Assembly (NCBI GenBank): GCA_964584165.1
Contig: CAZOYW010000007.1
Span: forward strand, 32,886 to 96,885
DNA: 64,000 nucleotides
Reading direction: 5' to 3'
Origin: an uncultured bacterium
GTDB taxonomy: Bacteria; Auribacterota; Erginobacteria; Erginobacterales; CAZKCI01
Both the position numbers and the translations under genes were made by a program. This document shows positions 1 through 64,000 of this stretch, piece after piece; positions within the stretch are counted from its first letter, which is position 1; each line of letters opens with the position of its first letter. The notes beneath the pieces were generated by a model. It had not been told where the DNA came from. It worked only from the letters and a program-made list of their open reading frames with translations, and searched no databases.

Positions 1-353
1 CGGCCGACCTTCGGGAACATCCTGGCCGCGGCCCGGAAGAAGATCGCCGACGCCCTGGTCAACTCCCGGGCGATCCGGATCGAGGGAGGCGTTTACCGGA
101 CAGGGGACGCCTTCGGCAAAAACGCCCGCGGGAGGGGGCGGGGGGGTGGAGGCCGGCGTTGGAAACCCGGCCCGCCGACCGGCCCCGGAGCGCCGGGACG
201 CTGAACCGGATCAATTCTGGGGACCGCGAGCAAATTTGGGGATGGGAAGATCGCTGCGGATTCCCGAGGTAGCTTGTCTCAAAAACAACCGCCCGAATCG
301 ATCGGGAAGATCGCGCGATCTTCCCGGGCGATTCGGGTCCAGGAGGGAGGAGC

Positions 354-713
354 ATGAAGATCGCCGTCACCGCGCAGGGGACGAACCTGGACGCGTTCGT
401 CGACCCCCGCTTTGGCCGTTGCCAGTTTTTCCTCTTCATAGACACCGACTCCTCGAGCGTGGAGGCGGTCGCCAACGAGTCCCGCTCGGCCGCGGGCGGT
501 GCGGGGATCCAGGCGGCCCAGTTCGTCGCCGGGAAAGGGGCGAAGGCCCTGATCACCGGCGCGGTCGGGCCGAACGCGGAGGCGGTCCTGAAGAAGGCCG
601 CCATCCCGGCCTACCGGGGCGCGGGGACGGTCCGCGCCGTGGTGGAGAAGTTCCAGGCCGGGAAGCTCCCGGCGATGGAAGCCGGCGGCCCCCCCGGCGG
701 GGGCGCGGAGTAG
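354..713 (+). CDS. NifB/NifX-family dinitrogenase FeMo-cofactor-binding domain protein (standalone, copy 1)
   Basis: 119-aa ORF MKIAVTAQG...FGRCQFFLFIDTD...GAGIQAAQFV, typical of the small NifX/NifB-C (DUF134-like) fold. GGAGGGAGG RBS about 8 nt upstream of the ATG. Confidence 0.75.
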   Translation: MKIAVTAQGTNLDAFVDPRFGRCQFFLFIDTDSSSVEAVANESRSAAGGAGIQAAQFVAGKGAKALITGAVGPNAEAVLKKAAIPAYRGAGTVRAVVEKFQAGKLPAMEAGGPPGGGAE

Positions 714-716
714 GCG

Positions 717-1742
717 ATGAGAATTTCGGACGCCGAGAAGCTCCTCCGCGCCGAGACCGCCCGGGTCGTCGGCTGCACGGAGCCGGCGGCGATCGCCTTC
801 GCCGTCCAGGCGGCGCGGCGGCAGCTTAAGGGGCCGATCGATCCCGCGACCGTCCGGCTGCGCCTCTCCGTCTCGCCCGAGGTGCGCCGCAACGCCTCGA
901 CCGCGGTCGTGCCGGGCATCGGGAGGCGCGGGGTGCGGGCGGCGGCCGCGGCCGGCCTCCTCTCCCGGGCCGAGGGCTTCAACCCCTTCGCGGGGCTGCG
1001 CCTCTCCCCCTCCCACCCCCTCCTCCGGCGGAGCGGCTGGCTCCTCGTCTCCACCGCCCGGAGGAGGGGGATCTTCATCCGGGCCGAGATCGCCACGCCC
1101 TCGGGACGGGCGGCGGCCGTCGTCGCCGGGCGCCACGACCGGGTCGTCTCCGTTTCCCGCGGCGGGGAGGCCGTCTTCCGGGCGGCGCGGCCGGACCTCC
1201 CGAGGTTGCGCGGGCTTGCCGAGATCGCCGGGATCGCGCGGAGGCGCGACCCCCGGCTCGAATCCTTCGCCCGCGATTTCCTCCGACGCCAGGTCCGCGG
1301 CGACCCCTCGCGGGGTCTGGTCGACGAGCTCGCGGGCCTGGTCGTGGACCGGATGAACGGCCGTCCCCTCCCCGTCCTCACCTTCACCGGCTCGGGGAAC
1401 CAGGGGATGTTCCTCGGCGTCCCCCTGCGCGACCTCTACCGGCGGCGCGGGGAGGAGGCCCTCCCGGCCGTCGTCTTCTCCCTCCTCGCCCAGGTCCACC
1501 TTTGCCGCGTCCGCAAGAGGATCTCCGACGAGTGCGGACTGGCGGTGAAGGCCGCGCCGGCCCTCGCCGCCGGATTGGCCTATGCCCGGGGAAGGAGTCT
1601 CGCGGAGATCAAGCGAGTCATGGAGCGGGTCCGCCGGAGGCTGGAGAACATGGACTGCCGGGGCGCGCTCCCCTCCTGCGGGGGGAAGGCTGCCCATGCC
1701 CTGCGCGTAGCCGGAGAAGAGGCCGGGAAAAGAAAAATATGA
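717..1742 (+). CDS. L-cysteine desulfidase / serine-dehydratase-like family protein (UPF0597)
   Basis: 341 aa with the VGCTEPAAIAFAV motif characteristic of the SDH-alpha-like/CdsB family. Starts 4 nt after the upstream stop. Confidence 0.65.
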   Translation: MRISDAEKLLRAETARVVGCTEPAAIAFAVQAARRQLKGPIDPATVRLRLSVSPEVRRNASTAVVPGIGRRGVRAAAAAGLLSRAEGFNPFAGLRLSPSHPLLRRSGWLLVSTARRRGIFIRAEIATPSGRAAAVVAGRHDRVVSVSRGGEAVFRAARPDLPRLRGLAEIAGIARRRDPRLESFARDFLRRQVRGDPSRGLVDELAGLVVDRMNGRPLPVLTFTGSGNQGMFLGVPLRDLYRRRGEEALPAVVFSLLAQVHLCRVRKRISDECGLAVKAAPALAAGLAYARGRSLAEIKRVMERVRRRLENMDCRGALPSCGGKAAHALRVAGEEAGKRKI

Positions 1743-2257
1743 GCGAAACCGCAGAGACGCCGGTCGTCTACGCTCCGATCGGGGTGATCCGGAGCGAACA
1801 TCGCCTGGCCGAGGAGACGCCGATCCAGCCGGTCTGCGCCCGCGGCTGCCGCGGGCAAGCGGAGATCAAGCCAGAGTATGCCGAGGGGCTCAAGGACCTC
1901 GACGGTTTCTCCCACCTGATACTGATCTACCACCTGCACCGGGCGGGGCCTCCCCTCCTGACCGTCAAGCCGTTTACTGACAACCGGGAACGGGGGGTGT
2001 TTTCGACCCGTCACCCCCAGCGTCCCAATCCCGTCGGTTTCTCCGTGGTGCGACTGAAAAAGATCGCGGGAACGACGCTGCACCTGGAGGACGTAGACAT
2101 CCTGGACGGAACGCCTCTTCTCGACATCAAGCCCTATGTCCCTCGTTTCGATTCGGTCGATGGCCCGCGAGGAGGGTGGACCGAAGAGGTGGCCGAGGGA
2201 ACGGCTCGGTCTCGCGGACGGCGCGGTTATCGGGGCAATAATGCAGCCAAGGACTAG
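1739..2257 (+). CDS. tRNA (adenine37-N6)-methyltransferase TrmO/TsaA-like protein (YaeB family)
   Basis: Internal ATG at 1739 (ATGA overlap with the upstream gene). GVFSTRHPQRPNPVGFSVVRL and DGTPLLDIKPY motifs of the TsaA-like fold. Confidence 0.7.
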   Translation: MSETAETPVVYAPIGVIRSEHRLAEETPIQPVCARGCRGQAEIKPEYAEGLKDLDGFSHLILIYHLHRAGPPLLTVKPFTDNRERGVFSTRHPQRPNPVGFSVVRLKKIAGTTLHLEDVDILDGTPLLDIKPYVPRFDSVDGPRGGWTEEVAEGTARSRGRRGYRGNNAAKD

Positions 2258-2262
2258 GCCTC

Positions 2263-2571
2263 ATGAAAGAGGACAAGCTCAAGCAGATAGAATTAGCCCG
2301 AAGCATATTGGGATTGGGCGAAGAGGCGACGCTCGCCGAAATCCAAAAGACTTTCCGCCGACTCAGCTTGAGCCTTCATCCGGACCGCTGCCCGGAAAAG
2401 GACAAGAAGGCTTGCGAAGAGGAGTTCAAGAAGATCGGGTGGGCCAAGGCGGTCATCGCCCGCTACTGCGCGAACTACCGCTATTCCTTCCGCCCGGAGG
2501 ACATCCGGCGGAACACGGAGGAGGGCTTCGTCGAGGACCACCTCCGCCGCTTCTACGAAGGCTGGCTGTGA
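2263..2571 (+). CDS. J-domain (DnaJ-like) protein
   Basis: 102 aa with the HPD tripeptide in a J-domain context (LSLSLHPDRCPEKDKKACEEEFKKI). Confidence 0.65.
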   Translation: MKEDKLKQIELARSILGLGEEATLAEIQKTFRRLSLSLHPDRCPEKDKKACEEEFKKIGWAKAVIARYCANYRYSFRPEDIRRNTEEGFVEDHLRRFYEGWL

Positions 2572-3254
2572 GGCCCCCCGGACCGTTCGAGACCGGGGCG
2601 CGCGCGTATGACGGATGGTATGCGAGGCACCCGGTGGCCTACGCGGCGGAGCTGAAGGCCCTGCGCCTCGCGCTGCCCGCCTTCGCCCGCGGGTTGGAGG
2701 TCGGCGTGGGGACGGCCCGCTTCGCCTCGTCCCTGGGGCTGGGCTGGGGGATCGACCCGGCCCGGCCGATGCTCGAGATCGCCCGGGAGCGGGGCGTCCG
2801 AGCGGTCCAGGCTATGGGCGAGGACCTCCCCTTCGGGGAGGGGTCCTTCGACTGCGTCCTCATGGTCACGGCCCTCTGCTTCGTCCGCGATCCCTCCCGG
2901 GCTCTCGCCGAGGCGGGAAGAGTCCTTCGCGCCGGGGGGGCGCTGGCCCTGGGGATCGTCGACCCGGAAAGCCGGCTCGGGCGGGACTACCATCAGCGGG
3001 CGGCGGGGAGCGGCTTCTACGCCGGGGCTCGCTTCCTCGCCGTCCCCGCGGTCCTCGATCTCCTGGCCGGAGGCCCCTGGTCGCGGATCGGGATCCGGCA
3101 AACCCTCTTTCCGGACGGAGGGGAGGATCGGGAGCAGCCGGTCCGGGAAGGCCACGGCGAGGGCGCGTTCGTCGTGGTCTCCGCGCGCAAGAAAACCCGA
3201 CCGCCGCGAAGTCGCGGCGGCCAACAGCAAACCGAACAAGGAGGACTTGCATGA
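2568..3254 (+). CDS. class I SAM-dependent methyltransferase
   Basis: Motif-I-like LEVGVGTARF and DxxF...LxxGGxL post-I motifs. Start placed at GTG 2568 (GTGA overlap with the J-domain gene stop). The 2136 start in the ORF track overlaps the J-domain gene and is unlikely. Confidence 0.55.
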   Translation: MRPPGPFETGARAYDGWYARHPVAYAAELKALRLALPAFARGLEVGVGTARFASSLGLGWGIDPARPMLEIARERGVRAVQAMGEDLPFGEGSFDCVLMVTALCFVRDPSRALAEAGRVLRAGGALALGIVDPESRLGRDYHQRAAGSGFYAGARFLAVPAVLDLLAGGPWSRIGIRQTLFPDGGEDREQPVREGHGEGAFVVVSARKKTRPPRSRGGQQQTEQGGLA

Positions 3255-3625
3255 AAGTCGTCTTCACCGCCGATGGAACCGGCCTGTCGTCGCCCACCGA
3301 CCCCCGCTTCGGGCGCTGCGCCAACTTCGTCCTGGTCGACACCGATTCGCTGGCCGTCCAGTCCCACCCCAACCCCTCCCGCCAGGCCGCCGGCGGAGCG
3401 GGGATCCAGGCCGGCCAGTTCGTCGCCTCGCTCGGCGCCCAGGCGGTGGTCACCGGCCAGGTCGGCCCCAACGCGGCCCGTGTCCTCAAAGCGGCCGGGA
3501 TCCGGATCTTCGTCGGGGCCGCGGGCTCCGTCCAGGAGGCGCTCGATGCCTTCCGGGCCGGGAAGCTCTCCGAGGCCGACGCGGCCACGGTCGAAGCCCA
3601 CTCCGGGATGGGGGGAAAGCGGTGA
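3251..3625 (+). CDS. NifB/NifX-family FeMo-cofactor-binding domain protein (copy 2)
   Basis: 124 aa MKVVFTADG...FGRCANFVLVDTD...GAGIQAGQFVAS. Paralogous to the 354-713 ORF. ATGA overlap with the upstream methyltransferase; GGAGG RBS. Confidence 0.75.
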   Translation: MKVVFTADGTGLSSPTDPRFGRCANFVLVDTDSLAVQSHPNPSRQAAGGAGIQAGQFVASLGAQAVVTGQVGPNAARVLKAAGIRIFVGAAGSVQEALDAFRAGKLSEADAATVEAHSGMGGKR

Positions 3626-3747
3626 TCGTAGCCGTGGCCGGGAAGCCGGCGGTGGAGCTGGCCGACGCCGCGCTCGGAGAAAGGCTTGAGGAGACCTACC
3701 GGCGCATCCGCGGCCTCCTGGCCGGAAGCGAACGGGGGGGAGCGTGA
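3622..3747 (+). CDS. small hypothetical protein (41 aa), possibly translationally coupled
   Basis: Short ORF whose GTG start overlaps the upstream stop and whose stop overlaps the downstream GTG start (GTGA at both ends). No recognisable domain. Confidence 0.25.
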   Translation: MIVAVAGKPAVELADAALGERLEETYRRIRGLLAGSERGGA

Positions 3748-4484
3748 AAATCCTGGAGGAGATCATCGCCACGCTCGACCCGGCCGCCGCCGTCCGGGAG
3801 GCCTGCATCGGCCCTTTCGACACCGCGGTCTTAAGCGCGCGCTGGGGGATCTCCACGACCTTCCGCGACGACTGCGCCTCCGGGGGACCGGCCGGCGTCC
3901 GGGGCGCCGGAGAGCTCGTCGGCCGACCCGCCCTCGAGATCGCGCGCCTCGCCCTCTCCGACCGCCTCCTCGAGGCCTCCCTGGGGATGGCCGCGGTCAA
4001 CTCGCTCCTCGACCCCGGCCGGCTCGCCCTCCGCGAGGTCAACGCCTCCCGCCTCATCGCCGAGAAGGGTCGGGGGAAGAACGTCGCGGTGGTCGGCTGC
4101 TTCCCCTTCCTCGACTCCGTCCGCGGCGTGGCGAAAAACCTCTGGGTGGTGAGCCGCCCCCCGGGGGAGGGGAAGGAAGGGGTGAGGGAGGCGGAGCGCG
4201 TCCTCCCCCGCGCCGACGTCGTCGCGATCACCGCCTCCTCCTTCATCAACCACACCGCCGCCGACCTCCTCGCCCTCTGCCCGCGGGCCTACACGGTCGT
4301 CCTGGGGCCGACCACCCCCCTCTCCCCCGTCCTCTTCCGCCACGGCGCCGCCGCCCTCTGCGGGGCGGTCGTCGCCGATCCCGCCGCCGCCCTCGCCGGC
4401 GTCCGTGAGGGCGCGCCCTTCCGCTTCCTCGCCGGCGTCCGGCGGGTGACCGCGCTCGCGGAGGGACCGGAGGCGGCGGGGTGA
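3744..4484 (+). CDS. DUF364/DUF4213-type Rossmann-like protein (putative heavy-metal/cofactor-handling)
   Basis: 246 aa. Pattern of a conserved N-terminal small domain followed by a Rossmann-like core (NVAVVGCFPFL...VVAITASSFINHT). This family is commonly encoded next to NifX-like and Mrp/MinD genes. Confidence 0.55.
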   Translation: MKILEEIIATLDPAAAVREACIGPFDTAVLSARWGISTTFRDDCASGGPAGVRGAGELVGRPALEIARLALSDRLLEASLGMAAVNSLLDPGRLALREVNASRLIAEKGRGKNVAVVGCFPFLDSVRGVAKNLWVVSRPPGEGKEGVREAERVLPRADVVAITASSFINHTAADLLALCPRAYTVVLGPTTPLSPVLFRHGAAALCGAVVADPAAALAGVREGAPFRFLAGVRRVTALAEGPEAAG

Positions 4485-5872
4485 AACCGCGCCGGACACG
4501 GCCGCCGCCGGCGGGGATCGGCCCCGCCGCGGCCATCCTGGAGTCGATCTCCGACGGCGTCTTCACCGTCGATGCGGCCTGGCGGGTGACCTCCTTCAAC
4601 CGCGCGGCCGAGCGGATCACCGGGGTCCCCCGGAAAGAGGCGATCGGCCGCCCCTGCTCCGAGGTCTTCCGCTCCAGCATGTGCGAAACCGCCTGCGCCC
4701 TGCGCCGGACGCTGAAGACCGGCCGGCCGGTGATCGGGCAGACGGGTTACATCGTGACCGCGCGAGGGGAGAGGACCCCGATCAGCGTCTCGACCGCCCT
4801 CTTCCGCGACCGCTCCGGGCGGGTGATCGGGGGGGCGGAGACCTTCCGGGACCTGAGCGAGGTCGAGACCCTCCGCCGGGAGCTCAGCGGCCGCCGCCGG
4901 GTCGGCGAGCTCGCCTCCGGGAGCCCCCTGATGCGGAAGATCTTCGACCTCCTCCCCGCCGTCGCCGCCTCCCCCGCCACCGTGCTCATCCTCGGCGAGA
5001 CCGGGACCGGGAAGGAGCTGCTGGCCCGGGCGATCCACGACCTCTCCCCCCGCCGGGCGGGTCCCTTCGTCGCCCTCAACTGCGCCGCCCTCCCCGACAC
5101 CCTCCTCGAGTCGGAGCTCTTCGGCTACAAGGCGGGGGCTTTCACCGGAGCCGACCGGGACAAGCCGGGCCGCTTCGCCCTCGCCCGGGGGGGGACCATC
5201 TTCCTCGACGAGATCGCCGACGTCAGCCCCTCCCTCCAGGTCCGCCTTCTCCGCGTTCTCGAGGGAAAAACCTTCGAGCCGCTGGGTTCGGTCCGCCCCG
5301 AGGAGACCGACGCGCGGGTCGTCGCGGCCACCAACCGCGACCTCGAGGAGCGCGTCCGGACGGGCGGTTTCCGCCGCGACCTCTACTACCGCCTGAACGT
5401 CGTCCGCCTCTCCCTCCCCCCCCTGCGCCGGCGCAAGGAGGACGTCCCGCTCCTCGCCGCCGAGTTCATCGACCGCTTCAACCGCCTCCACCGCAAGTCC
5501 GTCGAAGGCCTCTCCCCGGAGGCGCTCGCCCTGCTGATGGCCCACGACTGGCCCGGCAACGTCCGGGAGCTCGAGAACGCGATCGAGCGGGCCTTCATCC
5601 TCTGCCCCGGGGGGACGATCGGGGTCGAGCACCTCCCGGAGGAGCTCACCGGGGCCGGGCGCCCGGAGCCGGACGGGATGCGGGGGGCCCGCGATCTCAT
5701 CGAGCGGCAGGCGATCCGCCGCGCCCTGGAGGAGAGCGCGGGAAACCGTCAGAAGGCGGCGCGGGCGCTCGGCCTCCACAAGAGCACCCTCTTCCGGAAG
5801 ATCGCCCGCCTCCAGATCGCCCTTCCCCCCCGCGACGGGCGCTCCCGCCCGGAAACGCGACAGTCGCCTTAA
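4481..5872 (+). CDS. sigma-54-dependent transcriptional activator with N-terminal PAS domain (NtrC family)
   Basis: PAS-like N-terminus. Walker [15 protein letters not shown] motif (YKAGAFTGA), ESELFGY, C-terminal Fis-type HTH ([20 protein letters not shown]). Confidence 0.9.
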
Positions 5873-5997
5873 CGCTACCCCATCCGCCGCCAGTGTCGCG
5901 CATTTGCGACTCTATGCCCCGGGGCCGCGGGCGGGCGCAAAGTCCTTATCCCTTGGCGGCCAATTCGATGCAACCGGATGCTGCTCCCTGCTGTTTT

Positions 5998-6013
5998 TGG
6001 CATGCCGCTTGCT
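5998..6013 (+). promoter_or_regulatory. sigma-54 (-24/-12) promoter TGGCATGCCGCTTGCT
   Basis: Exact GG-N10-GC spacing with TGGCA and TTGC elements. Lies 50 bp upstream of the 6064 NifX-like gene and directly downstream of the sigma-54 activator gene. An imperfect palindrome GTCGCGCATTTGCGAC at 5895-5910 could be its upstream activator site. Confidence 0.6.
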
Positions 6014-6063
6014 AAAGTAATCATTCGGAATTCAATTGCAGTCATTGCGAGGAGGCGAACGAT

Positions 6064-6465
6064 GTGAAAGCGGCCTTCCCGGTCTGGAACGGGCGGATCG
6101 CCCCGGTCTTCGACGTCGCCCGCCGGCTGCGGGTGGCGGAGAAGGGCCCGGACGGGGTCCTCCGGGAGCGCGAGGAGGACCTCCCCGGCGCCGCGGACGG
6201 CAAGGCCGAGCGGCTGCGCGAGCTCGCCGTCGACGTGTTGGTCTGCGGCGCCATCTCCCGCCCCTTGCAGTTCGCGGTCGAGTCGCGCGGGGTGCGGGTG
6301 ATCCCCTTCGTGGCCGGCGACCAGGGCGAGATCGTCCGGGCCTGGTCGGAGGGGAGGCTCGCGCGCCCCCTCTTCGCGATGCCGGGCTGCCGCGGCTGGA
6401 GGCGGATGCGCGGGCGCGGCCGGTGCGGACGCGGATTCATGAACAACCCAACATTCGGGAGGTGA
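6064..6465 (+). CDS. NifB/NifX-family domain protein (copy 3) with Gly/Arg-rich C-terminal tail
   Basis: GTG start with GAGGAGG RBS. N-terminus MKAAFPVWNGRIAPVFDVARR...VLVCGAISRP...GVRVIPFVAG is typical of NifX-like proteins. C-terminal RGWRRMRGRGRCGRG low-complexity tail. Confidence 0.6.
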   Translation: MKAAFPVWNGRIAPVFDVARRLRVAEKGPDGVLREREEDLPGAADGKAERLRELAVDVLVCGAISRPLQFAVESRGVRVIPFVAGDQGEIVRAWSEGRLARPLFAMPGCRGWRRMRGRGRCGRGFMNNPTFGR

Positions 6466-6470
6466 CGGTC

Positions 6471-6659
6471 ATGCCGAGAGGAGACGGAACGGGACCGGCC
6501 GGGCAGGGACCCGGCACGGGACGCGGATTGGGCCCCTGCGGCGCGGGCGGTTCCGCGGGCCGCGGAACGGGACGCCGCCGGGGACGCGGAGGTGGAAAAG
6601 GCGACGGGAGAGGGCGCGGGGCGGGCGGGGGCCAGGGTCTCGGCCGCCGCCAGGCCTGA
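6471..6659 (+). CDS. DUF5320-family small protein (one unit), extremely Gly/Arg-rich
   Basis: MPRGDGTGPAGQGPGTGRGLGPCGAGG matches the N-terminal MP(R/G)xDGTGPxGxGPxTGRGxGxC signature of DUF5320. GGGAGG RBS. Confidence 0.5.
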   Translation: MPRGDGTGPAGQGPGTGRGLGPCGAGGSAGRGTGRRRGRGGGKGDGRGRGAGGGQGLGRRQA

Positions 6660-6679
6660 GCGGGCGAAGAGAGGATGAT

Positions 6680-7213
6680 ATGCCGAGAGGAGACGGAACG
6701 GGACCGCTGGGGACGGGGCCGATGACCGGGCGCGGGATGGGTTACTGCGCGCTCGCGTCCGACACCGCCCGACCGGGGATCCTCGAGGGGTTCGCCGGCG
6801 TGGCGGGCGCTCCCGTCAGCCTATCGGCCGCAACGAATAAGGAGGTGAGTCAGATGCCAGCAGGAAACGGAACCGGCCCCTGGGGAATGGGGCCGATGAC
6901 CGGGCGGGCCGCCGGGTTCTGCGCCGGTTACGGCGTGCCCGGCTACCTGAACCCCATGCCCGGGCGCGGCTTCGGCCTGGGCTTCGGGCGGGGGCGGGGA
7001 GGCGGAGGGAGAGGTCGGCGGAACATGTTCTACGCCACCGGATTGCCCGGCTGGGCGCGGTTCGGAGGGGCGGCTTATCCCGCCGCCTATCCCAAGCCCG
7101 ACCCGGAGTGGGAGAAGCAAGCACTCAAGAGCCAGGCGGAAGCCCTCCAGGCGGAGATGGAGGAGATCAAGAAGCGCCTGAGCGAGATCGAGGCCGCTCC
7201 CGAGGCCAAGTGA
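6680..7213 (+). CDS. DUF5320-family protein with two tandem signature units and C-terminal coiled coil
   Basis: MPRGDGTGPLGTGPMTGRGMGYC and MPAGNGTGPWGMGPMTGRAAGFC units. C-terminal amphipathic helix EWEKQALKSQAEALQAEMEEIKKRLSEIE, as in DUF5320. Confidence 0.6.
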   Translation: MPRGDGTGPLGTGPMTGRGMGYCALASDTARPGILEGFAGVAGAPVSLSAATNKEVSQMPAGNGTGPWGMGPMTGRAAGFCAGYGVPGYLNPMPGRGFGLGFGRGRGGGGRGRRNMFYATGLPGWARFGGAAYPAAYPKPDPEWEKQALKSQAEALQAEMEEIKKRLSEIEAAPEAK

Positions 7214-7286
7214 GAAACCCCAAGCCGCCCGGGATGGCCGGGAGCCGTCCCGGGCGGTTCCGCCCGGCCGCGGAAGCCCCCTCCCG

Positions 7287-8189
7287 ATGAAAACCGCTCT
7301 TCCATGCCTCCCCTGCCTGGTCCGCCAGGGACTGGAGGCGGCCGCTTTCGTCCTCAAGGACCCCGCCGATCGGGAACGGGCCCTCCGGGAGACGCTGCGC
7401 TCCCTCGCCAAGAGCGACCTCTCCCTCTCGCCGCCCGCACTGGCCCAGATCATCCACCGCCGGCTGCGCGCCGTCTCCGGGAGCAAAGACCCCTACCGGA
7501 AGGCTAAGACCCGCTCCAACCGCTTGGCCCTGGAACACCTGCCGTGGCTGCGGCGGCGCGTGGGAGAGACACGGGACCCGCTCGCTCTCGCGCTGCGCCT
7601 GGCGATCGCGGGAAACGTCATCGACCTCGGCGCCTTCGGCGACCTCCCGGACGCCGCGATCCTCCGGGAGATCGATCTCGCGGCAAACGGGCCCTTCTCC
7701 GGGGATATCGAGGCCTTCCGCCGGGCGGCGCGGGAGGCTCGATCGATCCTCTACCTAGCCGACAACGCGGGCGAGATCGTCTTCGACCGCCTCTTGATCG
7801 AGGCCCTCGGGCCGGGTCGGGTGACGGTGGCGGTGCGCGGCCATCCGGTGATCAACGACGCCACCCGCGACGACGCCCGGGAGGCCGGGCTGGAAGGAGA
7901 GGTCGAGCTGATCGACAACGGATCCGACGCCCCGGGCACGATCCTCGAAGACTGCAGCCCGGCCTTCCGGGAACGCTTCCGGGCGGCCGGGTTGATCGTC
8001 GCCAAGGGGCAGGGGAACGCGGAGACCCTCTCGGGCGTCCCGGGGAGAATCTTCTTCCTTTTCAAGGTGAAATGCGCTGTCATGGCCTCCCGCTTCGGTT
8101 TGGCGGAGGGAACGCTGGCCTTGGTCGCTTCGTCCCGCCCCGGGAGCGGACCTGGCGCCCAGCGGACCGCTGGCCGAGTCGAACCGTGA
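7287..8189 (+). CDS. DUF89 family protein (ARMT1-like damage-control phosphatase family)
   Basis: N-terminal MKTALPCLPCLVRQ signature of DUF89. 300 aa. Confidence 0.7.
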   Translation: MKTALPCLPCLVRQGLEAAAFVLKDPADRERALRETLRSLAKSDLSLSPPALAQIIHRRLRAVSGSKDPYRKAKTRSNRLALEHLPWLRRRVGETRDPLALALRLAIAGNVIDLGAFGDLPDAAILREIDLAANGPFSGDIEAFRRAAREARSILYLADNAGEIVFDRLLIEALGPGRVTVAVRGHPVINDATRDDAREAGLEGEVELIDNGSDAPGTILEDCSPAFRERFRAAGLIVAKGQGNAETLSGVPGRIFFLFKVKCAVMASRFGLAEGTLALVASSRPGSGPGAQRTAGRVEP

Positions 8190-8280
8190 ACCGCGGAACC
8201 GTTGAACCTATGGAAGAATGCATGAAAATCCTGCTCATCTTCAACCGCCCATCCTATGACGGCACGGATGTGACCCGGAA

Positions 8281-9129
8281 ATGAAGATAGCGGTCGCCAG
8301 CGGCAAGGGGGGGACGGGGAAGACCACGGTCGCCCTCAATTTGGCCCGGGCCGTGGCCGGTCCCGTCCAGCTCCTCGACTGTGACGTGGAGGAGCCGAAC
8401 TGCCACCTCTTCCTCCGGGGGGAGCTCCTCCGCCGGGAGACCGTCTCCATCCCCGTCCCCCGGGTCGACGAATCGCTCTGCGACTTCTGCAACGCCTGCG
8501 GGGAGTTCTGCCGCTTCCACGCGATCGTCGCGATCAAGTCCGCCCCGCTCGTCTTCGGCGAGCTCTGCCACGGCTGCGGCGGGTGCGCGCGGGTCTGCCC
8601 CCGAAAAGCCATCCGTGAGATCGACCGCCCGGTCGGCGCGGTGGAGACGCTCCGGGCCGGGCCGATCACGCTGATCCAGGGCCGACTCGACGTCGGCGCC
8701 CCCCTCTCCCCCCCGGTCATCCGGGCGGTCAAGGCGCGCCTCCGCGAGGGGACGCCGGCCATCCTGGACGCCCCCCCGGGGACCTCCTGCCCGGTGATCG
8801 CCGCGGTCCGCGGCGCCGACCTGGTCGTTCTCGTCACCGAGCCGACGCCCTTCGGCCTCCACGACCTCGCCCTGGCGGTGGAGGTGATGAAAGAGATCGG
8901 CCTCCCCTTCGGGGTCGTGGTCAACCGGATGGGGGCGGGAGACGACCGCGTCCACCGCTACTGCGCCGAGCGCCGCGTGCCCATAATCGCCGAGATCCCC
9001 GACGACCGGAGGATCGCCGAGGCCTACTCGCGGGGGGAGCTGATCGCGGACGCCCTCCCCGAGTACCGCTCCCTCTTCGATCGTCTCCTCCTCAATATCG
9101 AAAAATCGATCGCGAAGAAAGCGAGCTGA
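8281..9129 (+). CDS. MinD/CooC-type P-loop ATPase with inserted 2x[4Fe-4S] ferredoxin domain
   Basis: Deviant Walker A SGKGGTGKTT. Cys clusters CDFCNACGEFC and CHGCGGCARVCP. Confidence 0.8.
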   Translation: MKIAVASGKGGTGKTTVALNLARAVAGPVQLLDCDVEEPNCHLFLRGELLRRETVSIPVPRVDESLCDFCNACGEFCRFHAIVAIKSAPLVFGELCHGCGGCARVCPRKAIREIDRPVGAVETLRAGPITLIQGRLDVGAPLSPPVIRAVKARLREGTPAILDAPPGTSCPVIAAVRGADLVVLVTEPTPFGLHDLALAVEVMKEIGLPFGVVVNRMGAGDDRVHRYCAERRVPIIAEIPDDRRIAEAYSRGELIADALPEYRSLFDRLLLNIEKSIAKKAS

Positions 9130-9132
9130 TCC

Positions 9133-9384
9133 ATGCCGACCTACGAGTACGAGTGCGCGGGCTGCGGAAAGCGGTTCGAGCGGCGCCAGGCGATCACCGC
9201 GGCGCCGGTCGAGCTCTGCCCGGACTGCGGCGGGAAGGTCCGCCGCCTGATCAGCGGCGGGGCGGGCTTCATCCTCAAGGGCGGCGGCGGACGGTCGGGA
9301 AAGAACTGCTCGCTGGACGCGAACGGGCAGACCTGCTGCGGACGGTCCGAGCGCTGCGGACGGCCCGCCTGCGGGGAGCAATAG
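9133..9384 (+). CDS. FmdB-family zinc-ribbon protein
   Basis: [16 protein letters not shown]...CPDCGG signature. Confidence 0.65.
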
Positions 9385-9385
9385 C

Positions 9386-10333
9386 ATGGCCAAGGCTCCC
9401 TCCCACGTCTACGGTCCCGTCCCCTCGCGCCGCCTGAAGCGCTCGTTGGGCGTGGACCTCGTCCCCTACAAGACCTGCACCTACGACTGCGTCTACTGCC
9501 AGCTGGGGCGGACGACGAACCGGACCGTCCGGCGGCGGGAGTATGTCCCGGTCCCGGCGATCCTCGCCGAGATCGAGGAGAAGCTTTCCCGGCGGCCCCT
9601 CCCCGACTACATCAGCCTGGCCGGGTCCGGCGAGCCGACGCTGAACACGGGCCTGGGCGACCTGATCGACGGGATCAAGCGGCTGACCCGGGTGCCGGTG
9701 GCCGTCCTCACCAACGGCTCACTCCTCTGGAAGCGGGAGGTGCAGGACTCCCTGATCTCCGCCGACTTGGTGCTCCCCTCCCTGGACGCCGGCGACGAGG
9801 GCCTTTTCCAGTGCGTCAACCGCCCCCACCGGAGCCTCGCCTTCGCCCGGACCGCCGAGGGGATCGCCGAATTCACCGCCCGTTTCCCGGGGAAGGTCTG
9901 GCTCGAGGTTTTTCTCCTGGCCGGGCTCACCGCCTGGGACCGGGAGGTGGAGAAGATCGCCCGCTGGGCGAAGAAGATCCGCCCGGAGCGCGTCCAGCTG
10001 AACACGGTCTCCCGCCCCCCGGCGGAGGATTTCGCCTTCGCGGTCGGCCGGGAGGAGCTGGAGAGGCTGGCGCGCCTCTTCCCCGGCCGGGCCGAGGTGA
10101 TCAACGAGAGCCCGAGGATCGCCGGAGGCGCCCGGAAGGCCGACGGAGCGGCCGACCGGGAGATCTTGAGCCTCCTGAACCGGCGCCCCTGCACCGTCCG
10201 GGGCGTGGCGCTCGGCCTCGGCCTGAACGCCGCCCAGGCCTCGAAAAGGCTGGAGGCGCTCTGCCGGAAGGGACTGGTCGGGATCGTGCGCCGCGACCGC
10301 GACCTCTTCTTCGACGCGATGAGGGCGCGATGA
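9386..10333 (+). CDS. radical SAM protein with C-terminal winged-helix-like domain
   Basis: CTYDCVYC (CxxxCxxC) in an HVYGPVPSRRL...context; GSGEPTL glycine-rich SAM motif. Confidence 0.8.
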   Translation: MAKAPSHVYGPVPSRRLKRSLGVDLVPYKTCTYDCVYCQLGRTTNRTVRRREYVPVPAILAEIEEKLSRRPLPDYISLAGSGEPTLNTGLGDLIDGIKRLTRVPVAVLTNGSLLWKREVQDSLISADLVLPSLDAGDEGLFQCVNRPHRSLAFARTAEGIAEFTARFPGKVWLEVFLLAGLTAWDREVEKIARWAKKIRPERVQLNTVSRPPAEDFAFAVGREELERLARLFPGRAEVINESPRIAGGARKADGAADREILSLLNRRPCTVRGVALGLGLNAAQASKRLEALCRKGLVGIVRRDRDLFFDAMRAR

Positions 10334-11202
10334 CGAAGGAGATCGTCATCGTCAGCGGCAAGGGCGGGACGGGCAAGACCAGCCTCGCCGCCTCCTTCGC
10401 CGTCCTCGCTTCCGGCCGGGCGGTCATCGCCGACTGCGACGTCGACGCGGCCGACCTCCACCTCGTCCTCTCCCCCCGGGTCGTCGAGCGGCACGCCTTC
10501 CGGAGCGGGAACGAGGCCTCGATCCGGGCGGCGGACTGCACGGCCTGCGGGCTCTGCCAAAAGCTCTGCCGCTACGGCGCCATCGCTCCGGCCGCGGGGA
10601 AGTTCGCCGTCGACCCCGTCTCCTGCGAGGGATGCGGAGTCTGCGTCCGCTTCTGCCCGGAGCGGGCGATCGACTTCCCCGAGCGGGAGTGCGGGGAGTG
10701 GATGGTCTCCGAGACCCGCTGCGGGCCCTTCTTCCACGCCCGCCTCCAGGCGGCGGCGGAAAACTCCGGGAAGCTCGTCACCGCCGTCCGCCGCGCCGCC
10801 CGGGAGCGCGCCGAGAAGTCCGCCGCCCCTCTCCTCCTCGTCGACGGCCCGCCCGGGATCGGCTGCCCGGTGATCGCCGCCCTGACCGGCTCTTCGCTCG
10901 CGGCGGTGGTGACCGAGCCCACCGTCTCGGGCGAGCACGACCTTGCGCGGGTGCTGGCGCTCGCCCGCCACTTCCGGGTGCCGGCCGCGGTCTGCGTGAA
11001 CAAGTGGGACATCAACCCCCTCCTCTCCGAACGGATCGAGCGGTCGGCCGCGGCGGCGGGCGCCCTCCTCGCCGGGCGGGTCCGCTACGACAGCGGGGTG
11101 ACCGCGGCCCAGATCCGGGGGAGGGCGGCGGTGGAGACGGAGGCCGCCTCGGCCGAGGATATCCGCCGGGTCTGGCGGCGGCTGGAGGAGGCGGCGTCTT
11201 GA
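10330..11202 (+). CDS. MinD/CooC-type P-loop ATPase with inserted ferredoxin domain (second copy)
   Basis: ATGA overlap with the radical SAM gene. SGKGGTGKTS; CTACGLCQKLCRYG and CEGCGVCVRFCP. Confidence 0.8.
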   Translation: MTKEIVIVSGKGGTGKTSLAASFAVLASGRAVIADCDVDAADLHLVLSPRVVERHAFRSGNEASIRAADCTACGLCQKLCRYGAIAPAAGKFAVDPVSCEGCGVCVRFCPERAIDFPERECGEWMVSETRCGPFFHARLQAAAENSGKLVTAVRRAARERAEKSAAPLLLVDGPPGIGCPVIAALTGSSLAAVVTEPTVSGEHDLARVLALARHFRVPAAVCVNKWDINPLLSERIERSAAAAGALLAGRVRYDSGVTAAQIRGRAAVETEAASAEDIRRVWRRLEEAAS

Positions 11203-11289
11203 GCCGGGAAACCGCCAATGGGCGCGGGGCGGCCAGCCGTCCGATTCGTCGGATCCGACCGATCCGTCCGATCGGAGCGCGCGGCCGGA

Positions 11290-11410
11290 CGGGCCCGGCG
11301 GATGAAACCACGAATCGCGCGAATCTTCACGAAAGAGCCGGGGCGCTATGCTCCATGCGCGCGGTTGGGCCCGGCGGATGGAATCGCAAATTACACGGAT
11401 TTCATGGAGG
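11290..11410. repeat. intergenic ACGAAT-heptad repeat element (locus A); tandem units beginning GGGCCCGGCGGATG
   Basis: ccacgaatcgcgcgaatcttcacgaa with about 10-bp phasing. Related arrays at 50841, 54381, 58350 and 60583. Confidence 0.5.
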
Positions 11411-11450
11411 GGGCGTTTCCTGATCACTGATTACTGAGGATACCAATGCC

Positions 11451-12785
11451 ATGACCAGAGAGAGACCTTCACCGGCTGACGGACGGGACTCCGGCCTCCC
11501 GTCCTCCCCCGGCGGCGCCTCCGCCGCCTCCCCCCGCCGGCCCGGGGAGAGCGAGCGGGAGTTCGCGGACCGCCAAAAGCTCGAGTCGCGCCTCGGCCGC
11601 ATCCGCCGCCGGATCGTCGTCCTCTCCGGCAAGGGCGGCGTCGGGAAGTCCACCGTGGCGGTCAACCTGGCCGCGGCCCTCGCCCGCGCGGGCGAGAAAA
11701 CCGGCCTCCTCGACGTCGACATCCACGGCCCCAGCATCCCCACCATGCTCGGCCTGGAGGGGGCAATCCCCGCCGCCGACGGGAAGGAGTTCGTCCCGGT
11801 GGAGGCGGAGGGGATCCGGGTCATGTCGCTCGGCTTCCTCCTGGCGAGCCCCGACGACGCCGTAATCTGGCGTGGGCCGCTCAAGATGGGCGTCATCCGC
11901 CAGTTCCTCTCCGACGTGGCCTGGGGGGAGCTCGACTTCCTCGTCGTCGACTCGCCCCCGGGGACGGGCGACGAGCCGCTCTCCCTCTGCCAGCTCCTCG
12001 GCCGGGTAGACGGGGCGGTGATCGTGACCACCCCCCAGAAGGTGGCCGCCGTGGACGTCCGCAAGTGCGTCACCTTCTGCCGCAAGCTCGCCGTCCCGGT
12101 GCTGGGCGTGGTCGAGAACATGGCCGCCTTCGCCTGCCCGAAGTGCGGGGAGATCACCCCCATCTTCAGCGCCGGGGGAGGGCGGGCGCTGGCCGAGGGG
12201 ATGGGCGTCCCCTTCCTCGGCTCGATCCCGATCGACCCCCTCATCGCCGAGTCCGGCGACCGGGGTCTTCCTTTCATCCGCCACTACGCCGGAACCCCCA
12301 CCGCCCGGATCATGGAGGAGATCATCCGCCCGATCCTGGCCCTGGACCCGAAAGAATCAGCGGCAGTAACCGTGGGAGCGGCAGCCCGCCCCGAGCGCAT
12401 CGAAGGGTCCCCGCCGCGACAACGAAACCAGAGGAGGATGCCAACCATGAGGATCGCCATCCCGATCACCGGGGGCGCGCTCTCGGCCCACTTCGGCCAC
12501 TGCGAGACCTTCGCCCTGATCGACGTCGACCCAGAGGCGAAGAAGATCGTCCGGCGGACGGATCTCGAGCCGCCCCCCCACGAGCCGGGCCTTCTCCCGG
12601 CCTGGCTCAAGGAGAAGGGCGCGGAGCTGATCATCGCCGGAGGCATGGGCCAACGCGCCCAGGACCTCTTCGCGGAAAACGGCATCCAGGTGCTGGTCGG
12701 CGCCCCGTCCGAGAAGCCGGGGAAGCTGGCGGCGGATTACCTCAACGGGACACTGCGCACGGGTGAGAACGTCTGCGACCACTGA
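11451..12785 (+). CDS. Mrp/NBP35/ApbC-family Fe-S cluster carrier ATPase fused to C-terminal NifB/NifX-like domain
   Basis: SGKGGVGKST Walker A. CPKCGE ApbC-type CxxC. C-terminal MRIAIPITGGALSAHFGHCETFALIDVD...GIQVLVG NifX-like domain. Confidence 0.85.
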   Translation: MTRERPSPADGRDSGLPSSPGGASAASPRRPGESEREFADRQKLESRLGRIRRRIVVLSGKGGVGKSTVAVNLAAALARAGEKTGLLDVDIHGPSIPTMLGLEGAIPAADGKEFVPVEAEGIRVMSLGFLLASPDDAVIWRGPLKMGVIRQFLSDVAWGELDFLVVDSPPGTGDEPLSLCQLLGRVDGAVIVTTPQKVAAVDVRKCVTFCRKLAVPVLGVVENMAAFACPKCGEITPIFSAGGGRALAEGMGVPFLGSIPIDPLIAESGDRGLPFIRHYAGTPTARIMEEIIRPILALDPKESAAVTVGAAARPERIEGSPPRQRNQRRMPTMRIAIPITGGALSAHFGHCETFALIDVDPEAKKIVRRTDLEPPPHEPGLLPAWLKEKGAELIIAGGMGQRAQDLFAENGIQVLVGAPSEKPGKLAADYLNGTLRTGENVCDH

Positions 12786-13227
12786 TCGGCCCGGATCGCC
12801 GGCCCGCTCGGCCGGAAACCGCCATGGGCACGCCCACTGCCTGATGTGCGGCGACGAGAATCCCCTGTCTCTCGGTTTGCGCTTCCGGACCGGGAAGAAG
12901 GGGACGGTTTGGACGCGGTTCCAGGCCCGGCGCCTCTTCCAGGGATACGAGGGGATCCTCCACGGCGGCGTGATCTGCGCCCTCCTGGACGCGGCGATGA
13001 CCCACTGCCTTTTCCACGGCGGGGTGCGCGCGGTGACCGGGGATATGCGCGTGCGCTTCTCCCGGCCGGTCCCCTGCCGGGCCGTCCTCCATCTGCGGGC
13101 CTGGCCGCTGTCGATGCGCCCGCCCCTCTACCGGGTCGCCGCCGCGCTGCTCGAGGGCCGACGGGCCATGGCCCGGGCCGAGGCCAGGTTCATGCTCTAT
13201 CCACGGGGCGAACGGCGTAGATCATGA
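12763..13227 (+). CDS. PaaI/hotdog-fold thioesterase family protein
   Basis: HCLMCGDENPLSLGL, then GILHGGVICALLDAAM, characteristic of PaaI-type thioesterases. Start uncertain (12763 overlaps the upstream gene by 23 nt). Confidence 0.55.
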   Translation: MRTSATTDRPGSPARSAGNRHGHAHCLMCGDENPLSLGLRFRTGKKGTVWTRFQARRLFQGYEGILHGGVICALLDAAMTHCLFHGGVRAVTGDMRVRFSRPVPCRAVLHLRAWPLSMRPPLYRVAAALLEGRRAMARAEARFMLYPRGERRRS

Positions 13228-14051
13228 GGATCACCATTCTCGTCGACAATGCGGGCGCGGCCGGCCTGCGCGCCGAGCACGGTCTCTCCCTCTGGATCGA
13301 GGCGCGGGGGCGGCGCATCCTGTTCGACACGGGGCAGGGGAACGCCCTTAGGGGCAACGCCCGAGGTCTTCGCGCGCCGCTCGAGAGAACAGACACGATT
13401 GTTCTCAGCCACGGCCACTACGACCACGCGGGGGGGCTGGCCGGAGTCTTGAAACTCGCGCCCGCCGCGCGGCTGATCGTCCATCCGTCCGCCCTCTTCC
13501 CGAGATTCAGCCTCCCAGCCGGGAAGCCTCCGCGTTCCATCGGCTTCCCGCCGTCCGCCCTATCCGCGTGCCTGCGCGCCCGTCCCGGACAGATCATCTG
13601 GGCGACGAGGCCCGTTTTCATCGCCCGCGGAGTGGGCGTCACCGGGCCGATCGTCCGGCGGACCGCCTACGAGGACTCGGGGGGGCCGTTCTACCTCGAC
13701 ACCGGCGGGCGGGAGAAGGATCCCTTCGCGGACGATCAGGCGCTGTGGATCGAATCGCCCGCGGGGGTGATCGTCTGCGTGGGCTGCTGCCACGCCGGCC
13801 TGGTCAACACCCTGAACCAGGTCCGGCGGACGACCGGCGCGCGGAGGATCCGGGCGGTGATCGGGGGCTTTCACCTCGGAGCGGCGGGCCAAGACCGCTT
13901 GCGGCGGACCGCCGACGCCCTGGGGGCGCTGTCGCCGGAACTGATGGCCCCCTGCCATTGCACGGGCGAGAAAGCCGTCCGCGTCCTTCGGAAAGCCCTG
14001 GGCGAAGCGGTCGTCAGCGTGCGGGCGGGTTCGACCTTCACCTTCCGCTGA
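13224..14051 (+). CDS. MBL-fold metallo-hydrolase
   Basis: LSHGHYDHAGG (HxHxDH) motif. ATGA overlap with the upstream gene. Confidence 0.7.
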   Translation: MRITILVDNAGAAGLRAEHGLSLWIEARGRRILFDTGQGNALRGNARGLRAPLERTDTIVLSHGHYDHAGGLAGVLKLAPAARLIVHPSALFPRFSLPAGKPPRSIGFPPSALSACLRARPGQIIWATRPVFIARGVGVTGPIVRRTAYEDSGGPFYLDTGGREKDPFADDQALWIESPAGVIVCVGCCHAGLVNTLNQVRRTTGARRIRAVIGGFHLGAAGQDRLRRTADALGALSPELMAPCHCTGEKAVRVLRKALGEAVVSVRAGSTFTFR

Positions 14052-14147
14052 CCGCGCGCGGCCGAGTGGTTGTGGAATGTGCGTTCCCTGGGAGGTGCGT
14101 CTTGCCTGTCCCGATCACGATTAAATTTGATCACAAGAGGAAATCGT

Positions 14148-14630
14148 TTATGGCCGCTCGGGAGCGGCGTCACCGTGGAGCGCCAGGTAGTTCGCCAGCG
14201 CGTTGTGGAGCGTAGTCGTGGCGAGCAGGCAGCAGTGCCAGTGGGAGCGGGGGAGGCGCCCCAGGTCCTTGAGCAGGGCCCGGGGAGAAATCCCGAAGGC
14301 CTCCTCCAGCGTCTTCCCCTCGGCCAGCTCCGTGATCGCCTCGCCGCAGGCGGTGGTGACACCGCAGCCGTCGGTCTCGTAACGGGCCGCGACGATCCGG
14401 TCGTTCTTAAGGGAGAGGTAGACCGCCATCGTGTCGCCGCAGATCCCCCGGTTCCGGGCGAAGCCGTCCGGGCGATCGATCGTCCCCCGCCGCCGGGGGT
14501 GCGACCAGAGCTCGACCACGCGCGGCGAGAACTCCTTGCGGGCCTGCTCGTTGAGCGCCTCCTGGATCGCCCGGAGGACGGGATCGTCCGAAGCCGGATC
14601 CGGTTCGGTTCTCTTTTCTGGCTTGCTCAT
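14148..14630 (-). CDS. IscU/NifU N-terminal-like Fe-S cluster scaffold protein
   Basis: GICGDTMAVYL...ETDGCGVTTACGEA...GKTLEEA...HCCLLATTTL: three conserved scaffold Cys in IscU-like spacing. Confidence 0.7.
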   Translation of the reverse strand: MSKPEKRTEPDPASDDPVLRAIQEALNEQARKEFSPRVVELWSHPRRRGTIDRPDGFARNRGICGDTMAVYLSLKNDRIVAARYETDGCGVTTACGEAITELAEGKTLEEAFGISPRALLKDLGRLPRSHWHCCLLATTTLHNALANYLALHGDAAPERP

Positions 14631-14837
14631 GCCTGTCCTTCCGGGGAAAGCCCCGCGGTCAGTCGGCGTAGGAAGACCCTCAGGCGGGCGGCGAAGGCCG
14701 AGTTCAGGACGACCGCGACCAGGGCGATTTTCTGCCGGGTGTTCACATGCGGCCTTGCGCGGGGCGGGGTGACATTGTGAGCATATGCTGGTAATATCCC
14801 CCTGTCAAGGATCGCCGGGCGGGAAGCAAGAGGGGAT

Positions 14838-15305
14838 ATGCCGCAACTGGAGAAGGGCGGGAAGCATGTTTTCGGCTGGTCGGTCGTCGGAAGGGACGGC
14901 CGGGTCCGGATCCCCGCCGAGGCGCTGCGGGAATACCGCCTGCGGGCCGGAGAGCGGGTCATCCTGGTCTCGGGCAGCCGGACCTCGGGGGGGTTCGGAC
15001 TGACCCGGCGGTCCTTCCTCGTCCGCTCGCCGCTGCGGCGGCTCCTCCAGGAGAACCCCCGCCTCGACCGCTACCGCCTCCGGGAAGGCGAACCGCTGCG
15101 CCACCGCTGGCGCTTCCTCTGCTGGCTTAAGATCCGCCGGGGCGGGATCGTCCGCCTCCCCCCCGCGGCGCGGGCGGCCTACGGCCTCCGGGGCGGAGAC
15201 CGCCTGATGTCGGTCCGCTCCAGCGACATCGCCATCGGCTTCGCCGCGAAGGGCCCCCTGGTCGCGGTGGGGAGGAAGCACCCGGAGATCGAGGTGTTCG
15301 TCTAG
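14838..15305 (+). CDS. hypothetical protein with two AbrB/MazE/SpoVT-like swapped-hairpin motifs
   Basis: VGRDGRVRIPAEALREYRLRAGERV and IRRGGIVRLPPAARAAYGLRGGDRL resemble the AbrB-type DNA-binding consensus. Low complexity makes this uncertain. Confidence 0.35.
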   Translation: MPQLEKGGKHVFGWSVVGRDGRVRIPAEALREYRLRAGERVILVSGSRTSGGFGLTRRSFLVRSPLRRLLQENPRLDRYRLREGEPLRHRWRFLCWLKIRRGGIVRLPPAARAAYGLRGGDRLMSVRSSDIAIGFAAKGPLVAVGRKHPEIEVFV

Positions 15306-15322
15306 GTCCGGGGAAACAAGCC

Positions 15323-16066
15323 ATGGATACGAGAGGAAGGGAATTCCTGAAGGATGGCGTGCGGAAATCGGTCGACTTCTCCCGGACGCCGCAGGCCCGG
15401 GGGATTGAGCCGCCGCCGCCCCAGAAGCCGCCCCGGCCGGTCGAGCGGATCATCGCCCTCTCCCCGCCGGGGGCTTGGCGGACCGTTCCGAAACTCGGCC
15501 TGGAAGAGGCGATCGCGCGGCGGCGATCGCGGCGCGACTTCCTCGCTCAGCCCCTCTCGATGGAGGAACTTTCCTTCCTCCTCTGGGCGACGCAGGGGCT
15601 CCGGCCGGGCAGCCCTCCGGGGGGGAACTTCCGCACCGTCCCGTCCGCCGGCTGCCGCCACGCCCTGGAGAGCTACGTCGCGGCCTTGCGCGTCGCCGGC
15701 CTCGCCCCGGCGATCTACCGCTACCTCCCCCTCGACCACGCCCTGGTCGAAGCCGTCCGCCCCGCCGATCTCGCGGAGCGGCTGGTCCGGGCGACCTTCG
15801 GCCAGCGCTTCTGCGGGGAGGGCGCCGCGACCTTCGCCTGGACGGCCGTCCCCGCCCGGATGGAGTGGCGCTACGCCTCGGCCTCCTACAAGGTGATCGC
15901 CCTCGACGCCGGCCACGTCTGCCAGAACCTCTACCTGGCCGGAGAGAGCATCGGCACCGGGGTCTGCGCCGTCGCCGCCTACGAGCAGGACCTCATGGAC
16001 GAGCTCCTGGGCGTCGATGGCGAGGAGGAGTTCACTCTCTATCTCGCCGCCGTCGGCAAGCGATGA
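15323..16066 (+). CDS. SagB-type dehydrogenase domain protein (nitroreductase superfamily)
   Basis: RRSRRDF...ELSFLLWATQG...TVPSAGCRHALESYV pattern. Confidence 0.7.
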   Translation: MDTRGREFLKDGVRKSVDFSRTPQARGIEPPPPQKPPRPVERIIALSPPGAWRTVPKLGLEEAIARRRSRRDFLAQPLSMEELSFLLWATQGLRPGSPPGGNFRTVPSAGCRHALESYVAALRVAGLAPAIYRYLPLDHALVEAVRPADLAERLVRATFGQRFCGEGAATFAWTAVPARMEWRYASASYKVIALDAGHVCQNLYLAGESIGTGVCAVAAYEQDLMDELLGVDGEEEFTLYLAAVGKR

Positions 16067-16641
16067 GATCCCACGTGGAAACCTGGCTGGAGGGGGACGG
16101 GGCCGCATTCCTCCGGCGGATCGGCCTGAAGCCGGGCGACCGGGTCCTGGACTTCGGCTGCGGCCGCGGCCACTACTCCATCCCGGCAGCGCAGGTGGTG
16201 GGAACGGCGGGGCGGGTGCTGGCCATGGACAAGGAGGGGAAGGCCCTGGAAGGGCTGAAGCAGTGGGCGGAAAAGTTCGGGCTGACCAACCTCGAACCCC
16301 GGCTGACCGCCGGCGCGCTCGCCGTCGATTCCCCCGACGGGTCCTTCGACGCGATCCTGGCCTACGACGTCATCCACTACCCGGAGCGGCGGGAGCCGCT
16401 CTTCGCGGAATTCCACCGGGTCCTGAAGGGGGGAGGCTTCCTCTCCGTCTATCCCAAGCACCGCCGGGGGGACCACCCCCTCCCCCCGATGGCTTGCCTG
16501 TCCCTGGATGAGATCGTCGCGGAGGTCGCCGGGGCCGGCTTTTCCCCGCGCCGGAGATTCTACGAGCGCCTCCTCCACGATGAGAGCTACAATCAGGGGG
16601 TGGTGATTAACTTCGCTTGGAGGACGCGACGATGCCGGTGA
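16063..16641 (+). CDS. class I SAM-dependent methyltransferase
   Basis: ATGA overlap with the SagB gene. Motif I VLDFGCGRGHYS; post-I DAILAYDVIHY. Confidence 0.7.
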   Translation: MRSHVETWLEGDGAAFLRRIGLKPGDRVLDFGCGRGHYSIPAAQVVGTAGRVLAMDKEGKALEGLKQWAEKFGLTNLEPRLTAGALAVDSPDGSFDAILAYDVIHYPERREPLFAEFHRVLKGGGFLSVYPKHRRGDHPLPPMACLSLDEIVAEVAGAGFSPRRRFYERLLHDESYNQGVVINFAWRTRRCR

Positions 16642-16769
16642 TGGAGATCACCTTCGTCCCGGGCGTCCGGCGGGTGGTCACCTCGATCCGGATCGACGAT
16701 CGTCGGGACAAGCTCCTGACCATGCAGGGCAAGCTGGCCTCGGTCCGCCGGAGACTCCAGCCCAAATAG
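16632..16769 (+). CDS. small hypothetical ORF (45 aa)
   Basis: ATG overlapping the upstream stop. No domain. Confidence 0.2.
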   Translation: MPVMEITFVPGVRRVVTSIRIDDRRDKLLTMQGKLASVRRRLQPK

Positions 16770-16785
16770 AGGGGGCTCTTCCCGC

Positions 16786-17220
16786 TCAGCGCTGGATCGG
16801 GTTCCCTTTCTCGTCCCAGTCCTGGCGGCTCACCTCCACTCCGTCGCGGTTTTCGATCTCCTCCGCCAGCTGTCCGTTCTCGTACCAGCTCCTCCAGGTG
16901 CCGACCGGAACGCCGTACCGATAGCCGTGCTCCGACTTCTTCTGGCCGTTCTCGTACCAGGACGTCTGCATCCCGTCCTGCACCCCGTCCCGATACCAGA
17001 TCTCCGCCTTCTTCTGCCCGCTCGGGTAGCGCCGGACGACCGCGCCGGTGAACGGGGTCTTCGAGCCGGACTCGAACTTGGTCTCCTTCACCTCGAACAG
17101 TGTGCTTCCGTCCACCACCCTCCCCTCGCCCGCCTCCGCCGGAACCGTCGTCTCGTTCCGGGCGCACCCCGCCCCGGCCAACGCCGCCGCCAGCCCGACC
17201 AGCGCCCAGGTGGTCCTCAC
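16786..17220 (-). CDS. MORN-repeat (YwqK-like) lipoprotein
   Basis: GTG start preceded by AAGGAGGG. Signal peptide with lipobox LAGAGC. Repeated WYENGQKK/YRDGVQDG/WYENGQ MORN-variant units. The remainder of the 1038-aa ORF in the track is a GC artefact. Confidence 0.65.
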   Translation of the reverse strand: MRTTWALVGLAAALAGAGCARNETTVPAEAGEGRVVDGSTLFEVKETKFESGSKTPFTGAVVRRYPSGQKKAEIWYRDGVQDGMQTSWYENGQKKSEHGYRYGVPVGTWRSWYENGQLAEEIENRDGVEVSRQDWDEKGNPIQR

Positions 17221-17231
17221 GCTCTCCCTCC

Positions 17232-17894
17232 TTACAAGTTCTTCTTGGAGAAGAACCAGTCCGTGCACTCGATCCCCTTCTCCCTCACCCGCTCCTCGGC
17301 CCCCTTCTGGGTCCGCGGCGGGGGCACGATCACCTTGTCGCCGGGGCGCCAGTTGGCCGGGGTGGCCACGCCGTGCTTGTCGGTGGTCTGGAGCGCCTGG
17401 ATCAGGCGCAGGATCTCGTCCATGTTCCGCCCGGTGGAGAGCGGATAGTAGATGATGGCCCGGATCGTCTGCTCGAGGTCGATCACGAAGACGCAGCGGG
17501 AGGTCTCCGTCTTGCTGTCCCCCGGCATGATCATCCCGTAGAGCGACGCCACGTTCTTGTCCAGGTCGGCGATGATCGGGAAGGTGAGCTTTCGGCCAAA
17601 CTTCTCCTCGACCGTCCTCGCCCAGGCGATGTGCGAGTAGACGCTGTCGATGGAGAGCCCCAAAAGCTCGCAGTTGAGCTCGCGGAGCTTCCCGTGGATC
17701 TCGGCGAAGGCGATGAACTCCGTCGTGCAGACCGGCGTGAAGTCGGCCGGGTGGGAGAACATGATCAGCCACTTGCCCTTGAAGTCGGAGAGCTTCAGGG
17801 GCCCGAAGGTGGTGACCGCCTCGAACTGCGGGGCGGGGTCTCCGATCCGGGGAAAGGTCGGGCACGGGGCCTCGGCGGTTGTTTTTTCTTCCAT
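17232..17894 (-). CDS. peroxiredoxin (1-Cys/Prx6-like)
   Basis: FTPVCTTE peroxidatic Cys motif. AAGGAGG RBS. Confidence 0.9.
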   Translation of the reverse strand: MEEKTTAEAPCPTFPRIGDPAPQFEAVTTFGPLKLSDFKGKWLIMFSHPADFTPVCTTEFIAFAEIHGKLRELNCELLGLSIDSVYSHIAWARTVEEKFGRKLTFPIIADLDKNVASLYGMIMPGDSKTETSRCVFVIDLEQTIRAIIYYPLSTGRNMDEILRLIQALQTTDKHGVATPANWRPGDKVIVPPPRTQKGAEERVREKGIECTDWFFSKKNL

Positions 17895-18075
17895 GGGTAT
17901 GCCTCCTTGGGCTCTTAAACCCGTTAAGCGCGTTTGCGCATCTTCTTCTTAGTTTAATCCGTCTTCCCGGCCCCGTCAAACCCCCAGCGGCGAGCCGAAA
18001 GTAGGACGCTTCTGCAATTAAACCCCGTCCCTCCTCCCTTTTCATTGGACAGCATGATAGGGAAGCGCTAAAAAG

Positions 18076-18579
18076 ATGCGACGAGGCGATGGGAGAAATA
18101 ACGCCGTGGAAGACATGGACTTCAGGATTCAAGCCGCTCTGGTGACGGCGGCGGCGGTCGTCATCACCGCGGTGACGAGCCAGGCGATCAAGATCTTTTC
18201 CGACCTCCACGACCGCCGGCGCCGCCATCGAATAAGCCTGATGAACCTCCGCAACGAGCTCGTCGTCAACCTCTCCCTGGCCCGGGCGATGACCGTCTGC
18301 AGCCGCACCTTCGGGATGCGCTTCATCGACTCCGTCTGGACGACGGGGGACACCTCGGTCATCTACCTCGGCCGCCAGCCCGCGGAGAGGATCCTCGCCG
18401 CCTACACGAAGATGCAGCTCTTCAATTGCCTGAACGAGCGCTACCAGCTGATCGCCCGGTCCCCGGAGTATGGACCCAGCCGCGGTCAGCGCCTGGTGGA
18501 CGAGCAGAAGGAGCAGGCCGACCTCGCCGCCGAAATCGAACGGCTCCTCGCCGAACTCGTTCCGGCGATCCGGATCTGA
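18076..18579 (+). CDS. hypothetical protein, N-terminal TM helix
   Basis: ORF with a hydrophobic stretch ALVTAAAVVITAVT. No recognisable domain. An alternative start at 18115 is possible. Confidence 0.35.
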   Translation: MRRGDGRNNAVEDMDFRIQAALVTAAAVVITAVTSQAIKIFSDLHDRRRRHRISLMNLRNELVVNLSLARAMTVCSRTFGMRFIDSVWTTGDTSVIYLGRQPAERILAAYTKMQLFNCLNERYQLIARSPEYGPSRGQRLVDEQKEQADLAAEIERLLAELVPAIRI

Positions 18580-18609
18580 GCCTAGGGGCAGCGGGGAGGC
18601 CACCCATCC

Positions 18610-19860
18610 GTGAAAGCCGAGATCATCGCGATCGGTGACGAACTCCTCTCCGGGGAAACCGAGGACAGCAACTCTTCCCTCATCTCCCGCGCCCTCGCCG
18701 GGGCGGGGATCGACGTCGTCCGCCGCCGGACGGTCGGCGACCGGAAGGACGAGATCGTCGCCGCCCTGCGCGAGGCGGCGGCGCGGGTCCGCCTGGTCAT
18801 CGCCACCGGGGGGCTCGGGCCCACCCCGGCCGACCTCACCCGCCAAGCCCTGGCCGAAGCCGCCGGACGACCGCTCGTCCGCGACCCGCGGGCGGAGGCG
18901 AACCTCCGCGCCTTCTTCTCCCGCCGCGGCTGGTCGCCGTCCGGAAGCAACTTCCGCCAGTGCGAGGCTCCGGCGGGCGCCGAGCTGATCGAGAACTCCT
19001 GCGGGACGGCGCCGGGGATCTTCCTGGAATGGTCCGGCGCGCTCCTCTTCGCCCTCCCCGGCCCCCCCGCCGAGATGCGCGAGATGCTCCTCCGCTCGGT
19101 CCTCCCCCGCCTGCGGGAGGAGGCGCGGGAGTCGGGGGGAGGGACAAGGGAAGCCCGGACGCTCCGCCTCATCGGGATCGGCGAATCGAACGCGGCCGAG
19201 GCGCTCCGCGGACTCATCGACCCCGCCGGCGAACCCGCGCTCGCCATCTACGCCTCCCCGGGGGAGGTGCGCCTGCGCCTCTCCGCGAAGGGTGCGGGCG
19301 CGGCGGCCCGGCTCGGCGCGCTCGAGAGCGAAGTCCGCCGGCGACTGGGAGAGCGCATCTACGGCGAAGACGACGACACCCTGGAGTCGGTGGCGGGAAA
19401 GCTTCTCCGGGAGAGGAAGGCCACCCTCGCCCTGGCGGAGTCCTGCACCGGGGGCTTGATCGCCGACCGGATCACCGACGTCCCGGGCGCTTCGGACTAC
19501 TTCGCCGCCGGCTTCGTCGCCTACGCCAACGCGGCGAAGGTCCGTCTCCTCGGAGTCGATGAGGCGATCATCCCAGCGCACGGGGCGGTGAGCGAGGAGT
19601 GCGCCCGGGCGATGGCGGAAGGCGCGCGGGCGCGGGCGGGGACGGACCTCGCCCTGGCCGTGACGGGGATCGCCGGTCCGGGAGGAGGGAGCCCGGAGAA
19701 GCCGGTCGGCCTGGTCTATATCGCCCTGGCCGACGATTCCGGGACGTCGGTGGAAAAACACCTCTGTCCCGGGACACGGCTCCAGTTCAAGCGGCGCGTC
19801 TCCACCCTCGCCCTCGACCTCCTGCGCCGGAGACTGATGAGCAAAGAGCGGAAGGCCTAG
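18610..19860 (+). CDS. cinA: CinA-family protein (MoCF-biosynthesis domain + nicotinamide-nucleotide amidase PncC domain)
   Basis: MKAEIIAIGDELLSGETEDSN...; C-terminal AESCTGGL motif. GTG start with GGGAGG RBS. Confidence 0.85.
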   Translation: MKAEIIAIGDELLSGETEDSNSSLISRALAGAGIDVVRRRTVGDRKDEIVAALREAAARVRLVIATGGLGPTPADLTRQALAEAAGRPLVRDPRAEANLRAFFSRRGWSPSGSNFRQCEAPAGAELIENSCGTAPGIFLEWSGALLFALPGPPAEMREMLLRSVLPRLREEARESGGGTREARTLRLIGIGESNAAEALRGLIDPAGEPALAIYASPGEVRLRLSAKGAGAAARLGALESEVRRRLGERIYGEDDDTLESVAGKLLRERKATLALAESCTGGLIADRITDVPGASDYFAAGFVAYANAAKVRLLGVDEAIIPAHGAVSEECARAMAEGARARAGTDLALAVTGIAGPGGGSPEKPVGLVYIALADDSGTSVEKHLCPGTRLQFKRRVSTLALDLLRRRLMSKERKA

Positions 19861-19883
19861 AGCAGAGAACCGGAGCCAGCGAC

Positions 19884-20046
19884 AAGCGCAGCGATACTGC
19901 AAGCCTTTCCGAAGGAAAGGCGGTCCTACAAGCGAAGCGATCCCACAAGCCTTTCCGATCCGCCAGCGGATCGGAAAGGCGATTCTACAAGCGTAGCGAT
20001 CCTACAAGCCTTTCCGATTCGCCAACGAATCGGAAAGGCGATCCCG
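19884..20046. repeat. three tandem ~58-bp units, each carrying a CCTTTCCGA...GGAAAGG hairpin
   Basis: aagcg(c/a/t)agcgat...caagcctttccgatccgccagcggatcggaaaggcg repeated three times between cinA and arfB. Confidence 0.7.
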
Positions 20047-20053
20047 CATCTCC

Positions 20054-20476
20054 ATGATCTTCATCACTCCCAGCCTCTCCCTCCCCGAGCGGGAGATCTC
20101 CTTCTCCTTCGTCCGCTCCCCCGGGCCCGGCGGACAGAACGTGAACAAGGTCGCCACCGCCGTCCTCCTCCGCTTCGACCTCGCCGCCTCCTCGCTCCCC
20201 GCCCCGGTCAAGGATCGCCTGGCCAGACTCGCCGGATCGCGGGTCAACCGGGAAGGGATCCTGCTTGTCCGGGCCAGCCGATTCCGGACCCAGGGTGAGA
20301 ACCGCCGCGACGCCGTCGAGCGTTTCGCCGCCCTCGTCCGGCGAGCGCTCGAACCCCCGCGCGCCCGCCGGAAGACCCGTCCCCGGGCCGGGGCGCGGGA
20401 GAAGCGCCTGGAGGGCAAGCGCCTCCGCTCCCGGAAAAAGATCTGCCGGCGGCGGCCGACGGCGTGGGATAATTGA
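20054..20476 (+). CDS. arfB: alternative ribosome-rescue factor ArfB (peptidyl-tRNA hydrolase, GGQ motif)
   Basis: SPGPGGQNVNKVATAV; basic C-terminal tail. Confidence 0.85.
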   Translation: MIFITPSLSLPEREISFSFVRSPGPGGQNVNKVATAVLLRFDLAASSLPAPVKDRLARLAGSRVNREGILLVRASRFRTQGENRRDAVERFAALVRRALEPPRARRKTRPRAGAREKRLEGKRLRSRKKICRRRPTAWDN

Positions 20477-21450
20477 AGCCGGAACGCGGGGAATATCTGA
20501 TGCCGGCCGCCCAGCTGAACCGAGAGCGCATCACCCGGATCGCCCGCCTCCTCCAGGGGGTCCCCGACCTCCCAGTCTTGGACTACGCGGGCAACCTCTT
20601 CCCGCCGCCCGGCGCCTCCGGCGCGCTCGAATATTTTTTCGGGATCGTCCTCCACCAGTTCGGCTTCTGGACGGACGACGGGCGGCGCTACGCCGCTCCC
20701 ATGCTCGCCCGGATCGAGGGGCGAACCCTGAAGGGCTCGGACTTCGTCTGGAAGGCGGGAGCGCGGGCCGCGGAGCGCGAACCGGACTTCTTCGATCCCG
20801 CCTTCCAGGCCGTCATCTCTCCCCGCACCTTCGCCGCCGCCTTCGCCGAGGACGCCGGCACCTGCCCCCTCCCCATGTTCGACGCCCATGTCGCCCTCTC
20901 CCGGTCCTACGGCCGGGACCTCCTCGCCCAGGGGCTTTCCCCCCGGGGGATCGTCGAATCCGTGAACGCCGAGGACCGCCCCCTCAACGCGCTCCTCAAG
21001 GTCCTCTCGGGCGTCGGCGGGTACCGCGAGGACCCCCTCCGGAAAAAGGCCCTCCTCCTCGCTCTTGCGCTCGAGCGGAGGCCCGAGCGTTTCCTCCGGG
21101 TCAAGGACCCTCTGAGCTGGGCGCCGGTCGTCGACTACCATAACATCCGGACGGCGCTGCGCACGGGCATGGTGGAGCCGGTCGGGGAGCCCCTCCGGGG
21201 CAAGCTCCGGCGGCGGGAGTTCGTGACCGAGGAGGAGGAGCGGGCGGTGCGAGCGGCGACCTTCGACGCCATCGCAGGCCTGATCGAGGGCTCGGGCGCG
21301 GGCGTGGCCAAGATCGACGCTCTCTTCTTCGGGGCGCGCCGGACCTGCCCGGAGATGACGGCGCCGGACTGCCCGCGCTGCCCGCTCGAGAAGGCCTGCG
21401 CGAAACGGACCGAACTCTTCCAGCCCGTCTTCCGGACCACGTTCTACTGA
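20473..21450 (+). CDS. hypothetical protein, possibly divergent Qng1/DUF2419 (queuosine salvage) paralog
   Basis: Ends ...FRTTFY like the 22422 Qng1 gene (..RTVFY), and has an FGFW motif. The start is either TTG 20473 or ATG 20500. Confidence 0.4.
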   Translation: MKPERGEYLMPAAQLNRERITRIARLLQGVPDLPVLDYAGNLFPPPGASGALEYFFGIVLHQFGFWTDDGRRYAAPMLARIEGRTLKGSDFVWKAGARAAEREPDFFDPAFQAVISPRTFAAAFAEDAGTCPLPMFDAHVALSRSYGRDLLAQGLSPRGIVESVNAEDRPLNALLKVLSGVGGYREDPLRKKALLLALALERRPERFLRVKDPLSWAPVVDYHNIRTALRTGMVEPVGEPLRGKLRRREFVTEEEERAVRAATFDAIAGLIEGSGAGVAKIDALFFGARRTCPEMTAPDCPRCPLEKACAKRTELFQPVFRTTFY

Positions 21451-21556
21451 AACATTCTTGCCACTAAGACACCAAGTCACGAAGAACTGACATAATGTCT
21501 TTCTTCGTGCTTCCTTTGTGCCTTGGCGCCTTTGTGGCATAATCCCCCGTCGGGCC

Positions 21557-22285
21557 ATGATCATCTACGGACGCAACGTCATCCGGGAAGCCATTCAGGC
21601 CGGAGTCCGCCTTTCCCGCGCTTACCTCGCCGTCGGCGAGGGAGCCGCGGCGGAGCTCAAGCGCCTGGAAGAGGAGCTCGCCCGCCGGGGAGTCCCGGTC
21701 GAGAAGCTCTCCCGCGACCGACTGGAGGCCGTCGCCCACTCCCGCGAGCACCAGGGGATCGCGGCCAAGATGGCGGATTTCGCCTACGCCGACGTCGGCG
21801 CCGTCCTGGACAGCCTCTCCCGACCCCCCTTCGTCGTCCTCCTCGACCGGATTCAGGACCCCCACAACCTGGGGGCGATCATCCGCACCGCCTACGGGGC
21901 GGGGGCGGACCTGATCGTCATCCCCGCCCACGACGCCTGCCTGGTCACTCCCGCCGTCCTCAAGACCTCGGCGGGCTACGCCTTCCGGATGCCGATCGCC
22001 GTGGAAACCAACCTCTCCCGGACCGTCGCGCTCCTGAAAGAGCGCGGGATCTGGGTCTACGGCGCGGTCATGGGCGGCGAGTCCTGTTTCCGGGTCGACT
22101 TCTCCGGGCCGGCGGCGCTCGTTTTCGGGAACGAGGGGGACGGGATCCGGAAGATGCTCCTCGAAAAGTGCGACTTCCGTGTCTCCATCCCGATGGCGCG
22201 GGAGATGGACTCGCTCAACGTCTCCGTCTCCGCCGCCGTGATCGCCTTCCGGGTGCTGGAGTCGCGGGCCAGCGCGCGGGTCTAA
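21557..22285 (+). CDS. SpoU/TrmH-family RNA 2'-O-methyltransferase (RlmB-like)
   Basis: MIIYGRNVIREAIQAG N-terminal domain; LDRIQDPHNLGAIIRTA; SLNVSVSAAV. Confidence 0.8.
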   Translation: MIIYGRNVIREAIQAGVRLSRAYLAVGEGAAAELKRLEEELARRGVPVEKLSRDRLEAVAHSREHQGIAAKMADFAYADVGAVLDSLSRPPFVVLLDRIQDPHNLGAIIRTAYGAGADLIVIPAHDACLVTPAVLKTSAGYAFRMPIAVETNLSRTVALLKERGIWVYGAVMGGESCFRVDFSGPAALVFGNEGDGIRKMLLEKCDFRVSIPMAREMDSLNVSVSAAVIAFRVLESRASARV

Positions 22286-22421
22286 AGACCCGCGCCTACG
22301 GAAAACGGGGAGGGCAACACCGAGTGCCCGTAGCCGCGGACCTTTGATTGACCACAACCCCATCCCAAGGTAATCATCCCGACGAAAGTCGGGACAGGAC
22401 CGCGGGCGGGGCAAGGACGCC

Positions 22422-23387
22422 ATGAAATCCTACACCGAACTCGTCCGCTCCACCTGCCGCCAAGCGGCGGAGGCGGCCGTCCACGTCCGCATCCGCCCGG
22501 AGAGGATCGCCGCCTACGGCCGCTCCCTCCTCGCGGTCCGCCCCCCTCCCCCCGGCCTCGACCCCGCCCGCCACTACCTCGGCCACGACGAGGACACCGT
22601 CGCCTTCATCCTCACACTCGACTCGATCAACTTCGGATCGGGCTACTTCCCCCGCCTGAAGAAGCGGCCGGGCTGCTCGGGCTACTTCACCGTCGCCTCC
22701 GCCCTGACCGACCGCTTCCGCGAGCGGGGGCCGCTCTCCGCCGAGGAGCTGAGCCAGATCACCCCCCGCGACTGCGCCGGCATCTTCGGCCAGGACCTCT
22801 CCGACGGCGCCGTCGCCGAGCTGATGTCCCTCTTCGCCGGCGCCCTCAACGACCTCGGCCGCCTCCTCAACCGGAAATACGCCGGGAGCTTCCTCGGACT
22901 GGCCGGGGCGGCCCGGGGGTCGGTCGAGAGGATGATCGGACTCCTCAACGGGATGGAGGCCTTCGCCGACAGGGAGACCTATCGCGGGGGGCTCATCGTC
23001 CACTTCTACAAGCGGGCCCAGATCGCCTGCGCCGACCTCGCCCTGGCCTTCGACCGGCAGGGGCCGGGGCGCTTCGACGACCTCGAGCGCCTCACCATCT
23101 TCGCCGACAACCTCGTCCCCCACGTCCTGCGGGTGGACGGCGTCCTCGAGTACGACCAGGATCTCCTCGACCGGATCGAGAAAGGAGTCCTGATCCCGAA
23201 GGGCTCCGAGGAGGAGATCGAGCTTCGGGCCTCGGCCGTCCACGCCGTCGAGCTGATCGCGGAGAGCCTGAAGGGCTCGGAACGCCCGCTTGCTCCGATG
23301 GAGCTCGACTACGTCCTCTGGAACCGCGGCCAGGAGCCGTCCTACAAGGCCCGCCCCCGCCACCGGACGAGGACCGTGTTCTACTGA
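22422..23387 (+). CDS. Qng1/DUF2419 family queuosine salvage protein
   Basis: IVHFYKRAQI, TIFADNLVPHVLR, IPKGSEEEIELRAS, LDYVLWNRG, C-terminal TVFY. These parallel human QNG1 (C9orf64) motifs. Confidence 0.75.
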   Translation: MKSYTELVRSTCRQAAEAAVHVRIRPERIAAYGRSLLAVRPPPPGLDPARHYLGHDEDTVAFILTLDSINFGSGYFPRLKKRPGCSGYFTVASALTDRFRERGPLSAEELSQITPRDCAGIFGQDLSDGAVAELMSLFAGALNDLGRLLNRKYAGSFLGLAGAARGSVERMIGLLNGMEAFADRETYRGGLIVHFYKRAQIACADLALAFDRQGPGRFDDLERLTIFADNLVPHVLRVDGVLEYDQDLLDRIEKGVLIPKGSEEEIELRASAVHAVELIAESLKGSERPLAPMELDYVLWNRGQEPSYKARPRHRTRTVFY

Positions 23388-23413
23388 GCCGAAGCTCATC
23401 GCGACGAATAAAA

Positions 23414-23463
23414 AGTGATCAGTAATCAGTCACTGATAACTGATTACTGATCACTGATTACTG
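23414..23463. repeat. GTGATCAGTAATCAGT palindromic hairpin element (terminator-like)
   Basis: agtgatcagtaatcagtcactgataactgattactgatcactgattactg. Near-identical hairpin at 60048-60082; half copy at 11421-11437. Confidence 0.6.
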
Positions 23464-23475
23464 TATGCTGCTTCC

Positions 23476-24507
23476 ATGAACCTTTCCGCCCTTCCCGAAA
23501 TCCTCAAGGACGAGCCTCCCTACCGGGAGAAGCAGGTCCGCCACGCCCTCTTTTCCCAGCTGATCGGGTCCTGGGACGAGGCGACGAACCTCTCCAAGGA
23601 GCTGCGGGAGAAGCTGAAAGCCGCCGTCCCGGTCGATCTCCCGGCCGAGATCGTCCGCTCCGCCGACGGAAAAACCCTGAAGGCGGCACTGCGCCTCATC
23701 GACGGGGAGACGGTGGAGACCGTCCTCATCCGCCACCGGGACGGGCGCAACACGGTCTGCGTCTCCTCCCAGGCGGGCTGCCCGCTCAAGTGCTCCTTCT
23801 GCCTCACCGGACGGGCGGGCTGGCGGCGCAACCTCCAGGCGGAGGAGATCGTCGACCAGGTTGTCCTCTTCGCGCGCCTCCTGAAACGGGAGGGGGAGCG
23901 GGTCTCCAATGTGGTCATGATGGGGATGGGGGAGCCCTTCATCAACTACGCCCAGGCCCTCGCCGCGGTCCGGATGCTCAACCGGCCGGACATGCTCGGG
24001 ATCGGGGCCCGCAAGATCTCCATCTCGACCGTCGGGATTGTCGAGGGGATCGAGAAGCTCGCCCGGGAGCCCCTCCAGGTCAACCTCGCCCTCTCCCTCC
24101 ACGCCCCGGACGACGCGCGCCGGGAGAAGCTCATCCCGGTCAACCGGAAATACCCGATCGCCCGGGTCCTGGCGGCCGTCTCCGACTACATCGAGAAGAC
24201 CCGCCGGCGGGTGATGATCGAGTACCTCCTGCTCAAGGACTTCAACGACTCCGAGGAGGACGCGCGGAAGCTCGCCGCCCTGCTCAAGAAGTCCCTGAAG
24301 CGCCTTTTCTTCGTCAACCTGATCGCCTGCAACCCCGGCGGTCCGGGGGAGGCCTCTCCTCCCGAGCGGATCAAGCGCTTCCAGGCCGTCCTCGAGGGCG
24401 AGCGGATCGAGGCGGTCGAGCGCTTCCGCTTCGGCGACGAGATCGCCGGGGCCTGCGGCCAGCTGGCGGGCAGACCCGGAGATCCAACCGCGAATCTCCG
24501 TGAATAG
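23476..24507 (+). CDS. rlmN: 23S rRNA/tRNA (adenine-C2)-methyltransferase RlmN (radical SAM)
   Basis: CPLKCSFC; MGMGEP; overall RlmN architecture. Confidence 0.9.
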   Translation: MNLSALPEILKDEPPYREKQVRHALFSQLIGSWDEATNLSKELREKLKAAVPVDLPAEIVRSADGKTLKAALRLIDGETVETVLIRHRDGRNTVCVSSQAGCPLKCSFCLTGRAGWRRNLQAEEIVDQVVLFARLLKREGERVSNVVMMGMGEPFINYAQALAAVRMLNRPDMLGIGARKISISTVGIVEGIEKLAREPLQVNLALSLHAPDDARREKLIPVNRKYPIARVLAAVSDYIEKTRRRVMIEYLLLKDFNDSEEDARKLAALLKKSLKRLFFVNLIACNPGGPGEASPPERIKRFQAVLEGERIEAVERFRFGDEIAGACGQLAGRPGDPTANLRE

Positions 24508-24631
24508 GCCTGGCCGGGAAGATGATGTCCATGGATTGCCACGCTTGCGCGCCATCGCGCTTCAGCGCGCAGGCACAAATTTGCATGAATGGTCTGATCA
24601 CTTCTTTCCCCGTTGCCGATCGCTCTCTTCG

Positions 24632-24707
24632 TGTGGGAGCCCCGATCAAATCTTCGATTCGATCGGGGCGATGACGAGCCGGATCGGGGCGAGACGCCCC
24701 TCCCACA
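24632..24707. mobile_element. MITE-like element with TGTGGGAG...CTCCCACA terminal inverted repeats and internal CCCGATCG-AATC-GATCGGG palindrome
   Basis: Related copies at 39846-39881, 51956-51986, 63888-63953; partial copy at 31655. Confidence 0.5.
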
Positions 24708-24794
24708 CCCCGCATAACTGAGGCCTTACGTCCGGTTGATTTTTCCGGCTGTTTCCCGCTATTATAGACCTAGCATTAACCCGGAGGATGACCC

Positions 24795-26474
24795 ATGAAA
24801 CTAGCCGCCCCGGCTGTATGCTTAGCCTTCGTCCTGGTGATCGCGACCCCCCCGGTTTCCGCCCAGACCACGTGGTCGCTGGATACCGACGTCGGGTCCA
24901 CCAACCTCTACGGCGTCAGCGTCCTGGACGCCTCCCATGCCTGGGCGGTCGGCGGGGTCGGCGCCGGCGGGCCGGGAAACATCTATAGATACGACGGTGC
25001 CACCTGGTCGTTCGAGACAACCATCGACACTCGCCATAGCGCGGTCTGGGCGGTCTCCCCGAACGATGTCTGGGTGGCCTCCCACAACGGAGCGGTCTAT
25101 CACTACGACGGCACCTGGAAACAGGACACCGACTTGGGCATCGCCTTCAACTCGAGCATCCGGGGCGATTCTATGGGATCGACGATCAATGTGGGGACCA
25201 GCAACGGCACGGTTTATCAAAAAGCGGGGAACTGGGCCGTCCAAACCCAGCTCGAAGCTGGTCTGATGGTGAACGGCTTCGACATCAAGACCGGATCGGG
25301 GTTCTGGATGGTGGCCGACTCCTACGGAAGCCACGGTGTCATCTTCCGCAACCTGGGGGGCTGGACGGTCCAGACCGACATCGCGGGGATCGACCTTTAC
25401 GACCTCTACGTCGTCTTCGAGGATTTCTATTACGGATATGTGGCGGCGGGAAAGCTTTCCCCCGCTACCGGCTACATCCTTTTCTGGAATGGAGTGAGGT
25501 GGACCACGCAGACGACCGTGCCCGACGCCATCATCCGCTGCGTCTGGGGGGCCGACTCCCGCCACGTCTGGGCCGGCGACAACGGGGGAAGGATCTATTT
25601 CGGCGACGGCGACACCTGGACACTGCAGACGAAGACCTCCTCCTCCATGATCAATGACATCTGGGGGACGAACTCCGGACTGGTCTGGGCGGTGGGCAAC
25701 GACGGCCAGATCTACCGGGGGTTGACCCCCCAGCGGTGCAACTACCACACCGATTTCGACGGCGACGGGACGAGCGAGATCGCCCTTTACCGGCAGAGCG
25801 AAGGGCTCTGGGCGATCCGGGACCTCACCCGGGCCTACTTCGGCTCCTCGGTCGACACCGCCGTCCCCGCCGACTACGACGGCGACGGCGCCTGCGAGAT
25901 CGCTACCCAGCGGGGCTCCTCCGGCCTCTGGGCGGTGCGCGACCTCACCCGCGTCTACCTTGGCATTCTCCTCGACCAACCCCTCCCCGGCGACTACGAC
26001 GGCGACGGGTCGGCCGACTGCTGCGTCTTCCGCCCGGAAACCGGCCTCTGGTCGATCCGAAACGTCACCCGCTTCTACTTCGGCGGCTCGGGCGATCGTC
26101 CGGCCATCGGCTACTACGACGGGGACAACCTCCTCGACGCCGCTGTCTTTAAAGCGGGCGAGGGGCTCTGGGCGGTCCGGGGGATCACCCGCTTCTACCT
26201 CGGCTCCTCCGCCGACAACCCCGTCCCGGGCGACTATACGGGCAACTCCGCCTGGGAGGGGGCGATTTTCCGCCCGGCCGACAAGCTCTGGTCGGTCCGG
26301 GACCTCACCCGGCTCTACTTCGGCTCCGGCAACGTCTCCTCCCGCCCCGGCGATTACGACGGCAACGGCCGCGACGACATCGCCGTCTACCGCTTCCTCG
26401 ACGGCCAGTGGGCGGTCCGCGACCTGACCCGGGTCTACTTCGGCTCCTCCCTGGACCTCCCGGTGACAAGGTAG
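24795..26474 (+). CDS. secreted beta-propeller protein with C-terminal FG-GAP-like DYDGDG repeat domain (paralog 1)
   Basis: Signal peptide. N-terminal WxVGxxGxIYxYDGxxW blades. Six to seven C-terminal ~40-aa modules DYDGDGxxDxAVFRxxxGLWxVRxLTRxYFG. Confidence 0.7.
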   Translation: MKLAAPAVCLAFVLVIATPPVSAQTTWSLDTDVGSTNLYGVSVLDASHAWAVGGVGAGGPGNIYRYDGATWSFETTIDTRHSAVWAVSPNDVWVASHNGAVYHYDGTWKQDTDLGIAFNSSIRGDSMGSTINVGTSNGTVYQKAGNWAVQTQLEAGLMVNGFDIKTGSGFWMVADSYGSHGVIFRNLGGWTVQTDIAGIDLYDLYVVFEDFYYGYVAAGKLSPATGYILFWNGVRWTTQTTVPDAIIRCVWGADSRHVWAGDNGGRIYFGDGDTWTLQTKTSSSMINDIWGTNSGLVWAVGNDGQIYRGLTPQRCNYHTDFDGDGTSEIALYRQSEGLWAIRDLTRAYFGSSVDTAVPADYDGDGACEIATQRGSSGLWAVRDLTRVYLGILLDQPLPGDYDGDGSADCCVFRPETGLWSIRNVTRFYFGGSGDRPAIGYYDGDNLLDAAVFKAGEGLWAVRGITRFYLGSSADNPVPGDYTGNSAWEGAIFRPADKLWSVRDLTRLYFGSGNVSSRPGDYDGNGRDDIAVYRFLDGQWAVRDLTRVYFGSSLDLPVTR

Positions 26475-26560
26475 CGGCCGAGACGACGGGCGGTAGGCCG
26501 TTTCCCCGCCTCCGCCCTGCGGGCTACGGCGGACGGGTGTGAACCGGCGCCCCAGGACGC

Positions 26561-26620
26561 CCGATCGCACTTGTCCGCCAGAGCCCGAAGGGCGACGGCG
26601 GAGATCGGGCCTAGAGGCGG
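26561..26620. repeat. 60-bp structured repeat (CCGCCAG-GCCCGAAGGGC-GACGGCGG nested hairpin), copy A
   Basis: Roughly 93% identical to 58991-59050, which lies inside the nfnB/gltD-like gene. Confidence 0.7.
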
Positions 26621-26637
26621 CTGTCCCGCGAAACCCG

Positions 26638-27711
26638 ATGAACTGCATCCGGATCGCGATCGCCCTGGCTCCCCTGATCCCCTCGTTCGTTTCCGCCTCC
26701 CCCCTCAAGCCGGACGAGGAGATCGTCTTCTTCCCCACCGCGGCCGCCCTTTCGACCGACGGGACGCGCTGGATCGTCCCCGTCCACGGATGGGTTTTCG
26801 AGCGGGAATCCGGCTCCCCGACGCGGAACGCCCTGATCGCCGCCCTGCGGATTAGCCTCGGTCTCGAGGCGGAAGACCCCGGCGACGATCTCTTCCGGGC
26901 CCGGGCGGGGATGTTCGTCGTCGACAACGAGAGCGGCAAGGAGATAACCGTTCGCCTGAACGATCGGATCCTCCCCTGCCCCCCCTCCGGAGATGACGGC
27001 CATTTCCGGGGCGAGTTCGGCATCCCGCGGGAAAAGGGCCGGCCGGGCGAATGGGTCTTCTTCACCGCCTGTCTCCCCGCCGCCGACGGCCGGACCTACG
27101 CGGGCCGAGCGCTGCTCGTCCCGGACGGCGCGCCGATGGTGATCTCCGACATCGACGACACGGTCAAGGTGACCGAGGGCTGGAGAAAGGATGCGCGGAT
27201 CGCCAACACCTTCGCCCGCCCGTTCGAGGCCGTGGCCGGGATGGCGGAGGTTTATCGGGAGTGGGCGGCCAAGGGAGCGGTCTTCCACTACGTCTCGGGA
27301 TCGCCCTGGCAGCTCTACCCCTCGTTCGCGGAGGGTTTCGCTCGCGTCGGCCTCCCCCCCGGCGCTTTCCACCTGCGCCCCTTCCGCCTGGCCGACGGGA
27401 CCGGACTCGCCTTCTTCTCCTCCCCCCGGGAGTACAAGCTAAAGACCGTCTCGGCGATCGTCGAGCGCTTCCCGCGGTCCGTCTTCGTCCTGGTCGGCGA
27501 TTCCGGGGAGCAGGACCCCGAGGTATACGGCGAGATCGGGCGGAGGTACCCCGAGCGGGTCGGCGCGATCTTCATCCGCGACGTGAGCGTGGGCGAGTCC
27601 CAGGCCGGGCGCTTCGAGAAGGCCTTCCGCGGCCTTCCTCCCTCCCACTGGCATGTCTTCAAGTCGGCCGACGACCTGCGCCGCCTGCCCGGGTTCGGAG
27701 TGGTATATTAA
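26638..27711 (+). CDS. App1-like phosphatase family protein (DUF2183), secreted
   Basis: Signal peptide. ISDIDDTV HAD-like DxDxT motif. FHYVSGSPWQLYPSF, VLVGDSGEQDPEVY. Confidence 0.7.
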   Translation: MNCIRIAIALAPLIPSFVSASPLKPDEEIVFFPTAAALSTDGTRWIVPVHGWVFERESGSPTRNALIAALRISLGLEAEDPGDDLFRARAGMFVVDNESGKEITVRLNDRILPCPPSGDDGHFRGEFGIPREKGRPGEWVFFTACLPAADGRTYAGRALLVPDGAPMVISDIDDTVKVTEGWRKDARIANTFARPFEAVAGMAEVYREWAAKGAVFHYVSGSPWQLYPSFAEGFARVGLPPGAFHLRPFRLADGTGLAFFSSPREYKLKTVSAIVERFPRSVFVLVGDSGEQDPEVYGEIGRRYPERVGAIFIRDVSVGESQAGRFEKAFRGLPPSHWHVFKSADDLRRLPGFGVVY

Positions 27712-27716
27712 AGGCG

Positions 27717-30179
27717 ATGATCTCGCCTGCCCTCCTCGGCCGCCGGCTCGCGCCCGTTTTCCTCCTCCTCGCCGCCCGCGCCGCCCAGGGCGGCGCGGTT
27801 TTTGAGACCTCGCTCGCCAAGGTTAAGCCGGACTCTCCCCATGAAGGCCCGGCGACGATCGAGATCGCCGCCGCCCGGAACGAATACGAGTCCTTTGCGA
27901 TCATCCTTAACGGCCCCCTCTCCGGCGTCACGGTCGAGTTCTCCTCGCTCACCGGCCCCCAGGGAACCATCCCGGCCTCGTGCCTCCTCGGCTTCCGCGC
28001 CGCTTACCTCAAGATCGCGACCGCCTCCAACTACGAGGGGGATACCGGCCTCTTCCCCGACGCGCTCATCCCCGGGGTTGACCCCTACGCCGGAGAGGAA
28101 CGAAACGCCTTCCCCGTGGACGTCCCTCCGGGGGAGAACCGAACCGTCTGGGTCGATCTCTTTGTCCCCCCCGGAACGCCCGCCGGGCGCTACGCCGGAA
28201 CCGTCCGCGTCCGCTCCTCCTCCTCGCCCGACCAGTTCCTCCCCTACTCCCTGACCGTCTGGAACTTCGACCTCCCCCCCACCTCGTCCCTCCCCACCGC
28301 CTTCGGCTACGAGGCCTGGTCGGTCCTGCGGGGGCACTACGGCGAGGACGGCATGGACAACCACTACGACCAGATCGTTCCCCTCGCCCAGCGCTACGCC
28401 GACTGCGGCCTGATGCACCGCGTCACCCTCTCCTCCTGCCTGCGGGAGGAATGGGATCTCTACGACGATCCCATCCCCTGGGAAGCCCTGGACGCCCGCT
28501 GGGGAAGCTTCTTCGACGGGCGCGACCTTCCCTTCGGCCTGAAAAACGCGCGCCTCACTTCCCTGGAAATTCCGGAGATCGGCGATACGCCGGAGGGCAA
28601 GATCGCCTTCTGGGAGAAGTTCTGCGAACACTACCGCGCCCAGGGCTGGTTCGACCTCCTCTTCGATTACACCTTCGACGAGCCCTCCGAGGCGGCCGAC
28701 TACCAGGCGATCCGCGACCGCGTCGCCCTCCTCCGCGAGGCCGACCCCGGTCTCCGCTCATTGGTCACCGCCGACATCCAGGAAGCCTCGCAGTTCGACG
28801 CCCAGACCGTCATCGACATCTGGGTCCCGATCATCAACGTCATGGACGGCAAGCCCTACCCCGCCTGCTGGGACCCCCAATCGGAATACGCGGGAAGCCA
28901 GCGGACGCTCTACGATCCCCTCCTCGCCGCCGGGGCGGAGCTCTGGTGGTATCAGTCCTGCATGAGCCACGGCTGCGACGGGGCCGACCCGGACGACGCC
29001 TGCGAGTCGGAGTATCCCTCCTACATGGTGGACCATTCTTCGGTGAAGAACCGGGTCATGTCCTGGATGAGCTACTACTACGACGTCCGGGGCGAGCTCT
29101 ACTTCGACGTCAACTACTGCGACGCCGAGGGTGAAGCCTGGGTGAGCACCTACTATTTCGGGGGAAATGGCGACGGGACCTTGATCTACCCCGGTCGGCC
29201 CGACGTGATCGGGGGGACCACGCACATCCCCATCGAGTCCATCCGGATGAAGCAGATCCGGGACGGGATGGAGGACTACGAGTATTTTCGGCTTCTGGAG
29301 AACCTGGCGGGGCGGGATACGGTCCTGGCCATTCTGTCCAGAGCGGTCACCAACGCTTATACCTATTCTGGCGACGGAGCGGTCTACCGGGAGATCCGGC
29401 GCGGGATCGGCGAGAGGCTCTCCCGCGCGGGGGCGCCCCGGGTCATGGCCGGCAGCGATTTCGACGGTGACGGCACGAGCGAGATCGCCGTCTTCCGCCC
29501 CGCGAGCGGCCTCTGGGCGGTCCGGGGGATCACCCGTCTCTCCTTCGGCGCTCCGGGCTCTCTCCCCGTCAACGGAGACCACGACGGAGACGGGACCGAC
29601 GATATCGCGGTCTTCTCCCCCTCCTCCGGACTCTGGGCGGTCCGCGCCGTTACACGCTTCTTCTACGGAAACTCCTCCGATTCCCCCGTCCCGTCCGATC
29701 TCGACGGCGACGGGACGGCCGACTCCGCCGTCTTCCGGGAAGCAACCGGCCTCTGGGCGATCAGGGGATCCTCCCGCTTCTATCTGGGGACGGCCGGAGA
29801 TTTCCCCATCGCCAGCGATAGCCGGGGCGACAGGACGGCTGACGTCGGAATCTTCCGTCCGGGGCTCGGCCTCTGGACGATCCGAGGCGCCACTCGTTTC
29901 TATCTCGGCGGATCGTCGGATCTCCCCGTCTATCTCGACCACGACGGGGACGGGACGGAGTCGGCGGGGATCTTCCGTCCCGCCTCGGGTCTCTGGACGA
30001 TCCGGGGACTGACGCGCTTCTTCTTCGGATCCGCCGGTGACATCCCCTGTCCGGCCGATCCCGACGGCAACGGGAGTGGCGAACCCATCGTTTTCCGGGG
30101 AGGCCAGGGCCTGTGGGCGGCGAGGGGGCTCACCCGCCTCTTCTTCGGCTCGGCCGCCGACATTCCCGTGGCCAAATAG
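27717..30179 (+). CDS. secreted DUF4091/GH123-like domain protein with C-terminal FG-GAP-like repeat domain (paralog 2)
   Basis: Signal peptide. FGGNGDGTLIYPG...ESIRMKQIRDGMEDYEYFRLL resembles DUF4091. Six C-terminal DxDGDG repeats as in 24795 and 54539. Confidence 0.65.
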   Translation: MISPALLGRRLAPVFLLLAARAAQGGAVFETSLAKVKPDSPHEGPATIEIAAARNEYESFAIILNGPLSGVTVEFSSLTGPQGTIPASCLLGFRAAYLKIATASNYEGDTGLFPDALIPGVDPYAGEERNAFPVDVPPGENRTVWVDLFVPPGTPAGRYAGTVRVRSSSSPDQFLPYSLTVWNFDLPPTSSLPTAFGYEAWSVLRGHYGEDGMDNHYDQIVPLAQRYADCGLMHRVTLSSCLREEWDLYDDPIPWEALDARWGSFFDGRDLPFGLKNARLTSLEIPEIGDTPEGKIAFWEKFCEHYRAQGWFDLLFDYTFDEPSEAADYQAIRDRVALLREADPGLRSLVTADIQEASQFDAQTVIDIWVPIINVMDGKPYPACWDPQSEYAGSQRTLYDPLLAAGAELWWYQSCMSHGCDGADPDDACESEYPSYMVDHSSVKNRVMSWMSYYYDVRGELYFDVNYCDAEGEAWVSTYYFGGNGDGTLIYPGRPDVIGGTTHIPIESIRMKQIRDGMEDYEYFRLLENLAGRDTVLAILSRAVTNAYTYSGDGAVYREIRRGIGERLSRAGAPRVMAGSDFDGDGTSEIAVFRPASGLWAVRGITRLSFGAPGSLPVNGDHDGDGTDDIAVFSPSSGLWAVRAVTRFFYGNSSDSPVPSDLDGDGTADSAVFREATGLWAIRGSSRFYLGTAGDFPIASDSRGDRTADVGIFRPGLGLWTIRGATRFYLGGSSDLPVYLDHDGDGTESAGIFRPASGLWTIRGLTRFFFGSAGDIPCPADPDGNGSGEPIVFRGGQGLWAARGLTRLFFGSAADIPVAK

Positions 30180-30234
30180 TGAATGGCGACTAGTGACTGG
30201 TAGCTAGCAAATATTCGCCGGCCAGCGATTATTG

Positions 30235-30287
30235 GTCCATACTGTCCATAAAGTCCATATTGTCCATAACTGTCCTATCGTCCATCC
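30235..30287 (+). promoter_or_regulatory. six GTCCATA heptamers at 9-10 bp phasing immediately upstream of the hypD ATG
   Basis: gtccatactgtccataaagtccatattgtccataactgtcctatcgtccatcc. Confidence 0.5.
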
Positions 30288-30292
30288 AGCCC

Positions 30293-31561
30293 ATGCCAGC
30301 TCCCACCTCCCATCGCCTCTCCCAGGCCATCGCCGCCGCCGCCCGCGGACAGACCTTCGCCCTGATGGAGGTCTGCGGGACCCACACCGTCTCCATCTTC
30401 CGCTCCGGGCTCCGCTCCCTCCTCCCCGAGACCATCCGCCTCGTCTCCGGACCGGGCTGCCCGGTCTGTGTCACGCCGGTCGAGTACCTCGACCGCCTGA
30501 TCGCCCTCGCCCGCCGGCCCAAGACCGTCATCGCCACGTTCGGCGACCTGATGAGGGTGCCCGGTTCGAGATCGTCGCTGGCGAAGGAGAGAGCGCGCGG
30601 CGCGGACGTCCGTCTCGTCTATTCCCCCTTGGACAGCGTACGGATCGCCGCCGCCGAGAGGGGGAAGCGCGTGGTCCTCGCCGCCGTCGGCTTCGAGACC
30701 ACCATGCCCGCGGTGGCCGCCGCCGTCCTGGAGGCGGAAAAGCTTGGGCTCGACAACTATTTCATCCTCCCCGGCGGGAGGATGATCGCGCCCGCGATGG
30801 AGTCCCTGCTGGCCCGAACCGGGGAGGATCGTTCGGCCGGTCATTGCCAGGACCCCGAGCGGAGCGAGGGGGACGAAGCAATCTCTCCCTCTCGCCGCTC
30901 TGTCATTGCGAGGACCCCCGAGCGGAGCGAGGGGGACGAAGCAATCTCTCCCTCACGCCGACGGAGAGATCGCTTCGCTTCGCTCTCCCTGACCACCCGG
31001 GCCGTCGAAAAGCCCCTCCGCGGCATCGACGGATTCATCTGCCCCGGCCACGTCTCCGTCGTCACCGGGATGGAACCCTACGAGCGGATCGCCCGGAGGT
31101 ATAAGGTCCCCTGCGCCGTCGCCGGATTCGAAGCGGAGGACATCCTCCTGGCGGTCCTGACGTTGGTGAGGATGATCCGGGAGGGGAAGGCCGGGGCGGC
31201 CAACCTCTACACCCGGGCCGTGCGAACGGAGGGGAATCGAAGGGCGCAGGACCTCCTGCGCCGGGTTTTCCGCGCCGGAGACGCCCCCTGGCGGGGCCTG
31301 GGGACGATCCCGGGGAGCGGCTTCGCCCTGAAAAATGAGTTCCGCCGCTTCGATGCCCGGACGGCGATCCCGCTCCGCCTCCCGCCGGCGCGCGAGGACC
31401 CCCGCTGCCGCTGTGGCGAGGTCCTCACCGGCCGGATCGTCCCCCCCGCCTGCCCCGCCTTCGCCCGCCGCTGCACCCCCGACCGCCCCCTCGGCCCCTG
31501 CATGGTCTCGAGCGAGGGGGCCTGCGCCGCCTGGTTCTCTTTATCGCGGTGCGATCCGTAG
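30293..31561 (+). CDS. hypD: [NiFe]-hydrogenase maturation factor HypD (with in-frame ~55-aa repeat insertion)
   Basis: MEVCGTHT, GPGCPVCV, FETTMP, GFICPGHVS, CRCGEV, MVSSEGACAAW: all HypD hallmarks. Followed by a perfect 11-bp-stem hairpin at 31562-31586. Confidence 0.85.
   Translation: MPAPTSHRLSQAIAAAARGQTFALMEVCGTHTVSIFRSGLRSLLPETIRLVSGPGCPVCVTPVEYLDRLIALARRPKTVIATFGDLMRVPGSRSSLAKERARGADVRLVYSPLDSVRIAAAERGKRVVLAAVGFETTMPAVAAAVLEAEKLGLDNYFILPGGRMIAPAMESLLARTGEDRSAGHCQDPERSEGDEAISPSRRSVIARTPERSEGDEAISPSRRRRDRFASLSLTTRAVEKPLRGIDGFICPGHVSVVTGMEPYERIARRYKVPCAVAGFEAEDILLAVLTLVRMIREGKAGAANLYTRAVRTEGNRRAQDLLRRVFRAGDAPWRGLGTIPGSGFALKNEFRRFDARTAIPLRLPPAREDPRCRCGEVLTGRIVPPACPAFARRCTPDRPLGPCMVSSEGACAAWFSLSRCDP
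30842..30993. repeat. 2 x 62-bp tandem direct repeat plus partial inverted copy, inserted in-frame inside hypD
   Basis: Two copies of cattgc(c/g)aggaccccgagcggagcgagggggacgaagcaatctctccctc(t/a)cgccg, followed by the partial inverted copy ggagagatcgcttcgcttcgctctccc. Encodes a duplicated ERSEGDEAISPSRR segment. Confidence 0.8.
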
Positions 31562-31735
31562 GCGCGGACATTTATGTCCGCGCGCCCTGCCGTGGAGTGT
31601 GAAGCGAAAGCTTCACGCCGATTTGGAGTGCGGCGACACGTCGCCGCTTTCGCCATCGGGGCAGGAATGCCCCTCCTACAAGCACGCTATCGATCGCCCC
31701 CCCGATTATTCCGTGAAGATGGCGACGCTGATCCT

Positions 31736-32512
31736 TCAGCCAACGGCTTTCAGCCTGCCCAACGCCGACAGCAATCCGTCCAGGATGGTCAGCGGATGAG
31801 GAGGACAGCCGGGTATGAAGAGGTCGACCGGGAGGAGCCCGGGGAGGCCGCCGTGCGCTTCGGGATGGCCGGCGTAGATGCCGCCGGAGATCGCGCAGGC
31901 GCCGACGGCAATGACGATCTTCGGGGAAGGGACGGCCGCGTAGGTCTTGAGGAGCGCGAGCCGCATGTTTTCCGTCACCGGCCCGGTGACGAGGATACCG
32001 TCGGCGTGGCGGGGCGAGGCGACGAACTGGATGCCGAAGCGGCCGATGTCCCAGGCCAGCGTGCCGAGGACGTTGGTGTCGGCCTCGCAGGCGTTGCAGC
32101 CGCCGGCCGAAACCTGGCGGAGTTTCAGCGAACGCGAGAAGCACTTCCTCCGGTCTTCCCGGAGAAGCGGAGGAACCCGCTCACTCCCCGGAACGACGAC
32201 GAGATCCTCCCGCCGGGCCGCGGCGAGGCGGTGGTCGCGGCTGAACAAGACCGCGCCCGAAGGGCAGGCGGCGCGGCAGGCCCCGCAAAAGATGCATAAG
32301 CCCATGTCCAGTCGCAGCGGAGTGGAATCGCGAGGCGGCTGGATCGCCCCGGTCGGGCAGATGGCCGCGCAGGACCGGCAGCCCGGAGCGCATTTCCCGC
32401 CCTCCAGAACCGGACGGCCGATAAAAAGCGCGGGCAATTCCGGCGCCGGGCCGGCGGGATAGGGCATGGTCCGATATCCCTGGTGGAAACGGGCTTTCAA
32501 TATCTCCAGCAT
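31736..32512 (-). CDS. fused 2x[4Fe-4S] ferredoxin (HycF/NuoI-like) + hydrogenase small-subunit/NuoB-like (HycG-type) protein
   Basis: CAPGCRSCAAICP and CIFCGACRAACP; then GGCNACE, VGACAISGG, IPGCPP (proximal-cluster ligands). Confidence 0.75.
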   Translation of the reverse strand: MLEILKARFHQGYRTMPYPAGPAPELPALFIGRPVLEGGKCAPGCRSCAAICPTGAIQPPRDSTPLRLDMGLCIFCGACRAACPSGAVLFSRDHRLAAARREDLVVVPGSERVPPLLREDRRKCFSRSLKLRQVSAGGCNACEADTNVLGTLAWDIGRFGIQFVASPRHADGILVTGPVTENMRLALLKTYAAVPSPKIVIAVGACAISGGIYAGHPEAHGGLPGLLPVDLFIPGCPPHPLTILDGLLSALGRLKAVG

Positions 32513-32522
32513 GTATTCCTCT

Positions 32523-34013
32523 TCACCGATCGAAGCCGCAGTAAGAGAGATTGAAACTCTTGTTGCAGAGGGGGAAGTCCGAGATCTGGCCGTTGCGCAG
32601 GGCGAGGGCGAGACCAAACCAGTTGTGGAAGGAGGGATCGACCGCCTGGTAGCGAGCGAAACGCCCCGCGTCATCGGTGACCGCCGCGTGGCAGATCTCG
32701 CCGCGCCAGCCCTCGACCAGGGCCACGGCGAGCCTCCCCGCCGCCCAAGGCCCCCCCTCCACCCGCGCCGGACCCTCGGGCAGGGCCTGGAGCTGCTCGG
32801 CGATGAAGGCCGCCGACCTCTGGATCTCGAGCCAGCGGACGAAGGCCCGGGCGAAGACGTCGCCGGTCTCCGCCGAGGCCGGCGGGATGTGCGCCATCCG
32901 GAAGATCCCGAAGGGAAAATCCCGGCGGACGTCGCGGGCGAGTCCGGAGGCGCGAGCCGCCAAGCCCACCAAACCTGCCGCCGCCGCGTCCGCCCCCGTC
33001 ACCACGCCCGTCCCCTCGAACCTGGCCAGGACCGACGGCGTCTCCCAGAGAAGCCCGATCGCCGATTCGGCGTCGCGCAGAGCCGCCGCCAGGCGCTCCC
33101 GCAGCCGAGCGGCGGTTTTCTCCTCCAGATCGAACCCGACGCCTCCCGGTCGCATCATCCCGCGTCCGAATCGGTTGCCGCAGAGGGCGGCCGTGAGGTT
33201 CAGGACGTCACCCCGGATCCGCCCGCAGTAGGACATCGTGGGCAGGAAGCCGACGTCGCCGGAGAGAGCCCCCAGATCTCCGAGATGGTTGGCGATCCGC
33301 TCCAGCTCCAGCGCCACGCCCCGAATGACCTGGGCCCGCGCCGAGACCCGGCAGCCGGAGAGCGCTTCCGCGATCCGGCAGTACGCCATGGCGTGGCCCA
33401 CCGTGGTGTCGCCGGCGAGCGTTTCCAGGTAATGAATGGTTTTCGACGCGGGAGCGCCGACCAGCGCCCGTTCGATGCCGCGGTGCTGATAGCCGAGCGA
33501 GATCTCCAGGTGGTGGACGACCTCGCCGTGGCACTGGAAACGGAAGTGCCCCGGCTCGATGATCCCCGCGTGCACCGGCCCCACCGCCACCTCGTGGATC
33601 TCCTCGCCCTCGATCCGGAAAAAGTCCGCGGCGCCGCAGGAAACGGCCGGGCGGCCGGAAAGGCGCGCCGGGGGGAAACGCACCGGTTTCAGCCAGGGGT
33701 GGCCCCGGGGTTCGACGCCGGTCTCCTCGAATATCTCCCGCTCGAAGAGATGCGCCTGGGGACATAACGGCGTCAAGGCGGGATAGCCATCACTGACGGC
33801 GGCGGAGAGGACCGAGAGGATGCCTCGGTCTTCCCGGGCGATGACGGCGACCAGACGCGCCCCCGCCGGCCCGGGGAGGCCGAAGAAAGACGCCAGCCGC
33901 CCGCCGCGGCGAACGCCGATGAGAATGGACTCCCGGAACTCCTCCACGGTGAGAAGGGGGACTTCGCCGAGATCCACCGCGGCGCCGCTCAAGAGGGGAA
34001 CGCCCGCGATCAC
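32523..34013 (-). CDS. NuoC-NuoD-like fused large subunit of an energy-converting-hydrogenase-related complex; NiFe-binding cysteines absent
   Basis: NuoC-like LFEREIFEETGVEPRGHPWL; NuoD-like GPVHAGIIEPGHFRF, ISLGYQHRGIER. Cys are absent at the L1 position (ETLAGDTTVGHAMAY instead of RxCGxCxxxH) and at the C-terminal L2 position (NLSYCGFDR instead of DPCxxCxxR). GTGA-coupled start. Confidence 0.75.
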   Translation of the reverse strand: MIAGVPLLSGAAVDLGEVPLLTVEEFRESILIGVRRGGRLASFFGLPGPAGARLVAVIAREDRGILSVLSAAVSDGYPALTPLCPQAHLFEREIFEETGVEPRGHPWLKPVRFPPARLSGRPAVSCGAADFFRIEGEEIHEVAVGPVHAGIIEPGHFRFQCHGEVVHHLEISLGYQHRGIERALVGAPASKTIHYLETLAGDTTVGHAMAYCRIAEALSGCRVSARAQVIRGVALELERIANHLGDLGALSGDVGFLPTMSYCGRIRGDVLNLTAALCGNRFGRGMMRPGGVGFDLEEKTAARLRERLAAALRDAESAIGLLWETPSVLARFEGTGVVTGADAAAAGLVGLAARASGLARDVRRDFPFGIFRMAHIPPASAETGDVFARAFVRWLEIQRSAAFIAEQLQALPEGPARVEGGPWAAGRLAVALVEGWRGEICHAAVTDDAGRFARYQAVDPSFHNWFGLALALRNGQISDFPLCNKSFNLSYCGFDR

Positions 34014-35491
34014 GGCGTCGCCCCCAGTATCCGGGCGGCCTGGGCGAGCGCGCCCAGCAGCGGAGGCGGCATCCAGACCCCCAGGAGGAGGAGCGCGCCG
34101 AGCGGTCCGAAGACCAGCGCCCCCTCGATCCAACATGCCTTCGGCGGTTTCACCGCCGCCGCCGGGGGATCCCAGGCCATCGCGATGACATGGCGGAGAG
34201 CCCCCACGAAGACGACGCCGACGCCGGAGAGGAAGAGGACGGCGGCCAGCCGGGCGCCGCTGTCCAGCGCGGCTTTGAGGATCAGGAACTCGCTCATGAA
34301 GAGGGCGAAGGGAGCGACGCCGAGGAGGGCGAGCAGGCTGCCGACGAGTCCGGACCCCCAGACCGGCGAGGAGCGCAGGAGGCCCGTCATCCCGCGCATA
34401 TCGTGCGTCCCGTAGATCTGCCCCAGCCTCCCCGCGCAGAAGAACGAGAGGGATTTGCAGAGGGAATGATTGAGCGTGTGCCAGAGGGCCGCCACCGCGC
34501 CGAAACCGCCCAGGCCGACGCCCAGCGCGATGATCCCCAGGTGCTCCACGCTGTGGTAGGCGAGGAGACGCTTGAGGTCGTGCTGGGCCACGATAAAGGC
34601 CGCCGCCACGATGATCGAGACGAGGCCGAAGGCCAGGAGGATCCCCCTTCCCCAGCCCGCGCCGCCCGGGATCGCCTCGGTGAGGGGGAGGCAGCGGAGG
34701 ATGCAGTAGAGGGCGGCGTTGAGCATGAAGCCGGAGAAGACGGCCGAGACCGGGGCGGGCGCCTGGCTGTGGGCGTCCGGGAGCCAGTTGTGCATGGGCG
34801 CCAGCCCCGCCTTGACGCCGTAGCCGACGACCAGGAAGATGAAGCCGGCCTTGAGGAGCGCGGGGTCGAGGCGGGAGGCGGCCGCCCGGGTCGCCGTCCA
34901 GGAGAGCGCGGCGGTCCCCTGGAGGCCCGCCATCCCCGCCGCCGCGGCGACCAGGAGCGCGCCGGTGAAGGCGAGCGCCACGCCGACCGAACACATCAGA
35001 AGGTATTTCCACATCGCCTCCAGCGAGGCCGGCGAGGGATGGATGCAGACCAGGAAGGCGGTGAGGAGCGTGGTCGCCTCGATCCCCACCCACATCAGGC
35101 CCAGGTTGTCGGAGAGGAGCGTGACGAGCATCGCCGCCAGCGACCCGAACCAGAGGCCGCCGTAGCGCCGCGCCGTTTTCCGGGAGAACTCCCCCGCTTC
35201 GATCTCGGCCCGGAAATAGCCGACGGCGTAGAGGGCGCTCAGGGAGAAGATCAACATCATCACCGCCAGGTGATAGGCCGAGAGCGCGTCGAGGCGGAGC
35301 CAGCCCCAGCCGGCCGAGACCGGCCCGGCGCGGAAGACCGTGACCGTGGCGACGGCGGCCAGGCCCGCCGTGATAAGCGTGCCCGCCGCCCCGAAGCGGA
35401 GGATCGCGGACGCGGAGGGAAGCGCGAGCGAGACGCCCGCCAGCGCCACCGGGAGCGCCGCCAGCAGAGGCAATAGCCATTCCGCGTTCAT
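34010..35491 (-). CDS. NuoN/NuoM/HyfF-like antiporter-type membrane subunit
   Basis: 493 aa, polytopic. KAGLAPMHNWLPDAHSQAP motif of complex I antiporter-like subunits. Confidence 0.8.
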   Translation of the reverse strand: MNAEWLLPLLAALPVALAGVSLALPSASAILRFGAAGTLITAGLAAVATVTVFRAGPVSAGWGWLRLDALSAYHLAVMMLIFSLSALYAVGYFRAEIEAGEFSRKTARRYGGLWFGSLAAMLVTLLSDNLGLMWVGIEATTLLTAFLVCIHPSPASLEAMWKYLLMCSVGVALAFTGALLVAAAAGMAGLQGTAALSWTATRAAASRLDPALLKAGFIFLVVGYGVKAGLAPMHNWLPDAHSQAPAPVSAVFSGFMLNAALYCILRCLPLTEAIPGGAGWGRGILLAFGLVSIIVAAAFIVAQHDLKRLLAYHSVEHLGIIALGVGLGGFGAVAALWHTLNHSLCKSLSFFCAGRLGQIYGTHDMRGMTGLLRSSPVWGSGLVGSLLALLGVAPFALFMSEFLILKAALDSGARLAAVLFLSGVGVVFVGALRHVIAMAWDPPAAAVKPPKACWIEGALVFGPLGALLLLGVWMPPPLLGALAQAARILGATP

Positions 35492-35494
35492 GGG

Positions 35495-36136
35495 TCAGCC
35501 TTTCAGGACGTTCAGCCGGTCGGCGTCGATGTGGTCAAACTCGCGGTTGATCCGGTAGATGGCGATCCCCATCACGAAGACCGCCGCGAAGAGGTCCATC
35601 AGGACGCCCAGCTCGATCAGGACCGGGATCTCCCGGGCGATCGCCAGGCCGAAAACGTAGATGCCGTTCTCGACCGCGAGATAGCCGATCGCCTGGTTCA
35701 TCGCCGTTCTCCGGGCCACGATCAGGAAGAGGCCGGTCAGCATCATCAGGAAAGACAACGGCGCGATGAGTCCCGAGGCGGTCTTCAGGGGAAGCGGCAA
35801 GCGGGAGTCGAGCCAGAAGGAGGCGAGCAGGGCGACCACGCCGAAGAGCAGGGACGCGGCGTAGCCGATGAAGGGCCGGGACTCGCGGTTGATGTCGGAT
35901 TCCCGCAAGGCGCGCGCGAGGAGACGGGGGAAAACGAAGCCCTTCATTCCGACCACGATCGCGCCGACCAAGGCCAGGCGCGTCGTCAGGCCGCCGCGCA
36001 GCGCGAGCGGAAGCAGCCCCGCCAGTATCCCCTGGACGGCGCCGATCCGGATGGAGACGCCGAAACGCCCCGCCCCCAGCAGAAGAAAGCTGGTCAGGAC
36101 CAGGGCGACGAGGAGCGTGTCCAGAACCGTCTTCAT
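35495..36136 (-). CDS. HyfE-like small membrane subunit
   Basis: 213 aa, about 6 TM helices. Position and size as HyfE/MbhH-type subunits. Confidence 0.6.
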   Translation of the reverse strand: MKTVLDTLLVALVLTSFLLLGAGRFGVSIRIGAVQGILAGLLPLALRGGLTTRLALVGAIVVGMKGFVFPRLLARALRESDINRESRPFIGYAASLLFGVVALLASFWLDSRLPLPLKTASGLIAPLSFLMMLTGLFLIVARRTAMNQAIGYLAVENGIYVFGLAIAREIPVLIELGVLMDLFAAVFVMGIAIYRINREFDHIDADRLNVLKG

Positions 36137-37053
36137 GACGCGAAACCCGCTACCAGGGCGAAGGCGAGCGCCGAGATGGCGCCCGCGCCCACCAGGAGCT
36201 GGGGGACCTTGGCGAGGGGGAGACGCGCCATCACCGACTCGATCGCGCCCACCGCGACGGCGAGAACCCCCATCCCTCCGGCGAAGGCGGCGAAGGCGAG
36301 CGGGGACGGAAGCTCCCAGGGCGAGAGGACGAGGTTCACGATCAGGCTCCCCGTCACCCAGAGCTTCAGCGAGGCGCCGTAGAGGACTAAAGCCAGGTCG
36401 GGGCCGGAGTAGTCCAGGATCATCACCTCGTGGATCATGGTGAGCTCGAGGTGCGTGTTGGGATCGTCCACCGGGATGCGCGAGTTCTCCGCCAGGAAAA
36501 CGATCAGGAGCGCCGAGGCGACCAGCGCCAGGGCGGGCCCCGACGCCGCCCAGGACGACCGGGAGAGGCCGGCGAAGATCCCGCTCAGGGAGAGCGAGTC
36601 GCCGGAACGGGCCAGGGCGGCCAGGCCGAGGAGGAGAGCCGGCTCGGCCAGGGCGGCGAACTGGACCTCGCGCGACGCCCCCATGCCTCCGAAGCTCGAC
36701 CCGGTGTCCAGTGCCGCGATCACCGTGACGAACCTCATCAACCCCAGGCAGTAGGCGAAGAGGATCAGGTCGCCCGGGAAGGAGACCGGCGCCGGCGACC
36801 CCGGGACGGGCAGGATCGTGAGCGCCGCCGCCACGGACGCGAGAGAGATCGCGGGAGCGGCTCGGAATACCCAGGTGGTGGTGCGGCTGTAAACGGCCCC
36901 TTTCCGGAGAAGCTTGGCGAGATCGCGGTAGGACTGGAGGAGGGGCGATCCCCGCCTCCCCGCGAAGACGGCCTTGGTCCGGTTGATCACTCCCGAGAGG
37001 AGGGGAGCGAGGAGAAGTCCGGCGACCGGCAATAGTATCGAAGACAGGCGCAT
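36133..37053 (-). CDS. NuoH/HycD/HyfC-like membrane subunit
   Basis: LLSGVINRTKAVFAGRRGSPLLQSYRDLAKLLRKG (HycD-type N-terminus). Confidence 0.8.
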   Translation of the reverse strand: MRLSSILLPVAGLLLAPLLSGVINRTKAVFAGRRGSPLLQSYRDLAKLLRKGAVYSRTTTWVFRAAPAISLASVAAALTILPVPGSPAPVSFPGDLILFAYCLGLMRFVTVIAALDTGSSFGGMGASREVQFAALAEPALLLGLAALARSGDSLSLSGIFAGLSRSSWAASGPALALVASALLIVFLAENSRIPVDDPNTHLELTMIHEVMILDYSGPDLALVLYGASLKLWVTGSLIVNLVLSPWELPSPLAFAAFAGGMGVLAVAVGAIESVMARLPLAKVPQLLVGAGAISALAFALVAGFAS

Positions 37054-37060
37054 GACGGCT

Positions 37061-39037
37061 CTAGAGTTTCCAGACCAGGAGGCCCACCAGCGCCAGGACG
37101 ATCCCCAGTATATAAAGGTTCAAACGCCCGTGCTGAAGGAGACGGAGCCGGGCCAGGAGCCCCCCCATGATCGAAAAAATCGGACGGTAGACGCCCTCCT
37201 GGTAGAGATCGGGCGTTTCGCTGGAGAAGGAGGATGACGCGGGGAAGAAACCCATGGGCGGAACGAAACGGCGGCGGGTGCGCAGGAAAACGCGGAACAT
37301 CCGCATCAGGGGATCGGCGAAGGAGGAGGCGGTGTATTGCATCCGGGGCGACGGCGCGATGTAGCCGCAGTCCCAGGTGACGGAGGCGCTCACCTCCCGG
37401 CCGCGGAGAAGGCGGTCTCGCGCCCAGTAGAGAAGGAGGGCAAGGCCGATCCCTCCCGTCGCCACCGCCGCGATCATGGTCAAGGCGTCGCCCACGCCCG
37501 CCGGGGCCGAAGACAAGCCGGCCACCACGCCGACCGCCGGCTGGAGGAATGGGATGATGAACGACCCGCCGAGGCCGATGGCGGCGCAGGTGGTCGCCAG
37601 AATCGCCATCGGCATCTTCATCGCCCCTCCCGATTCATGGGCCGCGGCGGACGCGGAGGAGCGCGGCTCGCCGAGGAAGATCACGCCGAAGGCCTTGACG
37701 AAGCAGGCCACCGCCAGTCCCCCGATCAGTGCCAGCGCGGCGAGGCCGATCATCCCGGCGAAAACCGTCCCGACGGGTTGGCGGCTGGGCTCGGCCACGG
37801 CGCGCAGGGAGGACAGGTAGATCAGGAACTCGCTCACGAAACCGTTGAGCGGCGGCAGTCCGCAGATGGCGGCCGAGCCGACGAGAAAGGCGAGTCCCGT
37901 AGCCGGCAACCGCTTGAGGAGTCCGCCGAGATGCTCGATATCGCCCGTCCCGGCGGCGTGGATGACCGACCCGGCGGAGAGGAAGAGGAGGCTCTTGAAG
38001 ACGGCGTGGTTGATCACGTGGAGGAGCGCGCCGGCCAGGCCCAGAAAGGCCATGGCCGGAGAGCCGTAGGAAATCCCCAAGAGGCCGATGCCGATACCGA
38101 GCGCGATGATCCCGATATTTTCGACGCTGTGGTAGGCGAGGAGGCGCTTGAGGTCGTGCTGGGCGAGCGCGAAGAGGACGCCCAGGACGCCGGAGACGAC
38201 GCCGATGGCGACGAGCGACCAGCCCCACCAGGGAGGCGGCGTCCCGAGAAAGGTGAGAACGCGCAGCAGGCCGTAGATCCCGGTCTTGATCATGACGCCG
38301 CTCATCACGGCGGAGACATGGGAGGGGGCGGCGGGGTGGGCCTCGGGGAGCCAGACGTGGAGGGGAATGAAACCGGCCTTGGCGCCGAAGCCGACGAGGG
38401 CGAGGAGGAAGGCCGCTCCGGCGAAGCCGGGGAGGGCGGCGGCGCGGGCGAACCCGCTGAACTCCAGGCCCTCCGCTCCCCGCCCGAGCAGCGCGAAGAG
38501 GGCGAGCAGGAACGCCGCCCCGATGTGGGCGGCGATCAGGTAGATCCAGCCGGCCCGGCGAACGCCGGCCTTCTCGCTGTCGAACATGACCAGGAAGAAG
38601 GAGGCGATCGACATCGCCTCCCAGGCGAGGAGGAAGAGGAGTCCGTCGCGCGCGAGCACCACCAGGAGCATGCTGGCGGTCAAGAGGTGGAAGAAAAACC
38701 AGGAGGCGGCGATGTCCCTCTTCCCCTCCCGGTCCCTGAGGTAGGCCGACCCGTATATCGCCGAGAGAGCTGTTATGGCGAGTATCGGGAGCGCGAAGAC
38801 GGCGGAGAGGGCGTCCAGGGCCAGGAGGATCGATCCGAATGGCATCGACCAGCCGAGGCGAAGGACGCCCAGAGAGTGTCCGCTCAACGCCATGAGGACC
38901 GGAGGGAGGCCGAGGAGAGCGGCGGCGACGGCGACCGCCGGCCCGACGACCCGCGTCCATGACGGACGGCCGATCGTGGCCAGGCAGAGGAACGCCCCCC
39001 CGAAGAGGACACTAAGAGCCGCGACGATCCAGATCAC
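37061..39037 (-). CDS. NuoL/MrpA/HyfB-like antiporter-type membrane subunit
   Basis: 658 aa. KAGFIPLHVWLPEAHPAAPSHVSA motif. GTG start overlapping the upstream stop. Confidence 0.8.
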   Translation of the reverse strand: MIWIVAALSVLFGGAFLCLATIGRPSWTRVVGPAVAVAAALLGLPPVLMALSGHSLGVLRLGWSMPFGSILLALDALSAVFALPILAITALSAIYGSAYLRDREGKRDIAASWFFFHLLTASMLLVVLARDGLLFLLAWEAMSIASFFLVMFDSEKAGVRRAGWIYLIAAHIGAAFLLALFALLGRGAEGLEFSGFARAAALPGFAGAAFLLALVGFGAKAGFIPLHVWLPEAHPAAPSHVSAVMSGVMIKTGIYGLLRVLTFLGTPPPWWGWSLVAIGVVSGVLGVLFALAQHDLKRLLAYHSVENIGIIALGIGIGLLGISYGSPAMAFLGLAGALLHVINHAVFKSLLFLSAGSVIHAAGTGDIEHLGGLLKRLPATGLAFLVGSAAICGLPPLNGFVSEFLIYLSSLRAVAEPSRQPVGTVFAGMIGLAALALIGGLAVACFVKAFGVIFLGEPRSSASAAAHESGGAMKMPMAILATTCAAIGLGGSFIIPFLQPAVGVVAGLSSAPAGVGDALTMIAAVATGGIGLALLLYWARDRLLRGREVSASVTWDCGYIAPSPRMQYTASSFADPLMRMFRVFLRTRRRFVPPMGFFPASSSFSSETPDLYQEGVYRPIFSIMGGLLARLRLLQHGRLNLYILGIVLALVGLLVWKL

Positions 39038-39750
39038 TCCTGGACGGCTCCTTCCTCCCTGTTCCCGGATGGGCGATGCGGGATGCTGCCGTCGACCAGA
39101 GCCGCGGCGGCGGCGATCTCGGCCCGGCTTCCGCGGCGGGAGATCGCATCGGAGAAAGCGGGATGGCGCAGCGCGAATGACAGCCGGGAGAGAAGATTCA
39201 GATGGGCCGAGATGGTGGGAGAGACGATCATGAAGATCGTGTGGACCGGTTTGCCGTCCAGAGAGCCGAAATCGATCGCTTTCTCCAGGAAACAGAGCGT
39301 CACCATCGGCTGGGGGATGAACATGACGATGGGGTTGCGGACATGGGGGATGGCGATCCCTTCGCCGATCCCCGTGGATCCCAGCGACTCCCGGGCCAGG
39401 AGCACGCGCAACAGGAACATCCGGTCGACTTCCTTCGGGAGCGCCATCATCTCGATGGCGGTTTTCAGGACCGAATCTTTGTCATCACCCTCCACCCGGT
39501 AGTGAATCCCCCCTGCCTGGAGGGCTTCCGCCAAGGAAGGGAACGGCACCTTGTCGCGGTCGGGGTCGGAGAAGATCTCGGTCGAGACGTTGACGCGGTG
39601 GGCCGTCGCCCATTCCAGGAGCTCGGCCCGGTTGATCCGGTATTGCTCGTTGATCTTGAAAACCGGGAGATTGTTCCCCTTGATCCACCGATAAACGGTC
39701 TTCTCCGACACGTTCATCAGCTCGGCTGCTTCTCTGACCCCTATCTGCAT
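39034..39750 (-). CDS. HTH (MerR/excisionase-type) DNA-binding domain fused to PTS EIIA(Fru/Ntr)-type domain; first gene of the Ehr-like operon
   Basis: N-terminal MNVSEKTVYRWIKGNNLP HTH. C-terminal EIIA-2-like domain with GIAIPH active-site His motif. Confidence 0.6.
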   Translation of the reverse strand: MQIGVREAAELMNVSEKTVYRWIKGNNLPVFKINEQYRINRAELLEWATAHRVNVSTEIFSDPDRDKVPFPSLAEALQAGGIHYRVEGDDKDSVLKTAIEMMALPKEVDRMFLLRVLLARESLGSTGIGEGIAIPHVRNPIVMFIPQPMVTLCFLEKAIDFGSLDGKPVHTIFMIVSPTISAHLNLLSRLSFALRHPAFSDAISRRGSRAEIAAAAALVDGSIPHRPSGNREEGAVQE

Positions 39751-39845
39751 ATTTTCTTATCTCTGTATTCCCTCGCTTGTGACAATCCTGGACATATTAT
39801 CGCCCATAGCCCCACTTGTCCACGCCAAACATGCTTTCGCGTGCC

Positions 39846-39881
39846 TGTGGGAGCCCCGATCGAATCGAAGATTCGATCGGG
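39846..39881. mobile_element. TGTGGGAG-family MITE-like element (partial), palindrome CCCCGATCGAATCGAAGATTCGATCGGG
   Basis: Same family as 24632-24707. Confidence 0.45.
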
Positions 39882-40125
39882 ACGATCCAAGCCAGCCAAG
39901 CCCATGCGAGCGCTATCTTGGATGCTATTGTAGCGTCGGGCCTCCTGGCCCGACGTCGTCAGAACCGTCGTAGATGCCTTTCAGTTGCGATATCCAATTT
40001 CGCTCCGAATCTCCGCATCCTGTGTTTTCCATTCGTAGCCTCGGACCTTAATCCCCTCTTCCCGCTCCGCGAATTGTAGGCCGGGTCTGTGACCCGGCGC
40101 GAGGGCGAAGCGGGGGATTTCTTCT

Positions 40126-40488
40126 CTAGTCGCTCTTGTTTTCCTCATCGCTTTCGCGATTATGCGAATCTCCATCTATCCCCGCCCTTTTCAATAGATT
40201 GAATACTAACTTGCCCCTAAACAGCATATACCACGCCAACACAACATATAGCATTATGTGAATAACATTATTTGCGAATGCCGATATATCGATATTTTGC
40301 GCCGTCTTGGCAATATATGTCGCCATATCTTGCCCGGATTCGTCGATATGAATCCTGGGCATGGCGATATACTTGTACATGGATATCATAAGGGATGGCA
40401 GTATCATGACGGCCTTAATGCCGCAATATACGCCGAATGCCCTTACGATCACCCAGGCTGTTTCAGCCCCGTTCATATTCATCTTCAC
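40126..40488 (-). CDS. small membrane protein (2 TM), AT-rich, island-borne
   Basis: 120 aa. GC content far below the genome background. Confidence 0.4.
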   Translation of the reverse strand: MKMNMNGAETAWVIVRAFGVYCGIKAVMILPSLMISMYKYIAMPRIHIDESGQDMATYIAKTAQNIDISAFANNVIHIMLYVVLAWYMLFRGKLVFNLLKRAGIDGDSHNRESDEENKSD

Positions 40489-41360
40489 GTTATTTTCCTT
40501 TTTGGGTATTCAGACCCGAAGCCTCATCCCCACATTTCACTCAACATCCTCGCCCGTTTCAACTTATTCATGAGCACCAAGCGGGGTGCCAATAACCCTT
40601 GGTGAAAGTTGACCGGGCCGATCCTCTTGGCAGGTCTATGAGCAAGACACTACATTTAAGACTTCAAGATCTCAGATTGAGATCTTAAACGCTGCCCGTC
40701 GTTCCGCACACCATGCACTGCGGTTCCCGCCCATCCCTATCTCGCGGGCCTGTTCCCCGGCATTAGCCGTATCTCACGAGGTGATGGCTTGCCTGTATTT
40801 CAACGATCACTTCCTGATATATCGCGATGTTCATCGGGAACTGTTCGCAAATTGCGCTGAATTAGGTGAACCCGCCAACTCGGCCGCACGTCTCGATCAG
40901 GCCGAATGAGAATGTTGACTGATTGATACGTCCTCTGTCTTCATCTTTTTTGCTCGCTTATAAAGCCCCGAAACCCCGGAGGGGTGATCGACAATAGCCA
41001 AGGGGTTTACCCCCTGCTCTGAAGGCAAAATCAGCATGGAGCCCCGGAAGGGCGACGGAATCCCGCCGCCGAAGCTAGCCTCGCGAAATCGCCTGCGCTC
41101 CATCCCCTGCCTTCCTGTCCCGTGCCAATCCAAGGAAGGCTCTCATTTACAACTGTCCAGTTTTTGGGGGGCAGGTCATCCCGAGCATAGGAAAAATAAA
41201 TGATGGTGCACTTTTCAACATAATTTCTCTCCCTAATGGTTAAGGGATTTACTCTAACGGCTCCCGCTCAAGCCGCCCCCCTTTTCCCAGCACTCATTGA
41301 TCGGCGGCTTACAGCCGATTTTTAACCCTAATTTCGGCTTTAAGCCGTTATAAACCCCCA

Positions 41361-41396
41361 TTTATGCGTATCCCTTTGCTAATCAACCAGATTCCG
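41361..41396. repeat. 36-bp direct repeat R1 (tttatgcgtatcc...caaccagat.ccg), 3' of the RSD gene
   Basis: 30/36 identical to R2 at 42818-42853. Confidence 0.6.
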
Positions 41397-41435
41397 TGGT
41401 CCGACTACATGTTCGATATCTCTAGATATTACTCC

Positions 41436-42482
41436 TCACGCCTTGTCATTATCCTTTTTATTGTCTTCATTTTTAGTTGTTAGTGGAAAACCCAATAAGC
41501 CCGGAAATGTCCCCAATCCATACTTTGATATGTCAATCCTGAATTCGTTAGGATTTGGTATACCAGCTATATTTGGACTATCTAAAATGTACATATTCGG
41601 ATCAAATATATTGATCTTTTCTATCTGAAACGCATTCAACTTATTTATCAGTTCCTCCTTTTCCTTTTTTTCAATTTCTAGCTTGTCGATTTTCACTTTA
41701 AGATCTTCAATTATGCAAGACAATTTATTTACCTCCATCTTATGAACTTCAGCAGTTTCGTCAATCTTCCCCTTTAAATACTGTATATATGAGCCCATCC
41801 CATCCGCGCTTCCAGCGAGGCCATTAAATATTTTCAGGTACGGCATTAGTATTGGATTATCTTTGTCGTATGGATATCGCATTTTATGATCGATTTCGCT
41901 CCACGCCTCTTCAAATATAGTTCGTACTTGAATTTCAACAATAACAGGTTCCTTTGTCGGTTGGGTTTTAATTATGTAATGTACAGATCTATATCCATAC
42001 GGGTGGTTTTCCACCACACATCCCTTGTCTGTATACCTATTTTTTTCGTCGCCTTCACGAATATATGCCTTCGGCTTTTCGATGGTCTCCCATTCATTAA
42101 TAATATATTCATGAATATCATCCCAATCATTTTTAAATAAATGCATTACCCTTACCCCAGCTAAATCAATTACAATGTTCCGATAATTATCTATAGCAAT
42201 TCTAACCTCGGAGTTTTCAAGAGATTTTCGAATAATTTTCTCAATTAAATGATCCGATTCTTTAATGCGTGTTTTTACTGAATGAGCTTTAGGTATATTT
42301 CTTAGCCTTTCGGCAATAGAATTCGCTGCTTGAAATAGATTCATAAATGTTTTATCATAATCTTCGACTATCGCCATCAAATTGGCCCACTTTAATCCTG
42401 ATTTAATATAGTTATCATCGGGTATTCTATACTTCTTGATAAAATCCTTATAATTCATAGCACGACTCCATTGTTTATGCAT
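41436..42482 (-). CDS. RelA/SpoT-domain (RSD) protein, toxSAS/CapRel-like single-chain architecture
   Basis: HSVKTRIKESDHLIEKIIRK, YRSVHYIIKT, VEIQVRTIFEEAWSEIDHKMRYPY (synthetase-fold motifs). C-terminal ~140 aa with coiled coil. Low GC. Confidence 0.7.
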   Translation of the reverse strand: MHKQWSRAMNYKDFIKKYRIPDDNYIKSGLKWANLMAIVEDYDKTFMNLFQAANSIAERLRNIPKAHSVKTRIKESDHLIEKIIRKSLENSEVRIAIDNYRNIVIDLAGVRVMHLFKNDWDDIHEYIINEWETIEKPKAYIREGDEKNRYTDKGCVVENHPYGYRSVHYIIKTQPTKEPVIVEIQVRTIFEEAWSEIDHKMRYPYDKDNPILMPYLKIFNGLAGSADGMGSYIQYLKGKIDETAEVHKMEVNKLSCIIEDLKVKIDKLEIEKKEKEELINKLNAFQIEKINIFDPNMYILDSPNIAGIPNPNEFRIDISKYGLGTFPGLLGFPLTTKNEDNKKDNDKA

Positions 42483-42599
42483 TATTCAATTCCACCTTGG
42501 ATCCCTGGATTCGATAGCTTATTCCTTACTGGTGAAGATAGCTTTGAGAACAAAACAGCTACAACATCACCTCCAATGCATTCTCTTGCTTCAACCTGT

Positions 42600-42790
42600 C
42601 AATGAGCTCTAGGCGGGGGGCCTGGATATTCCCCTTCGGCGGGAAGTGGAGCCCCGCACCATTTTTACGCCTCAATGCGAAACTCTAAGCGAAGTGCCCT
42701 TGGCCAATCTATCGCCGCAGAAGACCGGGGCACAAGCCGAAGGGTCGACCGAGCGGATCCGCTTAGGCCGGCCTTTGAGCAAGACGCTGC
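42600..42790 (-). pseudogene. degraded 3' fragment of a GIY-YIG-family paralog (related to the C-terminus of the 47014-47817 gene)
   Basis: The minus strand translates to VLLKGRPKRIRSVDPS... and ...NIQAPRLELIDR. Compare KYIVLLKGRPKRVGPVDSSPKVNIQAPRLALLDRLI in the intact gene. Frameshifts and a stop are present. Confidence 0.5.
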
Positions 42791-42817
42791 TGTTGTTTTG
42801 ACTCCTTTTTATGCGTA

Positions 42818-42853
42818 TCCGCCTGTCAAGCAACCAGATGCCGAAGCCTAACC
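42818..42853. repeat. 36-bp direct repeat R2, immediately 3' of the PHP-SMC ATPase gene
   Basis: See R1. Confidence 0.6.
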
Positions 42854-42863
42854 GCGCATTTAT

Positions 42864-45845
42864 CTATCCAGCCTCGCCTAAAATATGTTTCCACTGTAAT
42901 CGGTAACGCCGCTCACGTTCTAAAAATGCACGTTCCCCTCCCTCTAGAATCCCGCACACCGTCGTCCGGATATTCGGGTTTTCAAGCGACCCGCTCTGAT
43001 ATTTAATGTGTGGAAGAGTGCCGTCTATACTCGGAGTGGCAGTTGCAATAATCACCTGATCCGCATCCGTATTAACGACCAAGTTGGCATTGTGAGTTAC
43101 GATAATTACCTGTCGGCGCTTACGTACTTGACGAAAGTGCGGTACCAAATCATCGAAAACTGATTTGGGATCAAGATTCTCCTCCGGTTGATCTATTAGA
43201 AGGGGGCGCCGGTCGTTGCGATCAATTGCGAGGTATAGCAAAAGAAGCACTATTCCACGCGTACCGGGAGATACCTGTTCAACAACAACCCCATCATACT
43301 CAATCCCATAACGAATTTCGATGTGCTCAGTGCTGTAAAGCCACGCTCCGATCTGGCGAAACCACTCTACCTTTTTCCCGGGTTCGATCGATGAAGGCAT
43401 TGCAGCCTGAATATCATCCGAATGTTTCGCCACGAAATCATGCATAGCCGTCGCCACTTCATCGGGGTTTCCGACGCGCCACGGCGATAAAAGAGCATCC
43501 TTTGTAATGCTGGCCAGTGTGCCGTGCCCTCGAAATGGTGTGTTCTTCCGCAGATCGAGCAATTCTTCCCCAGCCTTAACCCAATCATTGAAACTAACAT
43601 GTCGCCTGACAACAAAACGCATTTTGGCGAGCGCCCCTTGCTCTCCTTCGAGCTCTTTGTGCAACGGCGTATAAAGACGTGCTAGAGCCCGCTCTTCTTC
43701 TGCAAATGTATTGAAAATCGAGCGGTAGGCTTGTCTGCGCGTGGCTCGTAGAGCGCGTAGTCGTTCGTCCGCCCCTTCCCCATTGTCGATCGCGAGGTCT
43801 AGCTTTTTTAGGCTAGTCTCATTCGCTGCAATCGCTCTATTGAGGATGTCATATTTCCTTTGCTTAATCTCGTCACCCCCAACCTGCTTTTTCGCGGCGG
43901 CACGCGCAGATTTCAGCGCGTCGAGCGGCCAAACGTTCAACGGCACTTTCGTAAGATCTAACGGATTAGTAGGGTCGACGCATTGAAGCTTAGTAATCTC
44001 ATTCGCGACTTTGCTTTTAGCTTGGGTGATGATCGTCTCCACATCGCCGGAATATTTTAGCCGGAAATTCCCCCACTCGATTTCAGTAAGACCTGACTCA
44101 GCGAACCTCTCGCGCATTTCAGCCAAACGTTGCGCGGCATCTTGATCGCGAATGAATATCACCTCGGCGAGCAAGTCATCCAAAGCTTTTTGCCTCCGCC
44201 TCAAGCTTTCAACGCGGTTTTCTGCGTCCGTACATGCCAGATCAAGTTCGAGCAACCGCTGGGCTCGTTTTCCAGCATCCTTCGGCAGCAGGTTCTCAAG
44301 ATCTTTGCGAGATTTCTTGAGTTGCACGCCCAAACTATTGCGATCAATTCGGAGCTTGGGCAATTGATCCTGCAACCGCATCTCCATGGCAATTTTCGCA
44401 GAAGCTGTCGCCACACTTTCGATTTGCTGCTGGCGGCGGCGTCTGATCGGTTTCAGCAACAGATCTGCAAGCGCCTCGAAAGATTCGGTTTGCATACGGT
44501 CTACTGGTTCGGTTTGGTCGAAAATCACCCTCTCAATCTCTTGTCGTAGTTCGACGGCAAGCCCTGCAGATGAGCAAAGTTGTTCCACGAACTGCTGTGA
44601 GAGATAGCGCACCTGCGGCATTTCCTCCGTCCATTCGTCGGGTGAACGGAAGGGAGCCAACTTCCTCTCACCATCGGCCCAGACCTCTTCAACTTGAGCG
44701 TCGCCGATGAGATCGTCAGGTGAGGTGGCTCGCCGCAAAAATGAGGATTCACCCAAGTTGTTGCCGATTGCCTGAGCACCGGCGGCAATCATGTCAAGCA
44801 GCGCGGTCTTGCCAGAACCCCGCTCGCCAATGATGCTGATAAGTCCATGGTTCAATTCGATTTCTTTATTGAGGACCCAAGACATGCCGATGGGCTTTAT
44901 GCTCTCGAGGGTAACCGAATCGGGGATTTCAGTCGGAGATCGTTCGCTGATCGAGACTCGTTCTTCCGGCTCAATGACGGCCTGGCGGAGACTCTCAAAT
45001 GCGAGATCGCCCTTGATCCAGCAATAGCGCGCCAAGTCTGGAGCAGCGACACGGTCCAATTGGTGAGCGTCACATCCATGGAGGCAAGGCTTGATTGCAC
45101 CATATCTGCGTTCAATCGCCTTGCGATCCATCCCGGCCTTGAACCCTAGCCAAAAATCATGGTCGGCTTTGTTGCCTGAGAAGATTATATGCGAGAAACC
45201 CTCGATTTCTTGCCGGATAGCGGAGAAGGCATCATCCTCTTGGAGGCCAGAAGTCCCATCACATTTCGAACTTGCGACTGCCACGAGGCAGTTGTGTCGA
45301 ACCCAGGAATCTTCACGAAAAAGACCTCGCAGCTGGTCAAGGGTTACTTTGAACTGACCAACACCTTCTCGGAATGCACCTTCATCATCCGTTTGCTTTG
45401 GATTATACTTGCGGCCCAATGCGATGAGTTCCGAGCGCGCGCATGAATATTTTCGCTCCTTATACTCGAACGTGAGCTTTCCGAGAATTCGTTCAATCTG
45501 CTGCTCGTGATCCAGATCATCAGGAGAAAACAAGAGATGAATATTGATGCCTTTACTTTGCGCGGTCTTGAGCTCAAGCCTCATTTCAATATTTGGGAAA
45601 ATAAGGTCCACTTGAGGCAGCCGGCCCTCAGCTTTATGCGCACAGATTTGCTTATAACTCTGGATGCACAAATAATCCGTGATGCCTATGGCTCGGATGG
45701 TAGGGGATGCATTTTCGATCTTTTCCAGATAACCCTGCCAGGCACCAGCGAACTGATCACCCAGCACGGTTCCCGGTGCATGAATATGGGGGTCCCAGCG
45801 GTGCCATTCTGAACCGCGCAGGCTCCATTTTGGTGTTGCTTTCAT
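42864..45845 (-). CDS. PHP (polymerase/histidinol-phosphatase) domain fused to SMC/RecF/ABC-type coiled-coil ATPase (993 aa)
   Basis: N-terminal WDPHIHAPGT...AIGITDY (PHP motifs). Walker A IIGERGSGKTALL. Roughly 450 aa of coiled coil. C-terminal LLIDQPEENLD (Walker B / D-loop) and VTHNANL (H-loop). GGAGGA RBS; AT-rich upstream region. Confidence 0.8.
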   Translation of the reverse strand: MKATPKWSLRGSEWHRWDPHIHAPGTVLGDQFAGAWQGYLEKIENASPTIRAIGITDYLCIQSYKQICAHKAEGRLPQVDLIFPNIEMRLELKTAQSKGINIHLLFSPDDLDHEQQIERILGKLTFEYKERKYSCARSELIALGRKYNPKQTDDEGAFREGVGQFKVTLDQLRGLFREDSWVRHNCLVAVASSKCDGTSGLQEDDAFSAIRQEIEGFSHIIFSGNKADHDFWLGFKAGMDRKAIERRYGAIKPCLHGCDAHQLDRVAAPDLARYCWIKGDLAFESLRQAVIEPEERVSISERSPTEIPDSVTLESIKPIGMSWVLNKEIELNHGLISIIGERGSGKTALLDMIAAGAQAIGNNLGESSFLRRATSPDDLIGDAQVEEVWADGERKLAPFRSPDEWTEEMPQVRYLSQQFVEQLCSSAGLAVELRQEIERVIFDQTEPVDRMQTESFEALADLLLKPIRRRRQQQIESVATASAKIAMEMRLQDQLPKLRIDRNSLGVQLKKSRKDLENLLPKDAGKRAQRLLELDLACTDAENRVESLRRRQKALDDLLAEVIFIRDQDAAQRLAEMRERFAESGLTEIEWGNFRLKYSGDVETIITQAKSKVANEITKLQCVDPTNPLDLTKVPLNVWPLDALKSARAAAKKQVGGDEIKQRKYDILNRAIAANETSLKKLDLAIDNGEGADERLRALRATRRQAYRSIFNTFAEEERALARLYTPLHKELEGEQGALAKMRFVVRRHVSFNDWVKAGEELLDLRKNTPFRGHGTLASITKDALLSPWRVGNPDEVATAMHDFVAKHSDDIQAAMPSSIEPGKKVEWFRQIGAWLYSTEHIEIRYGIEYDGVVVEQVSPGTRGIVLLLLYLAIDRNDRRPLLIDQPEENLDPKSVFDDLVPHFRQVRKRRQVIIVTHNANLVVNTDADQVIIATATPSIDGTLPHIKYQSGSLENPNIRTTVCGILEGGERAFLERERRYRLQWKHILGEAG

Positions 45846-45970
45846 CTGATAACTATAGTCCTCCAGTTGCTTGTTCGCGATATATTCAGATCCCGAATAT
45901 TGCCCATTGCCATATAATTTCCCCGATATTTACGCTAGGTATAGCTATAATTTGAGGTTATCATCCAATA

Positions 45971-46417
45971 TTACAATTTCTGAATCCATTTCGCGAAATC
46001 GGATTGTGTCTTCTTCCCTACTGCAACGGATCCCCCGCGGGTAAAATGTTTGCTTCCCGCTATCCAAATGTATCCGCCAAAATCAGATGGAAGAAATAAA
46101 TCCCCATATTGAATCATGGCTACCTTTTCTTTCCCGAAATGGCCGAAGAAATAGCCAAACTCAAACATAACATTCAGATTTGGGATGTTCTTTTTCTGTT
46201 TCTTGATTATCGTTCGGGATTCCGGAGAGAAAACAAGCAAGGCTCCTTGCACTTTCGCGCGGATAGAGTCTAGTTCTTCCAGTAAGTTTCTCCCGGGAGT
46301 AAACGCATCCCACCACGGTAAGAAGGAGACAACATTTGAGGTTAAAGCTTTGACAATCGCTTTGGCTTGGGACCTGGCTGCCGACGACGAACCGATGAAT
46401 AGCTTTATTTCTGGCAT
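45971..46417 (-). CDS. TIR-like domain protein (COG4271/PF10137-type predicted nucleotide-binding TIR-like)
   Basis: 148 aa KLFIGSSS...PWWD.F..G...L..L......GALLVFSPE...NVMFEFGYFFGHFGKEKV...LPSD.GG pattern. Confidence 0.55.
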   Translation of the reverse strand: MPEIKLFIGSSSAARSQAKAIVKALTSNVVSFLPWWDAFTPGRNLLEELDSIRAKVQGALLVFSPESRTIIKKQKKNIPNLNVMFEFGYFFGHFGKEKVAMIQYGDLFLPSDFGGYIWIAGSKHFTRGGSVAVGKKTQSDFAKWIQKL

Positions 46418-46530
46418 ATTTGTTCCTCCCTTCCATTGTTTAATTTCAGATATTATTTGAATACGTAGGCCAACGTCCTAACCTACTTTAACCTATCCAT
46501 AAGCGCCGAACGAATGGTATGAATATTCAT

Positions 46531-46896
46531 CTATTTCAGAACAATGGATAGAATACCCACAAGTAGCCCTATAATGCTTGCAATCGCTCCCCAAGTTTGT
46601 AGATTTACATCAATCTCGGGATATTTATCTCTAATATATTTCGCCAATATAATACCTCCAACGCAGGAACCCCCTACAAGAACAAGCAGGAATGCTGTCT
46701 TGATCAATATTGGGCCTATATTATAGCTTGGCAAAGGTGTTCCTAGCGAAGATTCCCAAATGTAGACTATTGGCCGAACAAGTGCTCCATGCCGCGTTGC
46801 AGGGAAAAACACTGCTAATATTAGCAATAATAGCAATACTGCAATTGTGCACAAACATCCAAACTGATCTGTTTTATTAAAATTGCTTCTAAACAT
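46531..46896 (-). CDS. small membrane protein (3-4 TM)
   Basis: 121 aa. Hydrophobic segments CLCTIAVLLLLLILAVFF, AFLLVLVGGSCVGGIIL, AIASIIGLLVGILSIVL. Confidence 0.45.
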   Translation of the reverse strand: MFRSNFNKTDQFGCLCTIAVLLLLLILAVFFPATRHGALVRPIVYIWESSLGTPLPSYNIGPILIKTAFLLVLVGGSCVGGIILAKYIRDKYPEIDVNLQTWGAIASIIGLLVGILSIVLK

Positions 46897-47013
46897 AAAT
46901 ATGCCCTTTTAGTTTCAGCGAGATATGCTCGCTAATATCGACACCGCCTCTGCCAACGTCCTCGACCGCTTCAACCTGTTCATAAGCGTCAGGCAGGGGA
47001 CCTGACTACCTGA

Positions 47014-47817
47014 CTACAGTGCATTTGCCAATGTCTTCGCCCGGATCAGCCGATCCAGCAAAGCCAGGCGCGGGGCCTGGATATTGACCTTCGGCGAGGA
47101 ATCTACCGGACCAACCCTCTTGGGGCGGCCTTTGAGCAACACGATATATTTCCCTGACTTGCGCCAGGGCTTGATCTTCCGGATGCGGCCATAATGGGTC
47201 ACTTGCTTGATGGGCGAGGTAAGGTAAATCGCAAGGTATTTCAGCCTCGGGATGACCCGCTTGGAAAGGCGGATGGCATACCAACGGTTTTTGCCCAGGA
47301 ACTCCTTCTCGAACCCATCCTTGTGAGCCGGGCAGACAAGCGTGTCATACTCCCCTCTTCGCCGGCGGACATCACAGCTTGAAGATACCTTCTTCGGAAC
47401 GCCTCCGGTGATATCAGCCAACTCGCGCCGCTGGGACTGAACGATCCGGCTCTTGAACACCCGGTAAAGATCGCGCGAGGCGGTGATTTTCCCTGAAACC
47501 CGATTCCCTTTGGGCGAGGCTATCCTCAGAACCAGCGACTCAAGCTCCCGCAAATGCTCGTCGCCCTGAGTCAGATAGATGCTGAACCGGTCCCATTCCT
47601 CGGCATGGCGATCCTTGAGGTGGCCATGCAGCCTTGATCGAAGGTTCCGGGCCAGGCCGACGTAGTAGAGGCTATCCCCGGCATAAAGAGCATATACCCC
47701 GCTCTTCCCCCGGGCGAATTCGGTAATGATATCCGGATATCTTTTTATCGCCGTCCGGGCGATGTTCTCCAAATGCTCGACGACGAGCGGGGCTTTCCCA
47801 ATCCGTTTTCTTCTCAC
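47014..47817 (-). CDS. GIY-YIG nuclease-domain protein with ~170-aa C-terminal domain
   Basis: GVYALYAGDSLYYVGLARNLRSRLHGH (GIY-YIG). Cys/His pair CDVRRRRGEYDTLVCPAH. Degraded copies of its 3' end elsewhere in the island. Confidence 0.6.
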   Translation of the reverse strand: MRRKRIGKAPLVVEHLENIARTAIKRYPDIITEFARGKSGVYALYAGDSLYYVGLARNLRSRLHGHLKDRHAEEWDRFSIYLTQGDEHLRELESLVLRIASPKGNRVSGKITASRDLYRVFKSRIVQSQRRELADITGGVPKKVSSSCDVRRRRGEYDTLVCPAHKDGFEKEFLGKNRWYAIRLSKRVIPRLKYLAIYLTSPIKQVTHYGRIRKIKPWRKSGKYIVLLKGRPKRVGPVDSSPKVNIQAPRLALLDRLIRAKTLANAL

Positions 47818-48078
47818 TTGGCATCTCCTTTCACAATCCCAATCGCTTCCTCCGTCAGTTCAAATAGCTCATAATGACCGAACTTGTACAGGCGGGAAGG
47901 TTGCGCTCGAAGACTTCGACCAGGCGTTGGATCTTGTCCGAGGCGGGCATGGTCTATACCGGAGGGTTGTTTATAATCATACAAATCCCCGTTTTCCAAT
48001 TCCATAAGATATTCCATTACATAATATATTCCAGTTCCCCCCTCCCTCCTATTCATAGCCCCCCCCGCCTGCTCCCCC

Positions 48079-48463
48079 TGGGACACTTCCTGTCCGATCG
48101 GACAAGGTTTGTCCACTTTTGATCGGGAATGGAGGATTTCCGGCCCCCCCAACCCAGCATTGATCTGGGACAACTCGTGTCCGATCGGACAGGGTTTGTC
48201 CACTTTTGAGCAGGAATGGAGGGTTTCTGGCCCCCCCAACCCAGCATTGATCTGGGACAACTCGTGTCCGATCGGACAGGGTTTGTCCACTTTTGAGCAG
48301 GAATGGAGGGTTTCTGGCCCCCCCAACCCAGTATCGAGCTGGGACAACTCGTGTCCGATCGGACAAGGTTTGTCCGTTTTTGATCGGGGAACGAGGGCTT
48401 TTCCTGCTCCAAACCCACCCATTGAGTTGGGACAACCCATGTCCGATCGGACATGGGTTGTCC
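48079..48463. repeat. array of five ~87-bp tandem repeats, each containing the perfect palindrome TGTCCGATCGGACA (last unit a perfect 36-bp palindrome)
   Basis: gggacaactcgtgtccgatcggacagggtttgtcca...cccccccaacccagcattgatct repeated. Lies in the divergent region between the GIY-YIG and PaaX-like genes. Confidence 0.85.
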
Positions 48464-48567
48464 CAATGTCGTCTCCTGATGAGTTCATTGCCCTTGAAAT
48501 CTCTGCAAGAAATATCCGTTCAAAAGAGTCCTTATAGTAGGGCGGGCAATGTCCGCATGAGCGCCGA

Positions 48568-49356
48568 TTGCCCCTCCATCGCGGAGACGCGCGGATGCCA
48601 ACCGTTGCCGAAGATATCCTGATGCTCCTCGCCGAGGGAGCGTTCCGGCTCCTGACTTTCCGCTCCCTGTTCACGCTCGACTGGGGGTTCAGCTCTCCGG
48701 CTTATCGCAAAACGATCACCCGGCTCGAAAAAGACGGCGCGGTCCGGCGGGTGCAACATAGACGCGACGTGTATCTTCATCTCACCGATCGAGGCAGAAA
48801 AATTCTGGAACAACGCCGTCCTCCCCCGAGAAAATCCCCGCCGACCTGGGATCGTCTCTGGCGGCTGGTGATCTTCGATATCCCGGAGAAAAGAAACGAG
48901 GACCGCCTTCTGCTCCGTCGGTATTTGACGGCATCGGGGTTCGCAAAAGTGCAAAAGAGCGTTTGGATCGCTCCCTATGACCGCGAAGAACAAGTGCAGG
49001 AGTTCACCCGAAAAATCGATATCCAACGCTATGTATTGCAGCTGACGTTTAAAAAATTCCGCAACCTCGAGGAGCGGGATTTAGCCGCGTCGTTCTGGGA
49101 TATCCAAGGTCTGCAAGTTCGCTACCAGGAACTGATCCAACGCTACGCGAAAAGAATGGCCGTGCTCCCGGCAGGGACAAGGGGGGCGGCGATTGGGCGC
49201 AGACAGTTCTTGAACGATCTGCTCTGGGATTACCAAACTATCCTGGCCTTAGACCCTCAACTGCCGACCGAGCTGCTTCCGGCGAACTGGAGCGGCGCGG
49301 CCGCGAAGCAGTTCGTGAATCGCTGCCGCACCCTTTTCTCCAGCGGCCCTGTGTAG
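48568..49356 (+). CDS. PaaX-family winged-helix transcriptional regulator
   Basis: WDRLWRLVIFDIPEKRNEDRLLLRRYLTASGFAKVQKSVWIAP matches the PaaX C-domain consensus. N-terminal wHTH. The start may be ATG 48595. Confidence 0.6.
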   Translation: MPLHRGDARMPTVAEDILMLLAEGAFRLLTFRSLFTLDWGFSSPAYRKTITRLEKDGAVRRVQHRRDVYLHLTDRGRKILEQRRPPPRKSPPTWDRLWRLVIFDIPEKRNEDRLLLRRYLTASGFAKVQKSVWIAPYDREEQVQEFTRKIDIQRYVLQLTFKKFRNLEERDLAASFWDIQGLQVRYQELIQRYAKRMAVLPAGTRGAAIGRRQFLNDLLWDYQTILALDPQLPTELLPANWSGAAAKQFVNRCRTLFSSGPV

Positions 49357-49385
49357 CGCAATCCGGATATGCGTTGTTGCACGCT

Positions 49386-49507
49386 CGGACAACTTCTGTC
49401 CGATCGGACAGGAGTTGTCCCGATGAAACCAGGTTTTCGGGAGGCAGTTTCCCCCTCTTTCATGCTTGGATTTGGGACAAATCCATCCGATCGGACAGGT
49501 TTGTCCC
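49386..49507. repeat. two further 34-36-bp palindromes of the TGTCCGATCGGACA family, 3' of the PaaX-like gene
   Basis: cggacaacttctgtccgatcggacaggagttgtccc and gggacaaatccatccgatcggacaggtttgtccc. Confidence 0.8.
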
Positions 49508-49532
49508 AAGCCCGAAGCAGGCGGAAAGGGGG

Positions 49533-49780
49533 GATGAGGGATGAGAGATGAGGCATAAGAGATGAGGCATGAGGGATGAGGCATGAGGAACAAGGAGGGG
49601 CGACTGCCGATGCTGGACCGTCCCGGCGCAGGCGGTTTCCCGATTTGGCCCGTGCCGCGACATTCCAGATGGGCGACCGCCGATGCTGGACCGACCCGGC
49701 GCGGGCGGTTTCCCGATCTGGCCCTTGCCGCGACATTCCAGAGGGGCGACTGGCGATGCTGATCCGTGCCGGCGCGGCCT
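49533..49780. repeat. GATGAGG(C/G)AT heptamer run, then 2.5 tandem ~75-bp repeats, upstream of hypE
   Basis: gatgagggatgagagatgaggcataagagatgaggcatgagggatgaggcatgagg; then ggggcgac.gccgatgctggaccg.cccggcgc.ggcggtttcccgat.tggccc.tgccgcgacattccaga.g two times plus a partial copy. Confidence 0.75.
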
Positions 49781-49807
49781 TCCTCGGGGGTGATATACTG
49801 TTGCCCG

Positions 49808-50821
49808 ATGAGCAAGCAGCGGACCATCACTATGGACGACGGGAGCGGGTCGCTCTCCTCCCGGGAGCTCCTCCGGGAGAGCGTCCTCCCCTATCTCCGG
49901 AACCCCGTCCTCAACCGGCTGGAGGACGCGGCCCGCTTCCCGGCGGGGGGCGGGGAGTTCGCCTTCACCACCGACGCCTTCGTGGTCTCGCCAATCGTCT
50001 TCCCGGGCGGGGACATCGGGAAGCTCGCGGTCTGCGGGACGGTCAACGACCTCGCCGTGATGGGCGCCCGCCCCCTCGCCCTCGCCTCCGCCCTCATCCT
50101 CGAGGAGGGCTTCCCACGGGCGCTTCTGGAAAGGATCGTCCGCTCGATGGGAATCTGGGCGAAGCGGGCCGGCGTCCGGATCGTCGCGGGCGACACCAAG
50201 GTGGTGGGAAAGGGGAACGCCGACGGAATCTACATCTCCACCTCCGGCGTCGGCCGGGTGATCATGAAAACGCCCCCGGCGGCGGAGCGGATCCGCCCGG
50301 GCGACCGGGTGATCTCAAGCGGGACGGCCGGCGACCACGGCCTGGCGATCCTGGCCGCCCGGGAGAGGCTCGACATCAGCCCCCAGCTCAAAAGCGACTG
50401 CGCTCCCGTGAACGGACTGATGGAGCGGATGGTCAAATCCGGGGCGGAGATCAAGTTCATGCGCGACCCCACGCGGGGAGGGCTGGCCGCGGTACTCAAC
50501 GAGATCGCCGAGGGGCGGGACTGGGGGATCGGGATCGAGGAACGCTCCGTCCCGGTCCATCCCCGGGTTCGGGCGGCGGCCGAGATACTCGGCCTCGACC
50601 CGCTGGTCCTCGCCGGCGAGGGGAGGATCGTGGCCGTCGCCGCCGATCGGGACGCCCGGAGGCTCGTCGCGGCGATGCGGTCGCATCCCCTGGGGAAACA
50701 GGCGGCCGTCATCGGCGGGATCGTCCGCGGGCATCCCGGCCTGGTCTCCCTGAGGACCCGGGCGGGGGGAGAGCGGGTCATGGACTGGCCCCGGGGCGGC
50801 GACCTGCCGCGGATCTGCTGA
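49808..50821 (+). CDS. hypE: [NiFe]-hydrogenase maturation factor HypE
   Basis: AVCGTVNDLAVMGARP, AGDTKVV, C-terminal ...PRIC. Confidence 0.85.
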   Translation: MSKQRTITMDDGSGSLSSRELLRESVLPYLRNPVLNRLEDAARFPAGGGEFAFTTDAFVVSPIVFPGGDIGKLAVCGTVNDLAVMGARPLALASALILEEGFPRALLERIVRSMGIWAKRAGVRIVAGDTKVVGKGNADGIYISTSGVGRVIMKTPPAAERIRPGDRVISSGTAGDHGLAILAARERLDISPQLKSDCAPVNGLMERMVKSGAEIKFMRDPTRGGLAAVLNEIAEGRDWGIGIEERSVPVHPRVRAAAEILGLDPLVLAGEGRIVAVAADRDARRLVAAMRSHPLGKQAAVIGGIVRGHPGLVSLRTRAGGERVMDWPRGGDLPRIC

Positions 50822-50840
50822 GCGGCTTAGCCCGGCGAAG

Positions 50841-50953
50841 AAAACCACGAATCACACGAATCTTCACGAATAGCCCCGCCCCGGCGCGCGGACCTGAAGG
50901 TCCGCGCCTACGGGATCGCGGATTGCGCGAATCAGACTTGGAACGAATTAACC
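50841..50953. repeat. ACGAAT-heptad repeat element (locus B)
   Basis: aaccacgaatcacacgaatcttcacgaat ... gcggattgcgcgaatcagacttggaacgaat. Confidence 0.5.
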
Positions 50954-50954
50954 C

Positions 50955-51845
50955 ATGGCAGACCAAACGCCATTAATGTTCGAGGAGGAGCGGATTGCGT
51001 CGTGGGTCGGGGCGGCCCTCGCCGCCTCGATCCTCCTCCACCTCCTCTTCGCCCTCGGCCTCTCCCGGATCGCGCTCAGCCGCCCACCTTCCGCACCCCC
51101 GGAGAAGACAGTCCGGGTGGAGTTCGTGGACTCGCCCCAGCGGGTCGCCCCCAAGGAAAAAGAGGTTCCCACCAACTTGATCTCGGAGAAGGCCTCCGCC
51201 GTCCAGGACGTCATCCCTGGCAAGGACGAGGCCGGGGAACTCCCCCGGGCCGCCGGAGAGGTCCCCGGGAAGAGCGTCCGGAAGGTGCCGGCGGGGCAGT
51301 CGGTCCCCGTGAGGGCGCCGAGCTGGGAGACCGCCTTCCCGGACAAGAAGCAGCCGGAGGCCGACGGGCTGGCCGTCAAGAAGGTCCCCCGGCAGGAGGA
51401 GCAACCCTCCCGCGATCAGGCGAGCGCGCCCGGGGACGAGAGCCCCTTCCACCTCCAGGGGATGGACGCCTACCTCTCGCCCGAGTCCGAGATCCCGGAG
51501 GGGAAGGCGGCGATCCTGAAGCAGGTGGCCTTCAACACCCTCTCCCCGGAGGTGGCCCAGTATCTCGCCCGGATCCGGCCCCGGATCACCAACCTCTGGC
51601 ACTTTGCCATCCTGGCCAACACCTTCCACGTCCGCTCGGAGAAGACGAGCCTCCTCTTCAAGATCATGCCGGACGGGACGATCGGGAAGCTCGTCCTGAA
51701 CGAGCACAAGGGGCCCGAGTTCGAGATCTACTACTCCGCCAGCGCGATCGAGAATGCCGCCCCCTTCGATCCGCTTTCCAAGGAAATCCTGGAGTACATC
51801 GCAGACGACGGGCTCTGGCTGGAGTTCAACTTCATCTACCATTGA
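50955..51845 (+). CDS. TonB-family protein (N-terminal TM anchor, Pro/Lys-rich linker, TonB-C-like domain)
   Basis: TM WVGAALAASILLHLLFALGL. C-terminal ...FHVRSEKTSLLFKIMPDGTIGKLVLNEHKG... resembles the TonB C-domain. Confidence 0.45.
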   Translation: MADQTPLMFEEERIASWVGAALAASILLHLLFALGLSRIALSRPPSAPPEKTVRVEFVDSPQRVAPKEKEVPTNLISEKASAVQDVIPGKDEAGELPRAAGEVPGKSVRKVPAGQSVPVRAPSWETAFPDKKQPEADGLAVKKVPRQEEQPSRDQASAPGDESPFHLQGMDAYLSPESEIPEGKAAILKQVAFNTLSPEVAQYLARIRPRITNLWHFAILANTFHVRSEKTSLLFKIMPDGTIGKLVLNEHKGPEFEIYYSASAIENAAPFDPLSKEILEYIADDGLWLEFNFIYH

Positions 51846-51955
51846 TCTTCGCCCCCGCCCTCCCGGGCGGGGGCGAAGTTCAGGGTTGAACCCTAGCCCG
51901 GTTTATGGATAGGCCATGCATTTCAGCGGAGAGCGCAGTTTGCACAATGTCGCTC

Positions 51956-51986
51956 GTCCCGATCGAATCGAAGATTCGATCGGGGG
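51956..51986. mobile_element. partial copy of the CCCGATCGAATCGAAGATTCGATCGGG palindrome family
   Basis: Same core as 39854-39881. Confidence 0.4.
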
Positions 51987-52092
51987 CGGTTTTCCCTTGC
52001 CCGGGCAGTCGCCGAAACGATATGTTTCCCAAAACCGATGATCCGTGCCACCCGCGGCCCCGCCCGAAGCGGCCGCGGCCCACGGAGGAGAC

Positions 52093-52926
52093 ATGTTCCG
52101 CGTCGCCCATGCTCAACGCCTTCACCCGCAGGCCGTCCTCCTCAGGATCGAGGCGCCCGAGATCGCCCGGAGACGCCGCGCCGGCCAGTTCGTCGTTGTC
52201 CGCCCGGACGAGAGGGGCGAGCGGATCCCCCTGACCATCATGGATTCCGATCCCCGGGAGGGGACGATCACGCTGGCCGTGCAGGAGGTGGGGGCGACCA
52301 CGAGGAAACTGGGACGGCTGAAGGTGGGAGACCGCATCGCGGACGTGATCGGACCGCTCGGCCACCCGACCGAAACCCCCCGGGTCGGCGAGGTGGCCTG
52401 CTTGGCCGGCGGGATCGGCGCGGCCGAGGCCCTCCCGGTGGTCAAGGCCCTCCGGGAGGCGGGCAACCGCGTGACCGCGATCGTCGGCGCCCGGACCCAC
52501 GACCTCCTTATCCTGGAGGAAGAGATGCGGCGGGCGGCCGACCGCCTGATCGTCACCACCGACGACGGCACCTACGGCAAGCACGGGCGGGTGACCGACG
52601 CCCTCCTGGAGATGATCAACGACGGCAGCATCCCCCAGCTGGTCTACGCCATCGGCCCGGTTCCCATGATGCGGTCGGTGGCCGACCTCACCCGCCCCTA
52701 CGCGATCCGGACCATCGTCTCCCTGAACCCCCTGATGGTGGACGGGACCGGGATGTGCGGGTGCTGCCGGGTGACGGTCGGGGGGAAGACCCGCTTCGCC
52801 TGCGTCGACGGGCCGGAGTTCGACGGCCACGCGGTCGATTTCGACGAGCTCGCCCGGCGGCAGGGAGCGTATCTCGAGGAGGAAAAACGATCCCTGGAGG
52901 CCGGGGCGGGCAAACCGGGCGTTTAG
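52093..52926 (+). CDS. NfnA/SudB-type FAD/NAD(P)-binding oxidoreductase small subunit with [2Fe-2S] motif
   Basis: PyrK-like fold. GTGMCGCCRV...FACVDGPEFDGHAVDF. GGAGGAG RBS. Confidence 0.75.
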   Translation: MFRVAHAQRLHPQAVLLRIEAPEIARRRRAGQFVVVRPDERGERIPLTIMDSDPREGTITLAVQEVGATTRKLGRLKVGDRIADVIGPLGHPTETPRVGEVACLAGGIGAAEALPVVKALREAGNRVTAIVGARTHDLLILEEEMRRAADRLIVTTDDGTYGKHGRVTDALLEMINDGSIPQLVYAIGPVPMMRSVADLTRPYAIRTIVSLNPLMVDGTGMCGCCRVTVGGKTRFACVDGPEFDGHAVDFDELARRQGAYLEEEKRSLEAGAGKPGV

Positions 52927-53026
52927 GGGTTACCGGGCGAGGCCCGAAGGGTAGCCGCGGACATTGGCTTCGCCTTCACACCATTGTTTGAACGCGATTA
53001 ACCTCACGCAAAAAGGAGAACCCATC

Positions 53027-54367
53027 ATGGCGGCGCCGTTCAAGGCTTACGATATCCGCGGAATCTACGGAAAGGACGTCACCGACTCATTGGCCTACGA
53101 CCTGGGGCGGGCCTTCGCGAACTACCTCCCGGGCAAGACGGTCGTGGTCGGGCGGGACATGCGCCCCGCCGGCGAGACCCTGCAGAAAAACCTGGTCCAG
53201 GGGCTGACCGAGCAGGGGGCCAAGGTCATCGACATCGGCTTGGCCTCAACCGACATGTTTTACTTCGCCGTCATCGCGAAAAAGGCGGACGGCGGGGTGA
53301 TCATCACCGCCTCGCACAACCCGGCCCAGTACAACGGCTTCAAGCTGACCCGGGAGAAGGCGATCCCGATCGGGATCGATTCCGGCCTGGCTGAGATCGA
53401 GAAGACCGTCCGCGCCGGCCGCTTCCCGGAAGCGGCCCGGAAGCCCGGGAAGGTCGTGAAGTGCGAGATCTTAGGCGACTTCATCGCCTTCATGCACGGC
53501 TTCGTCAAGCCGAAGGAGCTCGCGCCCCTCAAGGTCGTAATCGACTGCGGCAACGGCATGGGCGGCCTGGTCATCCCCAAGCTGCTCGCGGGGAGCCCGC
53601 TTAAGATCGTCCCCCTCTACTTCGAGCTCGACGGGACCTTCCCCCACCACGAGGCCAATCCCCTCCTGGAGGAGAACCGCCGGGACCTGATCGCGGCCGT
53701 CCTCAAGGAGAAGGCCGACCTGGGGATCGGCCTGGACGGCGACACCGACCGGGCCTTCTTCGTGGACGACACGGGCGCCTTCTGCTCGGCCGATTTCATC
53801 CTCGGCCTGCTCGCCAAGCCGATCCTCCGGGCCCATCCCGGGGCCAAGATCGCCTACGACGTCCGCTGCTCCAACTACGTCCGCGACACCGTGAAGAAGT
53901 ACGGCGGGACGGCCCACATGGGCAAGGTGGGCCACGCTTATGCCAAGATCTTCATGCGCGAGATCGGCGCCGAGTTCGGCGGCGAGGTCAGCGGGCACTA
54001 CTACTACAAGTACCAGGACGCCTTCTTCGACAGCGGGAACCTGACCTGCCTCCTCCTCCTCAAGGTCTTAAGCGAGAAGAAGGAGAAGCTCTCGGCCGCC
54101 TTGGCCGAGACCAGGAACTACCACATCAGCGGGGAGATCAACTCCACGGTCAAGGATCCCGACGCCGCGATCCGGCGGGTCCTGGAGGGCTTCCGGCCCC
54201 GGGGCAGGCTGGTCGAGATCGACGGGGTGTCCGTGATCGGGCCGACCTGGTGGCTGAACGTCCGCAAGTCCAACACCGAGCCCCTGGTCCGGCTGAACTG
54301 CGAGGCCGACAGCAAAGCGAACATGGAGAAGCTCCGGGACGAGGTCCTGACTCTGATCCGGGCCTGA
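53027..54367 (+). CDS. phosphoglucomutase/phosphomannomutase (alpha-D-phosphohexomutase family)
   Basis: AYDIRGIYG; active-site TASHNP; AAAGGAG RBS. Confidence 0.85.
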   Translation: MAAPFKAYDIRGIYGKDVTDSLAYDLGRAFANYLPGKTVVVGRDMRPAGETLQKNLVQGLTEQGAKVIDIGLASTDMFYFAVIAKKADGGVIITASHNPAQYNGFKLTREKAIPIGIDSGLAEIEKTVRAGRFPEAARKPGKVVKCEILGDFIAFMHGFVKPKELAPLKVVIDCGNGMGGLVIPKLLAGSPLKIVPLYFELDGTFPHHEANPLLEENRRDLIAAVLKEKADLGIGLDGDTDRAFFVDDTGAFCSADFILGLLAKPILRAHPGAKIAYDVRCSNYVRDTVKKYGGTAHMGKVGHAYAKIFMREIGAEFGGEVSGHYYYKYQDAFFDSGNLTCLLLLKVLSEKKEKLSAALAETRNYHISGEINSTVKDPDAAIRRVLEGFRPRGRLVEIDGVSVIGPTWWLNVRKSNTEPLVRLNCEADSKANMEKLRDEVLTLIRA

Positions 54368-54380
54368 CGCGGCCGGGAAA

Positions 54381-54510
54381 AGAAACCACGAATCCCGCGA
54401 ATCTTCGCGAATATGTCCGGCTGGGCCCGGCGACCGAAAACGCGGATTAGCGCCGGCCGACCGGCAGGGATTCCACGGATTGATCGCGAACGATTGATCG
54501 CCGCCGGGCT
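54381..54510. repeat. ACGAAT-heptad repeat element (locus C)
   Basis: aaccacgaatcccgcgaatcttcgcgaat ... cacggattgatcgcgaacgattgatcg. Confidence 0.5.
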
Positions 54511-54538
54511 AGAACATCCAGGAAAGGAGAAGAAGACC

Positions 54539-57112
54539 ATGCAAAAATGTCGTTGCTTTACCGGTCTGATCGCGCTCGCCGCCCTTGTCCTCGCCGGAAA
54601 GGCGGAAGCGACCGCCTGGCAGACCCAGAACCCCATCCCCACCGCCAACAACTTCAACGACGTTTACTGCCTCCCGGGCGCCCACGTCGTCGCGGTGGGG
54701 AACGCCGGGGCAATCTTCCTCTACGAGCCGGGGGAGGCCGCCTGGCACTATCTGACCTGCCCGCCGGAGGCGAACTACAACGGCGTCTGGGGCGACACTC
54801 CGAATAACATCTACGCGGCCGGGCGCGGCCAGGGCGAATACAGCGACGGGGCGATCTACCACTACGACGGCTCCTCCTGGTCCCAGGTCCATTTCGTCCA
54901 ATACAACCAGATCTACGACATCTGGGGCGCCGACGGCGCCTCGGTCTACGCCGTGGGCGACGGGGGGACCGTCCTCCGCTACAACGGGTCGTCCTGGTCG
55001 GCCATGGACATCGGCACCGCCCAGACCATGCGCGGGGTCTGGGGGCTGGCCGCGAACGACGTCTACGTCGCCGGGAGCGCCAAGGTCCTCCACTACAACG
55101 GATCGAGCTGGTCCGAGATGACCAGCGACTCCTCCGGCGGCTTCCAAGACATCTGGTGCGACGCCGCAAACAACATCTACGCGGTCAAGGACACCGGGAA
55201 GATCTTCCACTACAACGGTTCCACCTGGTCGGTGGCGACCGCGGTCACCAGCGGAGGGTCGAGCGTCTCCCTCTCCGCCGTCTGGGGCGCGGGCGGAGAG
55301 GTCTACGCGACCGGGAGCGGCAATCCGGTGGTAGTCTTCCGCTATGCCTCCGGCTCCTGGGAAGCGATGGAGAGCGGTACCGCCAAGCCCCTCAACGGGG
55401 TGCACGGACTGAACACGGGCGACGTCTACGCCGTCGGAGAAGACGGCAGCGTCGTCCACTACGCCGGCTCCTCCTGGTCCTCCCTCCCGAGATGGAACGA
55501 CAGCAATTTCTACGGCGTCTGGGGCTCCTCGCCCACCGACGTCTTCGCCGTGGGCTGGCGGGCGAGCGGGGCGGGCGGCGTCGTCCTCCACTATGACGGA
55601 ACCGACTGGTCGGAGATGACCATCCCACCCTACGGGACCTTCAACCAGCTCGAAGGGGTCTGGGGATCATCCTCCTCCCAGGTCTTCGCTCTCGGCAACA
55701 AGATCTACCTCTACAACGGCTCCGGCTGGACCGAGCAGACCGAGATCACGCCCGCCCAGGTCTACGCGGCCTGGGGGTCTTCCCCCACCAACGTCTTCGC
55801 GGTCGGCTACGTCGCGTCCTACGAGGGGGGAGTCTTCCGCTACGACGGAGCGAACTGGACCGTCTCGACCGTCATCCCCTACACCCTGCGCGACGTCTGG
55901 GGATCTTCGGGCACCGACGTCTACGCCTGCGGAGACCATAACCAGATCATCCGCTTCGACGGGAACCAGTGGACGGTGCTCACCGACGGCGACGCCGCGA
56001 CCGGCTGGTCCGGGATCTGGTCGGGAGGGAGCGGTTCCTTCTACGCGGTCGGCTCCAACCTGAACAACGACGACCTCCTCCTCCACTACGACGGGGGGGT
56101 CTGGACGCTGAAAAGCGACTTCCACTTCGCCAACTTCAGCCGGATCTGGGGCTCCTCGGACTCCGACCTCTTCGCCGTCTCCACACCGATCGGGACGAGC
56201 GACAAGGTCTGGGGGCGGATCCACCACTACGACGGCCGTTCCTGGGCCGAGTCGCCGACCTACTGGGAGAACGGCTTCAACAGCGTCTGGGGATCGTCCG
56301 GGACCGACGTCTTCGTCGTCGGCGACGGGGGGTCCATCCTCCACTACGGGGGCGGCCGGCTCGTCGCCGAGAAGCCGAATTGGATCTACGACTACGACGG
56401 CGACGGCACCTCGGACATCGCCATCTTCCGGGGGACGAACGGGATGTGGTCGATCCGGAACCTCACCCGGGTCTACCTGGGGAACTCGACCGACGAACTC
56501 GTCCCCGCCGATTACGACGGCGACGGGACGACCGACCCCGCGATCTTCCGGGAATCCGCCGGCCTCTGGTCGGTCCGCTCCCTCTCCCGCTTCTACCTGG
56601 GGGCCACCGACGACCGCCCCGTCCCCGGCGACTACGACGGCGACGGGACAGCGGAGGCGGGGATCTTCCGCCCCACGGCGTCGCTCTGGTCGATCCGGAA
56701 CGTCACCCGGGTCTATCTCGGCGGATCGGACGACGTCCCCGTCCCCGGCTGGTACGACGAGGACGGCGCCAAGGACATCGCCGTCTTCCGGGGAGAGAAC
56801 GGTATGTGGTCGGTGCGAAACCTGACCCGGTTCTACTTCGGGAACTCGACCGACGATCTCGTCCCTGGCGACTACAACGGCGCCGGTTTCTGGGAGGCGG
56901 GGATCTTCCGCCCCTCCTCGTCGATGTGGTCGATCCGGAATGTCACCCGGGTCTATCTCGGGGGCGCGGGCGACTGGGCCCTGCCCGCCGACTACGACGG
57001 CGACGGCGCCGACGACGCCGGGATCTTCCGCGATTCCTCGGGCCTCTGGTCCGTCCGCGACGTTACGCGGGTCTTCTTCGGCTCCAGCGCCGACCTGCCG
57101 GCGACGAGGTAG
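54539..57112 (+). CDS. secreted beta-propeller protein with C-terminal FG-GAP-like DYDGDG repeat domain (paralog 3)
   Basis: Signal peptide. About 14 WG..xxDVYAVGxxGxILHYDGSSWS blades. Seven C-terminal DYDGDGTxDxAIFR...GLWSVRxLTRFYLG modules. Confidence 0.7.
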   Translation: MQKCRCFTGLIALAALVLAGKAEATAWQTQNPIPTANNFNDVYCLPGAHVVAVGNAGAIFLYEPGEAAWHYLTCPPEANYNGVWGDTPNNIYAAGRGQGEYSDGAIYHYDGSSWSQVHFVQYNQIYDIWGADGASVYAVGDGGTVLRYNGSSWSAMDIGTAQTMRGVWGLAANDVYVAGSAKVLHYNGSSWSEMTSDSSGGFQDIWCDAANNIYAVKDTGKIFHYNGSTWSVATAVTSGGSSVSLSAVWGAGGEVYATGSGNPVVVFRYASGSWEAMESGTAKPLNGVHGLNTGDVYAVGEDGSVVHYAGSSWSSLPRWNDSNFYGVWGSSPTDVFAVGWRASGAGGVVLHYDGTDWSEMTIPPYGTFNQLEGVWGSSSSQVFALGNKIYLYNGSGWTEQTEITPAQVYAAWGSSPTNVFAVGYVASYEGGVFRYDGANWTVSTVIPYTLRDVWGSSGTDVYACGDHNQIIRFDGNQWTVLTDGDAATGWSGIWSGGSGSFYAVGSNLNNDDLLLHYDGGVWTLKSDFHFANFSRIWGSSDSDLFAVSTPIGTSDKVWGRIHHYDGRSWAESPTYWENGFNSVWGSSGTDVFVVGDGGSILHYGGGRLVAEKPNWIYDYDGDGTSDIAIFRGTNGMWSIRNLTRVYLGNSTDELVPADYDGDGTTDPAIFRESAGLWSVRSLSRFYLGATDDRPVPGDYDGDGTAEAGIFRPTASLWSIRNVTRVYLGGSDDVPVPGWYDEDGAKDIAVFRGENGMWSVRNLTRFYFGNSTDDLVPGDYNGAGFWEAGIFRPSSSMWSIRNVTRVYLGGAGDWALPADYDGDGADDAGIFRDSSGLWSVRDVTRVFFGSSADLPATR

Positions 57113-57193
57113 CTGGTGGGAGGGGCGTCCCGCCCCGATGGCGAGCCGGGGATCGCGGCGAGACGCCGCTCCCACGGGGCGTGCCCAAAGTCC

Positions 57194-58333
57194 ATGAGCG
57201 CAAAACTCAAGACCCATTTCGCCCCCGCCGAACGGTCGGGAAAGGCCGAGATCGCGCGGCAGGTCCGGGACGTGAGTTCCAGCTCCCTGGTCAGCGGCCT
57301 CCTCGAGACCGCCGCCGGGCTCCTCGCCGTTCTCAACCGCCGCCGACAGATCCTGGCCCTGAACCACGCCCTCCTCGCCGCCCTCCGGGTCCGCGACCCC
57401 GAAGCCGTTCTCGGCCTGAGGCCGGGCGAAGCGATCCGCTGCGTCCACGCGCGGGACATGGCCGCCGGCTGCGGGACGGGGAAGTTCTGCGCCTCCTGCG
57501 GAGCGGCGATCGCCATCGTCTCCTCCCTGAAGAAGCGCCGGCCCGTCGACCAGAAATGCATCCTGACCGTTGCCGGAGGAGGGGAAACCCGCGACCTCTG
57601 CTTCCGAGTAAAGGCCCATCCCTTCCGTGTCCGGAAGGAACCCTTCCTCCTCCTCTTCCTCCAGGACATCAGCGAAGAGGAGCGGCGGGCGGAGCTGGAG
57701 CGAGCCTTCTTCCACGACCTGAAAAACGTCGTCATGGGCATCCAGGGGGCTTCCCAGCTGATGGCGAAGGGGACCGGCGCGGGGATGGCGGATTGGCCGC
57801 AGCAGATCGGCCGGATGGCCTCCCGCCTCCAGGCCGAGATCGCGATCCAGCAGTCGCTCTCCCGGGGGACGCCGGGGAGATACGCGCCCCGGATCGAGGC
57901 GATCCGGGCCGGCGACCTGCTCGCCGAGCTGCGGGAGACCGTCGCCCACCATCCCGCGGCCCGCAAGAAGGTCCTGGTTGTCGGGAAGCCGCTCCCCCGG
58001 CGGCCGTTCCGGACCGACGTTTCCCTCCTCCTCCGCGTGCTCGGCAACATGCTGACCAACGCCTTCGAGGCGACCGAGGAGGGCGGCATCGTCCGCTTCC
58101 GGGCCGAGCTGACGAAGGCCCGGGCGCGATTCAGCGTCTGGAGCCGGGGGGCCATCCCCCCGGCCATCGCGCCCCGAGTTTTCCAGCGCTACTTCAGCAC
58201 CAAGGGGGGGCAAGGGCGGGGGATCGGCACCTACGCGATGAAGCTCCTCGGGGAGGAGTACCTGGGGGGGAAGGTCGATTTTACGTCGTCGCCGGCGAAG
58301 GGGACAACCTTCCGGATCACGCTCCCCGCCTGA
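57194..58333 (+). CDS. sensor histidine kinase with Cys-rich N-terminal sensory domain
   Basis: H-box FFHDLKN. G-boxes GGQGRGIGTYAMKLL. N-terminal CVHARDMAAGCGTGKFCASCGAA. The ORF could instead start at GTG 57116. Confidence 0.7.
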   Translation: MSAKLKTHFAPAERSGKAEIARQVRDVSSSSLVSGLLETAAGLLAVLNRRRQILALNHALLAALRVRDPEAVLGLRPGEAIRCVHARDMAAGCGTGKFCASCGAAIAIVSSLKKRRPVDQKCILTVAGGGETRDLCFRVKAHPFRVRKEPFLLLFLQDISEEERRAELERAFFHDLKNVVMGIQGASQLMAKGTGAGMADWPQQIGRMASRLQAEIAIQQSLSRGTPGRYAPRIEAIRAGDLLAELRETVAHHPAARKKVLVVGKPLPRRPFRTDVSLLLRVLGNMLTNAFEATEEGGIVRFRAELTKARARFSVWSRGAIPPAIAPRVFQRYFSTKGGQGRGIGTYAMKLLGEEYLGGKVDFTSSPAKGTTFRITLPA

Positions 58334-58349
58334 CCCGGCAAATGATTTC

Positions 58350-58541
58350 CACGAATTTACACGAATTTTCACGAATGGGCCCGGGTTAGATCGGGGGCCA
58401 AACTACGAATTGCGCGAATTTCGCGAATTACCTTTGGGATGATCCGAGGACTGGGCTGATCGCGATTGTTGGCATGTTGGCGAGTTATAACTCTGCTAGA
58501 TTACGTTCATATTCTAATTCGCGTAATTCGCGCAATTCGTA
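58350..58541. repeat. ACGAAT-heptad repeat element (locus D): 3 + 3 direct heptads, then 3 inverted heptads, flanking an AT-rich core
   Basis: ccacgaatttacacgaattttcacgaat (exact 10-bp period); ctacgaattgcgcgaatttcgcgaat; ...attcgcgtaattcgcgcaattcgtag. Confidence 0.6.
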
Positions 58542-58551
58542 GTTCCCATTC

Positions 58552-60051
58552 ATGAGCCAAACCAAGAAAACAATAATCCCCCGCCAGAGAATGGCGGAGC
58601 AGGAGCCGCGGAAGCGGATCGGAAACTTCCGCGAGGTCCCCTTCGGCTTTACCCCCGAGCAGGCCCGCCTCGAGTCCGCCCGCTGCCTTCAGTGCAAGAA
58701 CGCCCCCTGCCGGAAGGGCTGCCCGGTCGAGGTCGATATCCCCGCCTTCATCCGCGAGATCGGGGAAGGCCGGACCGCCGAGGCCGCCCGGACCATCCTT
58801 AAGACCAACTCCCTTCCCGCCGTCTGCGGAAGGGTCTGTCCCCAGGAAGACCAGTGCGAGAAGCTCTGCCTGCTGGGAAAGGTCTCTTCCCCGGTGGCGA
58901 TCGGGGCGCTGGAGCGTTTCGCGGCCGACGCTTCGGCGGGCGGCGATGTAGCGGCGCCCGATCGCAGATCGGGCCTACAGGCGGCCTCGACCGATCACGC
59001 TTGTCCGCCAGGGCCCGAAGGGCGACGGCGGAGATCGGGCCTACAGGCGACGGATGCGCGCGCAGGCCGAAAGGTCGCCGTGATCGGAGCGGGGCCGGCG
59101 GGGCTCACCGCCGCCGCCGACCTCGCCCGGCTGGGCCACCGCGTCGTCCTCTTCGAGGCGCTCCACGAGGCGGGCGGGGTGCTGGTCTACGGCATCCCCG
59201 AGTTCCGCCTCCCCAAGGAGATCGTCGCCCGGGAGGTGGAGAACGTCCGGAGGCTCGGCGTCGAACTCCGCCTCGACCAGGTGGCGGGGAGGACCGTCAC
59301 CCTGGACGATCTCCGGGCGGAGGGGTTTCAGGCCTTCTTCATCGCCACCGGCGCCGGTCTGCCTTCTTTCATGTCCATCCCGGGCGAGAACCTGGTCGGC
59401 GTCTACTCCGCCAACGAATACCTCACCCGGGTCAACCTGATGAAGGCCTTCCGCTTCCCCGATTACGACACGCCCGTCGCCCGCGGGAGGCGGGTTTGCG
59501 TCGTGGGGGGCGGCAACGTGGCGATGGACTCCGCCCGCACCGCGCGGCGGCTCGGGGCGGAGTCGGTCGCGATCGTCTACCGCCGGACCCGCGACGAGAT
59601 GCCGGCCCGGAAGGACGAGATCCACCACGCCGAGGAGGAAGGGGTCGCTTTGCGCCTCCTCACCCTCCCCGTCCGCTACCTCGGAGACGGGAAGGGGCGG
59701 CTCCAGGGGATGGAGTGCCTGAAGATGGTGCTCGGCGAGCCGGACGATTCGGGGCGGCGGCGGCCGCTCCCGGTCCGCGGCTCCGAGTTCCGGCTCGAAT
59801 GCGACCTGGCGGTGGTGGCGATCGGGAACGACCCCAACCCCCTCCTGGTCCGTTCCGTCGCGGGGCTGAAGCTGGGGCGGAAGGGGAACGTCGAGATCGA
59901 TCCCGGGACCGGGCAGACCTCCCTCCCCGGGATCTTCGCCGGGGGGGACATCGCCACCGGGGCGGCGACGGTGATCGAGGCGATGGGGGCGGGGAAGCGG
60001 GCGGCGAAGGCGATCGACGCCTACCTAAAAACAGTAACCGAAGAAAAGTGA
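58552..60051 (+). CDS. NfnB/GltD/SudA-type NAD(P)H oxidoreductase (glutamate synthase small-chain family) with in-frame repeat insertion in the linker
   Basis: N-terminal 2x Fe-S Cys clusters CLQCKNAPCRKGCP and CGRVCPQEDQCEKLC. VAVIGAGPAGL and VVGGGNVAMD dinucleotide-binding motifs. Confidence 0.8.
   Translation: MSQTKKTIIPRQRMAEQEPRKRIGNFREVPFGFTPEQARLESARCLQCKNAPCRKGCPVEVDIPAFIREIGEGRTAEAARTILKTNSLPAVCGRVCPQEDQCEKLCLLGKVSSPVAIGALERFAADASAGGDVAAPDRRSGLQAASTDHACPPGPEGRRRRSGLQATDARAGRKVAVIGAGPAGLTAAADLARLGHRVVLFEALHEAGGVLVYGIPEFRLPKEIVAREVENVRRLGVELRLDQVAGRTVTLDDLRAEGFQAFFIATGAGLPSFMSIPGENLVGVYSANEYLTRVNLMKAFRFPDYDTPVARGRRVCVVGGGNVAMDSARTARRLGAESVAIVYRRTRDEMPARKDEIHHAEEEGVALRLLTLPVRYLGDGKGRLQGMECLKMVLGEPDDSGRRRPLPVRGSEFRLECDLAVVAIGNDPNPLLVRSVAGLKLGRKGNVEIDPGTGQTSLPGIFAGGDIATGAATVIEAMGAGKRAAKAIDAYLKTVTEEK
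58966..59050. repeat. 60-bp structured repeat copy B (plus 19-bp flanking duplication), in-frame inside the nfnB/gltD-like gene
   Basis: ccgatcacgcttgtccgccagggcccgaagggcgacggcggagatcgggcctacaggcga, flanked by agatcgggcctacaggcgg. Encodes RRSGLQAASTDHACPPGPEGRRRRSGLQATDA. Confidence 0.75.
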
Positions 60052-60082
60052 TCAGTAATCAGTTACTGATCACTGATCACTT
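60048..60082. terminator. GTGATCAGTAA-TCAG-TTACTGATCAC hairpin overlapping the nfnB stop; convergent-gene terminator-like
   Basis: Perfect 12-bp stem. Same motif as 23414-23463. Confidence 0.55.
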
Positions 60083-60091
60083 CTTTCGCTT

Positions 60092-60538
60092 TTACTGCTT
60101 CTTCCGCCGGGGACGCGGCGGGAGAAGCTTGACCGCCGTCCCGCAGACGTAGACCTCGAAGGCCAGCGGCACGATCACGGTCACGTCGAAGGTGACCTTG
60201 AGCAGGGCGTCCGCCCCGATCCGCTCCGCTTTCTTGATCAGCTTCTTCAGGGCCTTCTCCCGGAGGTCGAAGAGAAGGTCGGCGTAGCCGTCCACGTAGC
60301 AGTCCGCCGCCGGGGCGTTCTTGTCGCAGACCTTGGGGCGCGGGGCGGGCTCGGGGATCCCGAACTCGCGGCCGGTGACGATCCGGGGCCCGAAGGAGAG
60401 GGCGTTGGAGAAGACCCTTTTGAGCGACTTGAGCAGGTCGTCGCTGACCGCCCGCGCTCCCTCCACGTTGGACTGGACGATCCCCAGGACTTCCCGGACC
60501 TTGCGGCCGGGGACGGTGTCGGTGTTGGTAACGATCAT
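60092..60538 (-). CDS. YbjQ/DUF74 (UPF0145) family protein
   Basis: MIVTNTDTVPGRKVREVLGIVQSNV...GADALLKVTFDVT...CGTAVKL. AGGAGGG RBS before the ATG at 60538. Confidence 0.65.
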   Translation of the reverse strand: MIVTNTDTVPGRKVREVLGIVQSNVEGARAVSDDLLKSLKRVFSNALSFGPRIVTGREFGIPEPAPRPKVCDKNAPAADCYVDGYADLLFDLREKALKKLIKKAERIGADALLKVTFDVTVIVPLAFEVYVCGTAVKLLPPRPRRKKQ

Positions 60539-60582
60539 TTCTTCCCTCCTATATCCGCCGCGACCTGACCGGCCGATTATTT

Positions 60583-60698
60583 CCACGGATTGACACGAAT
60601 TTTCACGAATAGATACTATCAGGCCCAACGCTGAATATTCGTGCAAATTCGTGTCAATTCGTGGACAGCAGTCGCCGAGCCATTCGCGGAATTCGTGG
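60583..60698. repeat. ACGAAT-heptad repeat element (locus E): 28-bp arms in inverted orientation plus extra heptads
   Basis: ccacggattgacacgaattttcacgaat ... attcgtgcaaattcgtgtcaattcgtgg ... cattcgcggaattcgtgg. Confidence 0.6.
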
Positions 60699-60699
60699 T

Positions 60700-61704
60700 T
60701 TAGAGTTTGACGACCTCGGCCAGGTCGGTGATCAGAAGCGCCCGGCGCTTCCCCCGCTGGGGGGTGGAGAGCTCGACCAGGTCGGCCTTCAGGCGGATCT
60801 TCTCCCCGCTCATCAGGTCACCCCGCATCGCCCCGTGGTAGACGATCAGCTCCATGTCCTCCAGTTTCCGCGCCCCCCGCTTCACGCCGTTGAGCTCCAG
60901 GATCGCCGGCAGGTAGTAGCCGTGCCGGTCGTCGCCGATCGTAGCCTCGACCTTCACCCCTTTCTCGACCACGGACATCTCGCAGGAGAGGATCGGGACG
61001 TCGGCCGGAGACGCGTAGCGGAAGAAGGGGCAGATCAGGGTCCCGGCGTAGTAGAAGCGGAGCGCCCAGACCTTCCCCAGCTCCCGGACCTGGGCTTCGG
61101 GGTGCTCGCGGAGGAAGGAGCGGATCTTCCGGGCGATCCGGTCGTTCTCCTTCGGATCGTTGATGAAAACGATATCGATGTCGTCCTCCACCCGCCCGTA
61201 GCTCATGGAGCCGGTGACTCCGGTCCGGTCGGGGTCCACCTCGAGGAGGGCGCAGGTCTCCCGCACCGCCTTCTCCACCCACTCGTACTCCCGGCGCAGG
61301 AGCTGCATCGAGCGGACGCTGTCGAAATACCCCTCGAAGCCGGAGAGAGGGAACTTGACGAAGTTCTTGGCGTAGGGGGGCTTCGCTCCCTGGAGAGCCC
61401 GGAGCTCGGGGGCGACGACGAACTGGTTCTCCACCTGGCGGTCGTAGGGGATGATGGCGAGCTCCCCGTTCACGTATTCGCGGTGGGTCCAGCTGTAGGG
61501 GCGGCCGAAGACGTCGATATGCCCTTGGGGGTGGGGATACTTGATGATCATCCCCCAGAAGGCACCGGGCGGATGGCAATAGCCCTCGGCGAAGACGAAG
61601 CTTCCCCCCTTCCGGAAGAAGTAAACGCTGTCCATCACCGGCTCCCGGACCTCCGAGATCGGGACGAGGTACTTCCCCACCACACGGTCGAACTGATCGG
61701 TCAC
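60700..61704 (-). CDS. hypothetical protein with nucleotidyltransferase-fold-like motif
   Basis: TGSMSYGRVEDDIDIVFI resembles the GS-x9-DxD motif of Pol-beta-type NTases. Otherwise unrecognised. Confidence 0.45.
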   Translation of the reverse strand: MTDQFDRVVGKYLVPISEVREPVMDSVYFFRKGGSFVFAEGYCHPPGAFWGMIIKYPHPQGHIDVFGRPYSWTHREYVNGELAIIPYDRQVENQFVVAPELRALQGAKPPYAKNFVKFPLSGFEGYFDSVRSMQLLRREYEWVEKAVRETCALLEVDPDRTGVTGSMSYGRVEDDIDIVFINDPKENDRIARKIRSFLREHPEAQVRELGKVWALRFYYAGTLICPFFRYASPADVPILSCEMSVVEKGVKVEATIGDDRHGYYLPAILELNGVKRGARKLEDMELIVYHGAMRGDLMSGEKIRLKADLVELSTPQRGKRRALLITDLAEVVKL

Positions 61705-61821
61705 GGCGCTTCTCCTTTCACACCCACCGCCTCTTTATACGCCGAACGGACCGCTTTTCAAGGCGAGAGATCGATAATAATCCCTGAATCGACGGGCCAA
61801 ATATGCGATATTTGGCGGATT

Positions 61822-63861
61822 ATGAAGCCGAGACGCCTAGCCCCGGCCGGCCTCCTCGTCCTGATCGCCCTCAGCCTGCCCGCGGCCGCGCCGGCCTACA
61901 TCGGCCCGGGGGCGGGCTTCGCCTTCCTCTCCTCCTTCGTCTTCGTCCTCGGCGCGGGGCTGGCGGCCTTTTCCCTTCTCCTCACCCTCCCGCTCCGCCT
62001 CCTGATCAAGGCCCTGCGCAGGAAGAAGCGCGGGAAGGCCCGCGTGGAGCGCCTGATCGTCCTCGGCCTCGACGGTTTCGATCCCGTCCTCGCCCGCGAG
62101 TTCATGGAGAAGGGGACCCTCCCGAACCTCTCGGAACTCGCCGCCGCGGGGACCTTCTCCGCCCTGGCCACCTCCAACCCTCCCATCTCGCCCGTCGCCT
62201 GGTCCTCCTTCATGACCGGGGCCAACCCCGGCAAGCACAACATCTTCGACTTCCTCCGCCGGGACCCGAGGAGCTATCTCCCGAGCCTCTCCTCGGCCGA
62301 GATCTCGGTGGGGCGGGGCAAGCCCGTGATGAAGCTTCTGCGCAAGTCCGTCCCCTTCTGGAAAGTCCTCGGGGACCACGGCGTGGATTCGATCGTCCTC
62401 AAGGTCCCGATCACCTTCCCCCCGGAGAAGTTTGCCGGCCTCTCCCTCTCCGGCCTCTGCGCCCCCGACCTCAAGGGATCGCAGGGCACCTTCGCCCTCT
62501 ACACCACCGCCGAGATCGCCGGGAGGAAGCTCACCTCGGGCTACGCGGTGAAGCTCGCAGGCAAGGGGCCGGCCTACGCCTCCGCCATCTCCGGCCCCCC
62601 CCACCCCGCCCGTCCGAAGGAGTCCCTGACCATCCCCCTCTCGATCCGAGTCGACCGGAAGCGGTCCAAAGTCGAGCTGAAGGCGGGGACGGCCGAGCTT
62701 TTGCTCGCCCCCGGCGAGTTCTCGGACTGGCTGCGCCTCTCCTTCCCGGCCGGGCGGTTCGCGCGGGTCCACGGGATCGCCCACTTCTTCCTGAAGAGCG
62801 TCGAGCCCGAGCTGGAGCTCTACCTCTCGCCGATCAACATCGACCCCGAGAAGCCCGCCCTCCCCGTCTCCCATCCCCTGACCTACTCGGTCTACCTGGC
62901 CAAGGTCTTCGGCCCCTTCGCCACCCTGGGCCTCCCCCAGGACACCTGGGCGCTCAACGAGGGGGCGCTCACCGACGGGGCCTTCCTGGAGCAGACCTGG
63001 AAAATCCACGAGCAGCTCGAGCGGATCTTCTTCCACTCCCTCTCCCAGCTCCGCCGGGGGCTCCTCTGCTGCGTCTTCGATACCAGCGACGTCATCCAGC
63101 ACGAGTTCTGGCGCTACCGGGGGAAGGACCGGGACGCCCTGGAGAAGGACCCCATCGCGGAGATGTATCGCCGCTGCGACGGCCTGGTGGGGAGGGTCCG
63201 CCGCAAGATCGGCCCGCGCGATCTCCTCTTCGTCGTCTCCGACCACGGCTTCAAGCTCTTCCGTCGGGGCGTGAACCTCAACACCTGGCTCCACCGGAAC
63301 GGCTACCTGGCGCTCAAGAACGGTTCCGGGGGGTCCGGCGAGTGGTTCGCGGGGGTGGACTGGACGCGGACCCGGGCCTACGCCTTCGGCCTCTCGGGTC
63401 TCTACCTGAACCGGAAGGGGCGCGAGCGGGACGGGATCGTGGAGAAGGAGGCGGCGGGAAAACTCAAGGACGAGCTGATCGGGAAGCTCGCCGGGCTGAA
63501 GGACGGCGAGGCCGGCGAGGCGATCAGCGCCGTCTACGACACGGAGAAGATCTACCGGGGCCCCTACCGGGAGAACGCGCCCGACCTGATCGTCGGCTAC
63601 CGCCCGGGCTGGCGGGCCTCCTGGGAGTCGGTGACCGGGATCGTCGCCCCCGAGGTCTTCAGCGACAACGAGAAGGCCTGGTCGGCCGACCACTGCATCG
63701 ACCATCGCTTCGTCCCCGGCGTCTTCTTCTCCAGCCGGAAGGTCGCGGCCGCTTCGCCCCGGATCATCGACCTCGCCCCGACCGTCCTCGACCTCTTCGG
63801 GATCGCTCCCCCCGACCACATGGACGGTTCGGTCCTGTCCGTCGAGACTGCTGATCGCTGA
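61822..63861 (+). CDS. membrane-anchored alkaline-phosphatase-superfamily protein (type I phosphodiesterase / nucleotide pyrophosphatase-like)
   Basis: N-terminal signal/TM segments. GLDGFDP...SNPPISPVAWSSFMTGANPGKHNIFDF matches the AP-superfamily metal-site region. C-terminal DHC/DH motifs. Confidence 0.7.
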   Translation: MKPRRLAPAGLLVLIALSLPAAAPAYIGPGAGFAFLSSFVFVLGAGLAAFSLLLTLPLRLLIKALRRKKRGKARVERLIVLGLDGFDPVLAREFMEKGTLPNLSELAAAGTFSALATSNPPISPVAWSSFMTGANPGKHNIFDFLRRDPRSYLPSLSSAEISVGRGKPVMKLLRKSVPFWKVLGDHGVDSIVLKVPITFPPEKFAGLSLSGLCAPDLKGSQGTFALYTTAEIAGRKLTSGYAVKLAGKGPAYASAISGPPHPARPKESLTIPLSIRVDRKRSKVELKAGTAELLLAPGEFSDWLRLSFPAGRFARVHGIAHFFLKSVEPELELYLSPINIDPEKPALPVSHPLTYSVYLAKVFGPFATLGLPQDTWALNEGALTDGAFLEQTWKIHEQLERIFFHSLSQLRRGLLCCVFDTSDVIQHEFWRYRGKDRDALEKDPIAEMYRRCDGLVGRVRRKIGPRDLLFVVSDHGFKLFRRGVNLNTWLHRNGYLALKNGSGGSGEWFAGVDWTRTRAYAFGLSGLYLNRKGRERDGIVEKEAAGKLKDELIGKLAGLKDGEAGEAISAVYDTEKIYRGPYRENAPDLIVGYRPGWRASWESVTGIVAPEVFSDNEKAWSADHCIDHRFVPGVFFSSRKVAAASPRIIDLAPTVLDLFGIAPPDHMDGSVLSVETADR

Positions 63862-63887
63862 TTACTTCTTTTTCTGTTACTGTTTTT

Positions 63888-63953
63888 TGTGGGAGCGACA
63901 TTCCTGTCGCGATCCATGTCGGCGCGGATCGGGGCAGGAATGCCCCTCCCACA
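63888..63953. mobile_element. TGTGGGAG...CTCCCACA MITE-like element
   Basis: tgtgggagcgacattcctgtcgcgatccatgtcggcgcggatcggggcaggaatgcccctcccaca. The 3' half is shared with 31655-31690. Confidence 0.5.
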
Positions 63954-64000
63954 GGAACGCAGTGAGGCAGCATAAGGTCGTCGCCGGGCTCAATGAGAAA

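Follow-up and report, generated by a model that had tools for sequence, protein, structure and literature searches.

The region from 354 to 12785 of the window (the whole 64,000-nucleotide stretch of DNA that was analysed) very probably represents an orp locus, encoding the orange protein (ORP) complex together with its own σ54 activator, OrpR, in an expanded arrangement. The named and partly characterised system that it matches is the ORP complex of Desulfovibrio with OrpR, described in the sulfate reducer Desulfovibrio vulgaris (DvH) (PMC8359166, PMC3897727, PMC6345978). A sequence-only reading of the same DNA had called the region a poorly understood metallocluster-trafficking neighbourhood; our analysis supports a σ54-controlled, metallocluster-handling module from an anaerobe, although the module is not an unnamed one. 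The same reading had considered its physiological function not established, and our analysis agrees, for the Desulfovibrio orp system as well. As the role of the orp module, we prefer a redox-gated function in which anionic metal-sulfide clusters are handled.

Gene content of the locus

Pfam and NCBIfam searches verified the gene content of the interval, with all of its listed items on the plus strand (Table 1). Gene overlaps and short gaps, with no convincing plus-strand terminators, fit two operons, whose limits we infer. The four NifX-type domains reported in the sequence-only reading, three standalone and one Mrp-fused, were all recovered with PF02579, and its two ferredoxin-insert MinD/CooC ATPases, three DUF5320 units (one in the 62-aa ORF and two in the following gene) and PAS-σ54-HTH activator were likewise found. 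The DUF364, radical SAM, FmdB and DUF89 genes lie at or very near where it had placed them, while four genes within the interval had escaped it (CyuA-like, TrmO_N, J-domain and methyltransferase).

Table 1. Features of the orp locus and its flanks, in window coordinates.
Feature	Coordinates	Strand	Basis or detail
DUF134 gene, 3' end	1..204	+	PF02001
Inverted repeat, 46 bp	292..337		Repeat search; two 23-nt arms, 91% complementary
ORPa, ORP/MTH1175-type NifX-family protein, 119 aa, Orp8 equivalent	354..713	+	PF02579, 76.7 bits
CyuA-like [4Fe-4S] L-cysteine desulfidase homologue, divergent, SDH_alpha, 341 aa	717..1742	+	PF03313
TrmO_N/TsaA-like protein, N-domain only, 172 aa	1739..2257	+	PF01980, 137 bits
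Small J-domain protein, HPD motif, 102 aa	2263..2571	+	PF00226
Class I SAM methyltransferase	~2568..3254	+	PF08241; gene calls in L001/L002
ORPb, second ORP-type NifX-family protein, 124 aa	3251..3625	+	PF02579, 78.5 bits
DUF4213+DUF364 protein ("putative heavy-metal chelation")	3744..4484	+	Pfam
OrpR-type enhancer-binding protein: PAS, AAA+ (GAFTGA), Fis-type HTH	4481..5872	+	Pfam
Candidate OrpR upstream activating sequences	5895..5942		Palindrome GTCGCGCATTTGCGAC 5895-5910, half-site GGGCGCAAAG 5933-5942
σ54 -24/-12 promoter TGGCATgccgcTTGCT	5998..6013	+	50 nt upstream of GTG start 6064
NifXdiv, divergent NifX-fold protein, 133 aa, first gene of σ54 operon	6064..6465	+	
Short DUF5320-type ORF, 62 aa, 45% Gly, pI 12	6471..6659	+	
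DUF5320 protein, two N-motif units	6680..7213	+	PF17253, 136.9 bits, 2 stretches
DUF89/ARMT1-like metal-dependent phosphatase	7287..8189	+	PF01937, 194 bits
MinD-type ATPase copy A, inserted 2x[4Fe-4S] ferredoxin domain, Orp3/Orp4-like	8281..9129	+	Pfam (MinD/CbiA)
FmdB-family zinc ribbon protein	9133..9384	+	PF09723, TIGR02605
Radical SAM protein (COG0731/TYW1-like label), C-terminal winged-helix domain	9386..10333	+	PF04055
MinD-type ATPase copy B, inserted 2x[4Fe-4S] ferredoxin domain, Orp3/Orp4-like	10330..11202	+	Pfam
MrpORP (Orp9), Mrp/NBP35 P-loop domain fused to NifX-type domain	11451..12785	+	
Hotdog-fold (4HBT) thioesterase	12844..13227	+	PF03061
MBL-fold metallo-hydrolase	13224..14051	+	PF00753
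NifU_N/IscU-type Fe-S scaffold, convergent to cluster	14148..14630	-	PF01592

Direct comparison with known ORP-complex proteins covered ORP (the D. gigas structure) and MrpORP (the NCBI model). ORPa matched MTH1175 (PDB 1EO1, E 3.8e-19) and D. gigas ORP (2WFB, E 8e-19), and ORPb, which is 55% identical to ORPa by BLASTP, matched 2WFB (E 2e-14). MrpORP scored 515.4 bits against the NF041136 equivalog model (cut-off 450), with its NifX domain at 67 bits (PF02579), and carries GKGGVGKS, CPKC (CXXC), SAHFGHCE, PPPHEPG and a terminal CDH; HFGHCE, PPPHEPG and CDH are described MrpORP motifs (PMC6345978). The only published motif missing from it is the N-terminal CxxCx4C, which 9 of 11 homologues have. 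The remaining genes are assigned to the orp system putatively, by architecture, motifs and synteny rather than by alignment to D. vulgaris DVU2103-2109.

The two MinD-type ATPases are 32% identical to each other (BLASTP), and each contains GKGGTGKT and two CxxCxxCxxxC motifs, which read CDFCNACGEFC and CHGCGGCARVC in copy A, whose PDB matches are MinD structures. NifXdiv scored 27.0 bits with PF02579, barely above the 26.3 cut-off, and its profile-profile comparison with the ORP family (hhalign) gave a probability of 98.8% (E 1e-16). Its conserved LVCGAISR and MPGC motifs are followed by a cationic Arg/Gly/Cys tail (pI ~12) that is kept in kind across 35 orthologues. The 62-aa DUF5320-type ORF begins MPRGDGTGPxGxGPGTGRGxGxC and has homologues of 48-80% identity in four related loci (L008, L033, L047 and L080), while the longer DUF5320 protein combines a Gly/Arg/aromatic stretch with a coiled-coil-like C-terminal end. 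The DUF89 protein falls below the cut-off of the NCBIfam damage-control phosphatase model. A Cys-rich C-terminal motif of the FmdB protein, CSL..G.TCCG...RC...PCG, is conserved in orp-linked homologues. Homologues ~60% identical to the radical SAM protein are widespread, one of them (P0326) being fused to a NifX domain, and its AlphaFold model (pLDDT 77.5) matched PFL-AE, viperin, DesII, TYW1, NifB and MoaA about equally.

Among the upstream genes, the CyuA-like protein aligned with PDB L-cysteine desulfidase (9HE0/9FSL, E 2.8e-9), and the GCTEP Cys/Glu dyad, SGN motif and three cluster cysteines were all kept (cf. PMC12647591). The TrmO_N protein scored 125.6 bits with TIGR00104 (cut-off 93), and the DUF364 protein matched PDB 3L5O (E 5e-18). 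The methyltransferase may start at 2568 or at 2634.

OrpR and the σ54 promoter

The PAS domain of the window OrpR has only three cysteines, C59, C68 and C72, in a C-x8-C-x3-C spacing with a Glu at +2, compared with C52/C61/C65 in DvH OrpR (PMC8359166). This triad and an acidic residue at +2 are kept in 29 of 30 OrpR-like ORFs of related loci. The AAA+ motif differs, being GAFTGA here and GAFTDA in DvH OrpR (PMC4641369). Just after the orpR stop lie paired palindromes, both here and in related loci, where they are GC-rich and follow the pattern GTnGCA-N4-5-TGCnAC, and the half-site GGGCGCAAAG is the reverse complement of GGGCGCAAA, one half of the DvH OrpR motif (PMC8359166).

The -24/-12 element sits downstream of these palindromes and was previously called perfect; it is present and its GG/GC core is correctly spaced, with a single departure from TGGCAC. 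As a bare pattern, -24/-12 is not significant in the window (2 matches vs 1.9 expected), and what gives the promoter weight is that it lies 50 nt ahead of the 6064 start and is conserved at related loci. Specifically, of 21 related spacers that follow orpR, 19 contain GGYAY-N6-YGCW, whereas 1000 shuffles gave 0.25 on average. An RBS, GAGGAGG, precedes the GTG start at 6049-6055. Between the palindromes and the promoter, no match was found to the E. coli-type IHF consensus, and rpoN was not seen. While the DvH orp genes form two divergent σ54 operons, one σ54 promoter was found here and all genes are co-directional.

Recurrence in related loci

The gene-neighbourhood comparison that the sequence-only reading had proposed was run on 80 MrpORP loci from many phyla, 43 of which have the core, with its MinD-ferredoxin pair. 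Within those 43 loci, ORP was present in 84%, NifXdiv in 58%, OrpR in 53% and DUF5320 in 51%. DUF5320, FmdB with radical SAM, TrmO-like, DUF89, hotdog thioesterase, MBL hydrolase and NifU genes all recur with the core, and Pfam-annotated neighbourhoods agree with the orp-locus picture. DUF89 is found in 21% of orp loci and TrmO_N in 26%, mostly between ORP and the first MinD-ferredoxin gene. Some members are rarer: DUF364 is present in the orp contexts L042, L068 and L088, and a methyltransferase, rare at other orp loci, follows TrmO_N in L086 too. The 80 other MrpORP loci gave no homologue of the CyuA-like gene, and both this gene and the J-domain gene were detected only in this lineage.

The conserved cluster extends past 12785. 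The hotdog thioesterase occurs in 19% of orp loci, each time 3' of MrpORP, and the MBL hydrolase is a recurrent 3' member (53%). NifU_N is present in 42% of orp loci, and in many relatives the domain is either fused to MrpORP or located just upstream of it; PF01592 is fused within 550-aa MrpORP homologues; no NifU relic was found in the 11203-11450 gap before the window MrpORP.

Proposed function and alternative readings

In DvH OrpR, three cysteines of the PAS domain ligate a [4Fe-4S] cluster, and the protein is active only when the redox potential is very low. By analogy with D. vulgaris, where such regulation was shown, the OrpR of the window would recognise the palindromes at 5895-5942 and activate σ54-RNA polymerase at 5998-6013. 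A single long operon would thereby be driven, beginning at 6064 and reaching at least 12785, probably 14051. Its products would include NifXdiv with its cationic tail, the Gly/Arg-rich DUF5320 proteins, the two MinD-type ATPases and the carrier MrpORP. MrpORP, supplied by the nearby NifU-type scaffold, would load Fe-S clusters onto both ATPases, as the Desulfovibrio proteins have been shown to do in vitro. An anionic metal-sulfide cluster would be held non-covalently by the ORP-type NifX proteins, and the ATPase pair may assemble, move or deliver this cluster using ATP and ferredoxin-domain electrons. The upstream operon (354-5872) would provide OrpR, two ORP paralogues and lineage-specific helpers, and the CyuA-like cysteine desulfidase could supply sulfide.

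A more specific version of this function, compatible with the orp-locus explanation, is storage and mobilisation of iron-sulfur (thioferrate-like) or thiometallate material by analogy with archaeal IssA, a proposal that we regard as tentative and somewhat unlikely. When sulfide is plentiful and the potential very low, an inorganic, anionic metal-sulfide polymer or cluster would form and be bound by the NifX-fold proteins, the cationic Gly/Arg tail of NifXdiv and DUF5320; its conversion into [4Fe-4S] clusters would fall to the MinD-ferredoxin ATPases together with MrpORP and NifU. ORPa's best solved relative, MTH1175, has been put in the IssA clade (PMC5524996), 30 of 35 NifXdiv orthologues have an Arg/Gly-rich tail of pI 10.5-12 after the conserved MPGC, and the DUF5320 proteins (18-45% Gly, with Arg and aromatics, pI 9-12) agree in composition with what has been published on the tails of IssA and "IssX" (PMC5524996), although the likeness to the IssA tail is purely compositional. 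NifX-DUF5320 fusions (L034, L047, L064 and L088), a ferritin-like gene within the L086 cluster, a cation-efflux-NifX fusion after DUF364 in L088 and the CyuA-like sulfide-releasing enzyme adjoining ORPa also fit, as does the loss of DvH orp expression once gas sparging raises the medium potential, an effect that the authors suggest may come from the escape of H2S (PMC8359166). However, D. gigas ORP as isolated carried a Mo-Cu cluster rather than Fe-S, and transfer of the [3Fe-4S] cluster carried by the MrpORP NifX domain was inefficient (PMC6345978). For DvH orp, the working hypothesis in the literature is instead a MinD-like positioning or cell-division device, in which ATPases at the pole would influence septum placement and the metal proteins would be only cofactor suppliers or redox sensors. 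The ATPases do belong to the MinD family, with archaeal MinD as best PDB matches, a deviant Walker A and C-termini that can form amphipathic helices, and orpR inactivation is reported to cause morphological defects and MrpORP to localise to the pole (PMC8359166, PMC6345978). Nevertheless, we consider this quite unlikely here: MinC/MinE and other division genes are absent from the cluster and the related loci examined, ferredoxin inserts, unusual in positioning ATPases, are closer to the logic of ATPases that handle clusters, such as CooC/NifH, and the conserved partners (NifX types, NifU, radical SAM, phosphatase, thioesterase and MBL hydrolase) act on metal clusters or small molecules.

Since D. 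gigas ORP holds a [S2MoS2CuS2MoS2]3- cluster and ORPa and ORPb are clear homologues of this Mo-Cu-binding protein, the module could handle Mo/W sulfides (thiomolybdate or thiotungstate), either for detoxification or for supply to Mo/W enzymes, and a link to molybdopterin enzymes was speculated in an A. fulgidus transcriptome paper (PMC3949148). The best, very weak, NCBIfam matches of the radical SAM protein include a tungsten-cofactor maturase and MoaA, but these fall far under their cut-offs (35 bits vs 380). The Mo-Cu cluster also forms spontaneously from thiomolybdate and copper and may be adventitious, and the cluster, the 64-kb window, the 10 kb upstream and the related neighbourhoods examined all lack genes for Mo/W transport, pterin synthesis or Mo/W enzymes, making Mo/W handling improbable. 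Least credible, to the point of being highly improbable, is an ordinary accessory region of a nearby nitrogenase, CODH or [NiFe]-hydrogenase, even though maturation systems of this sort typically include NifX-type domains and CooC/NifH-like ATPases, and the window contains hypD (30260-31561), a membrane Ech/Mbh-like complex (~31.7-39 kb, minus strand) and a HypE-like gene (49766-50821). The hydrogenase-like complex and hypD lie at least 17 kb from the cluster with ~15 unrelated genes between, so adjacency gives no support to the hydrogenase or CODH clients suggested by the sequence-only reading. That reading had rightly seen no nitrogenase structural genes, and had allowed that nifHDK or another known client might lie just outside the window; neither nifHDKENB nor CODH genes nor any other adjacent client enzyme were found in the window or, on the source contig, in the 10 kb before it. 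Related orp loci examined also showed no recurrent hydrogenase, nitrogenase or CODH neighbour.

The 5' flank

The DUF134 gene, whose 3' end opens the window and whose full length was seen in L084, encodes 129 aa on the source contig, including a weak σ70 region-4-like HTH, and its product is possibly a second regulator of the locus. The inverted repeat between this gene and the first ORP gene is a candidate operator or terminator and contains the 11-mer GGGAAGATCGC, which occurs a second time at 244-254. DUF134 also adjoins Mrp/ORP genes in L006, L040, L057 and L068.

Gene content of the cluster

Since the window is about 70% G+C, genes were called from third-position GC bias and then checked against Pfam and NCBIfam. 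Between 354 and 14051, every gene lies on the + strand and overlaps its neighbor or is narrowly spaced from it. The gene types listed in the sequence-only reading (NifX-type proteins, ATPases, DUF364, DUF89, FmdB, radical SAM, DUF5320, and the activator) were all recovered with Pfam or NCBIfam, but the interval 354-12785 to which it assigned them also contains four genes that it had missed (CyuA-like, TrmO_N, J-domain, and methyltransferase), and the end it set at 12785 is too early, with a hotdog thioesterase and an MBL hydrolase extending the string to 14051. No convincing intrinsic terminator was found on the + strand within the cluster. The gap between the DUF89 gene and the first MinD-ferredoxin gene is taken up by a 24-codon ORF (MEECMKILLIFNRPSYDGTDVTRK, 8211-8285), perhaps the remains of a gene or simply an ORF that arose by chance.

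Coordinates of the cluster genes and of the hydrogenase-like genes downstream
Feature	Position	Strand	Remark
ORPa, NifX-type domain (PF02579)	354-713	+	Pfam
SDH_alpha/CyuA-like protein	717-1742	+	
TrmO_N protein	1739-2257	+	
J-domain protein	2263-2571	+	
Methyltransferase	about 2568-3254	+	
ORPb, NifX-type domain (PF02579)	3251-3625	+	Pfam
DUF4213/DUF364	3744-4484	+	
OrpR, PAS-sigma54-HTH activator	4481-5872	+	
Divergent NifX-fold protein (6064 protein), PF02579	6064-6465	+	Pfam
DUF5320 unit	6471-6659	+	
DUF5320 units, two	inside 6680-7213	+	
DUF89	7287-8189	+	
MinD/CbiA ATPase, inserted 2x[4Fe-4S] ferredoxin domain	8281-9129	+	
FmdB zinc ribbon	9133-9384	+	
Radical SAM protein	9386-10333	+	
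MinD/CbiA ATPase, inserted 2x[4Fe-4S] ferredoxin domain	10330-11202	+	
MrpORP, C-terminal NifX-type domain (PF02579)	11451-12785	+	Pfam
Hotdog thioesterase	12844-13227	+	continues gene string past 12785
MBL hydrolase	13224-14051	+	continues gene string past 12785
NifU_N scaffold gene	14148-14630	-	convergent to cluster
hypD	30260-31561		
Ech/Mbh/Hyf-like membrane complex	about 31.7-39 kb	-	follows hypD
Small subunit with ferredoxin domain	31736-32674	-	
Antiporter-like subunits	34010-35491, 37061-39037	-	
NuoH-like subunit	36133-37053	-	
HTH-PTS_EIIA regulator	39034-39750	-	
HypE-like gene	49766-50821		

Correspondence to the orp system of Desulfovibrio

In D. vulgaris Hildenborough (DvH), OrpR (DVU2106) is a PAS-AAA+-HTH sigma54 activator that carries a redox-sensitive [4Fe-4S] cluster on C52, C61, and C65 and activates two divergent operons, orp5-4-3 and orp7-8-9. 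Orp3 and Orp4 resemble MinD and each bear two ferredoxin motifs; Orp8 is the "orange protein" (ORP) of the NifX family, which in D. gigas holds [S2MoS2CuS2MoS2]3- non-covalently; and Orp9 is MrpORP, which joins Mrp/NBP35 to NifX and passes [4Fe-4S] clusters on to Orp3 and Orp4 (PMC8359166, PMC3897727, PMC6345978). We compared the window with this system (DVU2103-DVU2109; Fievet 2011/2014/2021, Pardoux 2019) through its published descriptions, the D. gigas ORP structure 2WFB, and the NCBI MrpORP model.

ORPa and ORPb matched both 2WFB (E 8e-19 for 354-713 and 2e-14 for 3293-3625) and MTH1175. The two MinD-ferredoxin ATPases share 32% identity and 46% similarity, and each contains the deviant Walker A motif GKGGTGKT and two CxxCxxCxxxC motifs. 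The fusion protein passed the NCBI MrpORP equivalog NF041136 (515.4 bits, cut-off 450) and carries the motifs GKGGVGKS, CPKC, SAHFGHCE, PPPHEPG, and a terminal CDH, the first Cys of the CXHFGHCE motif being Ser in the window protein and likewise in most of its close homologs. In OrpR, the only PAS cysteines are C59, C68, and C72, whose C-x8-C-x3-C spacing is exactly that of DvH OrpR, with Glu61 at +2.

The window shares with DvH ORP-type NifX proteins, a paralogous pair of 2x[4Fe-4S] MinD-type ATPases, an MrpORP fusion with matching motifs, a PAS-AAA+-HTH activator with an identical Cys triad, a sigma54 promoter downstream of candidate palindromic sites, and a small Cys-containing protein or proteins. 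Judged from its sequence, the locus is an orp locus, with the genes of the ORP complex and OrpR, and is in itself no new kind of system. Because the module already has a name and a literature, the interpretation given in the sequence-only reading holds only in part.

The two loci also differ in several respects. Whereas DvH has two divergent operons flanking orpR, the genes of the window's locus all run in one direction, only one sigma54 promoter is detectable, and the two ORP paralogs both lie upstream of orpR. The locus adds about ten genes (CyuA-like, TrmO-like, J-domain, methyltransferase, DUF364, DUF89, FmdB, radical SAM, hotdog, and MBL), and its activator reads GAFTGA where that of DvH reads GAFTDA. 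The window MrpORP has no Cys ahead of its Walker A motif and so lacks the N-terminal four-Cys motif, which is present as CxxCx4C...LC in 9/11 aligned MrpORP homologs. Its host is an uncultured bacterium with about 70% G+C, for which a housekeeping phosphomannomutase offers weak pointers to Ca. Auribacterota (71%) and Sericytochromatia (65%). The Desulfovibrio-type ORP complex is additionally characterized by a physical Orp3/4/5/8/9 complex and by a Mo-Cu or Fe-S cluster on ORP.

Promoter and regulatory region

A palindrome, a half-site, and a -24/-12 element lie between orpR and the gene for the 6064 protein, in the spacer 5873-6063. The -24/-12 element (TGGCATgccgcTTGCT, 5998-6013) lies 50 nt ahead of the GTG start at 6064, with the RBS GAGGAGG between them; it had been described from the sequence as a perfect promoter, and the element is present but departs from the extended consensus at one base. 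Taken by itself, the -24/-12 pattern is not significant in the window (2 found versus 1.9 expected). When the orpR-downstream spacers of the window and 20 related loci were compared, GGYAY-N6-YGCW was present on the coding strand in 19 of the 21, whereas 1000 shuffles gave 0.25 on average and at most 3; the remaining two spacers had near matches. No second sigma54 element was found in the cluster's other intergenic gaps.

Two candidate OrpR sites precede the promoter element, namely a 16-bp palindrome (GTCGCGCATTTGCGAC, 5895-5910) and a half-site (GGGCGCAAAG, 5933-5942) that, read on the opposite strand, reproduces half of the DvH OrpR site given in the literature (identical to GGGCGCAAA over 5933-5941). 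DvH OrpR binds two imperfect palindromes upstream of the promoter (GGGCGYRTTTTGCGCCC; PMC8359166). Related spacers contain paired GC-rich palindromes of the form GTnGCA-N4-5-TGCnAC directly 3' of the orpR stop codon, and the Cys triad is kept in 29/30 OrpR-like ORFs of related loci, the single exception being an unrelated activator. The IHF consensus WATCARNNNNTTR, which is that of E. coli and may not fit a 70% G+C genome, had no match on either strand of 5861-6060.

Between a DUF134 gene and the first ORP gene, just 5' of the latter, is an almost perfect inverted repeat of 46 bp (292-337), and the 11-mer GGGAAGATCGC occurs three times in this region (244-254, 304-314, and inverted at 315-325). 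The repeat region, 244-337, could serve the DUF134 HTH protein as an operator, or else act as a terminator.

Conservation and layout of related orp loci

A scan based on an alignment of MrpORP homologs, with one genome per species, yielded 80 loci (DvH not among them), which were searched with 23 window proteins by tblastn. The MinD-ferredoxin pair lay beside MrpORP in 43 of the 80. Within these 43 loci, the frequencies of the other genes, which are minimum values given the many short contigs, were 84% for ORP, 58% for the divergent NifX gene, 53% each for OrpR and the MBL hydrolase, 51% for DUF5320, 42% for NifU, 30% for radical SAM, 26% for TrmO-like, 21% each for FmdB and DUF89, 19% for the hotdog thioesterase, 5% for DUF364, and 0% for the CyuA-like and J-domain genes. 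According to the submitters' labels, the genomes belong to Acidobacteriota, Planctomycetota, Verrucomicrobiota, Gemmatimonadota, Latescibacteria, Spirochaetota, Lentisphaerae, Synergistaceae, Armatimonadota, Myxococcales, and several Desulfobacterota. The only cultured Desulfovibrionaceae match in the scan, from Halodesulfovibrio (locus L060), was a 42%-identical Mrp-NifX protein without orp neighbors.

The commonest gene order was OrpR, divergent NifX, DUF5320, ORP, (TrmO), MinD-ferredoxin, (FmdB, radical SAM), MinD-ferredoxin, (NifU), MrpORP, (hotdog), MBL, a layout shared by loci L035, L006, L009, L010, and L054 as well as by two contigs annotated with Pfam, L086 and L087. Most related loci are co-directional like the window. 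Relative to the common order, the window has its ORP gene (duplicated, 55% identity) and TrmO upstream of orpR, in a predicted upstream operon where a methyltransferase gene, DUF364, and the CyuA-like and J-domain genes have been added; the predicted sigma54 operon includes DUF89; and NifU is unlinked, on the opposite strand, whereas in many relatives NifU_N is fused to MrpORP or immediately precedes it. No NifU relic was found in the 249-bp gap before the window MrpORP (11203-11450). The window's locus is the known orp system with lineage-specific additions and a rearranged layout.

Two of the comparison contigs had further features. A divergent, DvH-like orp locus in L088 (JGI 3300056973 contig, 2147-11323) contains three fusions, radical SAM-NifX (P0326, 440 aa), NifX-DUF5320 (254 aa), and cation-efflux (CDF)-NifX (420 aa), the last of which adjoins DUF364. 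In the orp cluster of L086 (GCA_040768985.1, 5.0-Mb contig), DUF5320 and ORP are separated by a ferritin/rubrerythrin-like gene (5915-6415), and MrpORP is followed by a CGGC-domain gene (11768-12211); these are additional iron- or cysteine-related partners that are absent from the window.

Individual components

The 6064 protein barely passed by Pfam score and had no PDB sequence match, but profile-profile comparison of its ortholog family with the ORP family gave 98.8% probability (E 1e-16). The family has a conserved internal LxCGAISR, a conserved MPGC directly after the fold, and an Arg/Gly/Cys-rich terminal tail with a pI of about 11-12; the 38-residue tail of the window protein includes 8 Gly, 10 Arg/Lys, and 4 aromatic residues (pI 12). 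DUF5320 proteins begin with MPRGDGTGPxGxGPMTGRGxGxC, followed by a Gly/Arg/aromatic-rich stretch and a coiled-coil-like end, and the DUF5320 motif is fused to a NifX-type protein in L034, L047, L064, and L088. Our literature search on DUF5320, and for post-2021 work on ORP function, returned nothing relevant.

The orp-linked FmdB subfamily, the window protein included, has a conserved C-terminal CSL..G.TCCG...RC...PCG motif; homologs sharing its Cys-rich ..TCCG...RC...PCG part occur in L006, L009, L010, L022, L025, L028, L031, L037, L042, and L049. The tail is a candidate cluster-binding site or radical SAM substrate, and the literature's "small [2Fe-2S] protein of the ORP operon" may be this one.

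The radical SAM protein belongs to a large, well-conserved family labeled COG0731/TYW1-like and had no informative NCBIfam or PDB sequence match. Its AlphaFold model (pLDDT 77.5) matched PFL-AE, viperin, DesII, TYW1, NifB, and MoaA about equally. We rejected its identification as NifB: it is unfused in the window, no NifB model was among the NCBIfam matches listed, and in the fold search with the predicted structure NifB appeared at ranks 11-20 with a TM of about 0.5, equal to many others. The homolog P0326 does have the radical SAM-NifX architecture of NifB, and its divergent orp locus also encodes DUF364 and the cation-efflux-NifX fusion.

The CyuA-like protein matched the solved L-cysteine desulfidase CyuA, and the C23/E25 dyad (GCTEP), the SGN motif, and the [4Fe-4S] cysteines C287/C329/C336 of MmCyuA all align with it (residues from PMC12647591). 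At 341 aa it is shorter than the CyuA proteins of M. maripaludis and M. jannaschii (about 400 aa; PMC12647591). Since the similarity is low (E 2.8e-9) and no NCBIfam family matched, we place it in the CyuA family provisionally.

Genomic surroundings

On the source contig, the 10 kb upstream comprise the remaining part of the DUF134 gene together with a Bmp/ABC transporter in divergent orientation, and the cluster is followed downstream by unrelated housekeeping genes and then by hypD, a membrane complex, a low-GC island, and a HypE-like gene. The large subunit of the membrane complex was not located among the ORFs tested (30260-39750). The sequence-only reading had named nifHDK or another known client enzyme just outside the window as what would make this an ordinary nif accessory region; we found no nifHDK, nifEN, nifB, or any other nitrogenase gene and no CODH in the 64-kb window or in the 10 kb upstream. 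The hydrogenase genes of the window are not adjacent to the cluster and are not recurrent neighbors of other orp loci.

The low-GC stretch between the hydrogenase-like/hypD region and the HypE-like gene (40000-49700; 46-50% G+C versus about 68% around it) looks like a horizontally acquired defense island. It encodes a RelA/SpoT-like protein (41436-42482; PADLOC PDC-S33), a 993-aa SMC/AAA_21 ATPase (42864-45845; PADLOC Ppl 3e-27), and a TIR effector-like protein (45971-46417; PADLOC Effector/PycTIR).

Proposed function

To our knowledge, work on the ORP system spans about 20 years, almost only in Desulfovibrio, without its function having been established. OrpR was thought to be restricted to Deltaproteobacteria (Fievet 2021), but OrpR with an intact triad lies beside orp genes in genomes labeled Acidobacteriota, Planctomycetota, Verrucomicrobiota, Gemmatimonadota, Spirochaetota, and others. 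The conserved partner set is enlarged by DUF5320, Cys-tailed FmdB, COG0731-type radical SAM, TrmO-like, DUF89, hotdog, MBL, and NifU proteins, and partners are linked by NifX-DUF5320, radical SAM-NifX, cation-efflux-NifX, and NifU-MrpORP fusions. In the window, the CyuA-like gene adjoins an ORP gene. These partners and fusions allow concrete, testable Fe-S and thiometallate hypotheses for ORP function in anaerobes.

The window has all of the parts with their key residues, the promoter/enhancer layout is conserved, and a larger partner set is co-inherited. By homology with the Desulfovibrio proteins, OrpR would be a [4Fe-4S] redox switch active only at very low potential, MrpORP would be a [4Fe-4S] carrier that loads Orp3 and Orp4, and the ORP-type proteins would bind anionic metal-sulfide clusters non-covalently. 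The sigma54 operon would run from 6064 to about 14051, with a second operon (354-5872) including orpR. The ATPase pair, using ATP and electrons, could then build a cluster that the NifX-type proteins hold, or hand it on, with Fe-S units and sulfide supplied by NifU and the CyuA-like enzyme.

Parts of this set resemble other known systems. IssA of P. furiosus is a NifX-family protein of the MTH1175 clade (IPR003731) that stores thioferrate, and its cationic, glycine- and aromatic-rich tail is proposed to hold the anionic thioferrate (PMC5524996). The window shares with it an MTH1175/IssA-type NifX-fold domain, and an anaerobic, sulfide-rich context, and resembles it, by composition, in a cationic Gly-rich aromatic-containing unstructured region on the 6064 and DUF5320 proteins. 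However, the 6064 protein tail contains Cys and is far shorter than the 70 residues of IssA, most Gly/Arg-rich sequence of the window sits on separate DUF5320 proteins, and IssA acts on its own, having neither MinD-type ATPases nor MrpORP nor a sigma54 regulator. As in NifB/NifX/NafY, there is a PF02579 domain, which binds complex Fe-S clusters non-covalently, together with a radical SAM enzyme in the operon (NifX-fused in P0326), but the window lacks nitrogenase and NifEN and its radical SAM protein is not NifB-like in sequence. The ATPases share with the CooC/NifH/MinD cluster-insertion family a deviant Walker A P-loop, an expected dimer, and an association with metallocluster proteins, yet differ in their inserted two-[4Fe-4S] ferredoxin domain and in always occurring as a paralogous pair.

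Several functions could be served by such a system. The published cell-division idea strikes us as improbable, since neither MinC/MinE nor another division partner was found among the cluster genes or the Pfam-annotated related loci and the partner set is metal-handling and enzymatic, although the ATPases are MinD-like. Handling of a Mo/W thiometallate, as the D. gigas cluster would suggest, is opposed by the lack of Mo/W genes nearby, and we consider it decidedly improbable. For service to nitrogenase, CODH, or hydrogenase, the NifX-type domains and the distant hydrogenase genes might speak, but we rejected these accessory-region readings because adjacency is lacking, and we regard them as very improbable indeed. 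Storage and mobilization of the IssA type is compatible with the main explanation and draws support from the tail chemistry, the domain fusions, the ferritin and cation-efflux neighbors, and the CyuA-like gene; we consider it possible but less likely than not.

In its full form, this storage proposal is that the extended orp cluster of many anaerobic phyla is a bacterial counterpart of IssA, a machine induced by low potential and high sulfide for storing and mobilizing inorganic metal sulfide, which we consider speculative and on the whole unlikely. Capture of an anionic material, either an iron-sulfide polymer or a thiometallate, would fall to the NifX-fold proteins together with the Gly/Arg-rich sequences of DUF5320 and the tail, the radical SAM enzyme (NifX-fused in some species, as in NifB) would remodel the captured material, and the MinD-ferredoxin pair, MrpORP, and NifU would convert it into deliverable [4Fe-4S] clusters, with sulfide fed in, in the window's lineage, by the CyuA-like cysteine desulfidase. 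On this view, both the "orange" Mo-Cu cluster and the phenotype in cell division would be side effects.

Follow-up and report, generated by a model that had tools for sequence, protein, structure and literature searches.

[quoted passage not shown] 2013) to which the GSU0739-0745 cluster of Geobacter sulfurreducens belongs. That cluster encodes the subunits EhrA, EhrB, EhrC, EhrD, EhrL and EhrS, its large subunit EhrL lacks the NiFe cysteines, and the Ehr proteins are expressed in G. sulfurreducens at levels that vary with the electron donor. A sister subfamily, Hyq, is represented by the seven-gene hyqRBCEFGI operon of Azorhizobium caulinodans, which is under NifA control and in which HyqG is a NuoC::D fusion without both CxxC motifs. 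Ehr complexes are widespread and are related both to formate hydrogenlyase/Hyf hydrogenases and to respiratory complex I. The nearest solved relatives for each subunit tested belong to the Hyc and Hyf complexes of E. coli (HycE, HycG, HycF and HycC).

Here we describe a seven-gene cassette of the Ehr type in the genome of an uncultured bacterium, located within a 64,000-nucleotide stretch of DNA that was analyzed as a whole and is referred to as the window. The cassette encodes the same subunit set as the G. sulfurreducens cluster, follows the R-B-C-E-F-G-I gene order of hyq, and shares with Hyc and Hyf a design of membrane arm plus peripheral arm. It differs from Hyc and Hyf in that the HycF- and HycG-like parts are fused and in that neither a formate dehydrogenase nor a HycB-like partner accompanies it. 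Taken as a whole, we read the cassette as probably encoding a redox-driven, ion-coupled complex together with a PTS-switched, self-repressing regulator, and we put the probability of that reading at roughly 0.6.

Layout and distribution of the cassette

The cassette occupies positions 39750 to 31736 of the window on the minus strand, and every gene was found at the coordinates given here. A regulator that combines an excisionase-type HTH with a PtsN-like EIIA domain (39034..39750; Pfam HTH_17 and PTS_EIIA_2, TIGR01764) comes first. It is followed by EhrA, a HyfB/HycC/NuoL-like antiporter-type membrane subunit of 658 aa (37061..39037; Proton_antipo_M, E = 5e-50); EhrB, a NuoH/HyfC/HycD-like membrane subunit of 306 aa (36133..37053; PF00146 NADHdh, E = 7e-32); EhrC, a HyfE-like membrane subunit of 213 aa with a NuoK-like C-terminal half (35495..36136; Oxidored_q2); EhrD, a HyfF/NuoM/N-like antiporter-type subunit of 493 aa (34010..35491; Proton_antipo_M, E = 4e-44); EhrL, a fused NuoC-NuoD large subunit of 496 aa (32523..34013; Complex1_49kDa and Complex1_30kDa); and EhrS, a 258-aa fusion of HycF/NuoI-like and HycG/NuoB-like domains (31736..32512; Fer4 families and Oxidored_q6). 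The start of EhrS was corrected to the ATG at 32512 from 32674, and EhrL was corrected to a GTG start at 34013, which overlaps the stop of the preceding gene, and an end at 32523. EhrA also starts with GTG, overlapping the regulator stop (GTGA). Because neighboring genes overlap or stand 3 to 10 nt apart, we conclude that the cassette is one operon. Each of the seven genes has an intact frame, and GC3 values range from 0.80 to 0.93.

Pfam and NCBIfam confirmed the seven genes of the initial annotation, which had listed a regulator, NuoL-, NuoH-, HyfE- and NuoN-like subunits, NuoCD and HycF+HycG; the NuoN-like gene is the one described here as HyfF/NuoM/N-like. EhrA scored 619 bits against the "hydrogenase 4 subunit B" model, EhrD scored 383 bits against the hydrogenase 4 subunit F model, and EhrC matched a hydrogenase 4 membrane subunit model with E = 3e-23. 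The closest solved relative of EhrA was HycC (7z0s_C, E = 1e-69), and in that alignment the charged residues within WE, GAKAG, MIKTG, FKSLLF and SEF were seen. Moreover, conserved Glu and Lys residues are kept in both antiporter-like subunits, EhrA and EhrD. Together with the solved relatives, the family models indicated that the core shared by group 4 hydrogenases and complex I is complete, with antiporter-like, NuoH-like, NuoB-like and NuoD-like subunits. Relative to complex I (Nuo), the window complex lacks the NuoEFG NADH module, NuoA/J and Nqo4-type quinone ligands. FdhF or NuoEFG partners, which might have been missed nearby, were found neither in the window nor as recurring genes in the 10-kb flanks of 80 related loci, and the same held for NuoA/J in the window and in those flanks.

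The family is large: it comprises more than 8000 protein clusters, and species-representative genomes contain at least 599 stretches that match. This architecture and these motifs were shared by 80 of 80 fetched loci from many phyla, and therefore the cassette is not a chance arrangement. Large-subunit identity across phyla was 55 to 70%. The peripheral-arm subunits were the best conserved (median identity of 58 to 59%, versus 39 to 46% for the antiporter-like subunits). The hosts differ widely in lifestyle and include aerobes such as comammox Nitrospira. In loci from Geobacter, Geomonas and Pelobacter (L019, L022, L026, L028, L032), gene order was as in the window and the large subunit was 58 to 60% identical, in agreement with the earlier match to energy-converting-hydrogenase-related complexes. 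Geobacter-type loci differ in having an extra NuoL-like gene, EhrA-1, which is frequently coupled to the regulator as a divergent unit (L026, L028, L075), whereas the window has a single EhrA and a regulator that heads one operon. From the sequence comparison we conclude that the cassette and the Geobacter-type Ehr cluster are orthologous.

The HTH-EIIA regulator and its promoter

PtsN itself stands alone, has a length of about 150 to 160 aa, works through protein-protein contact and controls cation transporters in the membrane by binding directly to them. In the window regulator, a PtsN-like EIIA domain (residues 77 to 213) is instead fused to an excisionase-type HTH (residues 5 to 51) at the head of a bioenergetic operon. 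The HTH was supported by PF12728 HTH_17 (53.4 bits against a cutoff of 27) and TIGR01764 (47.2 against 28.8), and the EIIA domain was supported by PF00359 PTS_EIIA_2 (87 bits, above the curated cutoff); the PtsN model TIGR01419 gave 58.6 bits, below its cutoff of 138.7. All four PDB sequence matches were PtsN, as were the best six structural matches of the predicted fold (pLDDT 85), with TM-scores of 0.69 to 0.83 normalized to the target and about 0.5 normalized to the query. In the same structure search, no solved structure spanned both domains. The PtsN phosphorylation-site segment AREsLGSTGiGeGiAIPH aligned with the EIIA domain, and the candidate phosphorylatable histidine, H136 in GIAIPH, was invariant in 48 of 48 regulator homologs. 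The proposal that the operon is regulated by phosphorylation state was thus supported by sequence, predicted fold and the invariant AIPH histidine.

The HTH-EIIA fusion as first gene had been called unusual, a view that the wider comparison reversed. Among the 56 loci with enough upstream sequence, the regulator was present in 41 and absent in 15, making it a conserved hallmark, and more than 7500 regulator homologs were found at 60 to 70% identity. The literature searched contained no description of an Ehr-linked HTH-EIIA regulator or its operator. By comparison, the gene at the HyqR position of a Rhizobium hyq homolog encodes a 104-aa XRE-type HTH protein (HTH_3 only) without EIIA and with no detectable similarity to the window regulator.

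To the 5′ side of the regulator gene, a promoter scan and a pattern search identified a sigma-70-type promoter and a candidate operator (39779..39822, minus strand). The −35 box TGGACA lies at 39822..39817 and the −10 box TAATAT at 39799..39794, and direct repeats TGTCCA (39794..39789) and TGTCAC (39784..39779) follow with a 10-bp period, such that the tandem overlaps the −10/+1 region. The tandem motif was present 5′ of the regulator in 11 of the 21 loci in which the regulator was at least 50% identical, compared with a frequency of 0.001 in random 150-nt windows. Over all fetched loci the strict motif occurred 12 times, 11 of them upstream of the regulator, and an anchored promoter stack indicated that the −35 box and the spacing are conserved. 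The sigma-70-like promoter contrasts with the NifA/sigma-54 promoter of hyq, as the sole GG..GC candidate upstream of the window operon has N9 rather than N10 spacing. The repeats, an addition to the initial annotation, suggest a candidate operator of the conserved regulator, and their position suggests autorepression under PTS control.

We propose that the HTH would bind the tandem TGTCCA repeats head to tail at its own promoter and that the bound regulator most likely represses the whole operon, the repeats overlapping −10/+1. If the NPr/HPr branch of the PTS phosphorylates the PtsN-like domain at His136, DNA binding would be altered, and ehr expression would thereby be tied to carbon/nitrogen and energy state. 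No PTS genes were found within the window, which, like the 15 loci that lack the regulator, was counted against this scheme. The NifA control of hyq, set beside the PtsN-like domain, would mean that the Ehr and Hyq subfamilies are both wired to nitrogen status.

Alternatively, HTH-EIIA could act mainly at the protein level, gating the complex by direct contact in the way that PtsN controls K+ transporters, instead of or besides acting on transcription. Consistent with this possibility, the regulator is translationally coupled to EhrA via the GTGA overlap, its conservation equals that of the catalytic subunits, and Opitutae-type loci carry divergent regulator copies within the cluster, two of them in L055. 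The HTH domain is retained throughout the homolog alignment, however, and a protein-level role alone would not predict a DNA motif fixed in position in the regulator promoter across phyla. We therefore consider a mainly protein-level role unlikely and favor transcriptional autorepression.

The remodeled large subunit and proposed electron transfer

Group 4 [NiFe] hydrogenases carry four cysteine ligands to the NiFe site, and EhrL has none of the four. When EhrL was aligned residue by residue to E. coli HycE (7z0s_E, E = 2e-44), AGDT stood under CGIC, and NLSYCG occupied the position of DPCYSC. The L1 region reads ETLAGDTTVGH and the L2 region reads FPLCNKSFNLSYCGFDR; EhrL terminates right behind L2 and, in contrast to Hyc and Hyf, has no C-terminal extension for a maturation protease. 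The sole cysteine near L2, C492, lies one position ahead of the second L2 ligand position and is replaced by Ser in Hyq. The H494 position is Phe in the window EhrL and the C483 position is Asn in Geomonas, and the comparison with Hyq showed no Cys or His near L1 or L2 that is conserved in both Ehr and Hyq. HyqG has replacements of the same kind, xGD(T/S) and NKSFNxSYxGxD, although the Hyq large subunit is only 37 to 38% identical to EhrL. Thus, the loss of L1 and L2 that was first noted in the large subunit held up in alignments to HycE, Nqo4 and MbhL, among 22 homologs and against Hyq, and the ligands are absent rather than shifted.

Among those 22 homologs from many phyla, ETLAGDT(T/S)xGH and NKSFNLSYCG were invariant and mean column identity was 74%, which shows strong purifying selection and thus a functional site. 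A 2026 paper took Ehr to be already non-functional and read ehr mutations as relaxed selection, as though the complex were a drifting relic without a catalytic center, which was asserted for G. sulfurreducens KN400. Intact frames in seven of seven genes, cross-phylum identity, invariant replacement motifs, a co-conserved regulator and operator, and the detection and regulation of Ehr proteins in Geobacter proteomes all contradict decay, and we regard it as having almost no chance of being correct. We conclude that the breadth and identity of the family and its invariant motifs indicate a known kind of complex and not a relic.

EhrS would supply the electron path. Residues 1 to 105 form a HycF/NuoI-like 2x[4Fe-4S] ferredoxin domain and residues 121 to 255 form a HycG/NuoB-like proximal-cluster domain, and the protein retains the cysteines for three [4Fe-4S] clusters; its solved relatives are MbhJ, HycG and HycF. 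The proximal-cluster cysteines had been reported as kept, and all four, in CNAC, GAC and GCPP, indeed aligned with those of MbhJ and HycG. The motif is the hydrogenase-type CxxC and not the tandem CC of complex I. The HycF+HycG fusion is common to 74 loci, and it distinguishes EhrS from Rhizobium HyqI, which has 177 aa and Oxidored_q6 (NuoB) only, without a ferredoxin domain. We propose that electrons would pass along the three EhrS clusters between a ferredoxin-like partner and a remodeled pocket at the interface of the large subunit and the NuoH-like subunit, that this pocket would convert some other substrate instead of handling H2 at a NiFe site, and that the reaction would be coupled to H+ or Na+ movement via EhrA and EhrD.

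The acceptor is the weakest step of that proposal. Tentatively, and at clearly less than even odds, Ehr may be a minimal ferredoxin:(mena)quinone oxidoreductase, and a reversible one, such that membrane potential could yield reduced ferredoxin. The closest solved relative of EhrL is HycE and not NuoD, however, and thus the peripheral arm looks more like that of a hydrogenase than like that of a quinone reductase. In an ungapped alignment of EhrL to Nqo4 (2fug_4), Ile152 and Gly201 stood at His38 and Tyr87 of the T. thermophilus protein, which we take from the complex I literature to be quinone head-group ligands. These substitutions, like the CxxC in place of tandem CC, were counted against a quinone acceptor.

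If the acceptor is not a quinone, it could be a polysulfide or other sulfur compound, as for Pyrococcus MBS/Mbx, or another small cytoplasmic molecule that enters a polar pocket. EhrL has such a conserved pocket, composed of Asp202, Thr203, Asn484, Lys485, Ser486, Asn488, Ser490, Tyr491 and Asp495, and these residues are invariant across phyla and mostly common to Hyq. The AlphaFold model is unreliable there, with pLDDT below 50 at residues 108 to 175, 328 to 384 and 466 to 496, around the pocket. The missing canonical quinone ligands favor such an acceptor, as does MBS (6u8y), a complex of solved structure that derives from a hydrogenase but uses another substrate; it is a detectable relative of EhrL (E = 2e-17), though one far more distant than HycE or NuoD. 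Yet no sulfur-metabolism or other substrate-specific genes recurred beside the cassette in the flanks of the 80 loci, and the lifestyle diversity of the hosts makes a universal substrate more plausible than a niche one. Thus, an acceptor of this kind seems improbable, and a quinone is provisionally preferred.

Possible hydrogen turnover and the hyp genes

The only genetics for the Ehr/Hyq clade come from Hyq of A. caulinodans; they indicate H2 turnover and were counted against our preferred reading of a ferredoxin:(mena)quinone oxidoreductase. With hyq deleted, about 80% of the H2 evolution under microaerobic conditions was lost, and H2 evolution persisted in a nifK hupSL mutant. EhrL might accordingly make or consume H2 without the four cysteines, which has been claimed for Hyq under the name "endo-hydrogenase," and would then be a ferredoxin:H+ oxidoreductase like Ech or formate hydrogenlyase (FHL), perhaps at a Hyp-dependent non-canonical metal site. 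Such a cryptic hydrogenase would fit the L1 and L2 replacements that HyqG shares with EhrL, the FHL/Hyf architecture and HycE as the nearest solved relative. The absence of any conserved Cys or His near L1 or L2 over Ehr and Hyq speaks against it, however; support from Hyq is limited to in vivo genetics, which are unreplicated, and the Hyq authors themselves called a NiFe site "uncertain, if not unlikely."

The neighborhood of the window operon bears on the same question. In favor of a cryptic hydrogenase, hypD and hypE lie on the flanks of the operon, and a six-copy GTCCAT array that resembles the operator core lies just 5′ of hypD. Against it, the hyp genes are confined to this lineage, as none of the 80 other loci has them in its flanks and the contig of the closest relative lacks them, and the array has a period of 9 bp and not the 10 bp of the operator. 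We judge a cryptic hydrogenase to be distinctly unlikely. A more elaborate version, in which a new type of H2-metabolizing enzyme without canonical NiFe cysteines would be matured in this lineage with hypD/hypE, these genes being co-regulated through shared GTCCA repeat arrays and the entire system being switched by the nitrogen PTS via the PtsN-HTH fusion, is highly improbable. Moreover, TGTCC-containing palindromes were also present near the hypD array, and these suggest that the array could serve another DNA-binding protein.

The ehr operon and its large subunit

Seven tightly packed genes, overlapping by 4 nt or separated by gaps of 3 to 10 nt, run on the minus strand from 39750 to 31736, and codon-position G+C gave one reading frame per gene in this window of ~70% G+C. 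Pfam and NCBIfam assigned them, from first to last, to a regulator with HTH_17 and PTS_EIIA_2 domains (39750..39034), a HyfB/NuoL-like protein (39037..37061), a NuoH-like protein (37053..36133), a HyfE-like protein (36136..35495), a HyfF/NuoN-like protein (35491..34010), a NuoC and NuoD fusion that forms the large subunit EhrL (34013..32523), and a 2x[4Fe-4S] ferredoxin domain fused to a NuoB/HycG domain that forms the small subunit EhrS (32512..31736). Together with alignments, these assignments bore out the operon of the initial annotation gene by gene and refined two coordinates: the GTG start codon of EhrL, at 34013, overlaps the stop codon of the preceding gene, and EhrS begins with an ATG at 32512, preceded by a GAGG ribosome-binding site. 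Both antiporter-like subunits retain the WE, GxKAG, K, and SEF residues. The window was also scanned for tRNAs and Rfam families, with no match.

The best solved relative of EhrL was E. coli HycE (E = 2e-44), followed by Thermus Nqo4 and Pyrococcus MbhL. Loss of both NiFe-binding motifs, as claimed in the initial annotation, was confirmed by alignment: AGDT lies under CGIC of HycE at L1, and NLSYCG lies under DPCYSC at L2. A single residue follows the L2 motif before the C terminus, and thus EhrL has no protease-processed tail. An alternative to loss is that the Cys ligands are present but shifted, and C492 does immediately precede the second L2 ligand position. Hyq, the sister subfamily, has serine there, so C492 is not a displaced ligand. 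EhrS keeps the proximal-cluster cysteines that had been ascribed to it, as its CNAC, GAC, and GCPP motifs match those of MbhJ and HycG, and its N-terminal residues 1 to 105 align with HycF. By sequence comparison, the peripheral arm is intact with three cluster sites present, and the pocket of EhrL is remodelled, polar, and invariant. Confidence in the AlphaFold model of EhrL was too low in exactly the pocket regions.

EhrL has more than 8,000 homologous protein clusters, and the best 120 were all 61 to 71% identical, apart from its own cluster (100%). Where named, the organisms among these 120 included Verrucomicrobia, Kiritimatiellia, Planctomycetes, Acidobacteria, Myxococcota, NC10, and Binatia, among others. 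ETLAGDT(T/S)xGH and DFPLCNKSFNLSYCG were invariant in 22 aligned homologs, in which column identity averaged 74%. A family scan with one genome per species returned at least 599 matching stretches, from which 80 loci were kept, including those of Geobacter, Geomonas, Pelobacter, Geothrix, spirochaetes, Fibrobacteres, Cloacimonadaceae, Gemmatimonadota, and a Chlamydiota metagenome-assembled genome (MAG). Among named genomes, the best match to the window was a Verrucomicrobia MAG at 66 to 70% identity. tblastn with the seven window proteins as queries recovered the same gene order throughout the kept loci, the fused small subunit included. Ehr carriers span hundreds of species, for example Geobacter, Planctomycetes, Verrucomicrobia, Acidobacteria, and comammox Nitrospira. 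The complexes are seen as a missing link that connects hydrogenases to respiratory complex I.

One recent paper claims that the Ehr complex is dead or non-functional. The conservation found in the family argues strongly against that claim, and Ehr proteins are present in Geobacter proteomes, with higher abundance on formate. Non-function is thus contradicted, and the family is, judged by its alignments, under strong purifying selection. Geobacter GSU0739-0745, with EhrA-1, EhrC, EhrL, and EhrS among its subunits, is the published Ehr cluster and the counterpart of the Geobacter loci found here, which supports the Ehr identity first proposed for the window operon. Published work defines Ehr as hydrogenase-related complexes that lack NiFe ligands and whose function is not known. 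We conclude that the window operon joins a known but enigmatic family.

Local variation was also seen. The EhrL C terminus (32523..32537) reads CGFDR in the window versus CGHDL in 20 of 22 aligned homologs; His494 is nearly invariant and is replaced by Phe in the window and Geomonas and by Tyr in the closest relative. That relative, represented by contigs L086 and L087, carries a small Pro_CA_2 (carbonic anhydrase family) gene directly 3′ of the cassette and in opposite orientation to it (L086, 12313..12693; L087, 10553..10933), and five other loci have SulP-type anion transporter genes close to the cassette, numbers too small for an association. Because of these neighbors, a beta-carbonic-anhydrase-like Zn site formed by C483, C492, and H494 was considered and rejected, as Ehr and Hyq together conserve none of the three residues. 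Among the fetched loci, seven from an Opitutae/Verrucomicrobia variant (L043, L046, L055, L064, L067, L070, and L071) have a divergent HTH-EIIA gene of ~25% identity flanked by two NuoL-like genes; in L055, a further HTH-EIIA copy separates EhrD from EhrL. In a Geobacter-type variant (L026, L028, and L075), the regulator is paired with an additional NuoL-like gene in a divergent unit, and both L026 and L049 carry a second, Hyq-like cluster beside the Ehr cluster.

The PtsN-HTH regulator and its candidate operator

An EIIA-HTH protein as first gene had been called unusual, which proved incorrect: a homolog was found in 41 of the 56 loci with enough upstream sequence, and it adjoins the first membrane-subunit gene in 34. 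Among the 15 loci without the gene, no upstream open reading frame (ORF) recurred as a substitute. Regulator homologs number more than 7,500, and the best are 60 to 70% identical, which is the conservation level of the catalytic subunits. The His of the GIAIPH segment was kept in 48 of 48 sequences, copies of ~25% identity included. Four PDB sequences matched the regulator, all of them PtsN, with the phosphorylation-site segment aligned. Moreover, the six best fold matches of the AlphaFold model (mean pLDDT, 85) were all PtsN structures, and no solved structure spanning both domains was among the fold matches. We conclude that, on comparison of these loci, a PtsN-HTH regulator is a hallmark of the family.

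k-mer counts upstream of the regulator gene across loci flagged ATGTCCA, which is part of a tandem direct repeat, TGTC(C/T)A-N4-TGTC(C/T)A, that we define as the candidate operator. The repeat lies mostly 40 to 51 nt ahead of the regulator start codon. Of the 21 loci with a regulator sharing at least 50% identity with that of the window, 11 had the repeat, versus a frequency of 0.001 in random 150-nt windows. When strict tandem occurrences were counted over all fetched loci, 11 of 12 were upstream of the regulator and in the same orientation. With the sequences aligned on the repeat, a TTGACA/TGGACA box emerged 22 to 23 nt upstream, and the −10 hexamer extends into the first repeat; the window promoter reads TGGACA-N17-TAATAT followed by GTCCAggatTGTCAC, and that of the closest relative reads TGGACA-N17-TAGTTT followed by GTCCgcgtTTGTCC. 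Excisionase-type HTH proteins, such as lambda Xis, bind direct repeats head to tail. The overlap of the candidate operator with −10/+1 suggests repression. Both the TGTCCA element, a candidate operator, and the probable mode of control are new from this analysis. Conditions that shift PTS-Ntr phosphorylation, namely carbon/nitrogen balance, should turn the operon on or off, which offers a candidate experimental handle.

The similar conservation of regulator, operator, and structural genes across phyla fits a cassette that moves horizontally as a unit. This cassette is self-contained and in most cases includes a PtsN-type regulator of its own together with the TGTCCA candidate operator. A sigma-54 promoter before the regulator was rejected, as the spacing is wrong in the lone GG/GC candidate, GGCACGCGAAAGC. 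Separately, a perfect palindrome, CCCGATCGAATC-TTC-GATTCGATCGGG (39855..39881), lies ~35 nt upstream of the ehr −35 box and was absent at the corresponding position in other loci; it could be the site of a second regulator or a hairpin.

The Hyq subfamily and a proposed reaction

Hyq is the sole member of the Ehr/Hyq clade with genetics. The A. caulinodans operon hyqRBCEFGI has the same seven-gene layout, and its large subunit likewise lacks CxxC motifs. The style of replacement is common to both subfamilies, with xGD(T/S) in L1 and NKSFNxSY(C/S)GxD in L2. The two differ in that plasmid-borne Rhizobium and Azospirillum homologs are 37 to 38% identical to the window large subunit and in that, at the one Rhizobium locus examined, the small subunit is NuoB only and the regulator position holds a 104-amino-acid XRE-type HTH protein, for which no homology to the window regulator was found. 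Expression of hyq depends on NifA, which points to the same physiology as PTS-Ntr control. Deletion of hyq removed ~80% of microaerobic H2 evolution, a nifK background included, and the authors of that work doubt that Hyq has a NiFe site.

We propose that a ferredoxin-like partner would feed or drain the EhrS cluster chain and that a reaction not involving H2 in the pocket would be coupled to ion translocation. A ferredoxin:(mena)quinone reaction, possibly reversible, is favoured, because many quinone-respiring lineages carry members of the family, aerobes needing reduced ferredoxin included, and because the Ehr and Hyq subfamilies are both wired to nitrogen/carbon status. The quinone assignment is held loosely, as the equivalents of Nqo4 His38 and Tyr87 are Ile152 and Gly201, the proximal-cluster motif is of the hydrogenase type, and Hyq genetics indicate H2.

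Genomic surroundings of the operon

The possibility raised in the initial annotation that FdhF or NuoEFG partners had been missed nearby was not realized, as FdhF, NuoEFG, and PTS genes were all absent from the window. Moreover, all-against-all clustering of 2,364 flanking ORFs from the 80 loci recovered no conserved partner (FdhF, NuoEFG, nif, hyp, or PTS), and only generic families, each in at most 10 loci, were found.

Two hyp genes are nevertheless in the window. hypD (30293..31561) converges on the operon 3′ end, and hypE (49766..50821) lies 10 kb past the operon promoter, beyond an 8-kb low-G+C defence island. The two genes are normally neighbors; here they are 18 kb apart, with the ehr operon and the island between. 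hypA, hypB, hypC, hypF, and hydrogenase structural genes were absent among the scanned window ORFs, and no other locus, nor the closest relative, had hyp genes beside the cassette. Six copies of GTCCAT (30235, 30244, 30253, 30262, 30272, and 30280) occupy 30235..30285 and stop 8 nt short of the hypD start codon. The array matches the operator core, but its period of ~9 bp is unlike that of the TGTCCA operator. Coregulation of hypD with ehr is possible, and no firmer, since long palindromes containing TGTCC ring the nearby PaaX-like gene, with no further occurrence in the fetched loci. The middle of HypD contains an in-frame 63-bp tandem duplication (21 amino acids, 1.9 copies; 30840..30960). 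L083, another sample of the same organism (99.7% identical), has one fewer copy, and HypD forms of 422 and 401 amino acids are both present in the protein collection.

Between the island and hypE, an 87-bp unit is repeated 4.4 times (48078..48463), each with a ~40-nt palindrome, GGGACAA-N5-TGTCCGATCGGACA-N5-TTGTCCC, and two more palindrome copies lie downstream (49386..49425 and 49464..49510). Between these copies, which precede hypE, lies a PaaX-like gene whose middle domain is Cas2-like (48568..49356). The palindrome was rejected as an Ehr regulon site because it was missing from all 87 other loci, and it probably belongs locally with the PaaX-like gene. Some eight copies of the heptamer GGGATGA (49531..49588) and 2.5 copies of a 73-bp unit (49595..49777) follow, the latter extending into the hypE start.

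The low-G+C island itself (~40100..48050; 46 to 51% versus 70% for the genome) has no tRNA at its edges and carries defence-type genes: a RelA/SpoT-like gene (41436..42482; PDC-S33), a Ppl-like/SMC-type ATPase of 993 amino acids (42864..45845), and a TIR-domain effector (45971..46417). Further along are an NfnA-like gene, for a sulfide/dihydroorotate-dehydrogenase-like FAD/NAD-binding subunit (52042..52926), and an NfnB/GltD-like gene (58543..60051). Such genes are normally neighbors, and those of the window are split by genes for a phosphoglucomutase, an unassigned 914-amino-acid protein, and a histidine kinase. The presence of the pair suggests a ferredoxin-based anaerobic metabolism.

Follow-up and report, generated by a model that had tools for sequence, protein, structure and literature searches.

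The DNA lying between an Ehr-like operon and hypE in the window, which is the whole 64,000-nt stretch analysed here from an uncultured bacterium, has a foreign composition and a defence-like gene content, and this low-GC stretch is probably a chromosomal defence-gene hotspot and not a self-mobile island. The hotspot is built around a decayed restriction-modification (RM) module, and apart from an odd regularity in the joins between its cassettes it is fairly ordinary as such features go.

Composition, extent and setting

The GC content in 1-kb windows was found to be 0.34-0.57 between ~39.5 and 49.5 kb and lowest (0.344) at 41.5-42.5 kb, while both flanks stood at 0.65-0.75 (~0.69 before the drop). 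Windows of 200 nt placed the edges at ~39,750 and ~49,590, giving a length of ~9.8 kb, so that the start at 40,100 in the original prediction was ~350 nt too far to the right. The GC3 values were 0.82-0.96 for host genes, and for the ORFs of the island they ranged from 0.32 (TM121), 0.33 (RSD) and 0.49 (TIR-like) to 0.53 (TrlF), 0.57 (TM120), 0.68 (PaaX-like) and 0.70 (GIY). The predicted GC drop is thus real both in sliding-window GC and in GC3 (from ~0.9 to 0.32-0.70), and the reading of the stretch as compositionally foreign was upheld by both. All of the genes named in that prediction were recovered from ORFs and profile searches, and its direct repeats, pseudogene remnants and palindromic arrays were all located by repeat and similarity searches (Table 1).

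Table 1. Features of the low-GC stretch, numbered as in the window.
Feature	Position	Strand	Description
TM120	40126..40488	-	120-aa predicted membrane protein; conserved left edge
Relic E	40539..40646	-	Degenerate copy of GIY codons ~228-264
Strain-variable core	40757..47011	.	Bounded by blastn breakpoints vs L005
Acido-Lenti-1 RNA motif match	40972..41017	-	Sub-threshold; Rfam 31.6 bits vs gathering score 37, E 4.8e-4
Motif M, degenerate copy	41361..41405	-	Directly after RSD stop codon
RSD	41436..42482	-	RelA/SpoT-domain nucleotide pyrophosphokinase, 348 aa; PF04607 73.7 bits
Relic D	42574..42842	-	Motif M, GIY codons ~226-241, ~100-nt divergent insert, unit-B-type copy
TrlF	42864..45845	-	TrlF-family PHP + ABC/SMC-like ATPase, 993 aa; NF045780 624.8 bits, cut-off 350
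TIR148	45971..46417	-	TIR-like protein, 148 aa, domain only; PF10137 69.5 bits; CAP12/Pycsar-effector TIR type
Relic C	46468..46530	-	Short, weak unit-B-type copy of GIY 3' end, between TM121 and TIR-like gene
TM121	46531..46896	-	121-aa predicted membrane protein (ORF)
Unit B	46941..47010	-	In-frame ~75-nt duplicate of last 25 GIY codons, just past stop codon
GIY-267	47014..47817	-	N-terminal GIY-YIG nuclease fused to C-terminal PUA-like (YTH/ASCH/EVE) domain
Type IIG RM relic	47817..47950	-	First 23 + last 19 codons, different frames; 134 nt
87-bp tandem repeat	48078..48463	.	4.4 copies; TRF score 511; between RM relic and PaaX-like gene
PaaX-like regulator	48568..49356	+	PaaX_M 75.9 bits, PaaX_C 42.4 bits
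Two more palindrome copies	49387..49509	.	Repeat families D3, D5; inverted repeats I18, I23; also matched by pattern search; just downstream of PaaX-like gene

The hypD (30260-31561) and hypE (49766-50821) genes are ~18.2 kb apart, in agreement with the ~18 kb first reported, but the island is not by itself what splits them. About 8 kb of the gap (31736-39750) is occupied by the host-composition Ehr-like operon and an HTH/EIIA gene, which lie outside the island, and in all the strains seen it is this Ehr-like operon, on the opposite strand, that separates hypD from the hypE side. Adjacency of the two genes is nevertheless reasonable as a general expectation, because hypD is directly upstream of hypE in the distant genome L014. 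A relative with a 58%-identical EIIA has kept the EIIA/Ehr operon with no hyp genes beside it, and the one scan of the genome collection turned up just a HypE of 48% identity, from a distant MAG.

Conserved edges and a strain-variable core

Low-GC DNA was present at the same position in three near-identical strains (L005, L006 and L061), the flanks being 98.3-99.7% identical. The edges are common to the window and all three, with TM120 and relic E on the left and the palindrome array and PaaX-like gene on the right. The TM120 gene is present in L005 and L006, and its protein is 96% identical in L061; the PaaX-like gene is conserved in all strains (99.6% identical in L061). Relic E, which marks where the variable core stops on the left, is likewise shared by all four strains, and tblastn gave it E values of 1.7e-5 (L006), 4.9e-5 (L061) and 0.019 (window).

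The core, which in window order comprises the RSD kinase, the TrlF-family ATPase, the TIR-like protein and a membrane protein, is a different matter. Positions 40,757-47,011 are absent from L005, whose flanks are 99.2-99.7% identical, and unrelated genes stand in place of the window core in all three strains, the alternative cassettes showing no similarity to one another or to those of the window. The locus holds an RM relic, GIY, TM121, TIR148, TrlF and RSD in the window; an RM relic, GIY and a 261-aa gene in L005; an HNH + ABC-ATPase gene, a GIY tail and then 231-aa and 190-aa genes in L006; and an intact RM gene, a 550-aa gene, a relic, a 188-aa gene and a ThsB-like TIR protein in L061. Defence-type domains in the alternative cassettes include HNH + ABC ATPase, ThsB-like TIR and HEPN, and several of their genes are without a recognisable domain. 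Thus relatives carry the same genes in the same place at the edges but not in the core, and variation of the stretch between strains is borne out by cores that differ between near-identical flanks. The comparison that had been proposed with an empty site yielded none, all four strains found having low-GC DNA here.

A 0.7-kb stretch of the core without a convincing ORF contains the Acido-Lenti-1 match, and the DNA around it (40966-41083) has a counterpart of 92% identity between genes of L006.

The RM module and the cassette joins

The GIY-YIG domain of GIY-267 scored under the Pfam cut-off and was confirmed by fold, and the fusion models as the architecture of a modification-dependent nuclease. 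GIY-267 is the orphaned partner of a type IIG RM gene. A homologue of the latter lies upstream of GIY in at least 16 of 33 metagenome loci, mostly abutting or overlapping it, and from these sequences RM and GIY appear to be a conserved module. The two parts of the RM relic matched the L053 RM protein in tblastn (N-terminal part E 1.1e-8, C-terminal part E 0.004), and L061 has an intact 1,028-aa type IIG RM gene at this position. The GIY gene is under purifying selection, with 43 synonymous and nine non-synonymous codon differences between the window and L005.

On the other side of the RM relic, the PaaX-like gene is divergent from the RM/GIY genes. It is called as 253 aa in other assemblies, implying a start near 48595, and its protein scored 105 against the PaaX equivalog (cut-off 264). 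Each copy of the neighbouring 87-bp repeat carries a 34-40-nt palindrome, GGACAAC-N4-GTCCGATCGGAC-N4-GTTGTCC, and this pattern gave 12 matches on the two strands, or six palindromic sites, where 0.01 were expected. Upstream of PaaX the copy number varies, being five in the window, one in L005, six in L061 and four in L063.

The cassettes are separated by degenerate copies of the last ~40 GIY codons. Unit B (repeat family D4) is conserved in an alignment of the window, L056, L053 and L006, and blastn homology to L056 and L053 extends through it. Relic C belongs to direct-repeat family D6 and is 78% identical to 46952-46988 (blastn to L023, E 2.7e-5), with a protein-level E value of only 1.6 and hence weak. 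Relic D gave two tblastn segments (E 2.5e-6 each); its motif M (42806-42842) is an exact match with none expected by chance, its unit-B-type copy covers the last 22 GIY codons, and relics of its type are found after different genes in L061 and L053. The degenerate motif M is 84% identical over 45 nt to L053 5708-5752 (blastn E 8.8e-8).

Nearly all of the relics start at one nucleotide, and at least four different upstream sequences join there, at ...tc followed directly by TTGCTCAAAGG. A shared start beside unrelated upstream DNA is not predicted by plain homologous recombination and hints at a site-specific step. The ~75-110-nt units that derive from the 3' end of GIY could be sites, as could motif M beside them, for a recombinase encoded elsewhere, as in an integron- or Xer-like array: every unit ends in a copy of one sequence, all the genes point the same way, motif M with a relic follows unrelated genes in both the window and L053, and the relic-punctuated layout recurs in L053, an unrelated lineage. 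Such an array is nonetheless unlikely. There is no integrase nearby, TrlF homologues elsewhere lack such a repeat, the breakpoints vary between strains, the units clearly stem from the coding sequence of a real gene that has since decayed in them, and the pattern would look no different if a single truncated relic in an ancestor had afterwards been copied and gene-converted.

A classical integrative island, in which a phage- or ICE-like element made one site-specific insertion into an empty hypE-proximal site and then decayed, would account for the sharp GC drop and foreign codon usage, for the pseudogene relics, and for the low-GC patches headed by GIY homologues in unrelated hosts (e.g. L056, L043 and L036). 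It is quite improbable, however, as profile searches revealed no integrase, excisionase or transposase domain in the ORFs scanned, the window has no tRNA gene, and a repeat search found no att-like direct repeat bracketing the island. The spread of GC3 across the island genes points to several donors, and the strains differ by internal replacement of the core and not by presence or absence of a whole element. Of the 'defense/mobile island' originally proposed, the defence-associated families are therefore present, while no mobility machinery was found among the ORFs scanned.

Under the preferred reading of a chromosomal hotspot, we infer the original insertion from composition only. Foreign DNA would have settled once between the HTH/EIIA regulator gene of the Ehr-like operon and hypE, carrying the PaaX-like regulator, the palindromic operator-like array and the type IIG RM gene with its usual 267-aa GIY-PUA partner, in which the PUA-like domain would be a reader of modified bases. 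The edges would then have served as homology anchors, with the core being swapped through recombination with incoming DNA. Evidence for recombination, as against a fixed att site, comes from the left breakpoint, which varies with the strain pair in blastn (40757 for L005, 40789 for L006 and 40920 for L061), and from GIY, for which the identity of window and L005 is only 92%, against 99.2-99.7% for the flanks. In the window strain deletion has left the RM gene as its relic and the GIY-PUA gene has been retained, followed in its reading direction (towards lower window coordinates) by three units (the membrane protein; TIR-like + TrlF; RSD), each of which ends in a degenerate GIY copy.

Cassette genes and their possible roles

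The RSD gene has the lowest GC in the island, and its product has a C-terminal coiled coil and a disordered tail, with catalytic motifs invariant in 33 homologues. Its PDB sequence matches were RelP/RelQ, and its AF2 model (pLDDT 80.5) matched RelP in Foldseek with an E value of 1e-10 and CapRel with 9e-7. Sequence and fold thus place RSD nearer to RelP/RelQ, which are housekeeping small alarmone synthetases, than to CapRel, and the earlier label 'toxSAS-like' is unproven. The TrlF protein, for which >3,800 homologues were found, scored only 97 against 1000 for the Ppl model, and PADLOC gave partial Ppl matches. TIR148 matched PADLOC TIR effector models (E 1e-19) and aligned to the Cap12 TIR-STING structure 7un8 with its NVxFEFG motif conserved. 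Neither TM120 nor TM121 matched a family in Pfam, PADLOC or NCBIfam, and TM121 is the only member of its 90% cluster.

The four core genes are on one strand, and TIR148 and TrlF, 125 bp apart in one relic-bounded unit, may be a functional pair. A single defence system could be envisaged, with TrlF as sensor and the TIR-like NADase, RSD kinase and membrane protein as effectors, especially as contigs from several sequencing runs contain all four genes at 100% identity. These contigs represent one strain, however, and so are not independent evidence. TrlF homologues of 41-73% identity stood alone in all eight other contexts, with no TIR, RSD or similar membrane-protein neighbour, and the cassettes are therefore probably independent single-gene systems. 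Moreover, the GC3 values of the four genes are unlike (0.33, 0.53, 0.49 and 0.32), and relics part RSD and TM121 from the TIR-TrlF pair, making a joint system improbable.

A mistaken joining of low-GC contigs from a second organism into a high-GC MAG is extremely unlikely, even though the DNA evidently comes from a metagenome assembly and the contrast in composition is extreme. The cassette joins recur at 100% identity in independent assemblies from several runs (L001-L004), and different projects are represented among the assemblies that reproduce the joins. Host genes lead into the low-GC edges in L005, L006 and L061, and the DNA from the edges across the core is covered at 100% identity by L001 and L002.

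Within a defence-gene hotspot, the parts probably act as independent single-gene anti-phage modules, judging from what is known of their families. GIY-PUA would cut DNA in which a base is modified, and TrlF, as an ATPase resembling Ppl, would sense DNA and act via its PHP phosphoesterase domain. Hydrolysis of NAD+ would be the task of the TIR-like protein, and RSD would arrest growth, either by alarmone synthesis or by pyrophosphorylating a target. Control of the divergent defence operon would fall to the PaaX-like protein, which would bind the palindromes.

Composition, boundaries and gene content of the low-GC region

GC content, measured in 1-kb windows, was 0.65-0.75 on both sides of a stretch at ~39.5-49.5 kb and 0.34-0.57 within it, the lowest value being 0.344, at 41.5-42.5 kb. 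In 200-nt windows the edges of this low-GC region lay at ~39,750 and ~49,590, the left at the start of a gene encoding an HTH-EIIA fusion protein and the right just upstream of hypE. The drop described in the original prediction is real, and third codon positions agreed with it: GC3 was 0.82-0.96 in host genes versus 0.32-0.70 in the island ORFs, a sharper contrast than that in GC content itself. The island ORFs were also unlike one another in GC3, and this spread suggests more than one donor. Smaller GC dips, to 0.60-0.65, were seen at 1500-3000, 16500-18500, 24500-25500 and 60000-61500.

The flanking genes, hypD, the Ehr-like operon and hypE, matched their earlier description (see table). 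A search of representative genomes with the EIIA protein recovered a relative with a 58%-identical homologue (locus L075, 10001-10714), where the HTH-EIIA gene stays with the Ehr operon and hyp neighbours are missing. As the gene travels with the operon, it counts as part of the host flank, and its product is probably a dedicated regulator of the Ehr-like complex. Several simple repeats were also seen. A GGGATGA heptamer is repeated ~8 times at 49531-49588, immediately upstream of hypE, and a 73-bp tandem repeat of 2.5 copies (49595-49777), also found in the related strains L005 and L061, runs into the hypE start. Two large host proteins have internal DNA repeats with an offset of ~120 nt, a GH123/FG-GAP protein (29462-30174) and, at 54900-57100, an 899-aa protein (54413-57112) with no Pfam match.

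The genes of the low-GC region were identified by family scans (Pfam, NCBIfam and PADLOC) of ORFs of at least 120 aa. The gene calls made from the sequence were borne out almost one for one, and all the genes lie on the minus strand except that for the PaaX-like regulator. Defence families among this cargo are the TrlF/Ppl-like ATPase, the TIR-like protein and GIY-267, a GIY-YIG nuclease domain joined to a PUA-like domain. A 286-aa ORF at 47814-48674 was rejected as a gene, as it reads through an 87-bp tandem repeat.

Features of the low-GC region and its flanks (window coordinates)
Feature	Position	Strand	Match or remark
hypD	30260-31561	+	host flank
Group-4-hydrogenase-like Ehr/Hyf operon	31736-39037	-	host flank
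HTH_17 (excisionase-type) and PTS-EIIA-2 fusion gene	39034-39750	-	overlaps first gene of the Ehr-like operon
TM120, 120-aa membrane protein	40126-40488	-	no family match
Relic E	40,539-40,646	-	common to all four strains
RSD, RelA/SpoT-domain protein	41436-42482	-	PF04607, 73.7 bits
Relic D	42,574-42,824	-	two tblastn segments, E 2.5e-6 each
TrlF-family ATPase, 993 aa	42864-45845	-	NF045780, 624.8 bits (cut-off 350)
TIR148, TIR-like, 148 aa	45971-46417	-	PF10137, 69.5 bits (cut-off 24.7)
Relic C	46,468-46,530	-	weak
TM121, 121-aa membrane protein	46531-46896	-	no family match
Unit B	46,941-47,010	-	in-frame ~75-nt duplicate of last 25 GIY codons, right after the stop
GIY-267, 267-aa GIY-YIG protein	47014-47817	-	Pfam below cut-off; fold confirms
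Type IIG RM relic	47,950-47,817		first 23 and last 19 codons, in different frames
PaaX-like regulator	48568-49356	+	PaaX_M and PaaX_C domains pass
hypE	49766-50821	+	host flank

The regulator passed the models for both of its domains, and its score on the PaaX equivalog TIGR02277 was 105.4 bits against a cut-off of 264.55; since there are also no paa genes in the window, it is PaaX-like only. It is accompanied by a palindrome, GGACAAC-N4-GTCCGATCGGAC-N4-GTTGTCC (34-40 nt), found at this locus only among all the loci compared. Six sites in the window give 12 two-strand matches against 0.01 expected. Five of them fall within the 87-bp repeat (48078-48463) between the relic of a restriction-modification gene and the PaaX-like gene, and one just after the latter, followed by a more degenerate copy at 49472-49509 (array 49387-49509). 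The upstream copies vary in number by strain, with 5 in the window, 1 in L005, 6 in L061 and 4 in L063. A reasonable guess is that the PaaX-like protein would bind the palindromes as a putative operator array and in this way control the divergent defence genes.

Scans for promoters and terminators gave site numbers no higher than in shuffled sequence. Rfam returned one sub-threshold sRNA motif and nothing else of note, a CRISPR-repeat match (E 0.088) being dismissed as chance. The motif, Acido-Lenti-1 at 40972-41017 on the minus strand (31.6 bits, gathering threshold 37, E 4.8e-4), sits in a 0.7-kb ORF-poor stretch, and ~210 nt around it recur intergenically in the related strain L006 at 92% (40966-41083) and 82% (41081-41178) identity. 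The match, like the names of homologues, was read as no more than a hint of an Acidobacteriota host.

Shared edges and differing cores in four strains

Searches for exact protein matches turned up three further assemblies from the same species-level lineage: L005 (on a 135-kb contig), L006 and L061 (in NCBI assembly GCA_016294925.1). Their flanks are 98.3-99.7% identical to those of the window. Low-GC DNA occupies the same place in all four strains and both edges are shared, the left consisting of TM120 and relic E, a copy of the GIY gene 3' end, and the right of the palindrome array and the PaaX-like gene.

The core between these edges differs from strain to strain. Read away from the PaaX-like gene, the window carries the relic of a type IIG restriction-modification (RM) gene followed by GIY, TM121, TIR148, TrlF and RSD. 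In L005 the same RM relic and GIY are followed by one 261-aa gene. The L006 core consists of an HNH and ABC-ATPase gene, the last 59 GIY codons, and 231-aa and 190-aa genes. At the position of the relic L061 has an intact RM gene of 1,028 aa (714.7 bits on the PADLOC REase_MTase_IIG model), then a 550-aa gene, a relic, a 188-aa gene and a 296-aa ThsB-like TIR gene. Defence families in these other cores are the type IIG RM and ThsB-like TIR proteins of L061 and the HNH and ABC-ATPase protein of L006. The alternative-core genes showed no detectable similarity to the window core genes or to each other, and a search of the window for relics of the other strains' cassettes found none. Relatives carrying the same genes in the same place would have spoken against an inserted island; this is what was found for the edges, but the core holds unrelated genes.

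The left breakpoint varies with the strain pair, falling at 40,757, 40,789 or 40,920. Between the window and L005 the GIY gene has an identity of only 92%, as against 99.2-99.7% in the surrounding flanks. Variable breakpoints and a diverged GIY gene fit homologous recombination with diverged donors. The codon differences between the two GIY genes (43 synonymous, 9 non-synonymous) indicate purifying selection. Chimeric assembly is an unlikely source of the window core, since it was reproduced at 100% identity in contigs from several independent sequencing runs.

The region had been proposed to be a defence or mobile island. Its foreign, defence-like and strain-variable content supports that description in part, but the expected marks of mobility were not found. 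No integrase or transposase domain was detected in island ORFs of at least 120 aa with Pfam, NCBIfam or PADLOC, no gene for a tRNA or tmRNA anywhere in the 64 kb, and no direct repeat bracketing 39.75-49.6 kb. A scan of viral contigs with the GIY alignment gave only two weak loci, so phages do not typically carry the GIY gene. An empty site was not recovered, each of the four strains being occupied, and the composition is thus the only basis for inferring an original insertion. A scan of the genome collection with HypE yielded a single locus, 48% identical, in a Verrucomicrobiia metagenome-assembled genome, where hypD lies immediately upstream of hypE. The low-GC observation itself is confirmed and its first interpretation partly supported, while a self-mobile island splitting hypD from hypE was rejected as the best description. 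The description that fits best is a strain-variable defence hotspot grown from a module of a type IIG RM gene and a GIY-PUA gene.

The restriction-modification module and the relics of its GIY-YIG gene

The GIY-267 family was found to have 2,407 detected members, nearly all of 267 aa. Of 33 metagenome loci, at least 16 have a type IIG RM homologue upstream of GIY, mostly abutting or overlapping it, and the two such RM genes that were scanned (~1,020 aa) encode Eco57I/MmeI-type methylase, TaqI_C and HSDR_N domains. A ~1,020-aa type IIG RM gene and, directly after it, the 267-aa GIY-YIG/PUA gene make up a conserved module of two genes. In high-GC hosts the pair often forms a 3-4-kb low-GC patch (loci L034, L043, L036, L045, L033, L029 and others). 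An intact fused endonuclease/methyltransferase/specificity protein is absent from the window, which holds the relic alone. A search with the enzyme of L043 gave nothing significant, and the relic was revealed by the closer enzyme of L053, a locus from an unrelated lineage.

The same decay was seen in L056, in an unrelated host, where a 91%-identical GIY gene accompanies a different, independently deleted RM remnant. This GIY gene borders a 10-kb low-GC block (L056 9900-20600) with Wood-Ljungdahl pathway genes as its flanks. Encoded in the block are a 1,644-aa beta-helix/PMP-repeat protein and an Xre-RES toxin-antitoxin pair, and three short pieces of it, of 152, 59 and 26 nt, are also present in the window (40705-40856, 40890-40946 and 40074-40099, respectively).

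Fold comparison showed that GIY-267 contains the GIY-YIG catalytic domain, fused to a modified-base reader domain as in type IV restriction enzymes. Judged from this architecture, the protein would be a modification-dependent nuclease, and such an activity would explain why GIY has been retained after loss of the RM partner. The type IV enzymes VcaM4I (HNH and PUA-like) and PD-T4-3 (GIY-YIG, 5hmC-specific) likewise join a nuclease to a PUA-like reader, but their sequence identity to GIY-267 is only 7-15% and, unlike them, GIY-267 normally has its gene directly behind one for a type IIG RM enzyme. No name for the RM and GIY-PUA pair appears in the libraries searched or in the titles and abstracts of the literature searched, and neither the module nor the layout outlined below is described in titles and abstracts on TrlF, Ppl/PHP, type IIG enzymes with GIY-YIG, or DUF4357/RAMA.

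Downstream of the intact gene the last ~40 GIY codons recur as degenerate direct repeats (relics C, D and E and unit B). Unit B is kept in the window, L056 (10805-10877), L053 (5899-5977) and L006, at about the same identity as the GIY gene. Read-through of the GIY TAG stop into unit B would append the terminal helix a second time.

The repeats split the core into three units, in the window order RSD, then TrlF with TIR148, then TM121, which is the reverse of the order leading away from GIY. Behind the TrlF stop lies a 37-nt motif, M (42806-42842, minus strand), of which a degenerate copy lies behind the RSD stop (41361-41405, minus strand). The same layout was found in L053, with an intact RM gene, three unknown genes, motif M with a relic and unit B, a 472-aa gene, a relic and a HEPN gene. 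HEPN also counts among the defence families of the cargo. Several cargo genes overall have no family match.

One feature of the region is unusual, namely that the relics have a common start point. Nearly every relic begins at codon ~226, at the junction between ...tc and TTGCTCAAAGGCCG, and the DNA just upstream of this start is of at least four unrelated kinds. In L023 the GIY gene appears to be full length, and its tail carries the same ~100-nt insert as relic D. The common start may reflect a site-specific step; alternatively, one old relic, already truncated, may have been copied and gene-converted afterwards.

A bolder reading of the layout is integrase-less cassette stacking, in which insertion takes place at codon ~226 of the GIY-YIG/PUA gene (between ...tc and TTGCTCAAAGG) and a copy of the tail is left or brought each time, giving integron-like growth, perhaps by Xer-type or nuclease-triggered recombination. 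We regard this as improbable. Among known array types, the observed layout itself comes closest to Rhs/CDI orphan modules and integron cassette arrays. As in these, the units run in the same direction, each is bounded by a repeated sequence, and the older a unit, the further it is from the intact gene. In contrast to Rhs/CDI, the repeat here comes from the very 3' end of the gene that anchors the array and not from a conserved pre-toxin region, and the cassettes are not toxin-immunity pairs. In contrast to integrons there is no intI integrase: no Phage_integrase-type domain was found in the region, the array is headed by the GIY-YIG/PUA gene, and the repeated units are decayed GIY coding sequence containing a 6-bp hairpin, CCAGGC-N4-GCCTGG. 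Were stacking of this kind to be true, it would be an undescribed way of accumulating defence cassettes at a site inside a widespread defence gene. Independent illegitimate-recombination scars were judged an unlikely origin of the relics, given the shared junction.

Motif M contains GGATACGCATAA (window 42806-42842 and 41361-41405, both minus strand; L053 5708-5754), which loosely resembles what we take to be the XerC-binding arm of dif (GGTGCGCATAA). The motif may be a candidate lead for Xer-dependent cassette movement.

Cargo proteins and the place of the region among defence hotspots

The ATPase matches the TrlF family over its full length. Its alignment to NF045780 covers residues 10-982 of the protein and all of the model (positions 1-944 of 944), and it is ABC/SMC-like, as is the Photorhabdus protein. 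Pfam finds no PHP domain, and the N-terminal H-x-H PHP-type motif was read by eye in the translation. No phenotype is known for TrlF itself. The ATPase has partial matches to the models of Ppl, a single-gene anti-phage protein (PADLOC Ppl E 3e-27); at 97.4 bits on the Ppl equivalog NF042955, against a cut-off of 1000 and with the best stretch C-terminal only, it is not Ppl. The 755-aa TrlF version P0001 is not on record. Some homologues of ~1,040-1,160 aa (P0013, P0025, P0029, P0035, P0040 and P0072) carry an extra gamma-glutamylcyclotransferase/AIG2-like region (PF13772, PF06094).

TrlF was named in a study of the Photorhabdus temperature-restriction locus trlRFG, where the founding protein works beside TrlG and TrlR; no mutations mapped to trlF in that study (bioRxiv 10.1101/2020.06.02.129163). 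Unlike that locus, the window and eight sampled contexts contain neither trlG (AlbA_2/HATPase_c_4) nor trlR. In four metagenome contexts, TrlF homologues of 57-73% identity have Mrr, RM, Gabija, integrase, toxin-antitoxin and NACHT neighbours. A TIR-like or RSD gene was found beside TrlF neither in these nor in four plasmids (41-48% identity), and no partner is conserved across the eight contexts. That TrlF, the TIR-like protein and RSD form one system was set aside on this neighbourhood evidence. The varied TrlF neighbours, the missing TrlG and TrlR, and GC3 values that differ strongly among the four core genes indicate that the core genes are probably not one system. TIR148 and TrlF may nevertheless be a functional pair, since one relic-bounded unit holds both.

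TIR148 shares with Cap12 and PycTIR (of CBASS and Pycsar) the PF10137 domain and the NVxFEFG motif, its NVMFEFG aligning to NVVFEFG of the Cap12 TIR-STING structure 7un8; the Glu of this motif is presumably catalytic. Unlike those effectors, TIR148 is the domain alone, 148 aa with no STING, SAVED or cyclic-nucleotide-binding domain. It scored 49 and 37 bits on the Cap12 equivalogs (cut-off 450), and no cyclase gene was found among the island ORFs scanned.

RSD had been called toxSAS-like. It has a RelA/SpoT synthetase fold with intact catalytic motifs, in common with RelP/RelQ, CapRel and FaRel2, and the motif residues are invariant in 33 homologues. However, in both sequence and fold it is nearer RelP/RelQ (fold match E 1e-10) than CapRel (9e-7), with FaRel2 at 7e-5, and no antitoxin was recognized, there being no adjacent small ORF with a family match and no convincing ORF in the next 0.7 kb. 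Its PADLOC match is weak and is to the candidate system PDC-S33. RSD resembles CapRel in its defence context and its long, variable C-terminal extension, which is predicted to comprise a coiled coil and a disordered tail; the coiled coil could be regulatory. A toxSAS role for RSD is therefore a hypothesis.

Chromosomal defence hotspots have been described in E. coli, Pseudomonas and Vibrio pangenomes. The region resembles them in having shared flanks with unrelated defence-type cargo between, foreign and mixed composition, variable breakpoints and no dedicated integrase. It differs in sitting inside a decayed type IIG RM and GIY-PUA module, in cassettes that are punctuated by the 3'-end relics of one gene with a shared start, and in its host, which is an uncultured bacterium of high GC.

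The region has no bearing on hydrogenase biology, as the hyp and Ehr genes seem to be intact. The hotspot lies in an uncultured high-GC environmental lineage, where such hotspots have been little mapped, and its alternative cores offer about a dozen unannotated candidate defence genes, recommended by position only. The RM and GIY-PUA pair, whose second member has ~2,400 homologues, would attack both unmodified and modified phage DNA, and the shared relic start, if it holds over more loci, would point to site-specific cassette gain.
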